Below, in pieces: positions 1-64,000 of a stretch of 64,000 nt of DNA (position 1 is the first letter of the stretch; every line of letters begins with the position of its first letter). The stretch comes from Anaeramoeba ignava BMAN (taxonomy: Eukaryota; Protista; Anaeramoebae): assembly GCA_028826165.1 (NCBI GenBank), contig JAPDFW010000033.1, positions 124,001 to 188,000 of the forward strand, read 5' to 3'. Made by a program: the position numbers and the translations under genes. The notes beneath the pieces were generated by a model, which was not told the origin of the DNA, did not search any database, and was given only the letters and a program-made list of their open reading frames with translations.

Positions 1-532
1 TTTGGGGAATTATTTTATATTATTTTAAATAAAAGAAACAATAAAATATATAAATTAAATTTAAATTTAATTAAATTTAATAATCTTGATTTTATTTTTG
101 AAATAAATTAATTAAAATATTTTATTAATTTTATTACATTATTGGGAATTATTTTATATTATTTTAAATAAATAAATGTTAATAAAATATATAAATTAGA
201 ATTAATTTCAAATTTAATTATTTAATAATCTTGATTTTATTTTTGAAATAAATTAATTAAAATATTTTATTAATTTTATTAAATTATTGGGAATTATTTT
301 ATTATATTTTAAATAAAAGAAATATTAATAAAATATATAAATTAGAATTAATTTCAAATCTAATTATTTAATAATCTTTATTTTATTTTTGAAATAAATT
401 AATTAAAATATTTTATTAAATTTATTAAATTATTGAGAATAATTTTATATTGTTTTAAATAAAGAAATGTTAATAAAATATATAAAATAGAATTAATTTC
501 AAATCTAATTATTTAATAATCTTGATTTTATT
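1..532. repeat. Tandem repeat, unit about 145 bp, about 3.7 copies, probably continuing left of the window
   Basis: Unit start ttg(g/a)gaat recurs at about 2, 142, 287 and 433; internal marker aataatcttgattttattttt is present (one variant) in each copy. Confidence 0.9.
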
Positions 533-573
533 TTTTTCATTTTTTCATTTTTTCATTTTTTCATTTTTTTTTA

Positions 574-2351
574 AGTAAAAAAATTTAAATAAAAAAAAAT
601 TAAAATAAAAAATTTCAAAATTAAATTCCAAAACAAAAATAACGAATTAAATAGTGTCAATTTATCGAATTACAATTTCAGAACCTTTTGGTTATCCTTT
701 AATTGATCGAATTTATGAATGGCAAGGAGAACATAAAGCAACTGCAATTTCCAAAACTGCTTTAATTTTTCATCAATTTGCCAAAGAAATTGGTGATGGA
801 AGTTTGTTTCTTTTTATTTAAAATTAAAATTAAAATTAAAATTAAAATTAAAATTAAAATTAAAATTAAAATTAAAATTAAAATTTAAATTAAAATTAAA
901 ATTAAAATTTAAATTAGAATTAAAATTAAAATTAAAATTAAAATTAAAATTAAAATTAAAATTTAAATTAAAATTAAAATTAAAATTAAAATTAAAATTA
1001 AAATTAAAATTAAAATTAAAATTAAAATTAAAATTAAAATTAAAATTAAAATTAAAATTAAAATTCAAAATTAAAATTAAAATTAAAAATTAAAATTAAA
1101 ATTAAAATTAAAATTGAAATTAAAATTAAAATTAAAATTAAAATCAAAATTAAAATTAAATTTAAAATTAAAAATTATTCAGATATAAATCGAATTGTTT
1201 TTGAAGAACATGATTCTAATAATTTACAAGAAAATTTACCAACAGTTTCACCAACTCGTTCTAATCATCCTTTTCAATATAGAAGATGTATTACACCAAA
1301 TGTTTATCGAAATGTTCCACAAAAGAAAAAATTATCAATGGTTACTAATTCAAATAGTGATATTATTGTTATAATTTTCCACAGTGAAAAAACTGTTTCA
1401 AATGTAGATTTCTTTGGAAAATTTTGAATGAATTTAAAATCAAAATTAAAATTCAAAATTAAAATTAAAATTTAAAAATTAAAATTAAAATTAAAATTAA
1501 AATTAAAATTAAAATCAAAATTCAAAATTAAAATTTAAATTAAAATTTAAATTAAAATTAAAATTAAAATTAAAATTAAAATTAAAATTAAAATTAAAAT
1601 TAAAATTAAAATTAAAATTAAAATTTAAATTAAAATTAAAATTGAAATTAAAATTAAAATTAAAATTAAAATTAAAATTAAAATTAAAATTAAAATTAAA
1701 ATCAAAATTAAAATTAAAATTAAATTAATATTAAAATTGAATTTAAAATTAAAATCAAAATTAAAATTAAAATTAAAATTAAAATTAAAATTAAAATTAA
1801 AATCAAAATTAAAATTAAAATTAAAATCAAAATTAAAATTAAAATTAAAATTAAAATTAAAATTAAAATTAAAATTAAAATTAAAATTAAAATCAAATTT
1901 AAAATTAAAATTAAAATTAAAATTAAAATTAAAATTAAAATTAAAATTAAAATTAAAATTAAAATTAAAATTAAAATTAAAATTAAAATCAAAACCAAAA
2001 TTAAAATTCATTTATAAAATTAAAATTAAAATTAAAATTAAAATTAAAATTCAAAATTAAAATTAAAATTAAAATTAAAATCAAAATTAAAATTAAAATT
2101 AAAATTAAAATTAAAATTAAAATTAAAAGGAATCTGTTCATCAATTTTCAGATACAATTACAAATGCTTTTTGTTCAAAATATGAAAAAACTTTAGAAAA
2201 ACTTAAATCAACTTTTCAAGCAATTGCTGATGAAAAAAATCCTTTAAAAACTCTTGATGAAGTTTATGTTAAAGAATTTGCTTCATTTCAATCATCACTT
2301 GATTCATTAAAATCAGATTTTGATCAAGAATTTATTAATGATAATTTGTGA
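574..2351 (+). CDS. Stand-alone longin-fold-like protein, about 196 aa, absent from the ORF track. Exons 574, 655-801, 1183-1403, 2130-2351
   Basis: GT-AG joins give an open 591-nt frame: MSIYRITISEPFGYPLIDRIYEW...IFHQFAKEIGDGNINRIVF...NAFCSKYEKTL...EFASFQSSLDSL..., stop TGA. TCATTTT motifs lie directly upstream. The fold call is by eye. Confidence 0.75.
802..2129 (+). repeat. (TTAAAA)n microsatellite filling introns 802-1182 and 1404-2129
   Basis: Direct hexamer arrays bounded by GT and AG. Confidence 0.95.
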
Positions 2352-2466
2352 AATAATTTCTTGAAATTCTTTTTTTTTAATTTTCATTTGAAATCTTTTC
2401 TTTTTCTTTTCAAAAATCAAAATCTTTTTTTTAATTAAATTTTAATCTTTTATTTTAATTTAAATT

Positions 2467-5400
2467 TTAATCTTTTTTTAAAAAATTTTCCACAGTTTTT
2501 TGATCTGGAAAAATTAATTTAACTTTTGGACGTTTAATTTCATTTTGAATATTTGTTTCGAAAAGAATTTGATTTGTATTTTCTTTTAAATCATCTAAAC
2601 TTCTTTTTTGTTTTGTATTTTCTTTTAAATTTTGAATTGAAATTTGAATTGAAATTTTGATTCAAATTCTTTTGTTCAATTTCATTCTTTAAAATGGATA
2701 ATAATTGAATTGAATTATAAAGTTTCTTTTTCAATTCTTGATTTAATTTTTCTTGTTCGGAAAAATCATTCAAATGATCATTTTTAATTGAAATTATTGG
2801 TTTGTTTGTTTTTTCAATAATAGAAACTAATTTTTGGAATAAATTCTCTGTTTTTCTGTTAAAATTGCCATTTGTTGTTGAACAAAATTATAAGACTTTT
2901 GCAAAGAAACTGCAAAAGATTCAAATTCATTTTCAAAACTTCTTGCAATTATTGAAGTAATATTTTTACCAACATAATCATATTTTTGGAACATTTCTGC
3001 AATTCTTGTTTTCCATCTTTCATTTTCTTTCAATAATTTCTGCTTGTCAAGATTTAATACATTAATATTTTCTGATAAAGATCTTTCTTTTTTTTTCCAA
3101 ATTTCCATTTCGTTTTCCAATTTTTGGAATTCTTTGAGTTTTTTACTCAATTTCTCTTTTAAATCTTTGTTTTCTTTAAAAAGTTGTTGGAAACTTTCTT
3201 CTTTTAATTTTCCTTGATATGGATTATTATCATCAAAAGATGTGAATATTTCCTCAATTTTTGGGGTATTTTTTTGGATTGAAAAGCTTGATAATGTTCC
3301 CCTATTTTTCAATTCTTCGTTGATTCTTTGGTTTTCAAATCTCAAATTTTCATTTTCTGCTTGAATAATTCTCATTTCATTCTCAAGAGTTTCAATGATA
3401 TTCTTTTTTTGCTCTGAAATTTCTTGTTTTGTTGATATTGAAATTTCTTCTGATTGCGATTGATGCAATTCGAACTCTTTTTTGACAAGATTGAGTTGCA
3501 TTTTCAACATTTCATTTTGCTTTTCCAATGAATCCAATTTTTTGTGAAGTTGTTGAATTTCCATTCCCATTATTCTTTGTGATTCTTTGAGTTCTTCGTT
3601 TTCTTTTTCTTCTTCGCGAAGCTTATTCAAATCCATGACGTGATTTGAAAATTCCTTTTCATATTTTAAATCTGATGATTCAATTTCCAATTTGGCTTTT
3701 TTCTGTATTTCTTGGTTCATTTGCGCAAGTTCTTGGTTTTTCTTTTCTAATTCTTGTATTTTATTCTCAAGTTCAATAAACTGTTCTTCATACTCAAATA
3801 TTTTTTGTTCTTTGGTGATTAAACCCAAATCTTTTTCTGCCATTTTCTTTTCAAGTTGTTCTTTGTTTTGAGTCAATTTGCGAATTTCTTGATTTTTTTG
3901 GTGTTCTTGTTCTTTTTTTAATTCAGTAATCTGCTTGTTTTCGTTTTCCAATTCTTTGTTTTGTTTCATCAGACGATTTTTTTCCTTTTCATTTATTTGC
4001 GACAATTTCAGAATTTCTTTTTTGGATTCAATTTGGTTTTGGATTTCCTGTTTCAAAATATTTTCATTGTATGAATTTCCAAATTTCAGAATACTTTGAT
4101 CTGAATCAGTTTCTGTTGAATTTATTGGGATATCAATTTGGGGAAATTTCACAGAAAATGGTTTTATTGCTGGTTTTGATAATTGGACTTTCTTAATTTC
4201 TTCTTGAAGTTGATCCATCTGTTTAACTTTCTCATCAAGTTCCAATTTCATTAATTCAATTTTACTTTTTAGTTCTTGGTTTTGTTTTTCCAAATCTTGC
4301 ACAGAAATTGTAAGTTGAATATTTTTCTGGTGCAATAAAGACTGTGAGCTTGTGTGATAATCCTGGAAATTACTGAACAATAATTTGATTTGTTTTTTGT
4401 CAGATTTCAGTTGCTCGTTTTCTTGTGATATTTTGGATTGATTTCTTTTTAGACTTTCCATTTCTGATGTTAATCGCTGTTTTTGAATTTCAGACTCATT
4501 TAGTGTTTTTTCTAAAAGTTGATATTGACTTCCAATTTCTTGATTTGTTAATTCAAGATTGTTTGCATTTTCATTCATTCTCTGAATTGTTTCGTGAAGA
4601 TTTGCGGCTTCCATTTTCATAATATTGATCGCATTTGTTAGAACGTTCACTTTCTCTTGTAAAATTTGGTTTTGTGTTTGAGATCGAAGCAATTCTTCGT
4701 TAACTCCTTTGAATTGTGATTTTTTCTGCTCATTTTCGTGTTCAAAACGCTCATTCAATCCTTTTATTTTTTGAGTGAGGGAAATATTTTCTTGTTGTAA
4801 AATGTAAATAATTCTGAATCTTTTGTCATTTTCTAATTCCATTTTTTGGTAAATTTGTTGGAGATATTTTCGTGCATCTTTTATTGTCATTTCTTCAACA
4901 TTTTCCTTGAATAAATCGTTTTTGATGAGCGAATAAACTTCATTTTGTAACTCTAAATCATTTTCAAGACAATTTTCTTTGCAAAATTGATTCCAATTAT
5001 TCTGAATACCTTCAATAATTTTTTCATCAGATAAATTAATTTGATGTTTTTCCTGATTTTCTAATTCAAGCATAATTTTCTCCAAATCTTTAGAAATTAA
5101 ATCATCTTTTTCAGAATGCGATTCACTTTTCAATTGATCAAAAAGCAATTCTCTGTATTGATTCCTCTGTAAATACATCAAAAAAATTAATTTCATTTGG
5201 TTTTGTGAGAGAATATATGAATTTTGTAGTTTTGATTGAAGAGATTCAATTTCGGGTTTAAATTGTTTGATGAAATTCTGTATCAATTCCTTTTCCAAAT
5301 TTTTATAATTTCGATTTAATTCTATAATTTGAATGGATAATTTTTCGTTAGTTTTTTGTAAATCTTCTAAATTTTCAAAGAAGGGGTTTTGAATGTTTCT

Positions 5401-7013
5401 TTTTGGATCTTCTATATTCATTTCCATTTCCATTTCAATTTTGTTTTCATTTTCGTTTTCATTTTCATTTTCATTTTCATTTTGAATTTCCTTTTCATTT
5501 TCGTTTTGTTTCTCTTTTTCTTTCTCTTTCTTCTCTTCATTGTTAATTGATCCACTTTTTAAATTATGATCCTTTGAAAGAAGATATTTTAATTGATTTC
5601 CCAAATTTGAATTGTATTCTTGAAGAATCTCAATTGATTTTGATTTCTCTAAACTTTCTTTCTCCAAAACTTCGATTGTTTGTTTACTTGAATTTTCTTT
5701 AGCAATATATTCTTTTAATTTATCACTTAAATATTTATTTGAATATTTAAGCCGTTCGTATTTTTCCTCTTGTTCTTTGATTAATGGCAGTTTTGATTCC
5801 AATTTCCAATTTATTCTTTCCAAAATTTCTTTTAATTTTTGGTTTTCTTCTTTTTCTGTTTTCAATTCAGCTTTAAGTTGAATATAATCAGAAAATGTTT
5901 CTGAAAAACTTTTTCCTTGAATTTTCACTATTTGATTAAATGAACAATTTTAAGAAAATTAAAAAAAAAATGTTTTGAATTCGATTTTTGAATTTTGGAA
6001 TGAAAATGTTTTACTGATTGTATCCATATTTTTTGATAAAACTTTTCCAGATAATTGATCATCTTCATTTTCTAATTTCTGTTTTAATTCCATATTTTCC
6101 TGTTTTAATATCTCAAGTTGATTTTGGAAGGAATTCATGATTTGAGATTCAATTTCCATTTGGTCTTGATTTGTTGGTTTGATTGTTTGAGTTTGATCAT
6201 CTTTTTTTTGTGATTTTCCATCATTTTCTTTTGATTGATCAAATTTTTGTGTAAATATTTCAATCAATTCTCTTTTTTTTTCAATTTCCGCAATATAACT
6301 TGAAATCAAATGCTGATTTTCTTTTTCTTTTTTCTCAAATTGTTGAATTTTCTCATTTGCTTGATTGAGTTTTTTTGCGATTGTTTGATTTGATTGTTTC
6401 AACTCATTATTTTCTTCTTGAATTTTTTTGATTATTAATTTTTCTTGAATATTTTCTTTTTGTAATTCTTGGAATGTTGTTTGATTTTGATTTGATTGTT
6501 GATTTGGAAATTGAAGTTTGAGTTTCAATATTTCAATTTCTGAATTTTTCATTTAATTCCATTTCAATATTTTGGAATTTTTTCTCTTTTTCTTTTAAAT
6601 TTTCTTTTAAATCTAAATTTTGTTCTAAAAAAAATTAAAGTTAAAATTAAAATTAAAAATAATAAAAATAAAATTAACAAACTTTCAATTTCTTCTTTTT
6701 CTTTTAAATTTTCTTCAAATTTTAACTTGAATTTTTCTAATTCTTTGATTTTTTTTAAATTATCATTTTTTTCTTTTTCAAAATTTTCAATTTTTTCATT
6801 CTTTTCAAAAAGTTGATTTGTAAGTTGTTTATTTTTTAACGATAAAAGTTCAAAATCATTAACTCTTTGTTCTAAATCAATTTGAAATTTATTTCTTTCT
6901 TCAAGAAGTTTATTTTTTTTTAAATTTAATTTTTTAATTTGTTTTTCATAAATTTCACTTAATTTTTGTAAGTTTTCATTTTGATTTTTTTCTTTTATTA
7001 AATTATCTGTCAT
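2467..7013 (-). CDS. TPR: Nucleoporin TPR/Mlp1 (nuclear basket coiled-coil). Introns 6625-6682 and 5928-6014; apparent frameshifts near 2853 and 2630
   Basis: TPR-like blocks GKSFSETFSDY, KLPLIKEQEEKYERL, FENLEDLQKTNEKL, QRNQYRELL, KYEKEFSNH and ENERWKTR in a long coiled coil. The true C-terminus is uncertain (2827 if the frameshifts are real). Confidence 0.8.
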
Positions 7014-7087
7014 TTTGATTTTATATTTTTAAAAAAAAAAAAAGGAAAAAAATGAAAAAAAATAATTTGAAAAAAAATTTTTTTCTT

Positions 7088-10000
7088 TTATTTTTTTTTA
7101 ATTGCTTCTTGAATTGGTTTTAAAAATTCTTCATATTTTATTTGAATATTTTTTATAACTTTTTGCATTGATTCTGTTTGAGCTTCAAGAATTGTTTGAA
7201 GTTCATGTTTATCCAATAAATCAAACTAAATTTATAAATCCAAAAAAAAATCAAAAAAAAATATAATTTTTAAATTTTTAAATTTTTTAAATTTTTTACA
7301 TCAATTTTTATTTTTCGAGGAATTTGAATAGAAATTTGATGTTCTTCTTCATCATCTTCATTTTTTTGATTTGTTTCTTCATTTTTTTTAAATATTGCTA
7401 AATTTTCCTGAATTAAAGAAGGATCTTCACAAAGTGCTCCTAAATCAATAATAAGATCTTTTTTTTCATCTTCATCAAATTCATGAAGATCGTAAGAGAA
7501 ATGATTTGATAAAACATCATCTGGGTCAACAGTTGATTCCAATGTACTTTTGCTTTCCTTTTTTTTTTTTAAATAAATTATTAAATAAATTTTCAAATAA
7601 ATTTTTATCCGATTTTTAAATAAATTAATAAATAAATTTTTATCCGATTTTTGAAATAAATTATTATCCGATTTTCAAATAAATTAATAAATAAATTATG
7701 AAATAAATTATTAAATAAATTAATAAATAAATTATTAAATAAATTTTTAAATAAATTTTCAAATAAATTTTTAAATAAATTTTTAAATAAATTTTTAAAT
7801 AAATTAATAAATAAATTAATAAATAAATTAATAAATAAATTAATAAATAAATTAATAAATAAATTTTTATCCGATTTTTAAATAAATTAATAAATAAATT
7901 TTTATCCGATTTTCAAATAAATTATTAAATAAATTTTTAAATAAATTTTTAAATAAATTTTTTTAAATTAATAAATAAATTATTAAATAAATTAATAAAT
8001 AAATTATTAAATAAATTTTTATCCGATTTTGAAATAAATTAATAAATAAATTATTAAATAAATTATTAAATAAAATTATTAAATAAATTATTAAATAAAT
8101 TATTAAATAAATTATTAAATAAATTAATAAATAAATTAATAAATAAATTAATAAATAAATTATTAAATAAATTATTAAATAAATTATTAAATAAATTATT
8201 AAATAAATTAATAAATAAATTATGAAATAAATTATTAAATAAATTAATAAATAAATTATGAAATAAATTATGAAATAAATTATTAAATAAATTATTAAAT
8301 AAATTATTAAATAAATTATTAAATAAATTATTAAATAAATTATTAAATAAATTATTAAATAAATTATTAAATAAATTATTAAATAAATTATTAAATAAAT
8401 TTTTAAATAAATTTTTATCCGATTTTGAAATAAATTTATTTTTTTACATCAACTGTAAAACTATCTGAAAGAGGAAAACTAATTAATTCTTTTATTTCAT
8501 TACTTTGATCTTTAACATTTTTTACAAATGATTCCTTTTTAATAAAATTAAAAACAATTTCTAAATTAATTAAATCAAAATTTTAAAATAGAATAGAATT
8601 TATTTATTTTCTCTTTTACTTTAAGAAGATCTTGAGCTTTTGCACGAAGTGAAGGTAATTTAATTAAACAAAGTGATACAAAATATTGGAATTCTTTTGA
8701 CCAAACATTAGCAGTTAATTGAGGTGGTGGATTTTTTGAGATTAACATTACTGCCTAAAATTTTGAATTTGATTTTGATTTTGATTTTGAATTTGAATTT
8801 AATTTTGATTTTGATTTTGAAATTAATTTTGGTTTTAATTTGGATTTAATTTTGATTTTGATTTTGATTTTGATTTTGAATTTTACTTGAACTGAATGTA
8901 AATTTGAATATGGTGGATTTTTTTCTGCAAGTTCTATTAAAGTTATTCCAAAAGACCAAATATCAATCTTTTGATCATAACCTTGTTTTGTAATTAATTC
9001 TGGAGCCATCCATAAAGGCTATCAAATTTTATTTGAATTTAAATTTGATTTTAAATTTGATTTTGAATTTAAATTTGATTTTAAATTTGATTTTGAATTT
9101 AAATTTGATTTTAAATTTGATTTTGAATTTAAATTTGATTTTAAATTTGATTTTGAATTTAAATTTGATTTTAAATTTGATTTTGAATTTAAATTTGATT
9201 TTAAATTTGATTTTGAATTTAAATTTGAATTTGATTTTGAATTTGAATTTTGAATTTAAATTTAAATTTTGAATTTGATTTTGAATTTGATTTTGAATTT
9301 GATTTTGAATTTGATTTTGAATTTGATTTTGAATTTGAATTTGAATTTGAATTTAAATTTGATTTTGATTTTGATTTTGATTTTGAATTTGAATTTGAAT
9401 TTGAATTTGAATTTGAATTTAAATTTTGAATTTGAATTTTGATTTTGAATTTGATTTTGATTTTGAATTTGATTTTGATTTTGAATTTGATTTTAAATTT
9501 GATTTTGAATTTGATTTTGATTTTGATTTTGATTTTGATTTTGATTTTGATTTTAAATTTGATTTTAAATTTGATTTTGAATTTGATTTTGAAATTGATT
9601 TTGAAATTGATTTTGATTTCGAATTATAATTCGTTTTACAGTTCCAATTTGTGTATATTGTTTTTTTTCTTCTGAAGACATCCAAACTGAAACACCAAAA
9701 TCAGCTTTTAAAATAAAAAGAAAAATTTGAATTAAAATTAAAATTAAAATTAAATATAAAAAATCAATCAAAATCAATCAAACAAATTTTTGGTTGACCA
9801 TCTTCTGTTAATAAAATATTTGAAGCTTTAATATCTCTATGAATAATATTTAAAGAATGAAGAAATTCAATTCCTTCTAAAACTTCACGAGAAATATAAG
9901 CAATTTGCTTTTCATTTAGAGATTTTTTCTTGATTAAATCTGCAAGAGATCCACCAGCACAATATTCCATAATAATCTAAACAAAATTTTTTGATTAATT

Positions 10001-10353
10001 TTTAATTCGAAAAAAATTTTTTTTTGATTAATTTTTTTTCGAAATTTTTTTTTGATTAATTTTTTTCGAAATTTTTTAAATTCATTTTAAATCATTTTAA
10101 ATTAAATAATATCAACCCATATTTCTCCGTCTTTTGAAAATGTATGGAAATATTTGATTATGTTTTTATGTTTGCATCTTCTGAGAACTGAAATTTCAAG
10201 TGCTGCTTTTTGAGTATATTCATTTGATACTTTTTTGACAGCTACAATTTCATTAGTTGATTTAACTTGTGCTTTCCAAACTGTTGAAAATCCTCCATAA
10301 CCAAGTTGTGAAATTAATTTAATATCTTCATATTTAGATTTTGGATTTTGCAT
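7088..10353 (-). CDS. STE20-family MST1/2 (Hippo/Krs-like) kinase with C-terminal SARAH domain; 8 exons
   Basis: Motifs [34 protein letters not shown] and GTPLWMAPE. Introns 9977-10116, 9705-9783, 9019-9639, 8755-8886, 8535-8619, 7558-8447, 7226-7299. Last exon [45 protein letters not shown]. Confidence 0.9.
7558..8447 (-). repeat. Composite intronic satellite with about 7 AAAATCGGATAA motifs (sense strand)
   Basis: AATAAATTATTA-type units interspersed with TTATCCGATTTT on the + strand. Confidence 0.9.
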
Positions 10354-10454
10354 TATAATAAAAATTGTTCAAAAAAAAAGCAAAAAAAAAATGAAAAAAA
10401 ATTTTTAATTCATTTTTTTTCATTTTCATTTTTTTTTTATAAACAATTTTTATT
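10354..10454. promoter_or_regulatory. Putative bidirectional promoter (kinase / MORN gene) with opposed TCATTTT initiator-like motifs
   Basis: 101 bp between divergent ATGs; aaaatgaaaa on the left, tcatttt three times on the right. Confidence 0.65.
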
Positions 10455-13400
10455 ATGACTTTAAAAAAAGAAGTTAAAGTTTATCATGATCGTTCTATTT
10501 ATGAAGGTTTTTCTTCATTTTTCTTTTCATTTTAATTTTTTATTTTTTATTTTTTCAATTTAATTTTAAAAAAAATAAAATAATAGGTGAAACATTAAAT
10601 GGAATGAGACATGGGTAAATTTGTTTTATTTAACATATTTAATCAATTTAAAGCAAATTCATTTTATAAAGCAAATTCATTTTATAAATTTATAAAGCAA
10701 ATTCATTTAAAGCTATTTTATAAATTAAAATTAAAATTAAAATTAAAATTAAAATTAAAATTAAAATTAAAATTAAAATTAAAATTAAAATTAAAATTAA
10801 AATTAAAATTAAAATTAAAAATTAAAATTAAAATTAAAATTAAAATTAAAATTAAAATTAAAATTAAAATTAAAATTAAAATTAAAATTAAAATTAAAAT
10901 TAAATTAAAATTAAAATTAAAATTAAAATCAAAATTAAAATTTAAATTAAAATTAAAATTAAAATTAAAATTAAAATTAAAATTAAAATTAAAATTAAAA
11001 TTAAAATTAAAATTAAAATTAAAATTAAAATTAAAATTAAAATTAAAATTAAAAATTAAAATTAAAATTAAAATTAAAATTAAAATTAAAATTAAAATTA
11101 AAAAATTAAAATTAAAATTAAAATTAAAAATTAAAAATTAAAATTAAAATTAAAATTTAAAATTAAAATTAAAAATTAAAATTAAAATTAAAAATTAAAA
11201 ATTAAAATTAAAATTAAAATCCATTTATAAATTAAAATCAAAATCAAAATTAAAATTAAAATTAAAATTAAAATTAAAATTAAAATTAAAATTAAAATTA
11301 AAATTAAAATTAAAATTAAAATTAAAATTAAAATTAAAATTAAAATTAAAATTAAAATTAAAATTAAAATTATAATTATAATTAAAATTAAAATTAAAAT
11401 TAAAATCAAAATCAAAATTAATATTAAAATTAAATTTAAAATTTAAATCAAAATCAAAATCAAAATCAAAATTAAAATTAAATTTAAAATTAAAATTAAA
11501 ATTAAAATTAAAATTAAAATTAAAATCAAAATTAATATTAAAATTAAAATTAAAAAAATGAATTAGTTATGGTGTTTATAGATATCATAGTGGAGAAAGA
11601 TATGAAGGTCATTGGTTTCTTGATAAAAAACATGGAAGAGGAAAATATTTTTATACATCAGGAGGAATTTATGATGGAGAATGGGATTTTGGAAGAAAAA
11701 CAGGAAAAGGTTCTTTCAAATTCCCAAGTGGTGATTTATATGATGGAACTTGGAAAAGTGATAAAAGAGATGAGTACTAATTATCTTTTTTAAATTTAAT
11801 TCAAAAAAATTTAATTCAAAAAAATTTAATTCAAAAAAATTTAATTCAAAAAAATTTAATTCAAAAAAATTTAATTCAAAAAAATTTAATTCAAAAAAAT
11901 TTAATTCAAAAAAATTTAAAATGAAATTCTTTTAAAGTTTCGGAATATATAATTATAGTATTGGGTAAGTTTAAAAAATTAAAAAAATTTTTTAATTGAA
12001 AAATTTTAATTCAAAATTTTTTTTCCGATTTTTATATTTTTATATTTTTATACTTTTTTATATCATTAAAAGTGATCGATATGAAGGTTATTGGTATGAG
12101 GATCAAAAACATGGAAAAGGTTATTATATGTTCTCTTCTAAATCTGAATATATTGGTGAATGGGTATTTGGAACAAAAGAAGTAAATAAAAACAAAATAA
12201 AAAAATAAAATATTTTTATATAAATTTGGAAAGTTAATTTTTTAATAATATTTTTTTTAAATAAGGGATTTGGAAGATTTAATTTTAATACTGGAGATAT
12301 TTATGAAGGAAGATGGAAAAATGAAAAAAGAGACGGGTAAATTCAATTAAAAATTAAAATCAAAATAATTTAAAAAATTAAAATTAAAAAATTCTTTAAA
12401 ATTCTTTAAAGATTTGGTGTTTATCATTATGGAAGGTAAATTTTATCATTTAATTATAATGTTTTTTTTCTCTGAATTATTAATTAAACTTTTTTATTGA
12501 AACAGAGATCTTGATCGTTATGAAGGAATGTGGAGAGATGATGCAAAACATGGAAAGTAATAAAAAAATTCAATTAAAAAAATTCAATTAAAAAAATTCA
12601 ATTAAAAAAATTCAATTAAAAAAATTCAATTAAAAAAATTCAATTAAAAAAATTCAATTAAAAAAATTCAATTAAAAAAATTCAAAAAAATTAAAACAAA
12701 AAGAGGATTTTATTTATATAAAAATGGAGATTGGTATTATGGTTATTGGAATAAAGGAAAAAAACAAGGAATGTATGATAATTTTGATAAGAATTTTTAT
12801 TTAAAATTAGAAAGAATTTTTTTTATAATTAAAAATTGATAAATAATTGCTTATATCAATTTAAAAGGGGTATTTTTCATTATGCAGATAATGGAAGTGA
12901 ATATATTGGTTTTTGGGATGATAATTATCGTCATGGATTTGGTATTAATTATTTTGGAAATGGAGATGTTTATAGAGGATATTGGAGAAAAGATAGAAAA
13001 GATGGAGAAGGAGATTATTTTTATTCTAATGGGTAGAAATTCTTTAAACAATTTATTTTAAAATCGGATAAAAATTTATTTATTAATTTATTTATTATTT
13101 TATTAAATTATTTATTAATTAATTTTAAAATCGGATAAAAATTTATTTATTAATTTCAAAATCGGATAAAAATTTATTTATTAATTAATTTCAAAATCGG
13201 ATAAAAATTTATTTATTAATTTATTTCAAAATTTATTTATTAATTTATTTAATAATTTATTTAATAATTTATTTATTAATTTATTTATTAATTTATTTAA
13301 TAATTTATTTATTAATTTATTTCAAAATTTATTTAATAATTTATTTATTAATTTATTTCAAAATCGGATAAAAATTTATTTAATAATTTATTTAATAATT

Positions 13401-14848
13401 TATTTATTAATTTATTTATTAATTTAATTATTAATTTATTTATTAATTTATTTATTAATTTATTTATTAATTTATTTCAAAATCGGATAAAAATTTATTT
13501 ATTAATTTAATTATTAATTTATTTAAAAATTTATTTAATAATTTATTTAAAAATTTATTTATTAATTTATTTCAAAATCGGATAAAAATTTATTTAATAA
13601 TTTATTTATTATTAATTTATTAATTTATTTAAAAATTTATTTATTAATTTATTAATTTATTTATTAATTTATTTATTAATTTATTTATTAATTTATTTAA
13701 AAATTTATTTAATAATTTATTTAAAAATTTATTTAATAATTTATTTAAAAATTTATTTATTAATTTATTTCAAAATCGGATAAAAATTTATTTATTAATT
13801 TATTAAAAAAAAAAAAAGAGATCGATATCAAGGAGGTTGGAGAGAAGATCAAAAATCTGGATTTGGATATTACTTCTATCTAAACGGAGATATTTTCGAA
13901 TCATTCTGGTATTCCGGATTAAAACACGATCCTGAAGCTAAATTCTATCCTGGAAACGACACAAGCAAAGTAATCATAGAAAGTTATTCAGATGGAGTAC
14001 AAAAAGAAATCAAAGAAACTCGATCAGCAACAAAAAGACCTAGTTTTATTCCTAGATTTGAAATGGAAGAATCAGACTTAAAAAAATTTCTTGATCATCG
14101 CGAATCAAGAAATGAAAGACCTGAAGCAGTTATTCCAAGTAATTTCGCTAACAAATGCGAGATGGTGATCCGTTCTTGCTTGTTTTCCAAGCAGGACTAT
14201 AAGTCTTTAATTACAGAAAATACAAGAGCAATTAGTCAAATGGAACATAATGCAGCAAAACATTTTTCAGACTTGAATTTTTGGGAATGGTCAAAAGAAC
14301 AAGTTTCTGATTGGCTTGATTTACTCGAAATTGTTTCAATCAAACCGCTGTTTTTACAGCACTGTATTGATGGATATTGTCTCCAATTTTTAACTGAGTC
14401 TGATCTCAAAGAAATGGAAATTTATGATCTTGATTTGATCCAAAAAATTTTAAAAGAAACTCAAAATTTAAAAGAAAATGAAAGTTTACCTAAAAATTTT
14501 CAAAATTCCCATTTGGGTCAAAAGGATAATTCAAATTTAACTTCAGATATCAATTCAAATCATGTTGAAAATGACTTGCGTTCAATTCCTGATTCATTTA
14601 AAAAAAGATTAGAAGAAAAAAATATCAATATTCCTCAAGAATATATTTGTCCTCTTTCAAAGGAATTAATGCAAGATCCAGTTATTTTGAGTGATGGTTA
14701 TACTTATGAAAGAAAAGCTATTGAAGAATGGATTACAAAAAGTAATTATTCTCCTGTTGATGGTTCTCTTCTTTCTGATATCAAATTAAAACCAAATACT
14801 GCTTTAAAGGAACTTATTGAAATTTTTAAAGACAATGTTATGCTTTAA
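10455..14848 (+). CDS. MORN-repeat + SAM + U-box protein (putative E3 ubiquitin ligase); 11 exons
   Basis: Spliced YEG.W...K.HG.G MORN repeats are joined in frame, through the final exon 13819-14848, to a SAM domain (WSKEQVSDWL...FLQHCIDGYCLQFLTESDLKEM) and a U-box (IPQEYICPLSKELMQDPVILSDGYTYERKAIEEW). Confidence 0.88.
13033..13818 (+). repeat. Composite intronic satellite of the same family as 7558-8447, with about 8 AAAATCGGATAAAAA motifs
   Basis: Its units are the reverse complement of the kinase-intron satellite units. Confidence 0.9.
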
Positions 14849-14927
14849 AAAAAAAAATTAAATCAAATTCAAAAACTAAATCAAAATCAAAATCAAAATC
14901 AAAATAAAAATAAAAAAACTTTATTTT

Positions 14928-17900
14928 TTATTTTTTTGCAAAATTTAAATCTAAATTTGAATCAGAATTTAAATCAGAATTTAAATCATAATTTAAATTT
15001 GAATTTAAATCAGAATTTGTTTTAGAATTTGTTTTTGAATTTAAATTAGAATTTGTTTTTGAATTTGTTTTTGAATTTAAATTAGAATTTGTTTTTGAAT
15101 TTAAATTTGTTTTTGAATTTGTTTTTGAATTTGTTTTTAAATTTGTTTTTGAATTTGTTTTTGAATTTAAATTTAAATCAGAATTTGAATCAGAATTTGA
15201 ATCAGAATTTAAATTAGAATTTGATTTTAAATTAAATTCTAAATTTAAATTTGAATCAGAATTTAAATCAGAATTTAAATCAGAATTTAAATTGGAATTT
15301 GATTTTGAATTTAAATTGGAATTTAAATTGGAATTTGATTTTGAATTTAAATTGGAATTTAAATTGGAATTTGATTTTGAATTTGGTTTTGAATTGAATT
15401 TTAAATTGGGAATATCAATTAATTTTGTAGTTTCATTTCCTTTTGAACCAGCATTTTTCCAAATAAACTTAGCACAATCAACAAAACCAAATTGATAAAG
15501 ATAAGTACCATAAACATAATGAATAGATTCAATAATTTCATTAATTTTAGGTGAAATTTTGGAATTTTTTGAAAATATTTTAAGTTTTGAAAAATTGGGT
15601 AAATTAAGTTGTTTAGCGCCTTTAAAAAGAATAAGAGGAAAATCATGAATATGAAGTTCAATCAAAAGAGAAAAAACAGTGTAAAAATCGCCAATTAAAA
15701 GAGAAACATAAAGTGCCTTTTCTTTTTGATTTGATTCAATCAAATGCCTTGAATAGCGTTTCCATAAGGAGTAACTTTTTTCAAGACTACAATTTAATTT
15801 TACAATTTTAATCGATTCTTCCCAATAGTTAAATAATTGCAAATATTTTGCTGCCTCAAAATAAAGACCGATTGAGCAAAGAAGTTGCGAAGCTTCAAAT
15901 ACTTTTCCTGAGTTAATTAAATGAATACTAATTAATTTAATTGTTGAATCTAATTTTTCTCTTGATATTGATGATGCAATAGAAACTGCAAGAAGAAAAT
16001 CTCGATACGAAATGTTTTCATTTGAATCGTTTGTGTTTGTTACTTGAAGAATCGATTCAAGTGCCTTTTCTCGTTCATTTAGAACAAGAAGATCATTTAT
16101 AATTGGGTTTTCTATTTTTCTATTTTGTTTTTTAGGTGATCGATTTGAATTATTTTCTTCTTCTTTTTTGACTGAATTTTTATTTTCTTCATTTTCAATT
16201 TCGTGTGTTTGAATAATAAGTTTTTCAGTTAAATTTTTTCTAAATAAACCAATTTTATCAAGGAATGGATTTTGTAAATCTTGTTCTCCAATAATTTTTA
16301 TTTTATATTTACTATTTTCTAATTCATTTTCATTTTCATTTTCTATTTCATTTTCATTTTCTATTTCATTTTCATTTTCATTTTCTATTTTATTTTCATT
16401 TTCATTTTCATTTTCTATTTGATTTTCATTTTCATTTTCTATTTGGTTTTCTGTTGCTTTAAATTGCTTTAAATGAACCCAAACAAAACTCCAAAATTTT
16501 GATTCTTCATAATCTCCATAAAATTTTGCAATTTTTCTTGAACGTTTGATAATAGAATTTGTTGTTCTAAGTTTTTGAAGAAAAACAGGATCCATTTTAG
16601 AAATAAAAAAATCCAATTCATGATTCACTTTGATTGGAACATTTTCAACTAAAAAAAAATCATTTTGTTTTTGAACTCCATATCTTAAAATTGTTTTTAA
16701 TTGTAATGCATTATTCAAAGATAGAAAATATGGAGTAATCAAATAATCATGTAAAGATTGAATAAAAAATGGTATTTTTAAATCAGTTGAATCAATCCTA
16801 GTAATTTTAATAGAACCATCATTACAAACTAAATATATAAATAAAAATATTTATAATTAAAAATTTAAATTTGTTCTTCTTTTTTTTTTTTCTTCTACAA
16901 ACTTAAAATTAAAGTAGATTCAGAAATACAATCAAAATCTACATAATTATTTAATTTTCCAACTGATATTCTTTGGTCAATTTGTTTAGATAATTCTAAA
17001 TCATAAATATTTATCCCTCCATTATTTAAAAGACAAACTAAAAGAGAACTTTTAAACCCACAAAAACTCATTTTTAAAATTTTTTTAGAAACTGAAATTG
17101 AATTGATTTTTTTCTGCTTTTCCCATTCAATATAATTAATTGCAGATTTATTTGAAAATGCAAGGAATCTATTAAATAATATATATTTTAAGAAATGAAA
17201 AAAGATTTTGATTTTGATTTTGATTTAAATCAAACCTTGAATTATTTGTTGAAAAATAAAAAGAATTTAATTGAAGCGTAAAAGATAAATCATTTTCAAA
17301 TTTCCATAAAGATTCATCATCTATTGAATATTTTTGACCTATATCTAATAAAAATAAAAATTATGAATATATAAATATAAAATTTTTTTTAAATAATTTC
17401 TAATCAAATACTTGAAGAATTTTTCCACAATAAAAAACTATTTGAATTTTCATTAAAAGAACTTGGAAACCATGAAAATAAACAAGAATTAACTTGTTCA
17501 AATGGAATAATTTTTTCTTGTGATAAATCCCAAAGTTCAATAAATCTATTAAAAATAAAAATTAAAATTCAAATTAAAATTCATTTGAAAATAATTTCAA
17601 ACTGTGTTGAAAAAGCAATAGCTAAATATTGAGATGATGGAGATATATAAATATCCTCTATCATATCAGAATCCCGACGATCTTTTCTGAATTGTTTTGA
17701 TTGTCCATTAAAAATATCAACAAAATTGATTCGATTTGAATATTCATGATACATTCTAAATAAATTTATTTTTTCAAATGATAATTTTTTTTTGTATTTT
17801 ATAAAAAAAAAAAAAAGATATAAAATCACACAAACTTTGAAAAACTGTATATAAGAACAACTCTTGAATTCATCCAAAATATTTTGCGAATAGGATCTAC

Positions 17901-19757
17901 AGTAATTCGAAATTTTGATAAAATTTCACCTGAAGTATAATTTAAAATCTAAATTGGAAAGAAGAATAGAAAACATTTTTTTTTAAAAATGATATTTTGG
18001 AAATTTTTATAATAATATCAATATCAATATAAAATATATACTTGAATAAATCCTGAATAATTTCCTAAACAAACAAGAGGTTCTGTTCCAAATTTTGAAA
18101 CAGAAATTGAACAAGGTTTTTCGAAAATATTTTCTTGCATTCCAACAAGAGATATTTTTGATTCTTTTTTTAAGAAACCAAATTTAAATTTCCAACTTCA
18201 AAAAAAAAAGAGAAATATATAATTATAAATATATAATTATAAATATATAAATTTGAGAATAAATACATCATTCCATCTGTTGATAATAAAATCAAGTGAT
18301 TTGGAGACAAAATTGAGTTGACTAAACATGAAAATTTAGTTTTCCATCTCAAAGATTTTGTTGATTTAAGTAATTCATCAATTTGGATTAATTTCAGAGT
18401 AGTTTGATTATTATTTATTTCAGGTTTCCATGATGATAAACTACCATCACTATGCAAACAAATAAAAATTTCTTGACTAAATGTTGGGAAAATTAAATCA
18501 ACGAACCCACTTCTATAGGGTTCTAATTCTACACATGATATCCTTTTTTTCCTTTTATAATTTATCATAAGTATTTCCTTTTCATAAAGAATAAATACAA
18601 TATCATCTTGATTTGGTGAGAATATCATTTTGGGGAATTTCTGCTCAAAATATTCATTTTGAATCAAGAAAACACCTCCAAATTTTGAAAAATATTCTTC
18701 ATTTGTAGATTTTGAATCATTTATAAAATTGGATTTTTTTATTTTAGGTTTTTTTATTTTGGATTTTCTTTTGACTTTTTGTGAATGTGATAAATTTTCA
18801 TTAAAAACATTTGATTTTCTTTTTGTAAAAGTATATTTTGTCTTTATAAAAGGAATTGATGGATTTTTTGAGTTTTCTGCAAAAGATTAAAATTCAAATT
18901 AAAATTCAAATTAAAATTCAAATTCAAATTAAAAAATATAAATATAAAAATATACCTTGAATTAATAATATTTTGTTTTGAGTTGAAAAGAAAATGTGAT
19001 TAAATCTTATATAAATATATTCAACAGAATTTTCAAATTGAAAAAGCCATTTAAGTTGAGGTTTTTTTTGAGATTCAACAATATCAGTTTCTTAAAAAAT
19101 TTTTTCAATTAAAATTTTCAATTAAATTTTTCAATTTAAATTTTTTCAATTTATTTAAATACCTTCTAAATTCCATAAAGAAATTGTAGAAGAAGAATCA
19201 AGTATTACAATTCTAAGAGGATATTTTGAATACCATTCAATTTGTTGAATTTTATATTTAGATTTTTCTTTATTTTGGTGACTAAAATTAAATAAGATCT
19301 AAAAATAAAAAAAATTTTTTTTTCAATTTTTTAATTTAAATAATTAAAAATATAAATAATAAATTTACTTCATTATTGAAAACTTGCCAAATAATAATAG
19401 TACCAGATAAATCACCACTTGCTAATAAAAACTTATAAGTATCATTTGGATGAGAAGGAAATGGCATTGGAAGCCTATTGAAAGTATAAGTATTTAATGA
19501 GAAAAAATTAATAAATTGAGGAAAATTTTTCAAAATGAATTTTTCGAATTAAAAAAATAAACATGAAAATTAAAAACAAACCATTTTGTTATTGTTACAA
19601 TATCTTGGTGTCCAATAAGTGTGTGAATTTGATTGAGTTGTTTTGGGTCTGAGATTATAACATTTCTATGAACACCAAAAGATATAAGATTTTGAATTCC
19701 CCAATCAAGAGAATTTTGATTTTGAATATGTAATCCACCATATAAAACTTTCAACAT
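14928..19757 (-). CDS. WDR11: WD-repeat protein WDR11 homologue, multi-exon, with low-complexity N/S/K-rich tail
   Basis: N-terminus LYGGLHIQNQNSLDWGIQNLISFG...HQDIVTITKW and LLASGDLSGTIIIW; C-terminal block LINSGKVFEASQLLCSIG...AAKYLQ...WEES. The GT-AG joins I checked keep frame. Confidence 0.8.
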
Positions 19758-19849
19758 AAAAAAAAAAATGAAAAAAAATGAAAAATGAAAAATGAAAAAT
19801 GAAAAATGAAAAAATTTTTTTATTCCACTTTTTTTTTCCAATTAAATTT

Positions 19850-20712
19850 ATAATAAATTTATAAATAATTTTATAATTAATTTAATAAATAATTTTATAA
19901 ATAATTTTATAAATAATTTTATAAATAATTTTATAAATAATTTTATAAATAATTTAATAAATAATTTTATAAATAATTTTATAAATAATTTTATAAATAA
20001 TTTTATAAATAATTTTATAAATAATTTTATAAATAATTTTATAAATAATTTTATAAATAAATTTTATAAATATTTTTATAAATAATTTTATAAATAAATT
20101 AATAAATAATTTTTATAAATAATTTTATAAATAATTTTATAAATAATTTTGTATTTAAATTTATAAATAATTTTATAAATAATTTTAATAAATAATTTAA
20201 TAAATAAATTTATAATAAATTTTATAAATAAATTTTATAATTAATTTAATAAATAATTTTATAAATAATTTTATAAATAATTTTATAAATAATTTTTATA
20301 AATAATTTTATAAATAATTTAATAAATAATTTTATAAATAATTTTATATATAATTTTATAAATAATTTTATAAATAATTTTATAAATAATTTTATAAATA
20401 ATTTTATAAATAATTTTATAAATAATTTTATAAATAATTTTATAAATAATTTTATAATTAAATTTATAAATAATTTTAAATTAATAAATAATTTTATAAA
20501 TAATTTTATAAATAATTTTATAAATAATTTTATAAATAATTTTATAAATAATTTTATAAATAATTTTATAAATAATTTTATAAATAAATTTATAAATAAT
20601 TTTATAAATAATTTTATAAATAATTTTATAAATAATTTTAATAAATAATTTTATAAATAATTTTATAATTAATTTTAATAAATAATTTTATATTTAAATT
20701 TTATAATTAATT
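19850..20712. repeat. Intergenic 12-bp satellite (ATAAATAATTTT)n
   Basis: Direct tandem array between the WDR11 promoter and the 3' end of the next gene. Confidence 0.9.
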
Positions 20713-20762
20713 GGTAAAAGTTTTTTTATTTAATCCGTTCTTCTTTTCAAATAAAAAAATTT

Positions 20763-23700
20763 TCATTTCAATTTTCCAACTTTTTTTGCAAATCTATCAG
20801 AATCATTCATATTTATAAACTGAATATAAATACAATGATTTCCAATCGAAATTCGAAAAATATCATTTCTTTGAGAATGTCGACTAACAAGAGTTCTTTC
20901 TTTTTTAAAAATAGTTGAAACAGTTTGAGAAACAACTTCAATACTTTGTGAAGAAACAAGAAGTTTAATATTTTTATGAACTAAAGAAAAATTAGGATTT
21001 AATAAATTAACTTCAAATTGAAAAATTTCAAGTTTTTTCTCTTCAGGAATCAAAATTGGAGTCAATTGTCTATTATATTCAGGTTTTTGATCATATCCTA
21101 ATGTTCTTATTTTTTGAATTCCTTTTTTGATTTTTTTAGGTGATCCTAAATGTTTTTCTATATTTTTGGGTGATTTGAAAAAAGGTGAATTTGGAATATT
21201 TTGATTTGGTTCAAAAAGTCTTCTTGATGAAAAAAATTGATGAAATGTTTGTAGAAATAATTTTTTTAAATTGTCTGAATTTGCTAAAATATAAAGTTTT
21301 TTTGTTGGATCAAAATCTACTTTGATAAATTTATCTTCTGTTATTGTGCACTTAATTTTAATTATAATTTAAATTATAATTTTAATTTTAATTTTATAAA
21401 TGAATTTTAATTTTAATTTATAAAAACAATACATTTAAATTACTTGACCATGGAGTAGAAAATTGTGGTAAATTTTCTGAAGAAATTGAAAAATTATTTT
21501 GATCCATAATAATTGAGGAAATCCATGTTTTATTTGATATGATTACATCTAATTGAAAATGAGCTTTTTCAAGAAAATATAATCTTTCTGCAATAAATCT
21601 AATTTCACTAGCTAAAAAAATTTTAAATTTTAAATCAAATTTAAATCAAATTTAAATCAAATTTAAATCAAATTTAAACCAAAATTAAATTAAATTAAAT
21701 CAATTTAAATCAATTATTAAATTAAATTTTAAATCAATTTTAATTAAATCAAATTTAAATCAAATTTAAATAAAATTTAAATCAAATTTAAATCAAATTT
21801 AAATCAAATTTAAATCAAATTTAAATCAAATTTAAATCAAATTTAAATCAAATTTAAATCAAATTTAAATCAAATTTAAATCAAATTCAAATCAAATTTA
21901 AATCAAATTTAAATCAAAATTAAATTTAAATCAAATTTAAATCAAATTTAAATCAAATTTAAATCAAATTTAAATCAAATTTAAATCAAATTTAAATCAA
22001 ATTTAAATCAAATTTAAATCAAATTTAAATCAAATTTAAATCAAATTTAAATCAAATTTAAATCAAATCAAATTTAAATCAAATCAAATTTAAATCAAAT
22101 TTAAATCAAATTTAAATCAAATTTAAATCAAATTTAAATCAAATTTAAATCAAATTTAAATTAAATCAAATTTAAATTAAATCAAATTTAAATCAAATTT
22201 AAATCAAATCAAATTTAAATCAAATTTAAATCAAATTTAAATCAAATTTAAATCAAATCAAATTTAAATCAAATCAAATTTAAATCAAAATTAATTCAAA
22301 TTTAAATCAAATTTAAATCAAAATTAATTCAAATTTAAATCAAAATTAAATCAAATTAAAATCAAATTTAAATCAAATTTAAATCAAATCAAATTTAAAT
22401 CAAATCAAATTTAAATCAAAATTAATTCAAATTTAAATCAAAATTAAATCAAATTTAAATCAAATTTAAATCAAAATTAATTCAAATTTAAATCAAATTT
22501 AAATCAAATTTAAATCAAATTTAAATCAAATTTAAATTAAATTTAAATCAAATTTAAATCAAATTTAAATCAAATTTAAATCAAATTTAAATCAAATTTA
22601 AATCAAATTTAAATCAAATTTAAATTAAATCAAATTTAAATCAAATTTAAATCAAATTTAAATCAAATTTAAATCAAATTTAAATCAAATTTAAATCAAA
22701 TCAAATTTAAATCAAATCAAATTTAAATCAAAATTAATTCAAATTTAAATCAAATTTAAATCAAATCAAATTTAAATCAAATCAAATTTAAATCAAAATT
22801 AATTCAAATTTAAATCAAAATTAAATCAAATTAAAATCAAATTTAAATCAAATTTAAATCAAATCAAATTTAAATCAAATCAAATTTAAATCAAAATTAA
22901 TTCAAATTTAAATCAAAATTAAATCAAATTTAAATCAAATTTAAATCAAATTTAAATCAAATTTAAATCAAATTTAAATCAAATTTAAATCAAATTTAAA
23001 TCAAATTTAAATCAAATTTAAATCAAATTTAAATCAAATTTAAATCAAATTTAAATCAAATTTTAAATCAAATTTTAAATCAAATTTAAATCAAATTTAA
23101 ATCAAATTTAAATCAAATTTAAATCAAATTTAAATCAAATTTAAATCAAATTTAAATCAAATTTTTAAATCAAATTTAAATCAAATTTTAAATCAAATTT
23201 TTAAATCAAATTTAAATCAAATCAAATTTAAATCAAATTTAAATCAAATTTAAATCAAATTCAAATCAAATTTAAATCAAATTTAAATCAAAATTAAATT
23301 TAAATCAAATTTAAATCAAATCAAATTTAAATCAAATTTAAATAAAATTTAAATCAAATTTAAATCAAATTTAAATCAAATTTAAATCAAATTTAAATCA
23401 AATTTAAATCAAATTTAAATCAAATTTAAATCAAAATTAAATCAAATTTTAAATCAAATTTAAATCAAAATTAAATCAAATTTAAATCAAATTTAAATTT
23501 AAATCAAAATTAAATCAAAATTAAATCAAAATTAAATCAAATTTAAATCAAATTTAAATCAAATTTAAATCAAATTTAAATCAAAATTAAATCAAATTTA
23601 AATCAAATTTAAATCAAATTTAAATCAAATTTAAATCAAATCAAATTTAAATCAAATCAAATTTAAATCAAATTTAAATCAAAATTAATTCAAATTTAAA

Positions 23701-25413
23701 TCAAATTTAAATCAAATTTAAATCAAATTTAAATCAAATTTAAATCAAAATTAAATCAAATTTAAATCAAATTTAAAATCAAATTTTAAATCAAATTTAA
23801 ATCAAATTTAAATCAAATTTAAATCAAATCTAAATCAAATTTTAAATCAAATTTAAATCAAATTTAAATCAAATTTAAATCAAATTTAAATCAAATTTTA
23901 AATCAAATTTAAATCAAATTTAAATCAAATTTAAATCAAATCAAATTTAAATCAAATTAAAATCAAATTAAAATCAAATTTAAATCAAATCAAATTTAAA
24001 TCAAAATTAAATCAAATCTTAAATCAAATCTAAATCAAATCTAAATCAAATCAAATCAATTATTAAATTAAATCAAATTTAAATCAAATCTAAATCAAAT
24101 TTAAATTAAATCAAATTTAAATCAAATTTTAAATCAAATTTAAATCAAATTTAAAATCAAATTTTAAATCAAATTTAAATCAAATTTAAATCAAATTTAA
24201 ATCAAATTTAAATCAAATTTAAATCAAATTTAAATCAAATTTTAATCAAATTTAAATCAAATTTAAATCAAATTTAAATCAAATTTAAATCAAAATTAAA
24301 TTAAATCAAATTTAAATCAAAATTAAATTAAATCAAATTTAAATCAAATTTAAATCAAAATTAAATTAAATCAAATTTTAAATCAAATCTAAATCAAATT
24401 TAAATCAAATTTAAATCAAATTTAAATCAAATTTAAATCAAATTTTAAATCAAATTTAAATCAAATTTAAATCAAATTTAAATCAAATCTAAATCAAATT
24501 TAAATCAAATTTAAATCAAATTTAAATCAAATTCAAATCAAATTTAAATCAAAATTAAATCAAATTTAAATCAAATTTAAATCAAATTTAAATCAAATCT
24601 AAATCAAATCTAAATCAAATTTAAATTAAATCAAATTTAAATCAAATTAAAATCAAATTTTAATCAAATTTAAATCAAATTTTAAATCAAATTTAAATCA
24701 AATTTTAAATCAAATCTAAATCAAATTTAAATCAATATTCAAATCAATTTTAAATCAAATTAAATCTAAATTAAATCAAATTTAAATCAAAATTAAATTA
24801 AATCAAATTTAAATCAAATTTAAATTTAAATCAAAATTAAATCAAATTTTAAATCAATTTTTCTTAACTTGAATTATATATTTTTCCTTGAATTTGGAAA
24901 TTATTTGAAATAATTGTTTCAGATCTAATTTGATATTTTTTAAATAAATTAAATAACTTGTAAATTGTTAATCTTTCTTCATAATTTTGAGTTTGAATTA
25001 TATAAGAAAGTGAATTTAAAATAGATAAACGAAAAATAATATGATTCTTTTTGGAAACTTCAAGCTTTTTTTTTTGTTTATTTTTTTGGTTATTTAAATT
25101 TAAAAAAAAAATTTTTCTTAATTAGTTAAAAAAATAAAAAGAAAAATAAAAAAATTTTTTTATTTTATTATATACAATTGTGTTTTGATAATCAAGTATT
25201 TCCGTTGTTTTATTTTCTGTCCCAATTATTATTGTAATGTTTTCATGTGTTAAAATTAAATTTATAGGGAAAATTGTTTCTGAAATCCTTAACTGTTTAT
25301 TTTTAATTTTTTAATTTTTGTTTTTTTGTTTTTTTGTTTTTTACGTTAAATTGAGCTTTTCCTGTAATAAAAAGATGGCGAACATTTTCTTTAATCTTAT
25401 TTTTTAAAGACAT
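20763..25413 (-). CDS. Hypothetical protein with about 3 tandem PH-like (SCAB-PH-like) domains; 5 exons
   Basis: Starts MSLKNKIKENVRHLFITGKAQFN; repeated A.F.V/L...Y/F.I.....ER pattern; contains the 3257-nt intron 21612-24868. The domain call is tentative. Confidence 0.6.
21630..24860. repeat. 3.2-kb 11-bp satellite (AAATCAAATTT)n inside one intron
   Basis: Continuous tandem array with variant units. Confidence 0.95.
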
Positions 25414-25427
25414 TTTTTAAAAAAGCA

Positions 25428-25459
<32 letters not shown>

Positions 25460-25693
25460 GAAAGAAATAAAAAATGAAAGTTGAAAAAAAAAATTTTTCA
25501 AAAAGTGGAATAATCAAAAAAAAATTTCGAAATTTAATTTCTTTTCTTTTTAAAAATCTTTTCTTTTTAAAAATCTTTTCTTTTCTTTTTATGTATTTAA
25601 TTTTAATTGATTTTATTTTGAAATAAGAAATTTGATTTGAATTAGAAAAAAGAAAAAAGAAAAAAGAAAAGAAAAAAAAAATTTAAAATGAAT

Positions 25694-27259
25694 CTATTTT
25701 TCGGAAATATAATTCCAAAGTCCATCAGTTAAATGATGGATTGTTTGAGCAGCAACACCTTTTTTAACAACAGGACTATAAAAAGTTTTTAATTTTAATT
25801 ATAATTTTTTTATCCGATTTTAATTTTTAGTTTTAATTTTAATTTTAATTTTTAATTTTAATATTAATTTTAATATTAATTTTAAATTTTAATTTTAATA
25901 TTAATTTTAATTTCAATATTAATTTTAATTCTTAATTTACATTTGAGAAGTTTCAACTTCTAAAACTCCAATTCCAAGTGCATGTTTTTTATCTTCTGCC
26001 ATAATTGCAATCATTGAACCTTTTGGTATATTTTCTTCTGGTAATTTTCCTCCTTTTGAAATTAATCCTGGTATCATTACATCTGCTCCTCCAATAATAT
26101 GTCGAATTGCTCCTTCATCAACTTGAATTGGTGGAAGTATATCAGGATCTTTAATATTAATATTAATATTAATTTTAATTTTAATTTTAATTTTAATTTT
26201 AATTTTCATTTTAATTTTGATTTTAATTTTAATTATAATTTTAATTTTAATTTTAATTTTAATTTTAATTTTAATATTAATTTTGATTTTAATTTTAATT
26301 TTAATTGTAATTTTAATTTTAATTTTAATTTTAATTTTAAATTAAATTTATAAATGAATTTTAATTTTAATTTTAATTTTAATTTTAATTTTAATTTTAA
26401 TTTTAAATTAAATTTATAAATGAATTTTAATTTTAATTTTAATTTTAATTTTAATTTTAATTTTTAATTTTAATTTTAATTTTAATATGAATTTTAATTT
26501 TGATTTTAATTTTAATTTTGATTTTAATTTTTAAATTCAAAATGAATTTTAATTATAATTTTAATTTTAATTTAAATTTAATATTAATTTTAATTTTAAT
26601 TTTAATTTTAATTTTAATTTTAATTTTAAATTTTAATTTTAATTTTAATTTTAATTTTTAATTTTAATTTTATTAATTTTTAAATTTAATATTAATTTTA
26701 ATTTTAATTTTAATTTTAATTTTAATTTTAATTTTAAATTTTTTAATTTTAATTTTAATTTTAATTTTAATTTTAATTTTTAATTTTAATTTTAAAATAA
26801 TTTTAATTTTAATTTTAATTTTTAATTTTAATTTTAATTTTAATTTTAATTTTAATTTTAATTTTAATATTAATTTTAATTATAATTTTAATTTTAATTT
26901 TAATTTTAATTTTAATTTTAATATTAATTTTAATTATAATTTTAATTATAATTTCAATTTTAATTTTAATTTTAATTTTAATTTTAATTTTTATATTAAC
27001 AAGAATGTAAAAGTTTTAAAGTAGGAAAAAAAGGACCGTCTCTTATAGAAAAGAAAAGAACAGTATTATTAAAAGCAAAGAGTTGAATTTTATTTGAACA
27101 TTTTATAACAACAATTGAGTTTTTTTTCTGAAAAAGATCCTGAATAAAAGTTTCTAAAGAAGGATATTGATTAAGAAGTTGTTGTTTCATTTTTTTTTTA
27201 ACGGATGTTTTAGCTAAATTTTGTCCACTAATTTCTTCTGATAAATCTTTACGAAACAT
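25694..27259 (-). CDS. MCTS1: MCTS1/Tma20 translation re-initiation factor (pre-PUA + PUA); 3 exons
   Basis: RDGPFFPTLKLLHSYPDILP..QVDEGAIRHIIGGADVMIPGL..., ending KKGVAAQTIHHLTDGLW. Confidence 0.93.
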
Positions 27260-27333
27260 TTTTTCAAAAAAGAAAAAATGAAAAAAATTTTTTTTTTAAT
27301 TTTTTTTTTCATTTTTTTTTTCATTTTTTTTAA
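27260..27333. promoter_or_regulatory. Putative 74-bp bidirectional promoter (MCTS1 / SUN gene)
   Basis: Opposed aaaatgaaaa and tcatttt motifs between divergent ATGs. Confidence 0.65.
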
Positions 27334-29323
27334 ATGAAATTATTCTTTTTCTTTTTCTTTTTCTTTTTATTTTTTTTCTTTAATTTTTCTTTTCAAAAAA
27401 AATACGTTTCTTTTGATTGTTTATCAAATTTATCACTTGAACAAGAGTTTTTCTTTCATAATTTAATTTCTGGAACAATTTCAGATTCATTTGATTCAAT
27501 TTTTTCCAATTCAAAAGAAAATCAATTAGAAAATCAATTAGAAAATCAATTAGAAAATCAAAATCAATTTGAAAATCAAAAAGAAAATCAATTTGAAAAT
27601 CAAAATCAAAATGAAATAGAAAATCAATTAGAATATCAAAATCAATTAGAAAATCAAATAGAAAATCAAAATGAAATAGAAAATCAAAATCAAAATCAAA
27701 ATCAAAATGAATTAGAAAATCAAAATCAAAATCAAAATCAAAATCAAAATCAAATAGAAAATCAATTTGAAAATCAATTAGAAAATCAAAATCAATTAGA
27801 AAATCAATTTGAAAATCAATTAGAAAATCAAAATCAATTAGAAAATCAAATTGAAAATCAATTAGAAAATCAAAATCAAAATAAAAATAAAAATCAAAAT
27901 CAAAATCAAAATCAAAATCAAAATCAAAATCAATTAGAAAATCAAAATGAAATAGAAAATCAAAATCAAAATAAAAATCAAAATCAATTAGAAAATCAAA
28001 ATCAAAATCAAATAGAAAATCAAAATAAAAATCAAAATAAAAATCAAAATAAAAATCAAAATCAAAATCAAAATCAAAATCAAAATCAAAATCAAAATCA
28101 AAATCAAAATCAAATAGAAAATCAAAATCAAAATCAATTTGAAAATCAAATAGAAAATCAATTAAAAAATGAAAAACTAACTTACCATGAAAAAATTACA
28201 CAAAGAAGAATAGACAGTAACTTCAATTACGCTTCTTCTGATTGCGGCGCAAAAGTACTCGAAAAAAATGAAAAAATAACAAATCCAAGTGCAATATTAA
28301 AAAATTCCAAAGATACATACATGCTTTCACCTTGTGAAACCAAAGAAGGAAACATATTCATAACAATCGTTTTATGCGAAGAAATTATCCTGGAAAGATT
28401 TTCAATTTCAAATTATGAATATTTTTCTTCAATGTTTAAAGATTTCCAAATTTATGGAGCTGATTCAATCCCAAATAATATGGAAGACTGGGTTCTTCTT
28501 GGGAATTTCACAGCAAATAACACACGATCAACACAAACATTCACACTTAAAAAACCAGTCTCAGTCAAATTTGTTAAATTTGTTTTTTTGGATCATTATG
28601 GAAATGAATATTTTTGTCCAATCACATCCATAAATGTTTTTGGAAGAGGTTTATTAGAGGATTTAAAAAATATTTATCATAATTCACACAAACAATATAA
28701 TTCAAGTGAAATTTATAACAACATTTATAACAACAACCAAAAACAACAGCATGAATAACACCGAGAAATATAATTATCCTTTGGATTCATTTTTGAAGAA
28801 AATCAAAAATTTGGAAACACAAGAATTTCAACCACAAATCAACTCATTACACTTGGGAATCAATCACGAAAATATTTTACAAAATTTATCTATTATCAAA
28901 CATTTTTTGATGGGATCATCTTCAAAGTTTTTTGATTCGGATTCTTATTTAGATTCTGAAAATACTGGGAAACTTTCTTCAAAATCAATTTTGGCAGAAA
29001 TGGTTGAAAGAATAATTTCTATTGAAAATTCTATTCAATTAATTTCTTATGTTGTTGAAAATTATACTATTGAATATTTTAAAAATTTGGAACTTTTTCA
29101 ACAACAAACTTTAAATATAAACGAAATGAAAAATCAAATTGAGCAATTATTTAAAAATGATGAAGATTCAAATCAACAAATTTTACAATTAAAAAAATCT
29201 CAAGAAAAATTTATTTTAAATGATAAAATTTTTTGGGGAATGATTTTGATAATTTGTTTATTATTTTGTGTCATTTCCATTTTAATTTCCATTTTTTTTA
29301 TAAAATTTCTTAAAAAGAATTAA
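27334..29323 (+). CDS. Mid-SUN domain protein (Slp1/SUCO-like) with signal peptide, NQ/EN tract and C-terminal TM; +1 frameshift near 28740
   Basis: FNYASSDCGAKVL, KDTYMLSPC, LCEEI, NYEYFSSMFKDF, HYGNEYFCPIT; the overlapping second ORF supplies the coiled coil and TM expected for this family. Confidence 0.85.
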
Positions 29324-29480
29324 AAAAATATTTGAATAAAAAGATTTGAATAAAAAGATTTGAATATAAAGATTTTTTTGATTTTTGGTTTTTATGTTTC
29401 AAATAAATGTGAAATTAAAATCAATTAATTCTTTTTTTTAAAAAAATAAAAAATAAAAAATAAAATAAAAAAACTTTTTA

Positions 29481-31876
29481 TCATATATCAAGCCATTCAT
29501 CAAAATTATATAAATTTTCGTTTTGATTTTGATTTTCTAATTGATTTTGTATTTCTTTTTCAATTTGATTTTGAATTTCTTTTTCAATTTGATTTTGTAT
29601 TTCTTTTTCAATTTCTTTTTCAATTTTTAAATTATTTCCATTTCCATTTCCATTTGAATTTTCATTTGAATTTTGATTTGAATTTTGATTTGAATTTTCA
29701 TTTGAATTTTGATTTGAATTTTGATTTGAATTTTCATTTGAATTTTCATTTGAAATTTGATTTGAATTTTCATTTGAATTTTCATTTTGATTTTCTAAAT
29801 GATTTTTTATTTCTTTTTTTATTTCTTTTTGTATTTCATTTTGTATTTCATTTTGAATTTTATTTTGAACTTCATTTTGAATTTGATTTTTGAATTCAAT
29901 ATTATCAATTGAGTTATTTATTTTTCTAAATTGTTTATTATTTGGGGTAGATTCATTAAAATCTCTTTCTGATTCACCATCAAAAGTATCAAGACTATGA
30001 CTAACAGTCAATTTATTAATAAGTTCACTTTCAAGATCATCAGTTGAAGATTTTGATTTAAGTTCATTTTCTTTTCTAGTGATTGCAAGTTTTTTTTTCA
30101 CAACTTCTTTTACTCCACTTATAACAAATTTTCTTAATGATTCTTTTGGAGATACTGCTTGTCTAAATGTTTCTGCTTCATTTGCTTCTCCATCTCCTTT
30201 TTTAATTGGATGATTTCTTCCTTTTTCTAGTGATTTTTGTCCTGTTTGTACAAATATTTCATGCTCAATTAATGGTAATTTTTCAATTGAATTAAAACAA
30301 TTATTTTCTATTGCAATTTCGCATTTGCTATTGAATTTGGATAATTCTTCTGCTGGATTTTCTGCCAATAAATTATTATCTAATGTGAGAATTTCTAAAT
30401 TTGGAAGTTCTGCAAGATGAGCAGGAAATCTTTTTAAAAAATTATGATTCAACTATTTTTAATTTTGATTTTAATTTAAAAAGAAATTTTAATTTTAATT
30501 TTAATTTTAATTTTAATTTTAATTTTAATTTTAAATTTTAATTTTAATTTTAATTTTAAATTTAATTTTAATTTTAATTTTAATTTTAATTTTAATATTA
30601 ATTTTAAATTTTAATTTTAATTATAATTTTAATATTAATTTTAAATTTTAATTTTAATTTTAATTTTAATTTTAATTTTATTTTAAATTTAAATTTAATT
30701 TTAATTTTAATTTTAATTTTAATTTTAATTTAAATTTTAATTATAATTTTAATTTTTACTTTAATTTTTTGAAGTGATTTTAATTCTGATAAACTTTTTG
30801 GAACAGAAACCAAAAGATTTGTGTTTGCATATAATATCTTCAAATTTTTCAATTCAGAAACTGAATTTGGAATATGTTTCACATCATTATTATTAAAATA
30901 AAAAGCTTGTAAATTACTGAGTTTTCCAATACTATGTGGGATTTTTGTTAATCGATTTTCATTAATATGAAGGAATCGTAAATTTTTTAATTTGAAAATT
31001 TCTGCTGGTATTTCATTTATCAAATTATTTTTTAAATTTAAACTTTGCAAATTCGATAAATTTGTTAATTCTCTATTATTTATTTAAAAATTAAAATTAA
31101 ATTTAAAATTAAAATTAAAATTAAAATTATTGAAATTAAAATTAAAAATTAAAATTAATATTGAAATTAAATTTAATATTAAAATTAATTTTAAAATTAA
31201 TATAAAAATTAAAATTAAAATTCATTTTGAAATTAAAATTAAAATTAAAATTAATATAAAAATTAAAAATGAATTTGTTTTGGAAATTAATATTAAAATT
31301 AAAATTAATTTTAAAATTTAAATCAAAATTAAAATTAAAATTTAAAATTTAAATCAAAATTAAAATTAAAATTCATTTTAAAATTAAAATTAAAATTAAA
31401 ATTAATATTAAAATTAAAATTCATTTTAAAATTAAAATTAAATTTGTTTTGGAAATTACTTTGGAATTTCTTTTAAACAATTATAACTTAGATCTAAAAC
31501 CCAAAGATTTTTTAATTTTTGAATTTCAGGAGGAATTGCAACAATACTAAAAAAAATAAAATAAATTAAAATAAAAAATTAAATAAATTAAAAAAAATTA
31601 AAATAAAAAAAATTCAAACAAATTTCTTGAACAAGATAAATGTTGTAAATTTGTCAAGTTGAATAATTGAACGTCAAGATCAACCAAAATATTATCAGTT
31701 AAATGAAGAGACACCAATTCTTTCAATTTAAAAACTGATTGAGGAATAGAACAAAGACACATTGTGTTTAATGACATTGTTGGTGATTGACCATTTTTAT
31801 AATTGGATATTTCTTCATGTGCTTGTTTTCTCCCTTCATGAATAAAATCATCTTGTGCGCAACATTTTGAAAACAT
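29481..31876 (-). CDS. Leucine-rich repeat protein; 4 exons
   Basis: LxxLxLxxNxLxxIP repeats joined in frame across three GT-AG introns. Confidence 0.88.
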
Positions 31877-32132
31877 ATTCTAAAAAAAGAAAAAATGATT
31901 ATTTTTTTTTTTAATTTTTTTTTTTTTTTTTCTTTTTTATTTTTTTTGTTGACTCATAAAATCCCAAAAAAAAAAAAGAAAAAGAAAATCCATTTTAAAC
32001 TTATTTAAAAAAAAATTCCAAATCATTTCCTAATTTTAATTCAAAATCAATTATAGAATTAATTCAAAAATCAATTTTGAAACCAATTTTGAAATGATCA
32101 AAAAAAAAAAACTTTTTTTTTAAATTTAATTT

Positions 32133-33947
32133 TTAAATCTTTTTTAAAAGTAAATCAATTATTGAATTTTCATTTAATTGATAATAATCTTTTAAATCAT
32201 CAAATTCTTCTTTTTTAATAATTTGATTTGTAATGTTTCTTTTGTTTCTTTTGTTTTTCTTCAAATTTATCATGATAAAGAAAATAAATTAATTGATGAA
32301 TTGTTGAAAATGATTTTTGTGAATAATCATGAACTTGATTTGATGAATCTTGAACATTTAGAAACATTCCTTTAAATAATTCACTTCTTATTATTAATAT
32401 TAATTTATGAACTTTAATTTCTTTTTTTTCAATAATTATTTTAAAATCTTTTGTTTCATTTTCTTGATATAATTTTGATAAATCTTTTATTATTCCTTTT
32501 CTTCCTTTTTTTGAATTAATCCAATTTGAATCAAATCCAATTTCTTTAAAAAATTCTTCAACTTCATTTTCATTTTCATTTAGATTTAAAATTTCATCTT
32601 CATTTTCATTTTCACTTTCATTTTCATCTTGAATTAAATTTTGATAAATTTGATTCAAATTAGGAAATCCAGTATAAACGAAATTAACAACATTTTCAAC
32701 ATATTCTTTTGATTTTTTTGAACAATTAATAATAAATTTGTTTAAATTTTTAATATTATTATCAAATCTTTTTAAAAGAATTAATTTATGAAGATTAAAT
32801 TTGAAACCATCTTTTGATTGAATTACCAAATCTGAAAAATTATCATTTGAATTTAATAATTGATTCATATCTTGATTAATTGAATAAATTTTCAAAAATA
32901 ATTCAATTAATTCATTTGTAATTTGATTTTGTTTCAAATCAAAAATATTTGCATCATTCATTATCATAAATTCAATTAAATCTTTTCTTTTTTCATCAAT
33001 TAATATTGAAAGAGCAGTTTGATTATCATTTGTTTTTGAATTAATATCAATTCCTTTTGAAATTAAATATTGAATAATCTCAAGTGATGAATTATATTCA
33101 CAAGCATAATGTAAAGCAGTTTCATTTTTATTTGTTTTTGCATTAATATCAATTCCTTTGGAAATTAAATATTGAATAATTTCAATTGGTGAATTATATC
33201 TGCAAATAAGATGTAAAACAGTTTCATTTTTATTTGTTTTTGAATTAATATCAATTCCTTTTTCAACTAAATATTTAATAATTTCAAATGATGAATTTGG
33301 ATTTTTATTTAAGCAATATGTAAAACAGTTTCATTATTATCATTTGTTTTTGAATTAATATCAATTCCTTTTGAAATTAAATATTGAATAATTTCAAGTG
33401 ATGAATTATATCTACAAGCATAATGTAAAGCAGTTTCATTATCATCTGTTTTTGAATTAATATCAATTCCTTTTTCAACTAAATATTGAATAATTTCAAG
33501 TGATAAATTATATCTACAAGCAAGATGTAAAGCAGTTAGATTATCATTTGTTTTTGAATTAATATTAATTCCTTTTGAAATTAAATATTCAATAATTTCA
33601 AGTGATGAATTATATCTACAAGCATAATGTAAAACTGTTTCTTTATTATCATTTGTTTTTGAATTAATATCAATTCCTTTTGAAATTAGAAGTTCAATAA
33701 TTTCAAGTGATGAATTGTTTATAATTGAAATATGAAGTGAATTTCTTCCTAATTTATCTGTTAATTTTGGATTTGCTCCTTTTGAAATTAATTCTTCAAT
33801 TATTTCTTTTGAAACTTGTTTTTCGATTGCAAAATGTAAAATTAGTTTATTTTCTTTTATTAATTCATTTTCTGAAATGTTTTTAATTTCTTTTAATTTT
33901 TCAATATTATTTTCTTTAATAATTTCCCAAATATTATTTTGATTCAT
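32133..33947 (-). pseudogene. Ankyrin-repeat + tandem BTB protein, short copy (about 8-9 repeats), frameshifted (pseudogene or assembly error)
   Basis: A 4-nt loss near 33312 (GCT TGC TTA becomes GCT TAA) plus indels near 32235-32260; both ends are nearly identical to the other two copies. Confidence 0.7.
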
Positions 33948-34047
33948 TTTTAAATTTAAAAAAAAAAGAAAATGAAAAAAATGGAAAAAAATTTGTTTTC
34001 ATTTTTTTCCTTTTTATTTTTTGAAAAGAAAAAAAGAAAATTAAATC

Positions 34048-34689
34048 ATGTTTCAAAATCTAGATTTTTTAGCTTATTGCGATACACAAATCGAAAAACC
34101 AGAAATTAAACAAAAAGTTCAGAAATTAATTGAAGAAGAAAAAAGAAAAAGTATCAAAACAATAAATGAATATTTAAAAGAAATTACAAGTCAAGATCAA
34201 TTCAATCAAGAAGTTGATGATTTTCTCCTGAAAGAACTTGAAAGAATACAAAAAGAAAAAGAGAACCGATTAGATTTCGAAAAGAAGTATCAAGACGCTG
34301 TTGAATTGGATCTTGATTCTGTTGGAAATGATGTTGAAAAAATGAAAGAGAAAATTTCTTTAATGAAACAAAGTTTAGAAAATCAAAAAATTAAAATTGT
34401 AAATACTGAACTTCTTAGTGAATATGGAGAAAATCTGCATTTACAATTTAACTCTAATTTGAACTCAACAAAACAATTTTATGCAAATCAATTACAAAAA
34501 AATCAAGAAGAAATCCAGGAATTAAATAACAAAAGAATGTATTTGCAACTTTTAGAATTTAAAAATATTGAAAAAATGGAAAAACAATGGAATGATTTAG
34601 TTTCAAAAAATTTTAAAACAAGAAAAGCTTGTGAAAAAATGAATCAAGAATTTGAAGCATTGAATGAAGTTAAAAAAGCAAAGAAATGA
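34048..34689 (+). CDS. SPF27: Pre-mRNA splicing factor SPF27/BCAS2
   Basis: LDFLAYCD...VQKLIEEE, LLKELERI, LENQKIKIVNTELLSEYGEN, ELNNKR, WNDLVSKN pattern; 213 aa. Confidence 0.85.
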   Translation: MFQNLDFLAYCDTQIEKPEIKQKVQKLIEEEKRKSIKTINEYLKEITSQDQFNQEVDDFLLKELERIQKEKENRLDFEKKYQDAVELDLDSVGNDVEKMKEKISLMKQSLENQKIKIVNTELLSEYGENLHLQFNSNLNSTKQFYANQLQKNQEEIQELNNKRMYLQLLEFKNIEKMEKQWNDLVSKNFKTRKACEKMNQEFEALNEVKKAKK

Positions 34690-34786
34690 TTAAAAAAAAA
34701 AGGAAAAAAAAATAATAAAATCTTTTTTAAAAGTAAATCAATTATTTTATTTTAATTTTGATTTTGAAATCTTTTTTAAAAGTAAA

Positions 34787-37700
34787 TCAATTATTGAATT
34801 TTAATTTTAATTTTGAAATCTTTTTTAAAAGTAAATCAATTATTGAATTTTCATTTAATTGATAATAATCTTTTAAATCATCAAATTCTTCAATAATTTG
34901 ATTTGTAATTTCTTTTGTTTCTTTTTCTTCTTCTTCAAATTTATCATGATAAAGAAAATAAATTAATTGATGAATTGTTGAAAATGATTTTTGTGAATAA
35001 TCATGAACTTGATTTGATGAATCTTGAACATTTAATAAAAACATTCCTTTAAATAATTCACTTCTTAATATTAATATTAATTTATGAACTTTAATTTCTT
35101 TTTTTTCAATAATTATTTTAAAATCTTTTGTTTCATTTTCTTGATATAATTTTGATAAATCTTTTATTATTCCTTTTCTTCCTTTTTTTGAATTAATCCA
35201 ATTTGAATCAAATCCAATTTCTTTAAAAAATTCTTCAACTTCATTTTCATTTTCATTTAGATTTAGATTTTGATTTTGATTTTGATTTTGATTTTCATTT
35301 AAATTTTTCATTTTTTTCTTCTTTTTTTTCATTTTTTTCTTCTTTTTTTTCATTTTCAATCGATTTCGAAAAACATATTCGCGTTCATGTTTATATTCAT
35401 ATTTATTTTTAATTTGAATTTGATTTTGATTTTGAATTTCATTTTGAATTTCATTTTGATTTTGATTTTGAATTTGATTTTGATTTTGATTTTGAATTAA
35501 ATTTTGATAAATTTGATTCAAAATTAGGAAATCCAGTATAAACGAAATTAACAATATTTTCAACATATTCTTTTGATTTTTTTGAACAATTAATAATAAA
35601 TTTGTTTAAATATGTAATATTATTATCAAATCTTTTTAAAAGAATTAATTTATGAAGATTAAATTTGAAACCATCTTTTGATTGAATTACCAAATCTGAA
35701 AAATTATCATTTGAATTTAATAATTGATTCATATCTTGATTAATTGAATAAATTTTCAAAAATAATTCAATTAATTCATTTGTAATTTGATTTTGTTTCA
35801 AATCAAAAATATTTGCATCATTCATTATCATAAATTCAATTAAATCTTTTCTTTTTTCATCAATTAATATTGAAAGAGCAGTTTGATTATAATTTGTTTT
35901 TGAATTAATATCAATTCCTTTTGAAATTAAATATTGAATAATTTCAAGTGATAAATTTGGATTTTCATTTTGGCAAGCAAAATGTAAAGCTGTTTTATTT
36001 TTATTTGTTTTTGAATTAATATCAATTCCTTTTTCAACCAAATATTTAATAATTTCAAGTGATGAGTTTAGATATTCATTTTGGCAAGCATAATGTAAAG
36101 CAGTTTGATTATCATTTGTTTTTGCATTAATATCAATTCCTTTTGAAATTAAATATTGAATAATTTCAAGTGATAAATTTGGATTTTCATTTTGGCAAGC
36201 AAAATGTAAAGCTGTTTTATTTTTATTTGTTTTTGCATTAATATCAATTCCTTTTTCAACCAAATATTTAATAATTTCAAATGATGAATTTAGATATTCA
36301 TTTTGGCAAGCATAATGTAAAGCAGTTTGATTATCTTTTGTTTTTGAATTAATATCAATTCCTTTTGAAATTAAATATTTGATAATTTCAAGTGAATTTG
36401 GATTTTTATTTTGGCAAGCATAATGTAAAGCTGTTTTATTATCTTTTGTTTTTGAATTAATATTAATTCCTTTTTCAACTAAATATTTGATAATTTCAAG
36501 TGATTCCTTAAATGATCTACAAGCATAATGTAAAGCTGTTTCATTATTATTTGTTTTTGAATTAATATCAATTCCTTTTGAAATTAAATGTTGAATAATT
36601 TCAAGTGATTTTTTATTTTTATTTTCGGCAAGCAAAATGTAAAGCTGTTTCTTTTTCTTTTGTTTTTGAATTAATATCAATTCCTTTTTCAATTAATAGT
36701 TTGATAACTTCAAGTGATTTTTTATTTTTATTTTGGCAAGCAAAATGTAAAGCTGTTTCTTTTTGAAATTTTGTTTGTGCATTAATATCAATTCCTTTTG
36801 AAATTAAATATTGAGCAATTTTAAGAGAATTTGAGTTTTCACTTTTGCAGATAGAATGTAAAGCTGTTTCTTGGTGGTTATATGCTTTTATATTAATATC
36901 AATTCCTTTTGAAATTAAATATTGAATAATTTCAAGTGAATTTGGATTTTTATTTTTGCAAGCAACATGTAAAATATGATCATTAGCTTTTGCATTAATA
37001 TCAATTCCTTTTTCAATTAAATATTTAATAATTTCAAGTGATGGATTTCGATTCTCAAATGCAGAATATAAAGCAGTTGAACCTGCAAATGTTTTTGCAT
37101 TAACATCAATTCCATTTTCAATTAATAGTTTGATAATTTCAAATGAATTTGTATTTTGATTTTGCTTTCCACAAACAATATGTAAAGGTGTTTTTCTGAA
37201 ATCTCCTTTTGCATTAATATCAATTCCGTTCTCAATTAATAGTTTGATGATTTCATATGAATTTTTATTTTTATTTTTATTTTCACAAATAATATGCAAA
37301 GCTGTTTCTTTTTTATTTGTTTGTGCATTAATATCAATTCCTTTTGAAATTAAATATTTGATAATTTCATATAATTTTGAGTTTTTTTTTTTGCAAACAA
37401 GATGTAAAGCTGTTTCATTATTATTTGTTTTTGAATTAATATCAATTCCTTTTTCAATTAAATATTTGATAATTTCATATAATTTTTTCATTTTTTCATT
37501 TTTGCAAATAAGATGTAAAGCTGTTTCATTATTATTTGTTTTTGAATTAATATCAATTCCTTTTGAAATTAAATATTTGATAATTTCAAGTGATAAATTA
37601 TATCTACAAGAATAATGTAAAGATGTTTCATTATTATTTGTTTTTGCATTAATATCAATTCCTTTTGAAATTAAATATTTAATAATTTCAAGTGATGAAT

Positions 37701-40700
37701 TATATCTACAAACATAATGCAAAGCAGTTTCATTATCATTTGTTTTTGCATTAATATCAATTCCTTTTGAAATTAAATATTTAATAATTTCAAATAATTT
37801 TTTCATTTTTTCATTTTTGCAAATAAGATGTAAAGCTGTTTCATTATTATTTGTTTTTGAATTAATATCAATTCCTTTTTCAACTAAATATTTAATAATT
37901 TCAAATGATGAGTTATATCTGCAAACAAGATGTAAAACAGTTTCATTATCATTAGCTTTTGCATTAATATCAATTCCTTTTTCAATCAAATATTGAATAA
38001 TTTTCAGTGATGAATTATATCTGCAAATAAGATGTAAAGCAGTTTGATTATTATTTGTTTTTGAATTAATATCAATTCCTTTTGAAACTAAATATTTGAT
38101 AATTTCAAGTGATGAATTATATCTACAAGAATAATGTAAAGATGTTTCATTATTATTTGTTTTTGCATTAATATCAATTCCTTTTGAAATCAAATATTGA
38201 ATAATTTTCAGTGATGAATTATATCTGCAAATAAGATGTAAAGCTGTTTCATTATCATTTGTCTTTGAATTAATATCAATTCCTTTTGAAATCAAATATT
38301 GAATAATTTCAAGTGATGAATTATATCTGCAAATAAGATGTAAAGCTGTTTTATTTTTATTTGTTTTTGAATTAATATCAATTCCTTTTGAAATTAAATA
38401 TTTAATAATTTCAAATGATGAATTATATCTACAAACATAATGCAAAGCAGTTTCATTATCATTTGTTTTTGCATTAATATCAATTCCTTTTGAAATTAAA
38501 TATTTAATAATTTCAAATAATTTTTTCATTTTTTCATTTTTGCAAATAAGATGTAAAGCTGTTTCATTATTATTTGTTTTTGAATTAATATCAATTCCTT
38601 TTTCAACTAAATATTTAATAATTTCAAATGATGAATTATATCTGCAAACAAGATGCAAAACAGTTGCATTATCATTTGTTTTTGAATTAATATCAATTCC
38701 TTTTGAAATTAAATATTCAATAATTTCAAATGATAAATTTGGATTTTCATTTTGGCAAGCATAATGTAAAGCAGTTTGATTATAAATTGTTTTTGAATTA
38801 ATATCAATTCCTTTTGAAACAAGATATTGAATAATTTCAAGTGATGAATTATATCTGCAAGCATAATGTAAAACAGTTTGATTATAAATTGTTTTTGAAT
38901 TAATACCAATTCCTTTTGAAATTAAATATTGAATAATTTCAAGTGATGAATTATATTCACAAGCAAAATGTAAAACAGTTTCATTTTTATTTGTTTTTGA
39001 ATTAATATCAATTCCTTTTGAAATTAAATATTTAATAATTTCAAGTGATGAATTATATCTGCAAATAAGATGTAAAGATGTTTCATTATCATTTGTCTTT
39101 GAATTAATATCAATTCCTTTTGAAATTAAATATTTAATAATTTCAACTGATGAATTATATCTGCAAATAAGATGTAAAGATGTTTCATTATCATTTGTCT
39201 TTGAATTAATATCAATTCCTTTTGAAATTAAATATTTAATAATTTCAAGTGAATTTGGATTTTTATTTTGGCAAGCATAATGTAAAGCTGTTTTATTATC
39301 TTTTGTTTTTGAATTAATATTAATTCCTTTTGAAATTAAATATTTAATAATTTCAAATGATGAATTATATCTACAAGCATAATGTAAAACATTTTCATTA
39401 TAAATTGTTTTTGAATTAATATTAATTCCTTTTGAAATTAAATATTGAATAATTTCAAGTGATGAATTTGGATTTTTATTTAAGCAAGCATAATGTAAAG
39501 CAGTTTGATTATAAATTGTTTTTGAATTAATATTAATTCCTTTTGAAACAAGATATTGAATAATTTTAAGTGATGAATTATATCTGCAAGCAATATGTAA
39601 AACATTTTCATTATAAATTGTTTTTGAATTAATATCAATTCCTTTTGAAATTAAATATTGAATAATTTCAAGTGATGGATTTGAACTTTGATTATGACAA
39701 GCAATATGAATATTTGAGATTTTTTCTTTTGCTTTTTCATGAATATCAATTCCTTTTGAAACTAAATATTGAATAATTTCAAGTGATGGATTGTTATTTA
39801 GACAGGCATAGTGTAAAGCGTTTGCAACACTTTCTTTTGTTTTTGAATTAATATTAATTCCTTTTTCAATTAAATATTCAATAATTTCAAGTGATGAATT
39901 ATATTTGCAAGCATAATGTAAAGCAGTTTCATTATCATTTGTTTTTGAATTAATATTAATTCCTTTTTCAACTAAATATTTAATAATTTCAAATGATGAA
40001 TTATATCTGCAAGCATAATGTAAGACATTTTGATTATCATTTGTTTTTGAATTAATATCAATTCCTTTTGAAATTAAATATTGAATAATTTCAAGTGATG
40101 AATTATATTTGCAAGCATAATGTAAGACATTTTGATTATCTTTTGTTTTTGAATGAATATCAATTCCTTTTGAAATTAAATATCGAATAATTTCAAGTGA
40201 TGAATTATATCTGCAAGCATAATGTAAAACAGTTTCATTTTCATTTGTTTTTGAATTAATATCAATTCCTTTTGAAATTAGATATTTAATAATTTCAACT
40301 GATGAATTATATCTGCAAATAAGATGTAAAGCTGTTTCATTATAAATTGTTTTTGAATTAATATCAATTTCTTTTGAAATTAAATATTGAATAATTTCAA
40401 GTGATGAATTTGGATTTTTATTAAAGCAAGCATAATGTAAAGTAGTTGCATTTTTATTTGTTTTTGAATTAATATCAATTCCTTTTGAAATTAAATATTC
40501 AATAATTTCAAGTGATGAATTATGCATACAGGCAATATGTAAAGCAGTTACACTATTTAACTTTGTTTTTGAATTAATATCAATTCCTTTTGAAATTAAA
40601 TATTTAATAATTTCAAGTAAATTTGGATTTTCATTTTGGCAAGCATAATGTAAGACAGTTTGATTATAAATTGTTTTTGAATGAATATCAATTCCTTTTG

Positions 40701-41274
40701 AAATTAAATGTTGAATAATTTCAAGTGATGAATTATATCTACAAGCATAATGTAAAGCAGTTTCATTATCTTTTGTTTTTGAATTAATATCAATTCCTTT
40801 TGAAATTAAATATTTAATAATTTCAAATGATGAATTATATCTACAAGCATAATGCAAAACTGTTTCATTTCCATTTGTTTTTGAATTAATATCAATTCCT
40901 TTTGAAATTAAATATTGAATAATTTCAATTGATGAATTATATCTGCAAGCATAATGTAAAACTGTTTCTTCATTATCATTTGTTTTTGAATTAATATCAA
41001 TTCCTTTTGAAATTAGAAGTTCAATAATTTCAAGTGATGGATTGTTTATAATTGAAATATGAAGTGAATTTCTTCCTAATTCATCTGTTAATTTTGGATT
41101 TGCTCCTTTTGAAATTAATTCTTCAATTATTTCTTTTGAAACTTGTTTTTCGATTGCAAAATGTAAAATTGGTTTATTTTCTTTTATTAATTCATTTTCT
41201 GAAATGTTTTTAATTTCTTTTAATTTTTCAATATTATTTTCTTTAATAATTTCCCAAATATTATTTTGATTCAT
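34787..41274 (-). CDS. Ankyrin-repeat (about 50 repeats) + tandem BTB protein, intronless; single-base frameshifts near 36626 and 35522
   Basis: Three overlapping ORFs continue the same architecture; BTB motifs FSDLVI...LHKLIL..RF and DFKII...VHKLILILRSELFKGMF. Confidence 0.85.
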
Positions 41275-41492
41275 TTTTAAATTTAAAAAAAAAAGAAAAT
41301 GAAAAAAAAATGGAAAAAAAAAAGTGAAAAAAAAGGAAAAAAATATTTTTCTTTTAAATTCAAAAACCGGAAAAAAAATTGATTTGTTGGATTTTTGTTT
41401 TTATTTTGAAAAATGGAAAAAAAGGAAAAAAAAATAATAAAATCTTTTTTAAAAGTAAATCAATTATTGTATTTTAATTTTGATTTTGTAAA

Positions 41493-44400
41493 TCAATTAT
41501 TGAATTTTAATTTTAATTTTGAAATCTTTTTTAAAAGTAAATCAATTATTGAATTTTCATTTAATTGATAATAATCTTTTAAATCATCAAATTCTTCAAT
41601 AATTTGATTTGTAATTTCTTTTGTTTCTTCTTCTTCTTCTTCAAATTTATCATGATAAAGAAAATAAATTAATTGATGAATTGTTGAAAATGATTTTTGT
41701 GAATAATCATGAACTTGATTTGATGAATCTTGAACATTTAGAAACATTCCTTTAAATAATTCACTTCTTAATATTAATATTAATTTATGAACTTTAATTT
41801 TTTTTTCTTCAATAATTATTTTAAAATCTTTTGTTTCATTTTCTTGATATAATTTTGATAAATCTTTTATTATTCCTTTTCTTCCTTTTTTTGAATTAAT
41901 CCAATTTGAATCAAATCCAATTTCTTTAAAAAATTCTTCAACTTCATTTTCATTTTCATTTAGATTTAGATTTAGATTTTGAATTTTTTTGATTTTGATT
42001 TTGAATTTGATTTTGATTTTGATTTTGATTTGAATTTGATTTTGATTTTGATTTTGATTTTCATTTTGATTTTGATTTAAATTTTGATTTTGATTTTGAT
42101 TTTGATTTTGATTTTGATTTTGATTTTGATTTTCATTTTGATTTTGATTTTGATTTTGATTTTGATTTTGATTTTGATTTAGATTTTGATAAATTTGATG
42201 AAAATTAGGAAATCCAGTATAAAGGAAATTAACAATATTTTCAACATATTCTTTTGATTTTTTTGAACAATTAATAATAAATTTGTTTAAATTTTTAATA
42301 TTATTATCAAATCTTTTTAAAAGAATTAATTTATGAAGATTAAATTTGAAACCATCTTTTGATTGAATTGTGAAATCTGAAAAATTATCATTTGAATTTA
42401 ATAATTGATTCATATCTTGATTAATTGAATAAATTTTCAAAAATAATTCAATTATTTCATTTGTAATTTGATTTTGTTTCAAATCAAAAATATTTGCATC
42501 ATTCATTATCATAAATTCAATTAAATCTTTTCTTTTTTCATCAATTAATATTGAAAGAGCAGTTTGATTATTATTTGTTTTTGAATTAATATAAATTCCT
42601 TTTGAAATTAAATATTGAATAATTTCAAGTGATAAATTTGGATTTTCATTTTGGCAAGCAAAATGTAAAGCAGTTTTATTATCATTTGTTTTGGAATTAA
42701 TATCAATTCCTTTTTCAACTAAATATTTGATAATTTCAATTGGATTTGGATTTTCATTTTGACAAGCATAATGTAAAGCAGTTTGATTATCATTTGTTTT
42801 TGAATTAATATCAATTCCTTTTGAAATTAAATATTTAATAATTTCAAGTGAATTTGGATTTTCATTTTGGCAAGCATAATGTAAAGCAGTTTTATTATTA
42901 TTTGTTTTTGAATTAATATCAATTCCTTTTGAAATTAAATATTGAATAATTTCAAGTGATAAATTTGGATTTTCATTTTGGCAAGCATAATGTAAAGCAG
43001 TTTGATTATCATTTGTTTTTGAATTAATATCAATTCCTTTTTCAACTAAATATTTAATAATTTCAAATGGTGAATTAAACGTAAAAGCATAATGTAAAGC
43101 TGTTTCATTATAAATTGTTTTTGAATTAATATCAATTCCTTTGGAAATTAAATATTTGATAATTTTAATTGATGAATTATATCTACAAACATAATGTAAA
43201 GCTGTTTCATTATAAATTGTTTTTGAATTAATATCAATTCCTTTTTCAACTAAATATTTAATAATTTCAAGCGATGAATTATATCTACAAGCATAATGTA
43301 AAAGTGTTTCATTATCATTTGTTTTTGAATTAATATCAATTCCTTTTGAAATTAAATATTCAATAATTTCAAATGATGAATTTGGATTTTTATTTTCGCA
43401 AGCATAATGTAAAGCTGTTTTATTATCTTTTGTTTTTGAATTAATATCAATTCCTTTTGAAATTAAATATTTGATAATTTCAAGTAAATTTGGATTTTTA
43501 TTTTTACATATAAGATGTAAAGAATTTTCATTATCATTTGTTTTTGAATTAATATCAATTCCTTTTGAAATTAAATATTCAATAATTTCAAGTGATGAAT
43601 ATTTGCAAGCATAATGTAAAACGGTTATATTATCATTTGTTTTTGAATTAATATCAATTCCTTTTGAAATTAAATATTTGATAATTTCAAATGATAAATT
43701 TGGATTTTTATTTAAGCAAGCATAATGTAAGGCATTTACATTATAAATTGTTTTTGAATTAATATCAATTCCTTTTAAAATTAAATATTGAATAATTTCG
43801 AGTGATGAATTTGGATTTTGGCAAGCTAAATGTAAAGCGATTCTATTTTCATTTGTTTTTGAATTAATATCAATTCCTTTTGAAATTAAATATTTAATAA
43901 TTTCAAATGATAAATTTGGATTTTCATTTTGGCAAGCATAATGTAAAGCAGTTTCATTATCATCTGTTTTTGAATTAATATCAATTCCTTTTTCAATTAA
44001 ATATTGAATAATTTCAAGTGATGGATTATATTTGCAAAAATAATGTAAAACAGTTTCATTATCATCTGTTTTTGAATTAATATCAATTCCTTTTGAAATT
44101 AAATATTTAATAATTTCAAATGAATTTGGATTTTTATTTAAGCAAGCATAATGTAAAGATGTTTCATTATAAATTGTTTTTGAATTAATATCAATTCCTT
44201 TTGAAATTAAATATTCAATAATTTCAAGTGAATTTGGATTTTTATTTAAGCAAGCATAATGTAAAGATGTTTCATTTGAATTTGTTTTTGAATTAATATT
44301 AATTCCTTTTGAAATTAAATATTCAATAATTTCAAGTGATGGATTATACATAAAAGCATAATGTAAAGCAGTTTGATTATAAATTGTTTTTGAATTAATA

Positions 44401-45443
44401 TCAATTCCTTTGGAAATTAAATATTGAATAATTTCAAGTGATGAATTATACATAAAAGCATAATGTAAAACAGTTTCATTGTTATTTGTTTTTGAATTAA
44501 TATCAATTCCTTTTGAAATTAAATATTGAATAATTTCAAGTGATGAATTATATTTGCAAATAAGATGTAAAGATGTTTCATTATCTTTTGTTTTTGAATT
44601 AATATTAATTCCTTTTGAAATTAAATATTTAATAATTTCAAGTGAATTTGGATTTTTATTTAAACAAACATAATGTAAAGCAGTTTCATTATCTTTTGTT
44701 TTTGAATTAATATCAATTCCTTTGGAAATTAAATATTCAATAATTTCAAGTGATGAATTGTATCTGCAAGCATAATGTAAAACAGTTTGATTATAAATTG
44801 TTTTTGAATTAATATCAATTCCTTTTGAAATTAAATATTTGATAATTTCAAGTGATGGATTATATCTACAAACATAATGTAAAACAGTTTGATTGTTATT
44901 TGTTTTTGAATTAATATCAATTCCATTTTCAACTAAATATTTAATAATTTCAAGTGAATTTGGATTTTTATTTAAACAAACATAATGTAAAGCAGTTTCA
45001 TTATCTTTTGTTTTTGAATTAATATCAATTCCTTTTGAAATTAAATATTCAATAATTTCAAGTGATGAATTATACATAAAAGCATAATGTAAAACAGTTT
45101 GATTGTTATTTGTTTTTGAATTAATATCAATTCCTTTTGAAATTAAATATTTGATAATTTCAAGTGATGGATTATATCTACAAACATAATGTAAAACTGT
45201 TTCATTATAAATTGTTTTTGAATTAATATCAATTCCATTTTCAACTAAATATTTAATAATTTCAAGTGATGAATTGTTTATAATTGAAATATGAAGTAAA
45301 TTTCTTCCTAATTTATCTGTTAATTTTGGATTTGCTCCTTTTGAAATTAATTCTTCAATTATTTCTTTTGAAACTTGTTTTTCGATTGCAAAATGTAAAA
45401 TTAGTTCATTTTCTTTTATTAATTCAGTATTATTTTTGTTCAT
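41493..45443 (-). CDS. Ankyrin-repeat (about 28 repeats) + tandem BTB protein, intronless, open frame
   Basis: 1316-aa ORF of SKGIDINSKT...LHYAC repeats followed by two BTB domains. Confidence 0.93.
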   Translation of the reverse strand: MNKNNTELIKENELILHFAIEKQVSKEIIEELISKGANPKLTDKLGRNLLHISIINNSSLEIIKYLVENGIDINSKTIYNETVLHYVCRYNPSLEIIKYLISKGIDINSKTNNNQTVLHYAFMYNSSLEIIEYLISKGIDINSKTKDNETALHYVCLNKNPNSLEIIKYLVENGIDINSKTNNNQTVLHYVCRYNPSLEIIKYLISKGIDINSKTIYNQTVLHYACRYNSSLEIIEYLISKGIDINSKTKDNETALHYVCLNKNPNSLEIIKYLISKGININSKTKDNETSLHLICKYNSSLEIIQYLISKGIDINSKTNNNETVLHYAFMYNSSLEIIQYLISKGIDINSKTIYNQTALHYAFMYNPSLEIIEYLISKGININSKTNSNETSLHYACLNKNPNSLEIIEYLISKGIDINSKTIYNETSLHYACLNKNPNSFEIIKYLISKGIDINSKTDDNETVLHYFCKYNPSLEIIQYLIEKGIDINSKTDDNETALHYACQNENPNLSFEIIKYLISKGIDINSKTNENRIALHLACQNPNSSLEIIQYLILKGIDINSKTIYNVNALHYACLNKNPNLSFEIIKYLISKGIDINSKTNDNITVLHYACKYSSLEIIEYLISKGIDINSKTNDNENSLHLICKNKNPNLLEIIKYLISKGIDINSKTKDNKTALHYACENKNPNSSFEIIEYLISKGIDINSKTNDNETLLHYACRYNSSLEIIKYLVEKGIDINSKTIYNETALHYVCRYNSSIKIIKYLISKGIDINSKTIYNETALHYAFTFNSPFEIIKYLVEKGIDINSKTNDNQTALHYACQNENPNLSLEIIQYLISKGIDINSKTNNNKTALHYACQNENPNSLEIIKYLISKGIDINSKTNDNQTALHYACQNENPNPIEIIKYLVEKGIDINSKTNDNKTALHFACQNENPNLSLEIIQYLISKGIYINSKTNNNQTALSILIDEKRKDLIEFMIMNDANIFDLKQNQITNEIIELFLKIYSINQDMNQLLNSNDNFSDFTIQSKDGFKFNLHKLILLKRFDNNIKNLNKFIINCSKKSKEYVENIVNFLYTGFPNFHQIYQNLNQNQNQNQNQNQNQNENQNQNQNQNQNQNQNQNLNQNQNENQNQNQNQIQIKIKIKIKFKIKIKKIQNLNLNLNENENEVEEFFKEIGFDSNWINSKKGRKGIIKDLSKLYQENETKDFKIIIEEKKIKVHKLILILRSELFKGMFLNVQDSSNQVHDYSQKSFSTIHQLIYFLYHDKFEEEEEETKEITNQIIEEFDDLKDYYQLNENSIIDLLLKKISKLKLKFNN

Positions 45444-45529
45444 TTTTAAATTTAAAAAAAAAATGAAAAACTTTTTTCTTTTTTTTTTTTTTCTTCATTT
45501 TTTTTCCAACACATTCTCATTTTATAATA

Positions 45530-47430
45530 ATGAGTTTTATAATAAAAAGAAAATTTTCAGTTTCACTTGCATCAAGAATTGGAAGAAAAAGTTTACTTTC
45601 TAAAGTTTGCAAACCAGAAGATACAATAAAATTTTTTGAAGATGGACAAGCACTTGGCTGGTCTGGGTAAGATATTTTTATTTAATTTATATAAAAGGAG
45701 AAAAAAAATTAAAATAAAAAATTTTTGCTTGTTCAATTTTTATTTATTAAATTTTTTATTTGAATTAAATAAGATTTACACCTGTTGGTTATCCAAAAGT
45801 AGTTCCAGTTACTGTTGCAGATTATGTTGAAAAAACTGGAAAAAAAGTAAATAAAACGAAAAAACAATTTTAAATCTTATTTAAAAAAAAAATTTTTTTT
45901 TTTGCTTTTTTTTTTTAAAAAAAGATGAAATTTGATTTGTTTATTGGAGCTTCAGTTGGAGCTGAAACTGAAGATAGATGGGCAAAACTTGATATGATTA
46001 ATAGAAGATGGCCTTATCAAACTGGAAAGAATATTGCAAATGGAATTAATACAGGAAAAATTCAAATGGGAGATATCCATTTATGTAATTATGCGTCCAA
46101 TTTGAAATTTGGATTTTTCACAAAAGAAAAAAAAGGAAAACTTGATATTGGGATTGTTGAAGTTACAGATATTCTTCCAGATGGTGGATTAGTTCTTGCA
46201 GGGTCTGTTGGAGCAGTTCCTGAACTTTGTGATATTTCCGAAGTAAAAAATTTAAAAAAAATTCAAAAAATTCAAAAACATGAAATTTAAAAAAAATATC
46301 CAAAAAAATATTAATAACACGAAATTTATAAAAATTCATAAAAATTTAAAAAAAATATTTAAAATAATTTTAATAAATAGAAACTCATTATCGAATTAAA
46401 CACTTCAATGCCTTCCTATCTCGGTCTTCATGATATCCCACCTGATGAAATTCCTCCAAATAGAAAACCTTATTTAATTACAAGAGTAGACGATAGAATC
46501 GGAACATTTCATGTTCCAATTGATCCTGAAAAAATTGTAGCGATAGTGGAATCAACAAAGCCAGATAACGGAAGACCATTGTCACCTCCAGATGAAGTAT
46601 CAGAAAAAATTGCACAAAACATTCTCGATTTTTTGGAAAACGAAGTACATGCAGGAAGAGTGCCAAAAAATTTGCTTCCTTTACAATCAGGTGTTGGAAA
46701 CATTGCGAATGCAGTTGTGGCAGGATTAGCCAAAGGACAGTTCAAAAATGTTAAGGTTTGGACTGAAGTTCTGCAGGACACAATGCTCGACTTTTTTGAT
46801 ACAGGAAAATTAGATTTTGCAACAGCAACAGCACTTACTTTATCAACAGAAGGATTTGAGCGACTTTATAAGAATTGGGATGAATACACCAAAAAAATCT
46901 GTTTAAGACCACAACAAATCACAAACAACGCAGAAATGATAAGAAGAATGGGAGTGATTGGGATGAATACACCAGTCGAGGTTGACATCTACGGACATGC
47001 CAATTCAACGCTTATTGGCGGAACAAGAATGATTAACGGATTGGGCGGATCAAATGATTTCTTAAGAAACTGTTATATCTCAATGATGCATTTCCCGTCA
47101 GTTAGACCAACCAAAAAAGACCCAACTGGTATCACTTGTGTTGTTCCTATGGCTCCTCATATTGACCATACTGAACATGATTTGGATGTTCTTGTTACTG
47201 AACAAGGTCTTGCTGATCTTAGAGGTCTTGCCCCAAGACAAAGAGCTATTGAAATTATCAATAAATGTGCTCATCCGGATTATAAACCTATTTTGACTGA
47301 TTACTTTAATACTTCTTATCAACATTGTTTGAAACAAAAGGCTGCTCATGAACCTCAAATTCTTTCGAAAGCTTATAAAATGCAAGAATATTTGGAGAAA
47401 AATGGAACAATGAAAGTTGATAAATGGTAA
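45530..47430 (+). CDS. Acetate:succinate CoA-transferase / acetyl-CoA hydrolase (Ach1-like, ASCT 1C-type) with organellar leader; 4 exons
   Basis: [80 protein letters not shown]; leader [10 protein letters not shown]. Confidence 0.95.
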
Positions 47431-47704
47431 TTTAACACAAAAACAAGACAACAAAACAAAAAAAAACCAAAAACAAGACAACAAAAAGAAAAACGGAAAT
47501 TCCACTTTTTTTTGCTTTTCCAAAAAAAATTTTTTCTTTCTTTTTCTTTTTCTTTTTTTCAATAATTTTTTTAAAAAGAATAAAGAAAAAAACAAAAACA
47601 AAAACAAAAACTTTATTAATTTTTAACTCATTTCAAATTGAGTTGTTTTTTGTTTTTTATTAAGATTTGGGAAAAATTTTTTAAAAAAAAGAAAAAAAAG
47701 AAAT

Positions 47705-50700
47705 TTAATTGATGAGAACAGATTTGTCATTCTTATTCTCATCATTTTCATCATTTTCATCATTTTCATCATCAATAGATGAAAAGCTTTTATAACCATG
47801 TCTTTGTTTTTTACGATGAAGAACAATAACGATGATAATAGCAGCAACAAAGACTAAAGAACCCACAACAATTCCTGAAACAGCACCTGCACTAAGTTTT
47901 TTAGAAGATGAACCAGTACTTGGATTTGGATTTGGTGTTGGTGTTGGTGTTGTTTTTTCACAACTTGAATCTGGTCCGTATTTCCAAATTATACAGGTGT
48001 AATTGTCTGGTTTTTGTTGATTTCCATGATAACAAGTTTGATCATCCATACACCATCCGCAACTTCGATCAGCGTAATGTTCTAAACAAGTATCACAATT
48101 GTTATAATTTGCTTGGCATTCATCAACAGGGACTATTTTGATTTTTAATTTTAATTTTAATTTTATTTCAATTTTATTTCAATTTTATTTCAATTTAATT
48201 TCAATTTTATTTCAATTTCAATTTATTCCAATTTATTTCATTTTATTTCAATTTATTTCATTTTATTTCAATTTATTTCATTTTATTTCATTTTATTTCA
48301 AATTATTCCAATTTATTTCAATTTATTTCAATTTATTTCATTTCATTTCAATTTATTCCAATTTTATTTCAATTTATTTTATTTCATTTTATTCCAATCT
48401 CCTTCATTTTATTTCATTTTATTTCAATTTTATTTCAAATTATTTTAATTTATTTCAATTTATTTCATTTTATTTCAAATTATATAATTTATTTCAATTT
48501 TATAATTTAATTCAAAATTAATTCAATTTATTTCAATTTATTTCAATTTATTTCATTTTATTTCAATTTATTTCATTTCATTTCATTTCATTTCATTTCA
48601 TTTCATTTCATTTTATTTCATTTTATTTCATTTCAATTTATTTCATTTTATTTCAAATTATTTCAATTTTATTTCATTTTATTTCAATTTATTTCTATTT
48701 ATTTTATTTTATTTCATTTTTATTTTATTTTATTTCAAATTTATTCCAATTTATTTCAATTTTATTTCAATTTATTTCAATTTATTTCAATTCATTTTAA
48801 TTTATTTCATTTTATTTCATTTTATTTTATTTCAATTTATTTCAATTTATTTCAATTTATTTCAATTTATTTCAATTTATTTCTATTTATTTCATTTTAT
48901 TCCAATTTTATTTCATTTTATTTCAATTTTATTTCAATTTATTTCAATTTATTTCAATTTTATTTCAATTTATTTCATTTCATTTTATTTCATTTTATTT
49001 CATTTTATTTCATTTTATTTCAATTTATTCCAATTTTTATTTCAATTTATTCCAATTTATTTCAAATTATTTCAATTTTATTTCAATTTTATTTCATTTT
49101 ATTTCATTTTATTTCATTTTTATTTCAATTTATTTCAATTTATTTCAATTTATTTCATTTTATTTCTATTTATTTCAATTCCAATTTATTTCATTTTATT
49201 TCAATTTATTTCATTTTATTTCAATTTATTTCATTTTATTTCAATTTATTTCATTTTATTTCAATTTATTTCATTTTATTTCATTTTATTTCATTTAATT
49301 TCAATTTATTCCAATTCATTTCAATTTATTTCATTTTATTTCAAAATTATATACAAGGTGTTGGTGTTGGAGAAGGAGAAGGTGTTGGAGTAGGAGAAGG
49401 AGTTGGAGGAGGAGGTCCTGAACAATTTGCTGTTGGTCCATAATACCAATCTTGTTGTGAACATGTTCCATTTGTTGGTCCAGTATAATTTCCAGATAAA
49501 CAATGTCTTCCATCTGTTTCATTAGCACACCATCCACATTGTCTATCAGCATAATGAGTTAAACATAATTCGCATGTATCATAAAAATCACATTCTATTT
49601 ATATGTTTATATATATTTGAATATTTATTTATTTATTTATATTTATTTATATTTAAATATTTATTTATTTGAATATTTATATATTTATTTATATATTTGA
49701 GTATTTATATATTTATATATTTTTTTCAATTAATAAATTAATGAAAACAAACCCCAAAGTTGACAATCAGCATCTGGTCCATATTTCCAAAATTTATCTC
49801 CACAATAATTTCCATTATCAGGTCCTGTTTGATTTCCATGATAGCATTGATTTGTTGCAAAACACCATCCACAACTTCTATCAGCATAATGTTCTAAACA
49901 AGAACTACAATCATTATAATTTGCTTGACATTCATCAACAGGGACTATATTGATTTATAATTTTAATTTTAATTTTAATTTTAATTTTAATTTTAATTTT
50001 AATATTAATTTTAATTTTAATTTTAATTTTAAATTTTAATTTTAATTTTAATTTTAAATTTTAATTTTAAATTTTAATTTTAATTTTAATTTTAATTTTA
50101 ATTTTAATTTTAATTTTAATTTTTAATTTTAATATTAATTTTAATTTCAATTTCAATTTTAATTTTAATTTTAATTAAAATTAAAAATTATATACAAGGT
50201 GTTGGTGTTGGAGAAGGAGAAGGTGTTGGAGTTGGAGAAGGAGTTGGAGGAGGAGGTCCTGAACAATTTGCTGTTGGTCCATAATACCAATTTTGTTGTG
50301 AACATGTTCCATTTGTTGGTCCAGGATAATTTCCAGATAAACAATGTCTTCCATCTGTTTCATCAACACACCATCCACATTGTCTATCAACATAATGAGT
50401 TAAGCATAATTCGCATGTATCATAAAAATCACATTCTATTTATATATTTATTTATTTAATTGAATATTTATTTATATATTTATTTATATTTGAGTATTTA
50501 TTCAATATTTATTTATTTAATTGAATATTTGAATATTTATTTATATTTGAATATTTATTTATTTAAATATTTATTTTATTGAATATTTAAATATTTATTT
50601 ATATTTGAATATTTATTTATATTTATATATTTGAATATTTATTTATTTTTTTCAATTAATAAATTAATGAAAACAAACCCCAAAGTTGACAATCAGCATC

Positions 50701-53700
50701 TGGTCCATATTTCCAAAATCCTGTACTACATGTTGCATTATTAGGTCCTGTTTGATTTCCATTATAACAAGTTTGATCGGAAATACACCATCCACAACTT
50801 CTATCAGCATAATGTTCTAAACAAGAACTACAATCATTATAATTTGCTTGACATTCATCAACAGGGACTATATTGATTTATAATTTTAATATTAATTTTA
50901 ATTTTAATTTTAATTTTAATTTTAATTTTGATTTTAATTTAAATTTTAATATTAATTTTAATTTTAATTTTAATTTTGATTTTAATTTTAATTTTAATTT
51001 TGATTTTAATTTTAATTTTTAATTTTAATTTTAATTTTAAATTCAATTTTAATTTTAATTTTAATTTTAATTTTAATTTAAATTTTAATATTAATATTGA
51101 TTTTAATTTTGATTTTAATTTTAATATTAATTTTAATTTCAATTTTAATTTTAATTTTAATTTTAATATTAATTTTAATTTTAATTTTAATTTTAATTTT
51201 AATATTGATTTTAATTTCAATTTTAATTTTAATTTCAATTTTAATTTTAATTTTAATTTTAAATTTAATTAAAAATTATATACAAGGTGTTGGTGTTGGA
51301 GAAGGAGAAGGTGTTGGAGTAGGAGAAGGAGTTGGAGGAGGAGGTCCTGAACAATTTGCTGTTGGTCCATAATACCAATCTTGTTGTGAACATGTTCCAT
51401 TTGTTGGTCCAGTATAATTTCCAGATAAACAATTTCTTCCATTTGTTTCATCAACACACCATCCACATTGTCTATCAACATAATGAGTTAAGCATAATTC
51501 GCATGTATCATAAAAATCACATTCTATTTATATATTTATTTGTTTAATTGAATATTTATTTATATATTTATTTATATTTGAGTATTTATTCAATATTTAT
51601 TTATTTAATTGAATATTTATTTGATATATTTATTTATATATTTATTTATATTTGAATATTTATTTATATTTGAATATTTATTTATTTAAATATATATTTA
51701 TTTGAATATTTATTTATATTTGAATATTTATTTATTTAATTGAATATTTATTTGATATATTTATTTAATTGAATATATATTTATTTAATTTAATATTTAT
51801 TTAATTGAATATATATTTATTTAATTTAATATTTATTTATATTTGAATATTTATTTATTAAATATTTATTTAATTTAATATTTATTTATTAAATATTTAT
51901 TTTTTTGAATATTTATTTATTTTTTTCAATTAATAAATTAATGAAAACAAACCCCAAAGTTGACAATCAGCATCTGGTCCATATTTCCAAAATCCTGTAC
52001 TACATGTTGCATTATTAGGTCCTGTTTGATTTCCTTGATAGCATTGATTTGTTGCAAAACACCATCCACAACTTCGATCAGCATAATGTTGTAAACAAGA
52101 ACTACAATCATTATAATTTGCTTGACATTCATCACCAGGGACTATATTGATTTATAATTTTAATTTTAATTTTAATTATAATTTTAATTTTAATTTTAAT
52201 TTTGATTTTAATTTAAATTTTAATTTTAATTTTAATTTTAATATTAATTTTAATTTTAATTTTAATTTTAATTTTGATTTTAATTTTAATTTTAATTTTA
52301 ATTTTAATTATAATTTTAATATTAATATTGATTTTAATTTTGATTTTAATTTTAATATTAATTTTAATTTTAATTTTAATTTTAATTTAAATTTTAATTT
52401 TAATTTTAATTTAAAATTTAATTTTAATTTTAATTTTAATTTTAATTTTAATTTTGATTTTAATTTTAATTTTAATTTTAATTTTAATTTTAAATTTAAT
52501 TAAAAATTATATACAAGGTGTTGGTGTTGGAGAAGGAGAAGGTGTTGGAGTAGGAGTAGGTGTTGGAGGAGGTGGATTTGAACAATTTGCTGTTGGTCCA
52601 TAATACCAATCTTGTTGTGAACATGTTCCATTTGTTGGTCCAGTATAATTTCCAGATAAACAATTTCTTCCATTTGATTCATCAACACACCATCCACATT
52701 GTCTATCAACATAATGAGTTAAGCATAATTCGCATGTATCATAAAAATCACATTCTATTTATATGTTTATATATATTTGAATATTTATTTAATATATTTA
52801 TTTTATTGAATATTTATTTATTTAAATATTTATATATTTAAATATTTATTAAATATTTATTTATTTAATAAATATATTTATTTAATTGATATATTTAATA
52901 TTTATTTAATTGATATATTAAATATTTATTTAATTGATATATTAAATATTTATTTATTTGAATATTTAATATATTTAATTGATATATTTATTTAATTGAT
53001 ATATTTATTTATTTTTTTCAATTAATAAATTAATGAAAACAAACCCCAAATTTGACAATCAGCATCTGGTCCATATTTCCAATATCCTGTACTACATGTT
53101 GCATTATTAGGTCCTGTTTGATTTCCATTATAACAAGTTTGATCGGAAATACACCATCCACAATTATCAGAATAATGTTCTAAACAAGAACTACAATCAG
53201 TATAATTTGTTTGACATTCATCAACTACAAATTAAAATTAAAATTAAAATTAAAATTAAAATTAAAATTAATATCAAAATCAAAATCAAAATCAAAATCA
53301 AAATCAAAATCAAAATCAAAATCAAAATCAAAATCAAAATTAAAATTAAAATTAAAATTAAAATCAAAATAAAAATTTAAATTAAAATCAATATTAAAAT
53401 TAAAATTAAAATTAATATTAAAATTAAAATTGGAATTAAAATTAAAATTAAAATTAAAAATTAAAATTAAAATTAATATTAAAATCAAAATTAAAATTAA
53501 TATTAAAATCAAAATTAAAATTAAAATTAAAATTTAAATTAAAATTAAAATCAAAATTAAAATTAAAATTAAAATTAAAATCAATATTAAAATTAATATT
53601 AAAATTAAAATTAAAATTAAAATTAATATTAAAATTAATATTAAAATTAATATTAAAATTAAAATTAATATTAAAATTAAAATTAATATTAAAATTAAAA

Positions 53701-54145
53701 TTAAAATTAAAAATCAAAATCAAAATTAAAATTAAAATTAAAAATCAAAATTAAAATTAAAATTAAAATTAAAATTAATATTAAAATCAAAATTAAAATT
53801 AAAAAAAGAATTACCAGATAAATCAAAAGAATTTTGAGAAATTTTAGAAGAAACAATATCATTTTGTAAATTAAAATCTTGACAAAGAGAATTTTGACCA
53901 AAAATCCAATTTTGATTTGAACATTTATTATTATTATTTGGACCTAAATGATTTCCAGGGAAACATTTTTGAGAATCTGAACACCATCCACAATTATTTT
54001 CTTCAGAATTTGATAAACACAAATCACAACTTTCAAACCCTCGACATTTGTGTTTTCCTTTTGATTTTATATTGGAAATTTCGTTAAATAATGCTGGAAT
54101 TATTATTAATAATAAAAAACCAAATAAAGAAATGGAAATTTTCAT
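47705..54145 (-). CDS. Type I membrane protein with 10 PSI-like Cys-rich domains and Pro/Thr/Ser linkers; 10 exons
   Basis: Signal peptide; C..C.......CGWC....C..G...GP...C....W.YG repeats. Exons 54145-53815, 53224-53045, 52754-52515, 52141-51953, 51523-51284, 50867-50679, 50435-50196, 49944-49753, 49594-49355, 48132-47705. TM segment LSAGAVSGIVVGSLVFVAAIIIVIVL. Confidence 0.9.
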
Positions 54146-54289
54146 TCAAAAAAAAAATGAAAAAAATGAAAAAAAAAATGAAAAAAAAAATTAAAAAAAA
54201 AGTTTTTTTTTTGTTATTATTAATTTTTTATAATAATTAGTAATTTGGATAAAAAAACAAAAAAAAAGCAAAAAAAAAAAGTGGAATTT

Positions 54290-54579
54290 ATTTTTATTTT
54301 TATTTAGATTTAGATTTTATTTTTATTTTGATTTTTATTTTTATTTTGATTTAGATTTTAATTTTATTTATTTTGATTTTTATTTAGATTTTGATTTAGA
54401 TTTGATTTTCATTTTGATTTAGATTTTAATTTATTTTGATTTTATTTATTTTGATTTAGATTTTATTTGATTTTGATTTAGATTTAGATTTAGATTTTAA
54501 TTTTATTTGAATTTATTTATTTTTATTTTTATTTTGATTTAGATTTGATTTTTATTTTGATTTAGATTTAGATTTAGAT
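54290..54579. repeat. Degenerate TTTAGA/TTTTGA/TTTTTA repeat downstream of eEFSec
   Basis: Hexamer-like array starting immediately after the stop codon. Confidence 0.75.
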
Positions 54580-56957
54580 TTAAACTAAGAAAACATATTT
54601 CGTTTTCCTCATTTTAATAATATTTCCTACTTCAATCCATGAAGAATCATTACTATCAATTCTAATTTTAAATTTTCCAGTTTTTCCAAAAGAAGAAATT
54701 ATTGTTCCATCTGTTTTTTTTCCATCTTTATTTTCAATAGAAACTTGAGTTCCTGAATAACGTTTAATTTCAGCTCCTTTTCCAAATAAATCTTTACCAA
54801 TCAAAGTTGAAGAATCTTGAACACGATCAACTAAACCTGTTCTAAATTTAAAAGAAGCAATTTTAAGATTTTCTTTTAAAGATTTTGATTCAGTTTCCCA
54901 ATTAAAACCATTAATAATTTGACCCGAAAAGGCAATTCTACATTCATTTGATTCAAGTGGAATTTCCAGTTTTCCTCCAATTAATAAACTATTATTTAAT
55001 GCAAGAATTTTTTTTTCAAATTTTAATAAGGCAAAAATAGGTGAATCTTCTTGTTTAAATTCATCAACATATAAATATTCCAAATCTGTTGTAAAATTAT
55101 CAAAAGAAACTTCTTTTTTTTCTTTTGGTGGTTTAAAAAATAAGAATTTTGTCATAACAGTTTCATGTCCAATTGTGATATGAAGTTTGGATCGTGATTT
55201 AATTGGATGTTTAAAAAATTTAATTCTATTAAATAATGCGATTGCTCCTGTAAATGAACTTATAGCTCCTGGTTGACAAACAATACCTCTTTCAAATAGT
55301 TTTGAATCAAATTGAGAAATACAAATTCCTACTCTATCTCCCTTTTTAAATTTTAATTTAATTTTTTATCCGATTTTAATTTTTTATCCGATTTTAATTT
55401 TAATTTTAAATTTTAATTTTAATTTTAAATTTTAATTTTAATTTTAATTTTAAATTTAAATTTTAATTTTAATTTTATTTTTAAATGAATTTTAATTTTA
55501 ATTTTAATTTTAATTTTAATTTTAATATTAATTTTAATTTTAATTTTAATATTAATTTTGATTTTAATATTAATTATAATTTTAATTTTAATTTTTAATT
55601 TTAATTTTAATTTTAATTTTAATTTTAATTTTAATTTTAATTTTAATATTTTTGTTCATTCTACTTTTTCAGCTTGTAAAACATCCTCATGAAAAATTTG
55701 CATTGATTTTATTCTTCTTTGTTCATTTAAACTTGGAAATTCAATTGTATCTGAAACACTACAAGAACCTTGAATAATAGTTCCAGTTATAATAGTACCT
55801 TTTCCTTTTAAATTAAAACAATGATCAACAAGCATTACAAATGGATTTTTTGTATTAATTCTTTCAGGAATCTCAATCATATTTTGTAATTCTTTCATGA
55901 CTAATTCATTTCCTTTAGATTGAAGTGCAGAAACTGAAACAATTGGTGAATTTCCAAATGGTGAATCACTTAATGCTTTTTTGATATGTTTTTCAAGAAG
56001 TTCAATTCTCTTTTTTAATTTTTCTTCTGGTAATAAATCTGTTTTATTTAAAACAATAACCATTTTGTTTGTCCAAATACTTGCAATAATAAAATCCTAA
56101 AAGATTTTTAATTTAATTTTTTATCCGATTTTGAATTTTTTATCCGATTTTAATTTTAATTTTAATTTTAATTTTAATTTTAATTTTAATTTTGATTTTA
56201 ATTTTAATTTTAATTTTAATTTTAATTTTAATTTTAATTTTAATTTTAATTTTAATTTTAATTTTAATTTTAATTTTAAAATGAATTTTAATTTTAATTT
56301 TAATTTTAATTTTAATTTTAATTTTAATTTTAATTTTAATTTTAAAATGAATTTTAATTTTAATTTTAAAATGAATTTTAATTTTAATTTTAAAATGAAT
56401 TTTAATTTTAATTTTAAAATGAATTTTAATTTTAATTTTAAAATGAATTTTAATTTTAATTTTAAAATGAATTTTAATTGTAATTAATAAAATACTTCAG
56501 CAGTTTGAGTTTGAATTCCTTTTGTAATATCAATAACCATAATAGCCATATCTATTATTTGAGAACCACCAACAACAGTTCTAATAAGAGAAGCATGACC
56601 AGGACAATCAACAAAAGTAAATTGAATTTCTTTGATTTGCATTTCTTCTGCTCGTTTTTGTAAATGTTCTGGAATTGGAATTTTTGTTGATGAAAATCCA
56701 AGATCTAAAGTGATTTTCCTTTCTTGGCTTTGTGGACTTTTATCAAAAGCTGCTGTTGATTTAGTTGTACTTATCATTTTGGCTTTAGAATAATTTAAAA
56801 TTGATACATTGAAATTTTTTTATTTTTATTTTTTTAATTTTTTTAATTTTTTTAATTTTTTTAATTTTCAAAATTATCAACCTAATGTTGTTTTTCCTGA
56901 ATCAACATGTCCAAGAATTGCAATAGAAACATTAAAAGGTTTTGATTTTAAATTCAT
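54580..56957 (-). CDS. EEFSEC: Selenocysteine-specific elongation factor eEFSec (SelB); 4 exons
   Basis: ILGHVDSGKTTL, STAAFDKSPQSQERKITLDLGFS, FVDCPGHASLIRTVVGGSQIID, VDHCF, GDRVGIC, HITIGHETVM, CRIAFSG, SSFGKTGKFKI. Confidence 0.95.
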
Positions 56958-57041
56958 AATTATTTTATTTATTCAAAAAAATTGGGAAAAAAAATGAAAA
57001 AAAAAAATGAAAATTTAAAACAAAATTTTTTTTTCGAATTT

Positions 57042-57260
57042 TCAATTTTGATTTGAATTTTCAATTTTAATTTGATTTGATTTGGATTTGGATTTTGTTT
57101 TGGATTTTGATTTTTTTTGCATTTTAGAAAGTTTCATCATTAATTCTTGTTTCATTTCAATTTCTGTTTTTTCATTTTTAAAACAAGATTGAAGAAGAAA
57201 AGATTGATTAAAAATTGAATTAGAATAAATTTTATGAATAAGTTTTGAATGATAATCCAT
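57042..57260 (-). CDS. Small hypothetical protein (72 aa)
   Basis: ATG preceded by three TCATTTT motifs as in the neighbouring genes; non-repetitive N-terminal half. Confidence 0.55.
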   Translation of the reverse strand: MDYHSKLIHKIYSNSIFNQSFLLQSCFKNEKTEIEMKQELMMKLSKMQKKSKSKTKSKSKSNQIKIENSNQN

Positions 57261-57398
57261 TTAAAAAAAAAGAAAAATGAAAAAAATGAAAAATGAAAAA
57301 AATGGAAAAAAAAATTTTAATTAAAAAAAAAAGTGGATCAAAAAAAAAGCAAAAAAAAAGTGGATCAAAAAAAAAAAAGCAAAAAAAAACGATTGTTT

Positions 57399-60333
57399 TC
57401 AATTTTTAGAAATTTCAAGATTTGCAACTTCCATTGCACCAATAAGACCAATATTACTACCAAATTTTGAAGGAACAATAAATTGATCAGAATTTTTAAG
57501 AATAAGATCATGAGCAACATAACCGTTTAATAAAGAGACAGTTTTCTGACGAATAAAAGGAAAAAGGGGGTCTCTTTGCATAATTCCACCGCCAAGAATA
57601 ATAACATTTGGAGAATAAGTTAAAGTTAAGTTAACGCACAAATGGGACATATAATGAGTAAATAAATTCCAGACTTTATGATCGTTTGGAATTTTTCGCA
57701 GTTCTTTAGGTTCAATTCCAAGTCGTTTGGATAAACTCCCTGAGCATGCCATCCCTTCTAAACAACATCCATGAAAAGGACATGTTCCGTTGAAATTTGG
57801 TTCTTCATCTTTTGAAACTGGAACGTAAATGTGTCCAACTTCTGGATGTAAAATTCCGTGAACACAATTTCCTTCTACAACTGCTCCAACCCCGATTCCT
57901 GTTCCTACTGTTACATATACACAAGTTTTTAGTTCTCTTTTTGTTTGATTAGTTTTTTTTTTTTTTTTGAAAAATTTTGTTTTTGTTTTACTTATGACCT
58001 CCATAATTAAATTCTGCTAAAGCTGCGGCATTAACATCAGCTATTCAAATTGAAATTGAATTTAAAATTGAAATTTAATTTAAAATTATAATTGAATTTG
58101 AAATTGAAATTTAATTTGAATTTGAATTTGTATTTGTATTTGTATTTGAATTTGAATTTGAATTTAATATTGAAAATGAATTTAAATTTGTATTTGTATT
58201 TGAATTTGAAATTGAAATTGAATTTGAATTTGAAATTGATATTGAATTTGAATTTGATATTGAATTTGAATTTGAAATTGAATTTGAATTTGAATTTGAA
58301 TTTGAATTTAATATTGAAAATGAATTTGAAATTGAATTTGAAATTGAATTTGAATTTGAAATTGAATTTGAATTTGAATTTGAATTTGAATTTGAAATTG
58401 AATTTGAAATTGAAATTGAATTTGAATTTGAATTTGAATTTGAATTTGAATTTGAATTTGTATTTGAATTTGAATTTGAATTTGAATTTGAATTTTTGAA
58501 TTTGAATTTGAAATTGAAAATTTGAATTTTGATTTTTTGAATTTGAATTTGGAAATTGAAATTTGATTTTTTGAATTTGGAATTTTGAATTTGAATTTGA
58601 ATTTGAATTTGAAAATGAATTTGAATTTGTATTTGTATTTGTATTTGAATTTGAAATTGAAATTGAATTTGAATTTGAATTTGAATTTGAATTTGAATTT
58701 GAATTTGAAATTGAATTTGAATTTGAATTTGAAATTTGAATTTTTGAATTTGAATTTAAAATATGAATTTCAAATCAATTTATATTATTTAAAAATTTGA
58801 ATTTGAATTTGAATTTGGTTTTGGAATTTGAATATATGAATTTTGAATTTGATTTTGAATTGGAATTTGCAATTGAATTTGAATTTTTGAAATTGAAATT
58901 GATTTAACTTTTCAAATGTTCTTTTGGATTTGAATTTTATATTGAATTTGTATTTGAATTTGTTTTTTTATTTGAATTTGAATTTGAATTTGAATTTGAG
59001 TATTTGAATTTGTATTTATTTGTAATTTGAATTTGAATTTGTATTTGAATTTGAATTTGAATTTTAATTTGAATTTGAATTTGAATTTAATTTGAATTTG
59101 AATTTGAATTTGAATTTGAATTTGAATTTAAATTTGTATTTAAATTTGTATTTTGAATTTTGAATTTTGAATTTGAATTTAAAATATTAACTTTCAAATC
59201 CAATTGGTATATTTGGGAAAGCTTCTTTAAAAAATCCTAAAAAATTTGTATCTTTCCATCCTGGTTTTGGAGTTGAAGTAATATATCCATATTTTGGATT
59301 TGATTTATCTAATTCTAATGGACCAAATGATGCAATTCCTAATCCATCAAATTTTTTTTCAGAAAACCATGATTTAACTTTTTCAAATGTTTCTTTTGGA
59401 TTTGTTGTATCAACAACTGTTTTTTCAATTATATTTGTTGGTGATCCTTTTGCAATTCCAAGAGCAAAAGTAGTTCCTCTTTATATTTATTTGAAATTAA
59501 ATTTGTAATTGAATTTGAATTTGAATTTGAATTTGAATTTGAATTTGAATTTGTATTTGTATTTGTATTTGTATTTGTATTTGAATTTGAATTTGAAATG
59601 AATTTGAATTTGAATTTGTATTTGAATTTGAAAAATTGAATTTGAATTTGAAATTGAAATTGAATTTGAATTTGTATTTGAATTTGTATTTGAATTTGAA
59701 TTTGAATTTGAATTTGAATTTGAATTTGAATTTGAATTTGAATTTGAATTTGAAATTGAATTTGAATTTGAAATTGAATTTGAATTTGAATTTGAATTTG
59801 AAATTGAATTTGAATTTGAATTTGAATTTGTAATTGAATTTGTATTTGAAATTTGAATTTGTATTTGAATTTGAATTTGAATTTAAAATTTGAATTTGAA
59901 TTTGAAATTGAATTTAAATTTGAATTTGAATTTAAAATTTGAATTTGAATTTGAATTTGAAATTGAATTTAAATTTGAATTTGAATTTAAAATTTGAATT
60001 TGAATTTGAATTTGAATTTGTATTTGAATTTGTATTTTTTGAATTTGAATTTGTATTTGAAATTGAATTTGTATTTGAATTTGTATTTGTATTTGAATTT
60101 GAATTTGAAATTGAATTTGAATTTGAATTTGAAATTGAATTTGAATTTAAAATTTGAATTTGAATTTGTATTTGTATTTGTATTTGTATTTGTATTTGTA
60201 TTTGTATTTGAATTTGAAATTGAATTTGTATTTGTAAATGTATTTGTAAATGAATTTGTATTTGTAAATGAATTTGAATAAGAAAAATCTACCCAGCTTC
60301 AATTCCTGCAAAAACTAAAGATTTTTGAAGCAT
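57399..60333 (-). CDS. ROK-family fructokinase (bacterial ScrK/YdhR-type); introns 59479-60292, 58041-59191, 57937-57991
   Basis: GIEAGGTTF, GIASFGP, YGYITSTPKPGW, TDVNAAALAE, YVTVGTGIGVG, HPEVGH, CPFHGCCLEG, IILGGG. Confidence 0.93.
58050..60280. repeat. (TTGAAT/TTGTAT)n arrays filling two fructokinase introns
   Basis: Hexamer arrays on both sides of exon 59192-59478. Confidence 0.9.
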
Positions 60334-60489
60334 TATTGTAATTATTATTTATAATTTATTAAATTAAAATTAAAGAAAAAAATGAAAAAAAAAAAATTAT
60401 TCATTTTTATGATTGATTATTTTATTATTTAAAAAGAAAAAAAAAAAAAAAGAAAAGAAATTTTTATTTTTATTTTTTTTTTCTAAATT

Positions 60490-63400
60490 ATGATTGTTTT
60501 AACACAAAAAATTAAAGAAAGTCTTCTTAAAAGTCCCGCATTAATTCAACCAATTAAACAACTTGGTTTTCGATTGTTTTCATCACCTTTTAAAGATGTT
60601 GAAAAAGCTCCAGAAGATCCAGTAATCAAAATAAATTATAAATTTTATTTCAAAATCAAAAATTAATTTTTAAAACAATTATTATAAACTATTTTCTGTT
60701 AAATTTAGTTTAAAATTTGATTTATTATTAATTATTTTTGTTTTGAAATAAAAAAATTTTTTTTTTCTTTTTTTTTTCTTTTTATTTTCTTTTATTTTCT
60801 TTTACCATTTCAATTATAATTCAACAAACAAAAAAAGAAAACGGAAAAAAATTTTTTAATTATAAATTTGACAATAAACACAATTACAATATAATTAGAA
60901 AATTAATTATAAATATAAATATAAATATAAATATAAATATAAATATAAATATAAATATAAATATAAATATAAATATAAATATAAATATAAATATAAATAT
61001 AAATATAAATATAAATATAAATATAAATATAAAAATAAATATAAATATAAATATAAATATAAATATAAATATAAATATAAATATAAATAAATATAAATAA
61101 ATATAAATATAAAATATAAAAAAATAAATAAATATAAATATAAATATAAAATATAAATATAAATATTTAAAAATATTATAAATTATAAATATAAATATAA
61201 AAATAAATATAATTATAAATATAAATATAAATATAAATAACATACAAAAATAAATAAAATAAATAAAATATAAAGCAAAATAAATAAAATATAAAATATA
61301 AACATAAAATATAAATATAAATATAAACATAAATAAAACATAAATATAAACATAAAATAAATATTATAAATATAAAAAATATAAATATAAATATAAATAT
61401 AACATAAACATAAATATATTATAAACATAAATATAAACATAAAAATATAAAATATAAACATAAAATATAAATAAAAAAATACATAAATATAAAAAATAAA
61501 TAAAAAAATAAAAATAAAATTTATAAATATAAATATAAAAAATATAAATATAAATAAAAACATAAACATAAATATAAATATAAATATAAATATAAATATA
61601 AATATAAATATAAATATAAATATAAATATAAACATAAAATATAAATAAATATAAATAAATATATAAACATAAATATAAAATATAAATATAAAATATAAAT
61701 AAAAATATAAATATAAATATAAATATAAATATAAATATAAATATAAATATAAATATAAATATAAATATAAATATAAATATAAATATAAATATAAATATAA
61801 ATATAAATATAAATATAAATATAAATCTAAATATAAATATAAATATAAATATAAATATAAATATAAATATAAATATAAATATAAATATAAATATAAATAT
61901 AAATCATAAATATAAATATAAATATAAATATAAATATAAATATAAATATAAATATAAATATAAATATAAATATAAATATAAATATAAATATAAATATAAA
62001 TATAAATATAAATATAAATATAAATATAAATATAAATATAAATATAAATATAAATATAAATATAAATATAAATATAAATATAAATATAAATATAAAATAA
62101 AATATAAATATGAAATATAAATATAAATATAAATATAAATATAAATATAAATATAAATATAAATATAAATATAAAATATAAATATAAATATAATTATAAA
62201 TATAAATATAATTATAAATATAAATATAAATATAAATATAATTATAAATATAAATATAAATATAAATATATATATAAATATAAATATAAATATATTTATT
62301 TATTAATTTTTTTTGACAAAAAAAGACATTTTCAGTCAAAGATCTCTTTCATAAATCAGGACATCCACGAAAAATTAATTTATCAATTGGGGCTGTTGTT
62401 GATGAACATGAAAAACCAATTGTTCTTCAAGTTGTGAGAGAAGTAAATTATATTACAAAACTCCAAAATAGAATTCAAAAATAAAATTCAAAAATAATTC
62501 AAAAATAAAATTCAAAAATAAAATTCAAAAACAAAATTCAAAAATAAAATTCAAAAATCAAAATTTAGGTTGAAAGAGATATTTCTGGAAGAAAAGATAT
62601 TAGCAAATCATATCTTTCAATTGATGGTTCATTAGCATTTTATAAAGAAGCAGAACAATTAATATTAAAAACAGATAATGAAGCAATTAAAGAAGGAAAA
62701 GTATGTACAGTACAAACATTAAGTGGAACATCTGCTTTAAGAGTTACTGCTGAATTTATTCATTCAGAATTTCCTGATAAAAGCATTTATATGTCTGAAC
62801 AAATTTGGAGTTTGTTTTAATCAATATATTTTTTATTCAATATTTTTTATTCAATATTTTTTAATCAATATTTTTTATTCAATATGTTTTATTCAATATT
62901 TTTTAATCAATATTTTTTATTCAATATTTTTTATTCAATATTTTTTATTCAATATTTTTTATTCAATATTTTTTAATCAAAATGTTTTATTCAAAATTTT
63001 TTAATCAATATTTTTTAATCAATATTTTTTATTCAAAATTTTTTATTCAAAATATTTTATTCAATATTTTTTAATCAAAATTTTTTAATCAATATTTTTT
63101 AATCAAAATGTTTTATTCAATATTTTTTAATCAAAATGTTTTATTCAATATTTTTTAATCAATATTTTTTAATCAATATTTTTTATTTAATATTTTTTAA
63201 TCTATATTTTTTATTCAATATTTTTTAATCAATATTTTTTAATCAATATTTTTTATTCAAAATGTTTTATTCAAAATGTTTTAATCAAAATGTTTTATTC
63301 AAAATGTTTTATTCAATATTTTTTATTCAAAATGTTTTATTCAAAATTTTTTATTCAATATTTTTTAATCAAAATTTTTTCTTTAATTTGAAATTATATA

Positions 63401-64000
63401 AAAAAATAGCAAATTGCGTTCATATTTTTGAACATTCAGGTGTTCCTATCAAATATTTTAGATATCTCAAAGATCCTATTACACTTGATTTCCCTGCAAT
63501 GTGTGAAGATCTTGAAGTAAAAATATAGAAACTTAGAAAAAATTTAATAATAAAAATTTAAATTTGAAATTTATTTAAAATTAATAGAAAGTAGAAGAAG
63601 GTTCATTTGTTCTTCTTCAAACACCATCGCATAATCCAACAGGACTTAATTTATCAAATGAACAATGGGTCCATTTAGCTGATTTATTTATTGTATAAAT
63701 TAATTCAATTAAAAATTATTCATTTAAATTATTCAATTAAATTATTTCAAATAAATTATTCAATTAAATTATTCATTTAAAAATTATTCATTTAAAAATT
63801 ATTCATTTAAAAATTATTCAATTAAAAATTATTTCAATTAAAAATTGTTTCAATATAAATTATTCATTTAAAAATTATTTCAATTAAAAATTATTTAAAT
63901 TAAAAATTATTTCAAATAAATTATTTCAAATAAATTATTTCAATTAAATTATTTCAATTAAAAATTATTTCAAATAAAATTAATTCAAATAAAAAATTAT
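60490..64000 (+). CDS. Aspartate aminotransferase with mitochondrial/MRO-type leader, 3'-partial (last complete exon ends about 63692)
   Basis: [39 protein letters not shown]; leader ending GFRLFSS; first intron 60622-62325. Confidence 0.88.
60900..62292 (+). repeat. (ATAAAT)n microsatellite in AAT intron 1
   Basis: Direct hexamer array. Confidence 0.95.

What the first reader, a model, noticed from the sequence alone, without database searches (positions are those of the whole stretch)
7558..56151. Sense-strand intronic motif AAAATCGGATAAAAA just upstream of 3' splice sites in four unrelated genes
Seen: about 20 copies of this CG-containing motif in five introns: kinase 7558-8447 (about 7), MORN 13033-13818 (about 8), MCTS1 (25807), eEFSec (55363, 55381; 56118, 56137). 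Every copy I found is in the transcribed orientation. The last copy ends about 44, 32, 31, 21 and 21 nt before the AG. The surrounding repeat differs between introns, so it is not simply part of one satellite. Several of these 3' sites have A-runs rather than a polypyrimidine tract. Inference: a lineage-specific splicing element (protein or snRNA site) marking the 3' end of repeat-inflated introns, or the footprint of an RNA-mediated element that seeds introns.
Basis: partly seen in the sequence, partly recalled or inferred. Interest (0 to 1): 0.75.

Follow-up and report, generated by a model that had tools for sequence, protein, structure and literature searches.

The report
Shared GC word in intron repeats
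In the very AT-rich amoeba Anaeramoeba ignava, the same 15-letter word sits in repeat-swollen introns of unrelated genes and at other places in the genome; it is most likely a passenger copied between these repeats as DNA, though its habit of lying just before the intron's end leaves open that it helps splicing.

Summary
In detail: 19 exact plus 1 one-mismatch copies of AAAATCGGATAAAAA, all sense, in 5 of 59 modelled introns (5 of 27 long, 0 of 32 short); last copies end 44, 32, 31, 21, 21 nt before the exon. Three window proteins are 100% identical to proteins named Anaeramoeba ignava. Short-read DNA contigs confirm the word and show it at about six other loci, three with an AG 18-25 nt downstream, none clearly antisense. 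But there are two repeat backgrounds, not five; 13 of 20 copies lie far from the acceptor; 22 of 27 long introns lack it. A second word (AATTCATTT) is shared between unrelated introns, once inverted over 50 exact nt, so these arrays likely trade sequence as DNA; 11 of 13 hexamer arrays point the same way, which can explain the strand bias. At least one host intron looks old, against intron seeding. Best reading (0.55): a variant unit spread by ectopic copying and slippage. Rival (0.25): a retained 3'-end splicing aid; its core CGGAUA can pair with U2 just upstream of the branch helix, but weakly (free-duplex p=0.20) and it misses the toehold positions.

The parts
7558..8447 (-). Intron 6 of a STE20-like kinase gene, 890 nt, 12-nt satellite (AATTTATTTAAT type) with 7 copies of the word (7602, 7637, 7661 one mismatch, 7864, 7899, 8016, 8412); ends in A12-G
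   Evidence: single open-frame splice solution; positions; TRF array 7569-8417; not tested by RNA
13033..13818 (+). Intron 10 of a MORN/SAM/U-box gene, 786 nt, same 12-nt satellite with 8 copies (13060-13772); ends in A13-G
   Evidence: spliced model equals named protein P0023 exactly; 69-nt exact match and 27% of 30-mers shared with kinase intron 6
25776..25940 (-). Intron 2 of MCTS1, 165 nt, AAAATT hexamer array with one copy (25807-25821) ending 31 nt before the exon
   Evidence: spliced model equals named protein P0029
55342..55664 (-). Intron 3 of eEFSec, 323 nt, hexamer array with two copies 18 nt apart (55363, 55381)
   Evidence: model equals P0001; skipped by spliced contig X4 record 21
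56097..56495 (-). Intron 2 of eEFSec, 399 nt, hexamer array with seven AATTCATTT words in its 5' half and two copies of the CGG word (56118, 56137) at its 3' end
   Evidence: model equals P0001; skipped by spliced contigs of X3 and X4, word spanned by DNA contigs of X1 and X2
12018..12032 (-). One-mismatch antisense look-alike in short MORN intron 4; probably chance
   Evidence: 0.45 expected by chance
31073..31459 (-). Control: intron 2 of an LRR gene, a reversed hexamer array without the CGG word that shares 50 exact nt, inverted, with eEFSec intron 2 around the AATTCATTT word
26149..27000 (-). Control: MCTS1 intron 1, 852-nt hexamer array without the CGG word; shares 55 exact nt with eEFSec intron 2 around AATTCATTT

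Best explanation
The 15-nt word is a GC-bearing variant unit of a genome-wide family of AT-rich intronic arrays in Anaeramoeba ignava, likely copied between existing introns at the DNA level and likely multiplied within an intron by slippage, most likely without being needed for splicing. Shown: the word is identical across unrelated genes and present at further loci; the arrays share other multi-letter words between unrelated introns in both orientations. Inferred: breaks or stalled forks in one array are repaired from a look-alike array elsewhere (ectopic gene conversion or templated repair); one short transfer of about 18 nt carried the word between the hexamer and the 12-nt satellite; the sense bias is inherited from the A-rich-sense polarity of the arrays; the 3'-edge position reflects copying of intron 3' ends as a unit (word plus tail plus AG, tolerated only at a recipient's 3' end) or one-sided array growth. 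This last step is the weakest.
For: Only two repeat backgrounds; kinase and MORN introns share 69 exact nt including the word and the two longest A-runs before the final G among 59 introns (13 and 12; next 7). A control word, AATTCATTT, is embedded in exact matches of 55, 45, 38 nt between introns of different genes and 50 nt in inverted orientation; a point-mutation-only simulation gives it in at most 0.9% of arrays and the CGG core in 0 of 20,000 at each of three rates (no indels or slippage modelled). 11 of 13 hexamer arrays are A-rich on the sense strand, so five sense introns have probability 0.43. 22 of 27 long introns and 10 of 13 hexamer arrays, up to 952 nt, lack the word. 13 of 20 copies are over 60 nt from an acceptor. 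One other locus matches the eEFSec intron 2 end from the word through the AG with no mismatch and two gaps (record 2). No Rfam family in the window; no stable fold at the five 3' ends (z -0.5 to 1.9).
Against: Random copying predicts interior and antisense copies in hexamer arrays; all 5 copies there are within 40 nt of the acceptor (p 0.006-0.047), whereas the control word is mostly interior. Exactly the 15-18-nt core crosses two different satellites, and no copy has a changed CGG in introns that are about 95% AT. None of about six other loci is clearly antisense. No copy in the two intergenic arrays and the upstream repeat checked. No antisense CGG copy was seen in a reversed array, but only two reversed arrays are in the window.
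Confidence: 0.55

Rival explanations
1. The word spreads by copying but is kept by selection near acceptors because it helps place the branch site in long AT-only introns full of branch-point look-alikes, either by pairing with U2 snRNA just upstream of the branch helix or by binding a protein. In the U2 version its last A would be the branch A and CGGAUA would pair with U2 UAUCUG.
For: Only in long introns (5 of 27 against 0 of 32, p=0.016). Last copies put that A 22-45 nt before the exon. Three other loci have an AG 18-25 nt after it, one more is compatible (read by eye). With the U2 stretch common to human and yeast (PMC12342898, PMC4712673) 11 of 15 positions pair in the branch register, all three G/C letters among them; 0.6% of letter shuffles do as well in that register; core ranks 8 of 256; the five introns rank 4-8 of 59 for U2 pairing near their 3' ends.
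Against: The register was chosen after seeing the word; the free duplex is only -5.2 kcal/mol and 20% of shuffles match it. Positions -2 and -3, the toehold and the most conserved branch-site letter (PMC13167188), are mismatched. A pairing element would tolerate variants, yet the non-pairing letters are also fixed. Most long introns lack it; copies also sit 19-27 nt after donors and all through the 12-nt arrays. The A. ignava U2 sequence was not obtained.
Confidence: 0.25
2. The word acts in DNA: it sat in the middle of some short introns as a protein-binding or fork-stalling site and promoted repeat expansion beside it, so it ends up at the 3' edge, the 5' edge or both.
For: Copies lie 21 and 27 nt after the GT (kinase, MORN), about 19 nt after a probable GT at another locus, and 18-44 nt before the AG, as if from one 55-80-nt intron. 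Every intron with it is expanded (5 of 5).
Against: No short intron with the word among 32; 22 long introns expanded without it; no binding factor was identified (a likeness to GGATA-binding Myb proteins is recalled, untested).
Confidence: 0.1
3. An RNA-mediated or Introner-like element creates these introns or overwrites them from spliced intron RNA.
For: All clear copies are sense; likeness runs to the AG in kinase/MORN and in eEFSec intron 2 against one other locus.
Against: 5' ends differ and two unrelated interiors exist; no target duplication or terminal inverted repeat seen by eye; MORN intron 10 shares position and phase with intron 4; both MCTS1 introns match human intron positions and phases as recalled (c.262, c.464; PMC10841658 passages confirm only c.164 and the boundary before A133); inverted exchange exists.
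Confidence: 0.06
4. The word is a DNA copy of U2 snRNA written into introns at the branch site by RNA-templated repair.
For: It would explain strand, position and exact identity at once; the word is close to the complement of U2 at that register.
Against: A templated copy must be exact; against the human/yeast U2 stretch 4 of 15 positions mismatch and two are wobbles. It needs an unusual U2 in this species.
Confidence: 0.03

Closest known systems
Intronic micro- and minisatellites with variant units spread by slippage and ectopic gene conversion (general knowledge; the class that PMC9860276 filters out as secondary microsatellites within existing introns, passages)
   Same: Tandem arrays inside introns; multi-letter variant units shared between non-allelic arrays, in either orientation; not needed for splicing.
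   Different: Nearly half the modelled introns are arrays (27 of 59 at 150 nt or more), they share a vocabulary between unrelated genes, and one GC word crosses two satellites and favours the acceptor edge.
U2-type branch site with an extended U2/intron helix (toehold and strand invasion; PMC13167188 passages; PMC12342898 passage)
   Same: Distance to the acceptor; CGGAUA can pair with U2 directly upstream of the branch core.
   Different: The -2 U and -3 pyrimidine are missing in that register; a fixed 15-mer in a minority of introns; many interior copies.
Introners (PMC9860276, passages)
   Same: Unrelated genes share intron sequence; some likeness reaches the 3' splice boundary.
   Different: Likeness does not span both boundaries; no TSD or TIR seen; host introns look old.
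Conserved splice signals of intron-poor Anaeramoeba pumila (10.64898/2026.04.11.717937, passages)
   Same: Same genus; U2-type GT-AG introns.
   Different: A. pumila has 22 introns with a conserved 5' site and a CT(G/c)AC branch point; the word here is unlike either.

Membership tests
Intronic satellite with ectopically shared variant units | Head-to-tail array inside an intron | tested here: met
   TRF arrays inside modelled introns
Intronic satellite with ectopically shared variant units | Multi-letter variant units identical between non-allelic loci beyond point-mutation chance | tested here: met
   69-, 55-, 50-, 38-nt exact matches; simulation; further loci
Intronic satellite with ectopically shared variant units | Transfer independent of transcription direction | tested here: inconclusive
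   Met for AATTCATTT (inverted 50 nt); no clear antisense copy of the CGG word
Intronic satellite with ectopically shared variant units | Length and content polymorphism between alleles or strains | not testable with these tools
   Read laying skipped the arrays; no genome held
U2-type branch site | Branch A about 18-45 nt before the acceptor with no AG between | tested here: met
   last copies in 5 of 5 introns; holds for 7 of 20 copies
U2-type branch site | yUnAy core that pairs with the U2 toehold (-2 U, -3 pyrimidine) | tested here: not met
   mismatch at -2 and -3 against human/yeast U2; A. ignava U2 unknown
U2-type branch site | Lariat branching at the site | not testable with these tools
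   runs are kept as contigs
Introner | Likeness between introns reaches both splice boundaries | tested here: not met
   ends printed: 3' ends alike within each class, 5' ends differ; no 20-mer shared between classes
Introner | TSD or TIR (present in many families, not all) | tested here: inconclusive
   none seen by eye at the five junctions; some families lack both
Introner | Introns at new positions | tested here: inconclusive
   MORN intron 10 shares position and phase with intron 4; MCTS1 match to human is partly recalled; the 4 relatives fetched show single unbroken matches, so gave no intron positions
U12-type intron | RTATCCTT donor and TCCTTAAC branch site (consensus recalled) | tested here: not met
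   donors listed; the TATCC likeness is on the antisense strand only
Known non-coding RNA family | Rfam match at gathering score | tested here: not met
   0 matches in the window

The most novel reading that the evidence does not exclude
A new splicing signal is spreading through a eukaryote's repeat-inflated introns: a fixed 15-mer, moved between genes by ectopic copying, is kept 20-45 nt before acceptors because it anchors U2 upstream of the branch helix (or recruits a protein) in introns made almost wholly of A and T. In the boldest form (about 0.03) the word is a DNA copy of the species' own U2.
Probability: 0.25. Interest if true: 0.75.

Novelty: new variant of a known kind. Interest (0 to 1): 0.43.

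Why it matters
Even on the neutral reading it shows that introns of one of the most AT-rich eukaryotes (introns 91.86% A+T, PMC11550330 passage) form a network of arrays that trade sequence between unrelated genes, with a rare GC word as a natural tracer for rate, range and polarity of ectopic conversion. If the word is functional, it would be a case of a splicing signal arising and spreading by copying, and would make testable how a spliceosome finds one branch site in introns that lack a pyrimidine tract and are built from branch-point-like words.

Tried and rejected
No genome is held, so no genome-wide count. Collection scans for the word in context: 0 in viral contigs, 0 in metagenome contigs, 1 single match in a gut bacterial MAG, taken as chance. 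A scan for a U2 gene to view the family alignment gave two viral loci with no Rfam match. Intron-position test with MCTS1 relatives: 4 loci, each one unbroken match, scan cut at half the collection: uninformative. RNA structure: no stable fold. A branch-point peak in the 32 short introns: YTRAY matches are spread out, no clear peak. Sequencing artefact: rejected. I first read two loose ends as gene ends on the opposite strand; one is a blend of two records and cannot be read, the other is ambiguous, so I dropped that reading. Summed depth at the word (10,380 in X1, 625 in X2) is no copy number and was used only as a sign of many loci. Earlier scan notes: nothing for this genome or this sequence. 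Recalled likenesses to Sm sites, ARS consensus, telomere repeats and GATA sites were considered and left: each rests on a few AT-rich letters.
Full report
Source. The window is about 17% GC. Three of its genes give proteins 100% identical to records named Anaeramoeba ignava: eEFSec P0001, a MORN/SAM/U-box protein P0023 and MCTS1 P0029. No whole genome is held. [quoted passage not shown]

The observation. The exact 15-mer occurs 19 times, with two more at one mismatch, against 0.45 expected. I modelled 59 introns in 13 genes: 15 reproduce named proteins exactly, 29 come from open-frame solutions (unique for kinase, ASCT and LRR; first of 2 for fructokinase and of 8 for the PSI-repeat gene; four WD introns from a partial solution), 15 were placed by eye. 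The ankyrin/BTB cluster and the last few hundred bases have no modelled introns. Spliced contigs of runs X3 and X4 skip eEFSec intron 2, and X4 skips intron 3; the other three introns were not tested with RNA. DNA contigs span the word at 56118. The word is in 5 of 27 introns of 150 nt or more and 0 of 32 shorter ones (p=0.016).

There are two backgrounds. Kinase intron 6 and MORN intron 10, in neighbouring divergent genes, share a 12-nt satellite, a 69-nt exact match and the two longest A-runs before the final G. MCTS1 intron 2 and both eEFSec introns share the AAAATT hexamer; between the two classes only 15-18 nt around the word match. In the 12-nt arrays copies are evenly spread (KS p 0.37, 0.40) and begin 21 and 27 nt after the donor; 13 of 20 copies are more than 60 nt from an acceptor. 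In the hexamer arrays all five copies are within 40 nt of the acceptor: p=0.006 for a 45-nt zone with three introns, 0.047 counting eEFSec once. An antisense one-mismatch copy at 12018 is at chance level.

Other loci. Laying two DNA runs of one sample on the 55 nt around the copy at 56118 gave 56 records in X1 (20 at 95% or better) and 16 in X2. Twelve of 15 loose-end rows and 16 of 73 pieces were shown. With, about six other loci have a long unique flank. Read by eye: three have an AG about 18, 23 and 25 nt after the word and then GC-richer sequence; one is a blended row compatible with that; one has a probable GT about 19 nt before the word; one (X4) can be read either as a sense acceptor 21 nt after a variant copy or as an antisense copy beside a donor. 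None is clearly antisense. Four rows were uninformative (continuing repeat, a match without the word, a short GC-rich end). This sample sees only copies near unique sequence and with the same tail, so it cannot compare edge with interior. One locus matches from the word through the AG with no mismatch and two gaps. In the two spliced runs the word is on few, shallow contigs (depth 4 against 185 for the gene in X3), a weak sign that it is not in an abundant mature RNA.

The control. A second word, AATTCATTT, lies within exact matches of 55 and 45 nt (eEFSec with MCTS1 intron 1), 38 nt (two other genes) and 50 nt in inverted orientation (eEFSec intron 2 with the reversed LRR intron 2). Point mutation alone produced its 11-nt form in at most 0.9% of simulated arrays (indels and slippage not modelled). 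So these arrays likely exchange sequence between loci as DNA, or descend from common sources, in either direction. Eleven of 13 hexamer arrays are A-rich on the sense strand (three are paralogous copies in one gene), so five sense introns have probability 0.43. Dispersal, identity and strand of the CGG word therefore need no function. The control word is mostly interior, and the CGG word in hexamer arrays is not: that difference is the residue the neutral model explains least well.

Age of the introns. MORN intron 10 has the same offset and phase in the MORN repeat as intron 4, and most MORN introns fall into three such classes; this fits old introns, though repeated insertion at glycine codons is possible. 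The MCTS1 introns lie after coding nt 259 (phase 1) and 467 (phase 2), which I recall as matching human introns at c.262 and c.464; the paper read confirms only two other human boundaries (PMC10841658, passages). Relatives fetched from metagenomes gave no intron positions. The five introns fail the Introner criterion of likeness at both boundaries (PMC9860276, passages; ends). Seeding of introns is unlikely.

The U2 lead. Human and yeast U2 share the stretch after the branch-binding box (PMC12342898 and PMC4712673, one passage each). With the word's last A as branch point, 11 of 15 positions pair, including an unbroken CGGAUA helix. In that register 0.6% of shuffles do as well, but I chose the register after seeing the word; the free duplex (-5.2 kcal/mol) is matched by 20% of shuffles. 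The -2 and -3 toehold positions are mismatched, and -2 is nearly invariant in branch sites (PMC13167188, passages). The species' own U2 could not be obtained. This is a lead with one cheap decisive test.

Mechanism. Shown: the word, its place, its presence at other loci, the sharing of words between arrays in both orientations. Inferred: ectopic conversion or templated repair moves it, slippage multiplies it, and array polarity sets its strand. The paper on this genus's inteins notes end-joining capacity and an unusual set of repair enzymes (PMC10710043, passages), which is background only. I give this 0.55, a selected splicing aid 0.25, a DNA site that seeds expansion 0.10, RNA-mediated intron making 0.06, a U2-templated copy 0.03.

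Print. Searches found no description: Anaeramoeba with intron, 26 papers, 20 listed, none on intron repeats or motifs by title or abstract start; Anaeramoeba with snRNA, 0; the word itself, 0; topic searches gave 0, 1 and 13 papers, none on this genus among those listed. Eleven of 15 supplement files of PMC11550330 were searched without a relevant hit; its main supplementary PDF, the likely home of the intron tables S1 and S3A, could not be read and may bear on intron lengths and repeats. PMC8302644 was seen only as a listing. Four earlier scan notes on animal intronic satellites reached by-product readings; they are unchecked and are no support.

Verdict. A real, genome-wide, apparently undescribed feature; most likely a passenger in an unusual network of intronic repeats, with a one-in-four chance of being a splicing signal. 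New variant of a known kind; interest 0.43.

Noticed in passing
window 47501(+), 25503(-), 54279(-), 57331(-), 57358(-), 19824(+): TCCACTTTTT, often followed by GCTTTT, lies 34-294 nt after the stop codon of ASCT, MCTS1, eEFSec and fructokinase in sense orientation, and 66 nt before the WD gene start in antisense; absent within 400 nt after six other stops. Possible 3'-end or promoter element.
   Followed up: partly
window 26149-27000, 31073-31459, 1404-2129, 21351-21432, 55342-56495, 10615-11566: A second shared word, AATTCATTT, in introns of at least five unrelated genes, flipped with the array in the LRR intron.
   Followed up: yes
13 hexamer introns across the window: 11 of 13 AAAATT arrays are A-rich on the sense strand, and long introns are nearly free of internal AG; the cause of this polarity is unexplained.
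   Followed up: partly
window 21612-24868: A 3.26-kb intron made of about 297 copies of an 11-nt unit, the longest in the window.
   Followed up: no
window 32215-45494: Tandem cluster of ankyrin-repeat plus BTB-like genes, some with breaks between reading frames (33309-33330, near 36620, 35451-35605), with an unrelated gene on the other strand at 34045-34689.
   Followed up: no
window 47705-54145: Membrane protein of repeated cysteine-rich (PSI-like) modules; duplicated introns keep their ends but carry arrays of different length and, in the last one, a different unit, so arrays change after exon duplication.
   Followed up: partly
window 10455-14848: MORN-repeat protein with SAM and U-box domains; most of its 10 introns fall at three recurring positions of the repeat, 8 in phase 2.
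   Followed up: partly
window 45531-47430 and 57399-60333: Acetate:succinate CoA-transferase-like and ROK-family fructokinase-like genes, each with three spliceosomal introns; both look bacterial-type by recall, not searched.
   Followed up: no
window 55018 and 55876: A/G differences between contigs of the laid runs in eEFSec exons, likely alleles.
   Followed up: no
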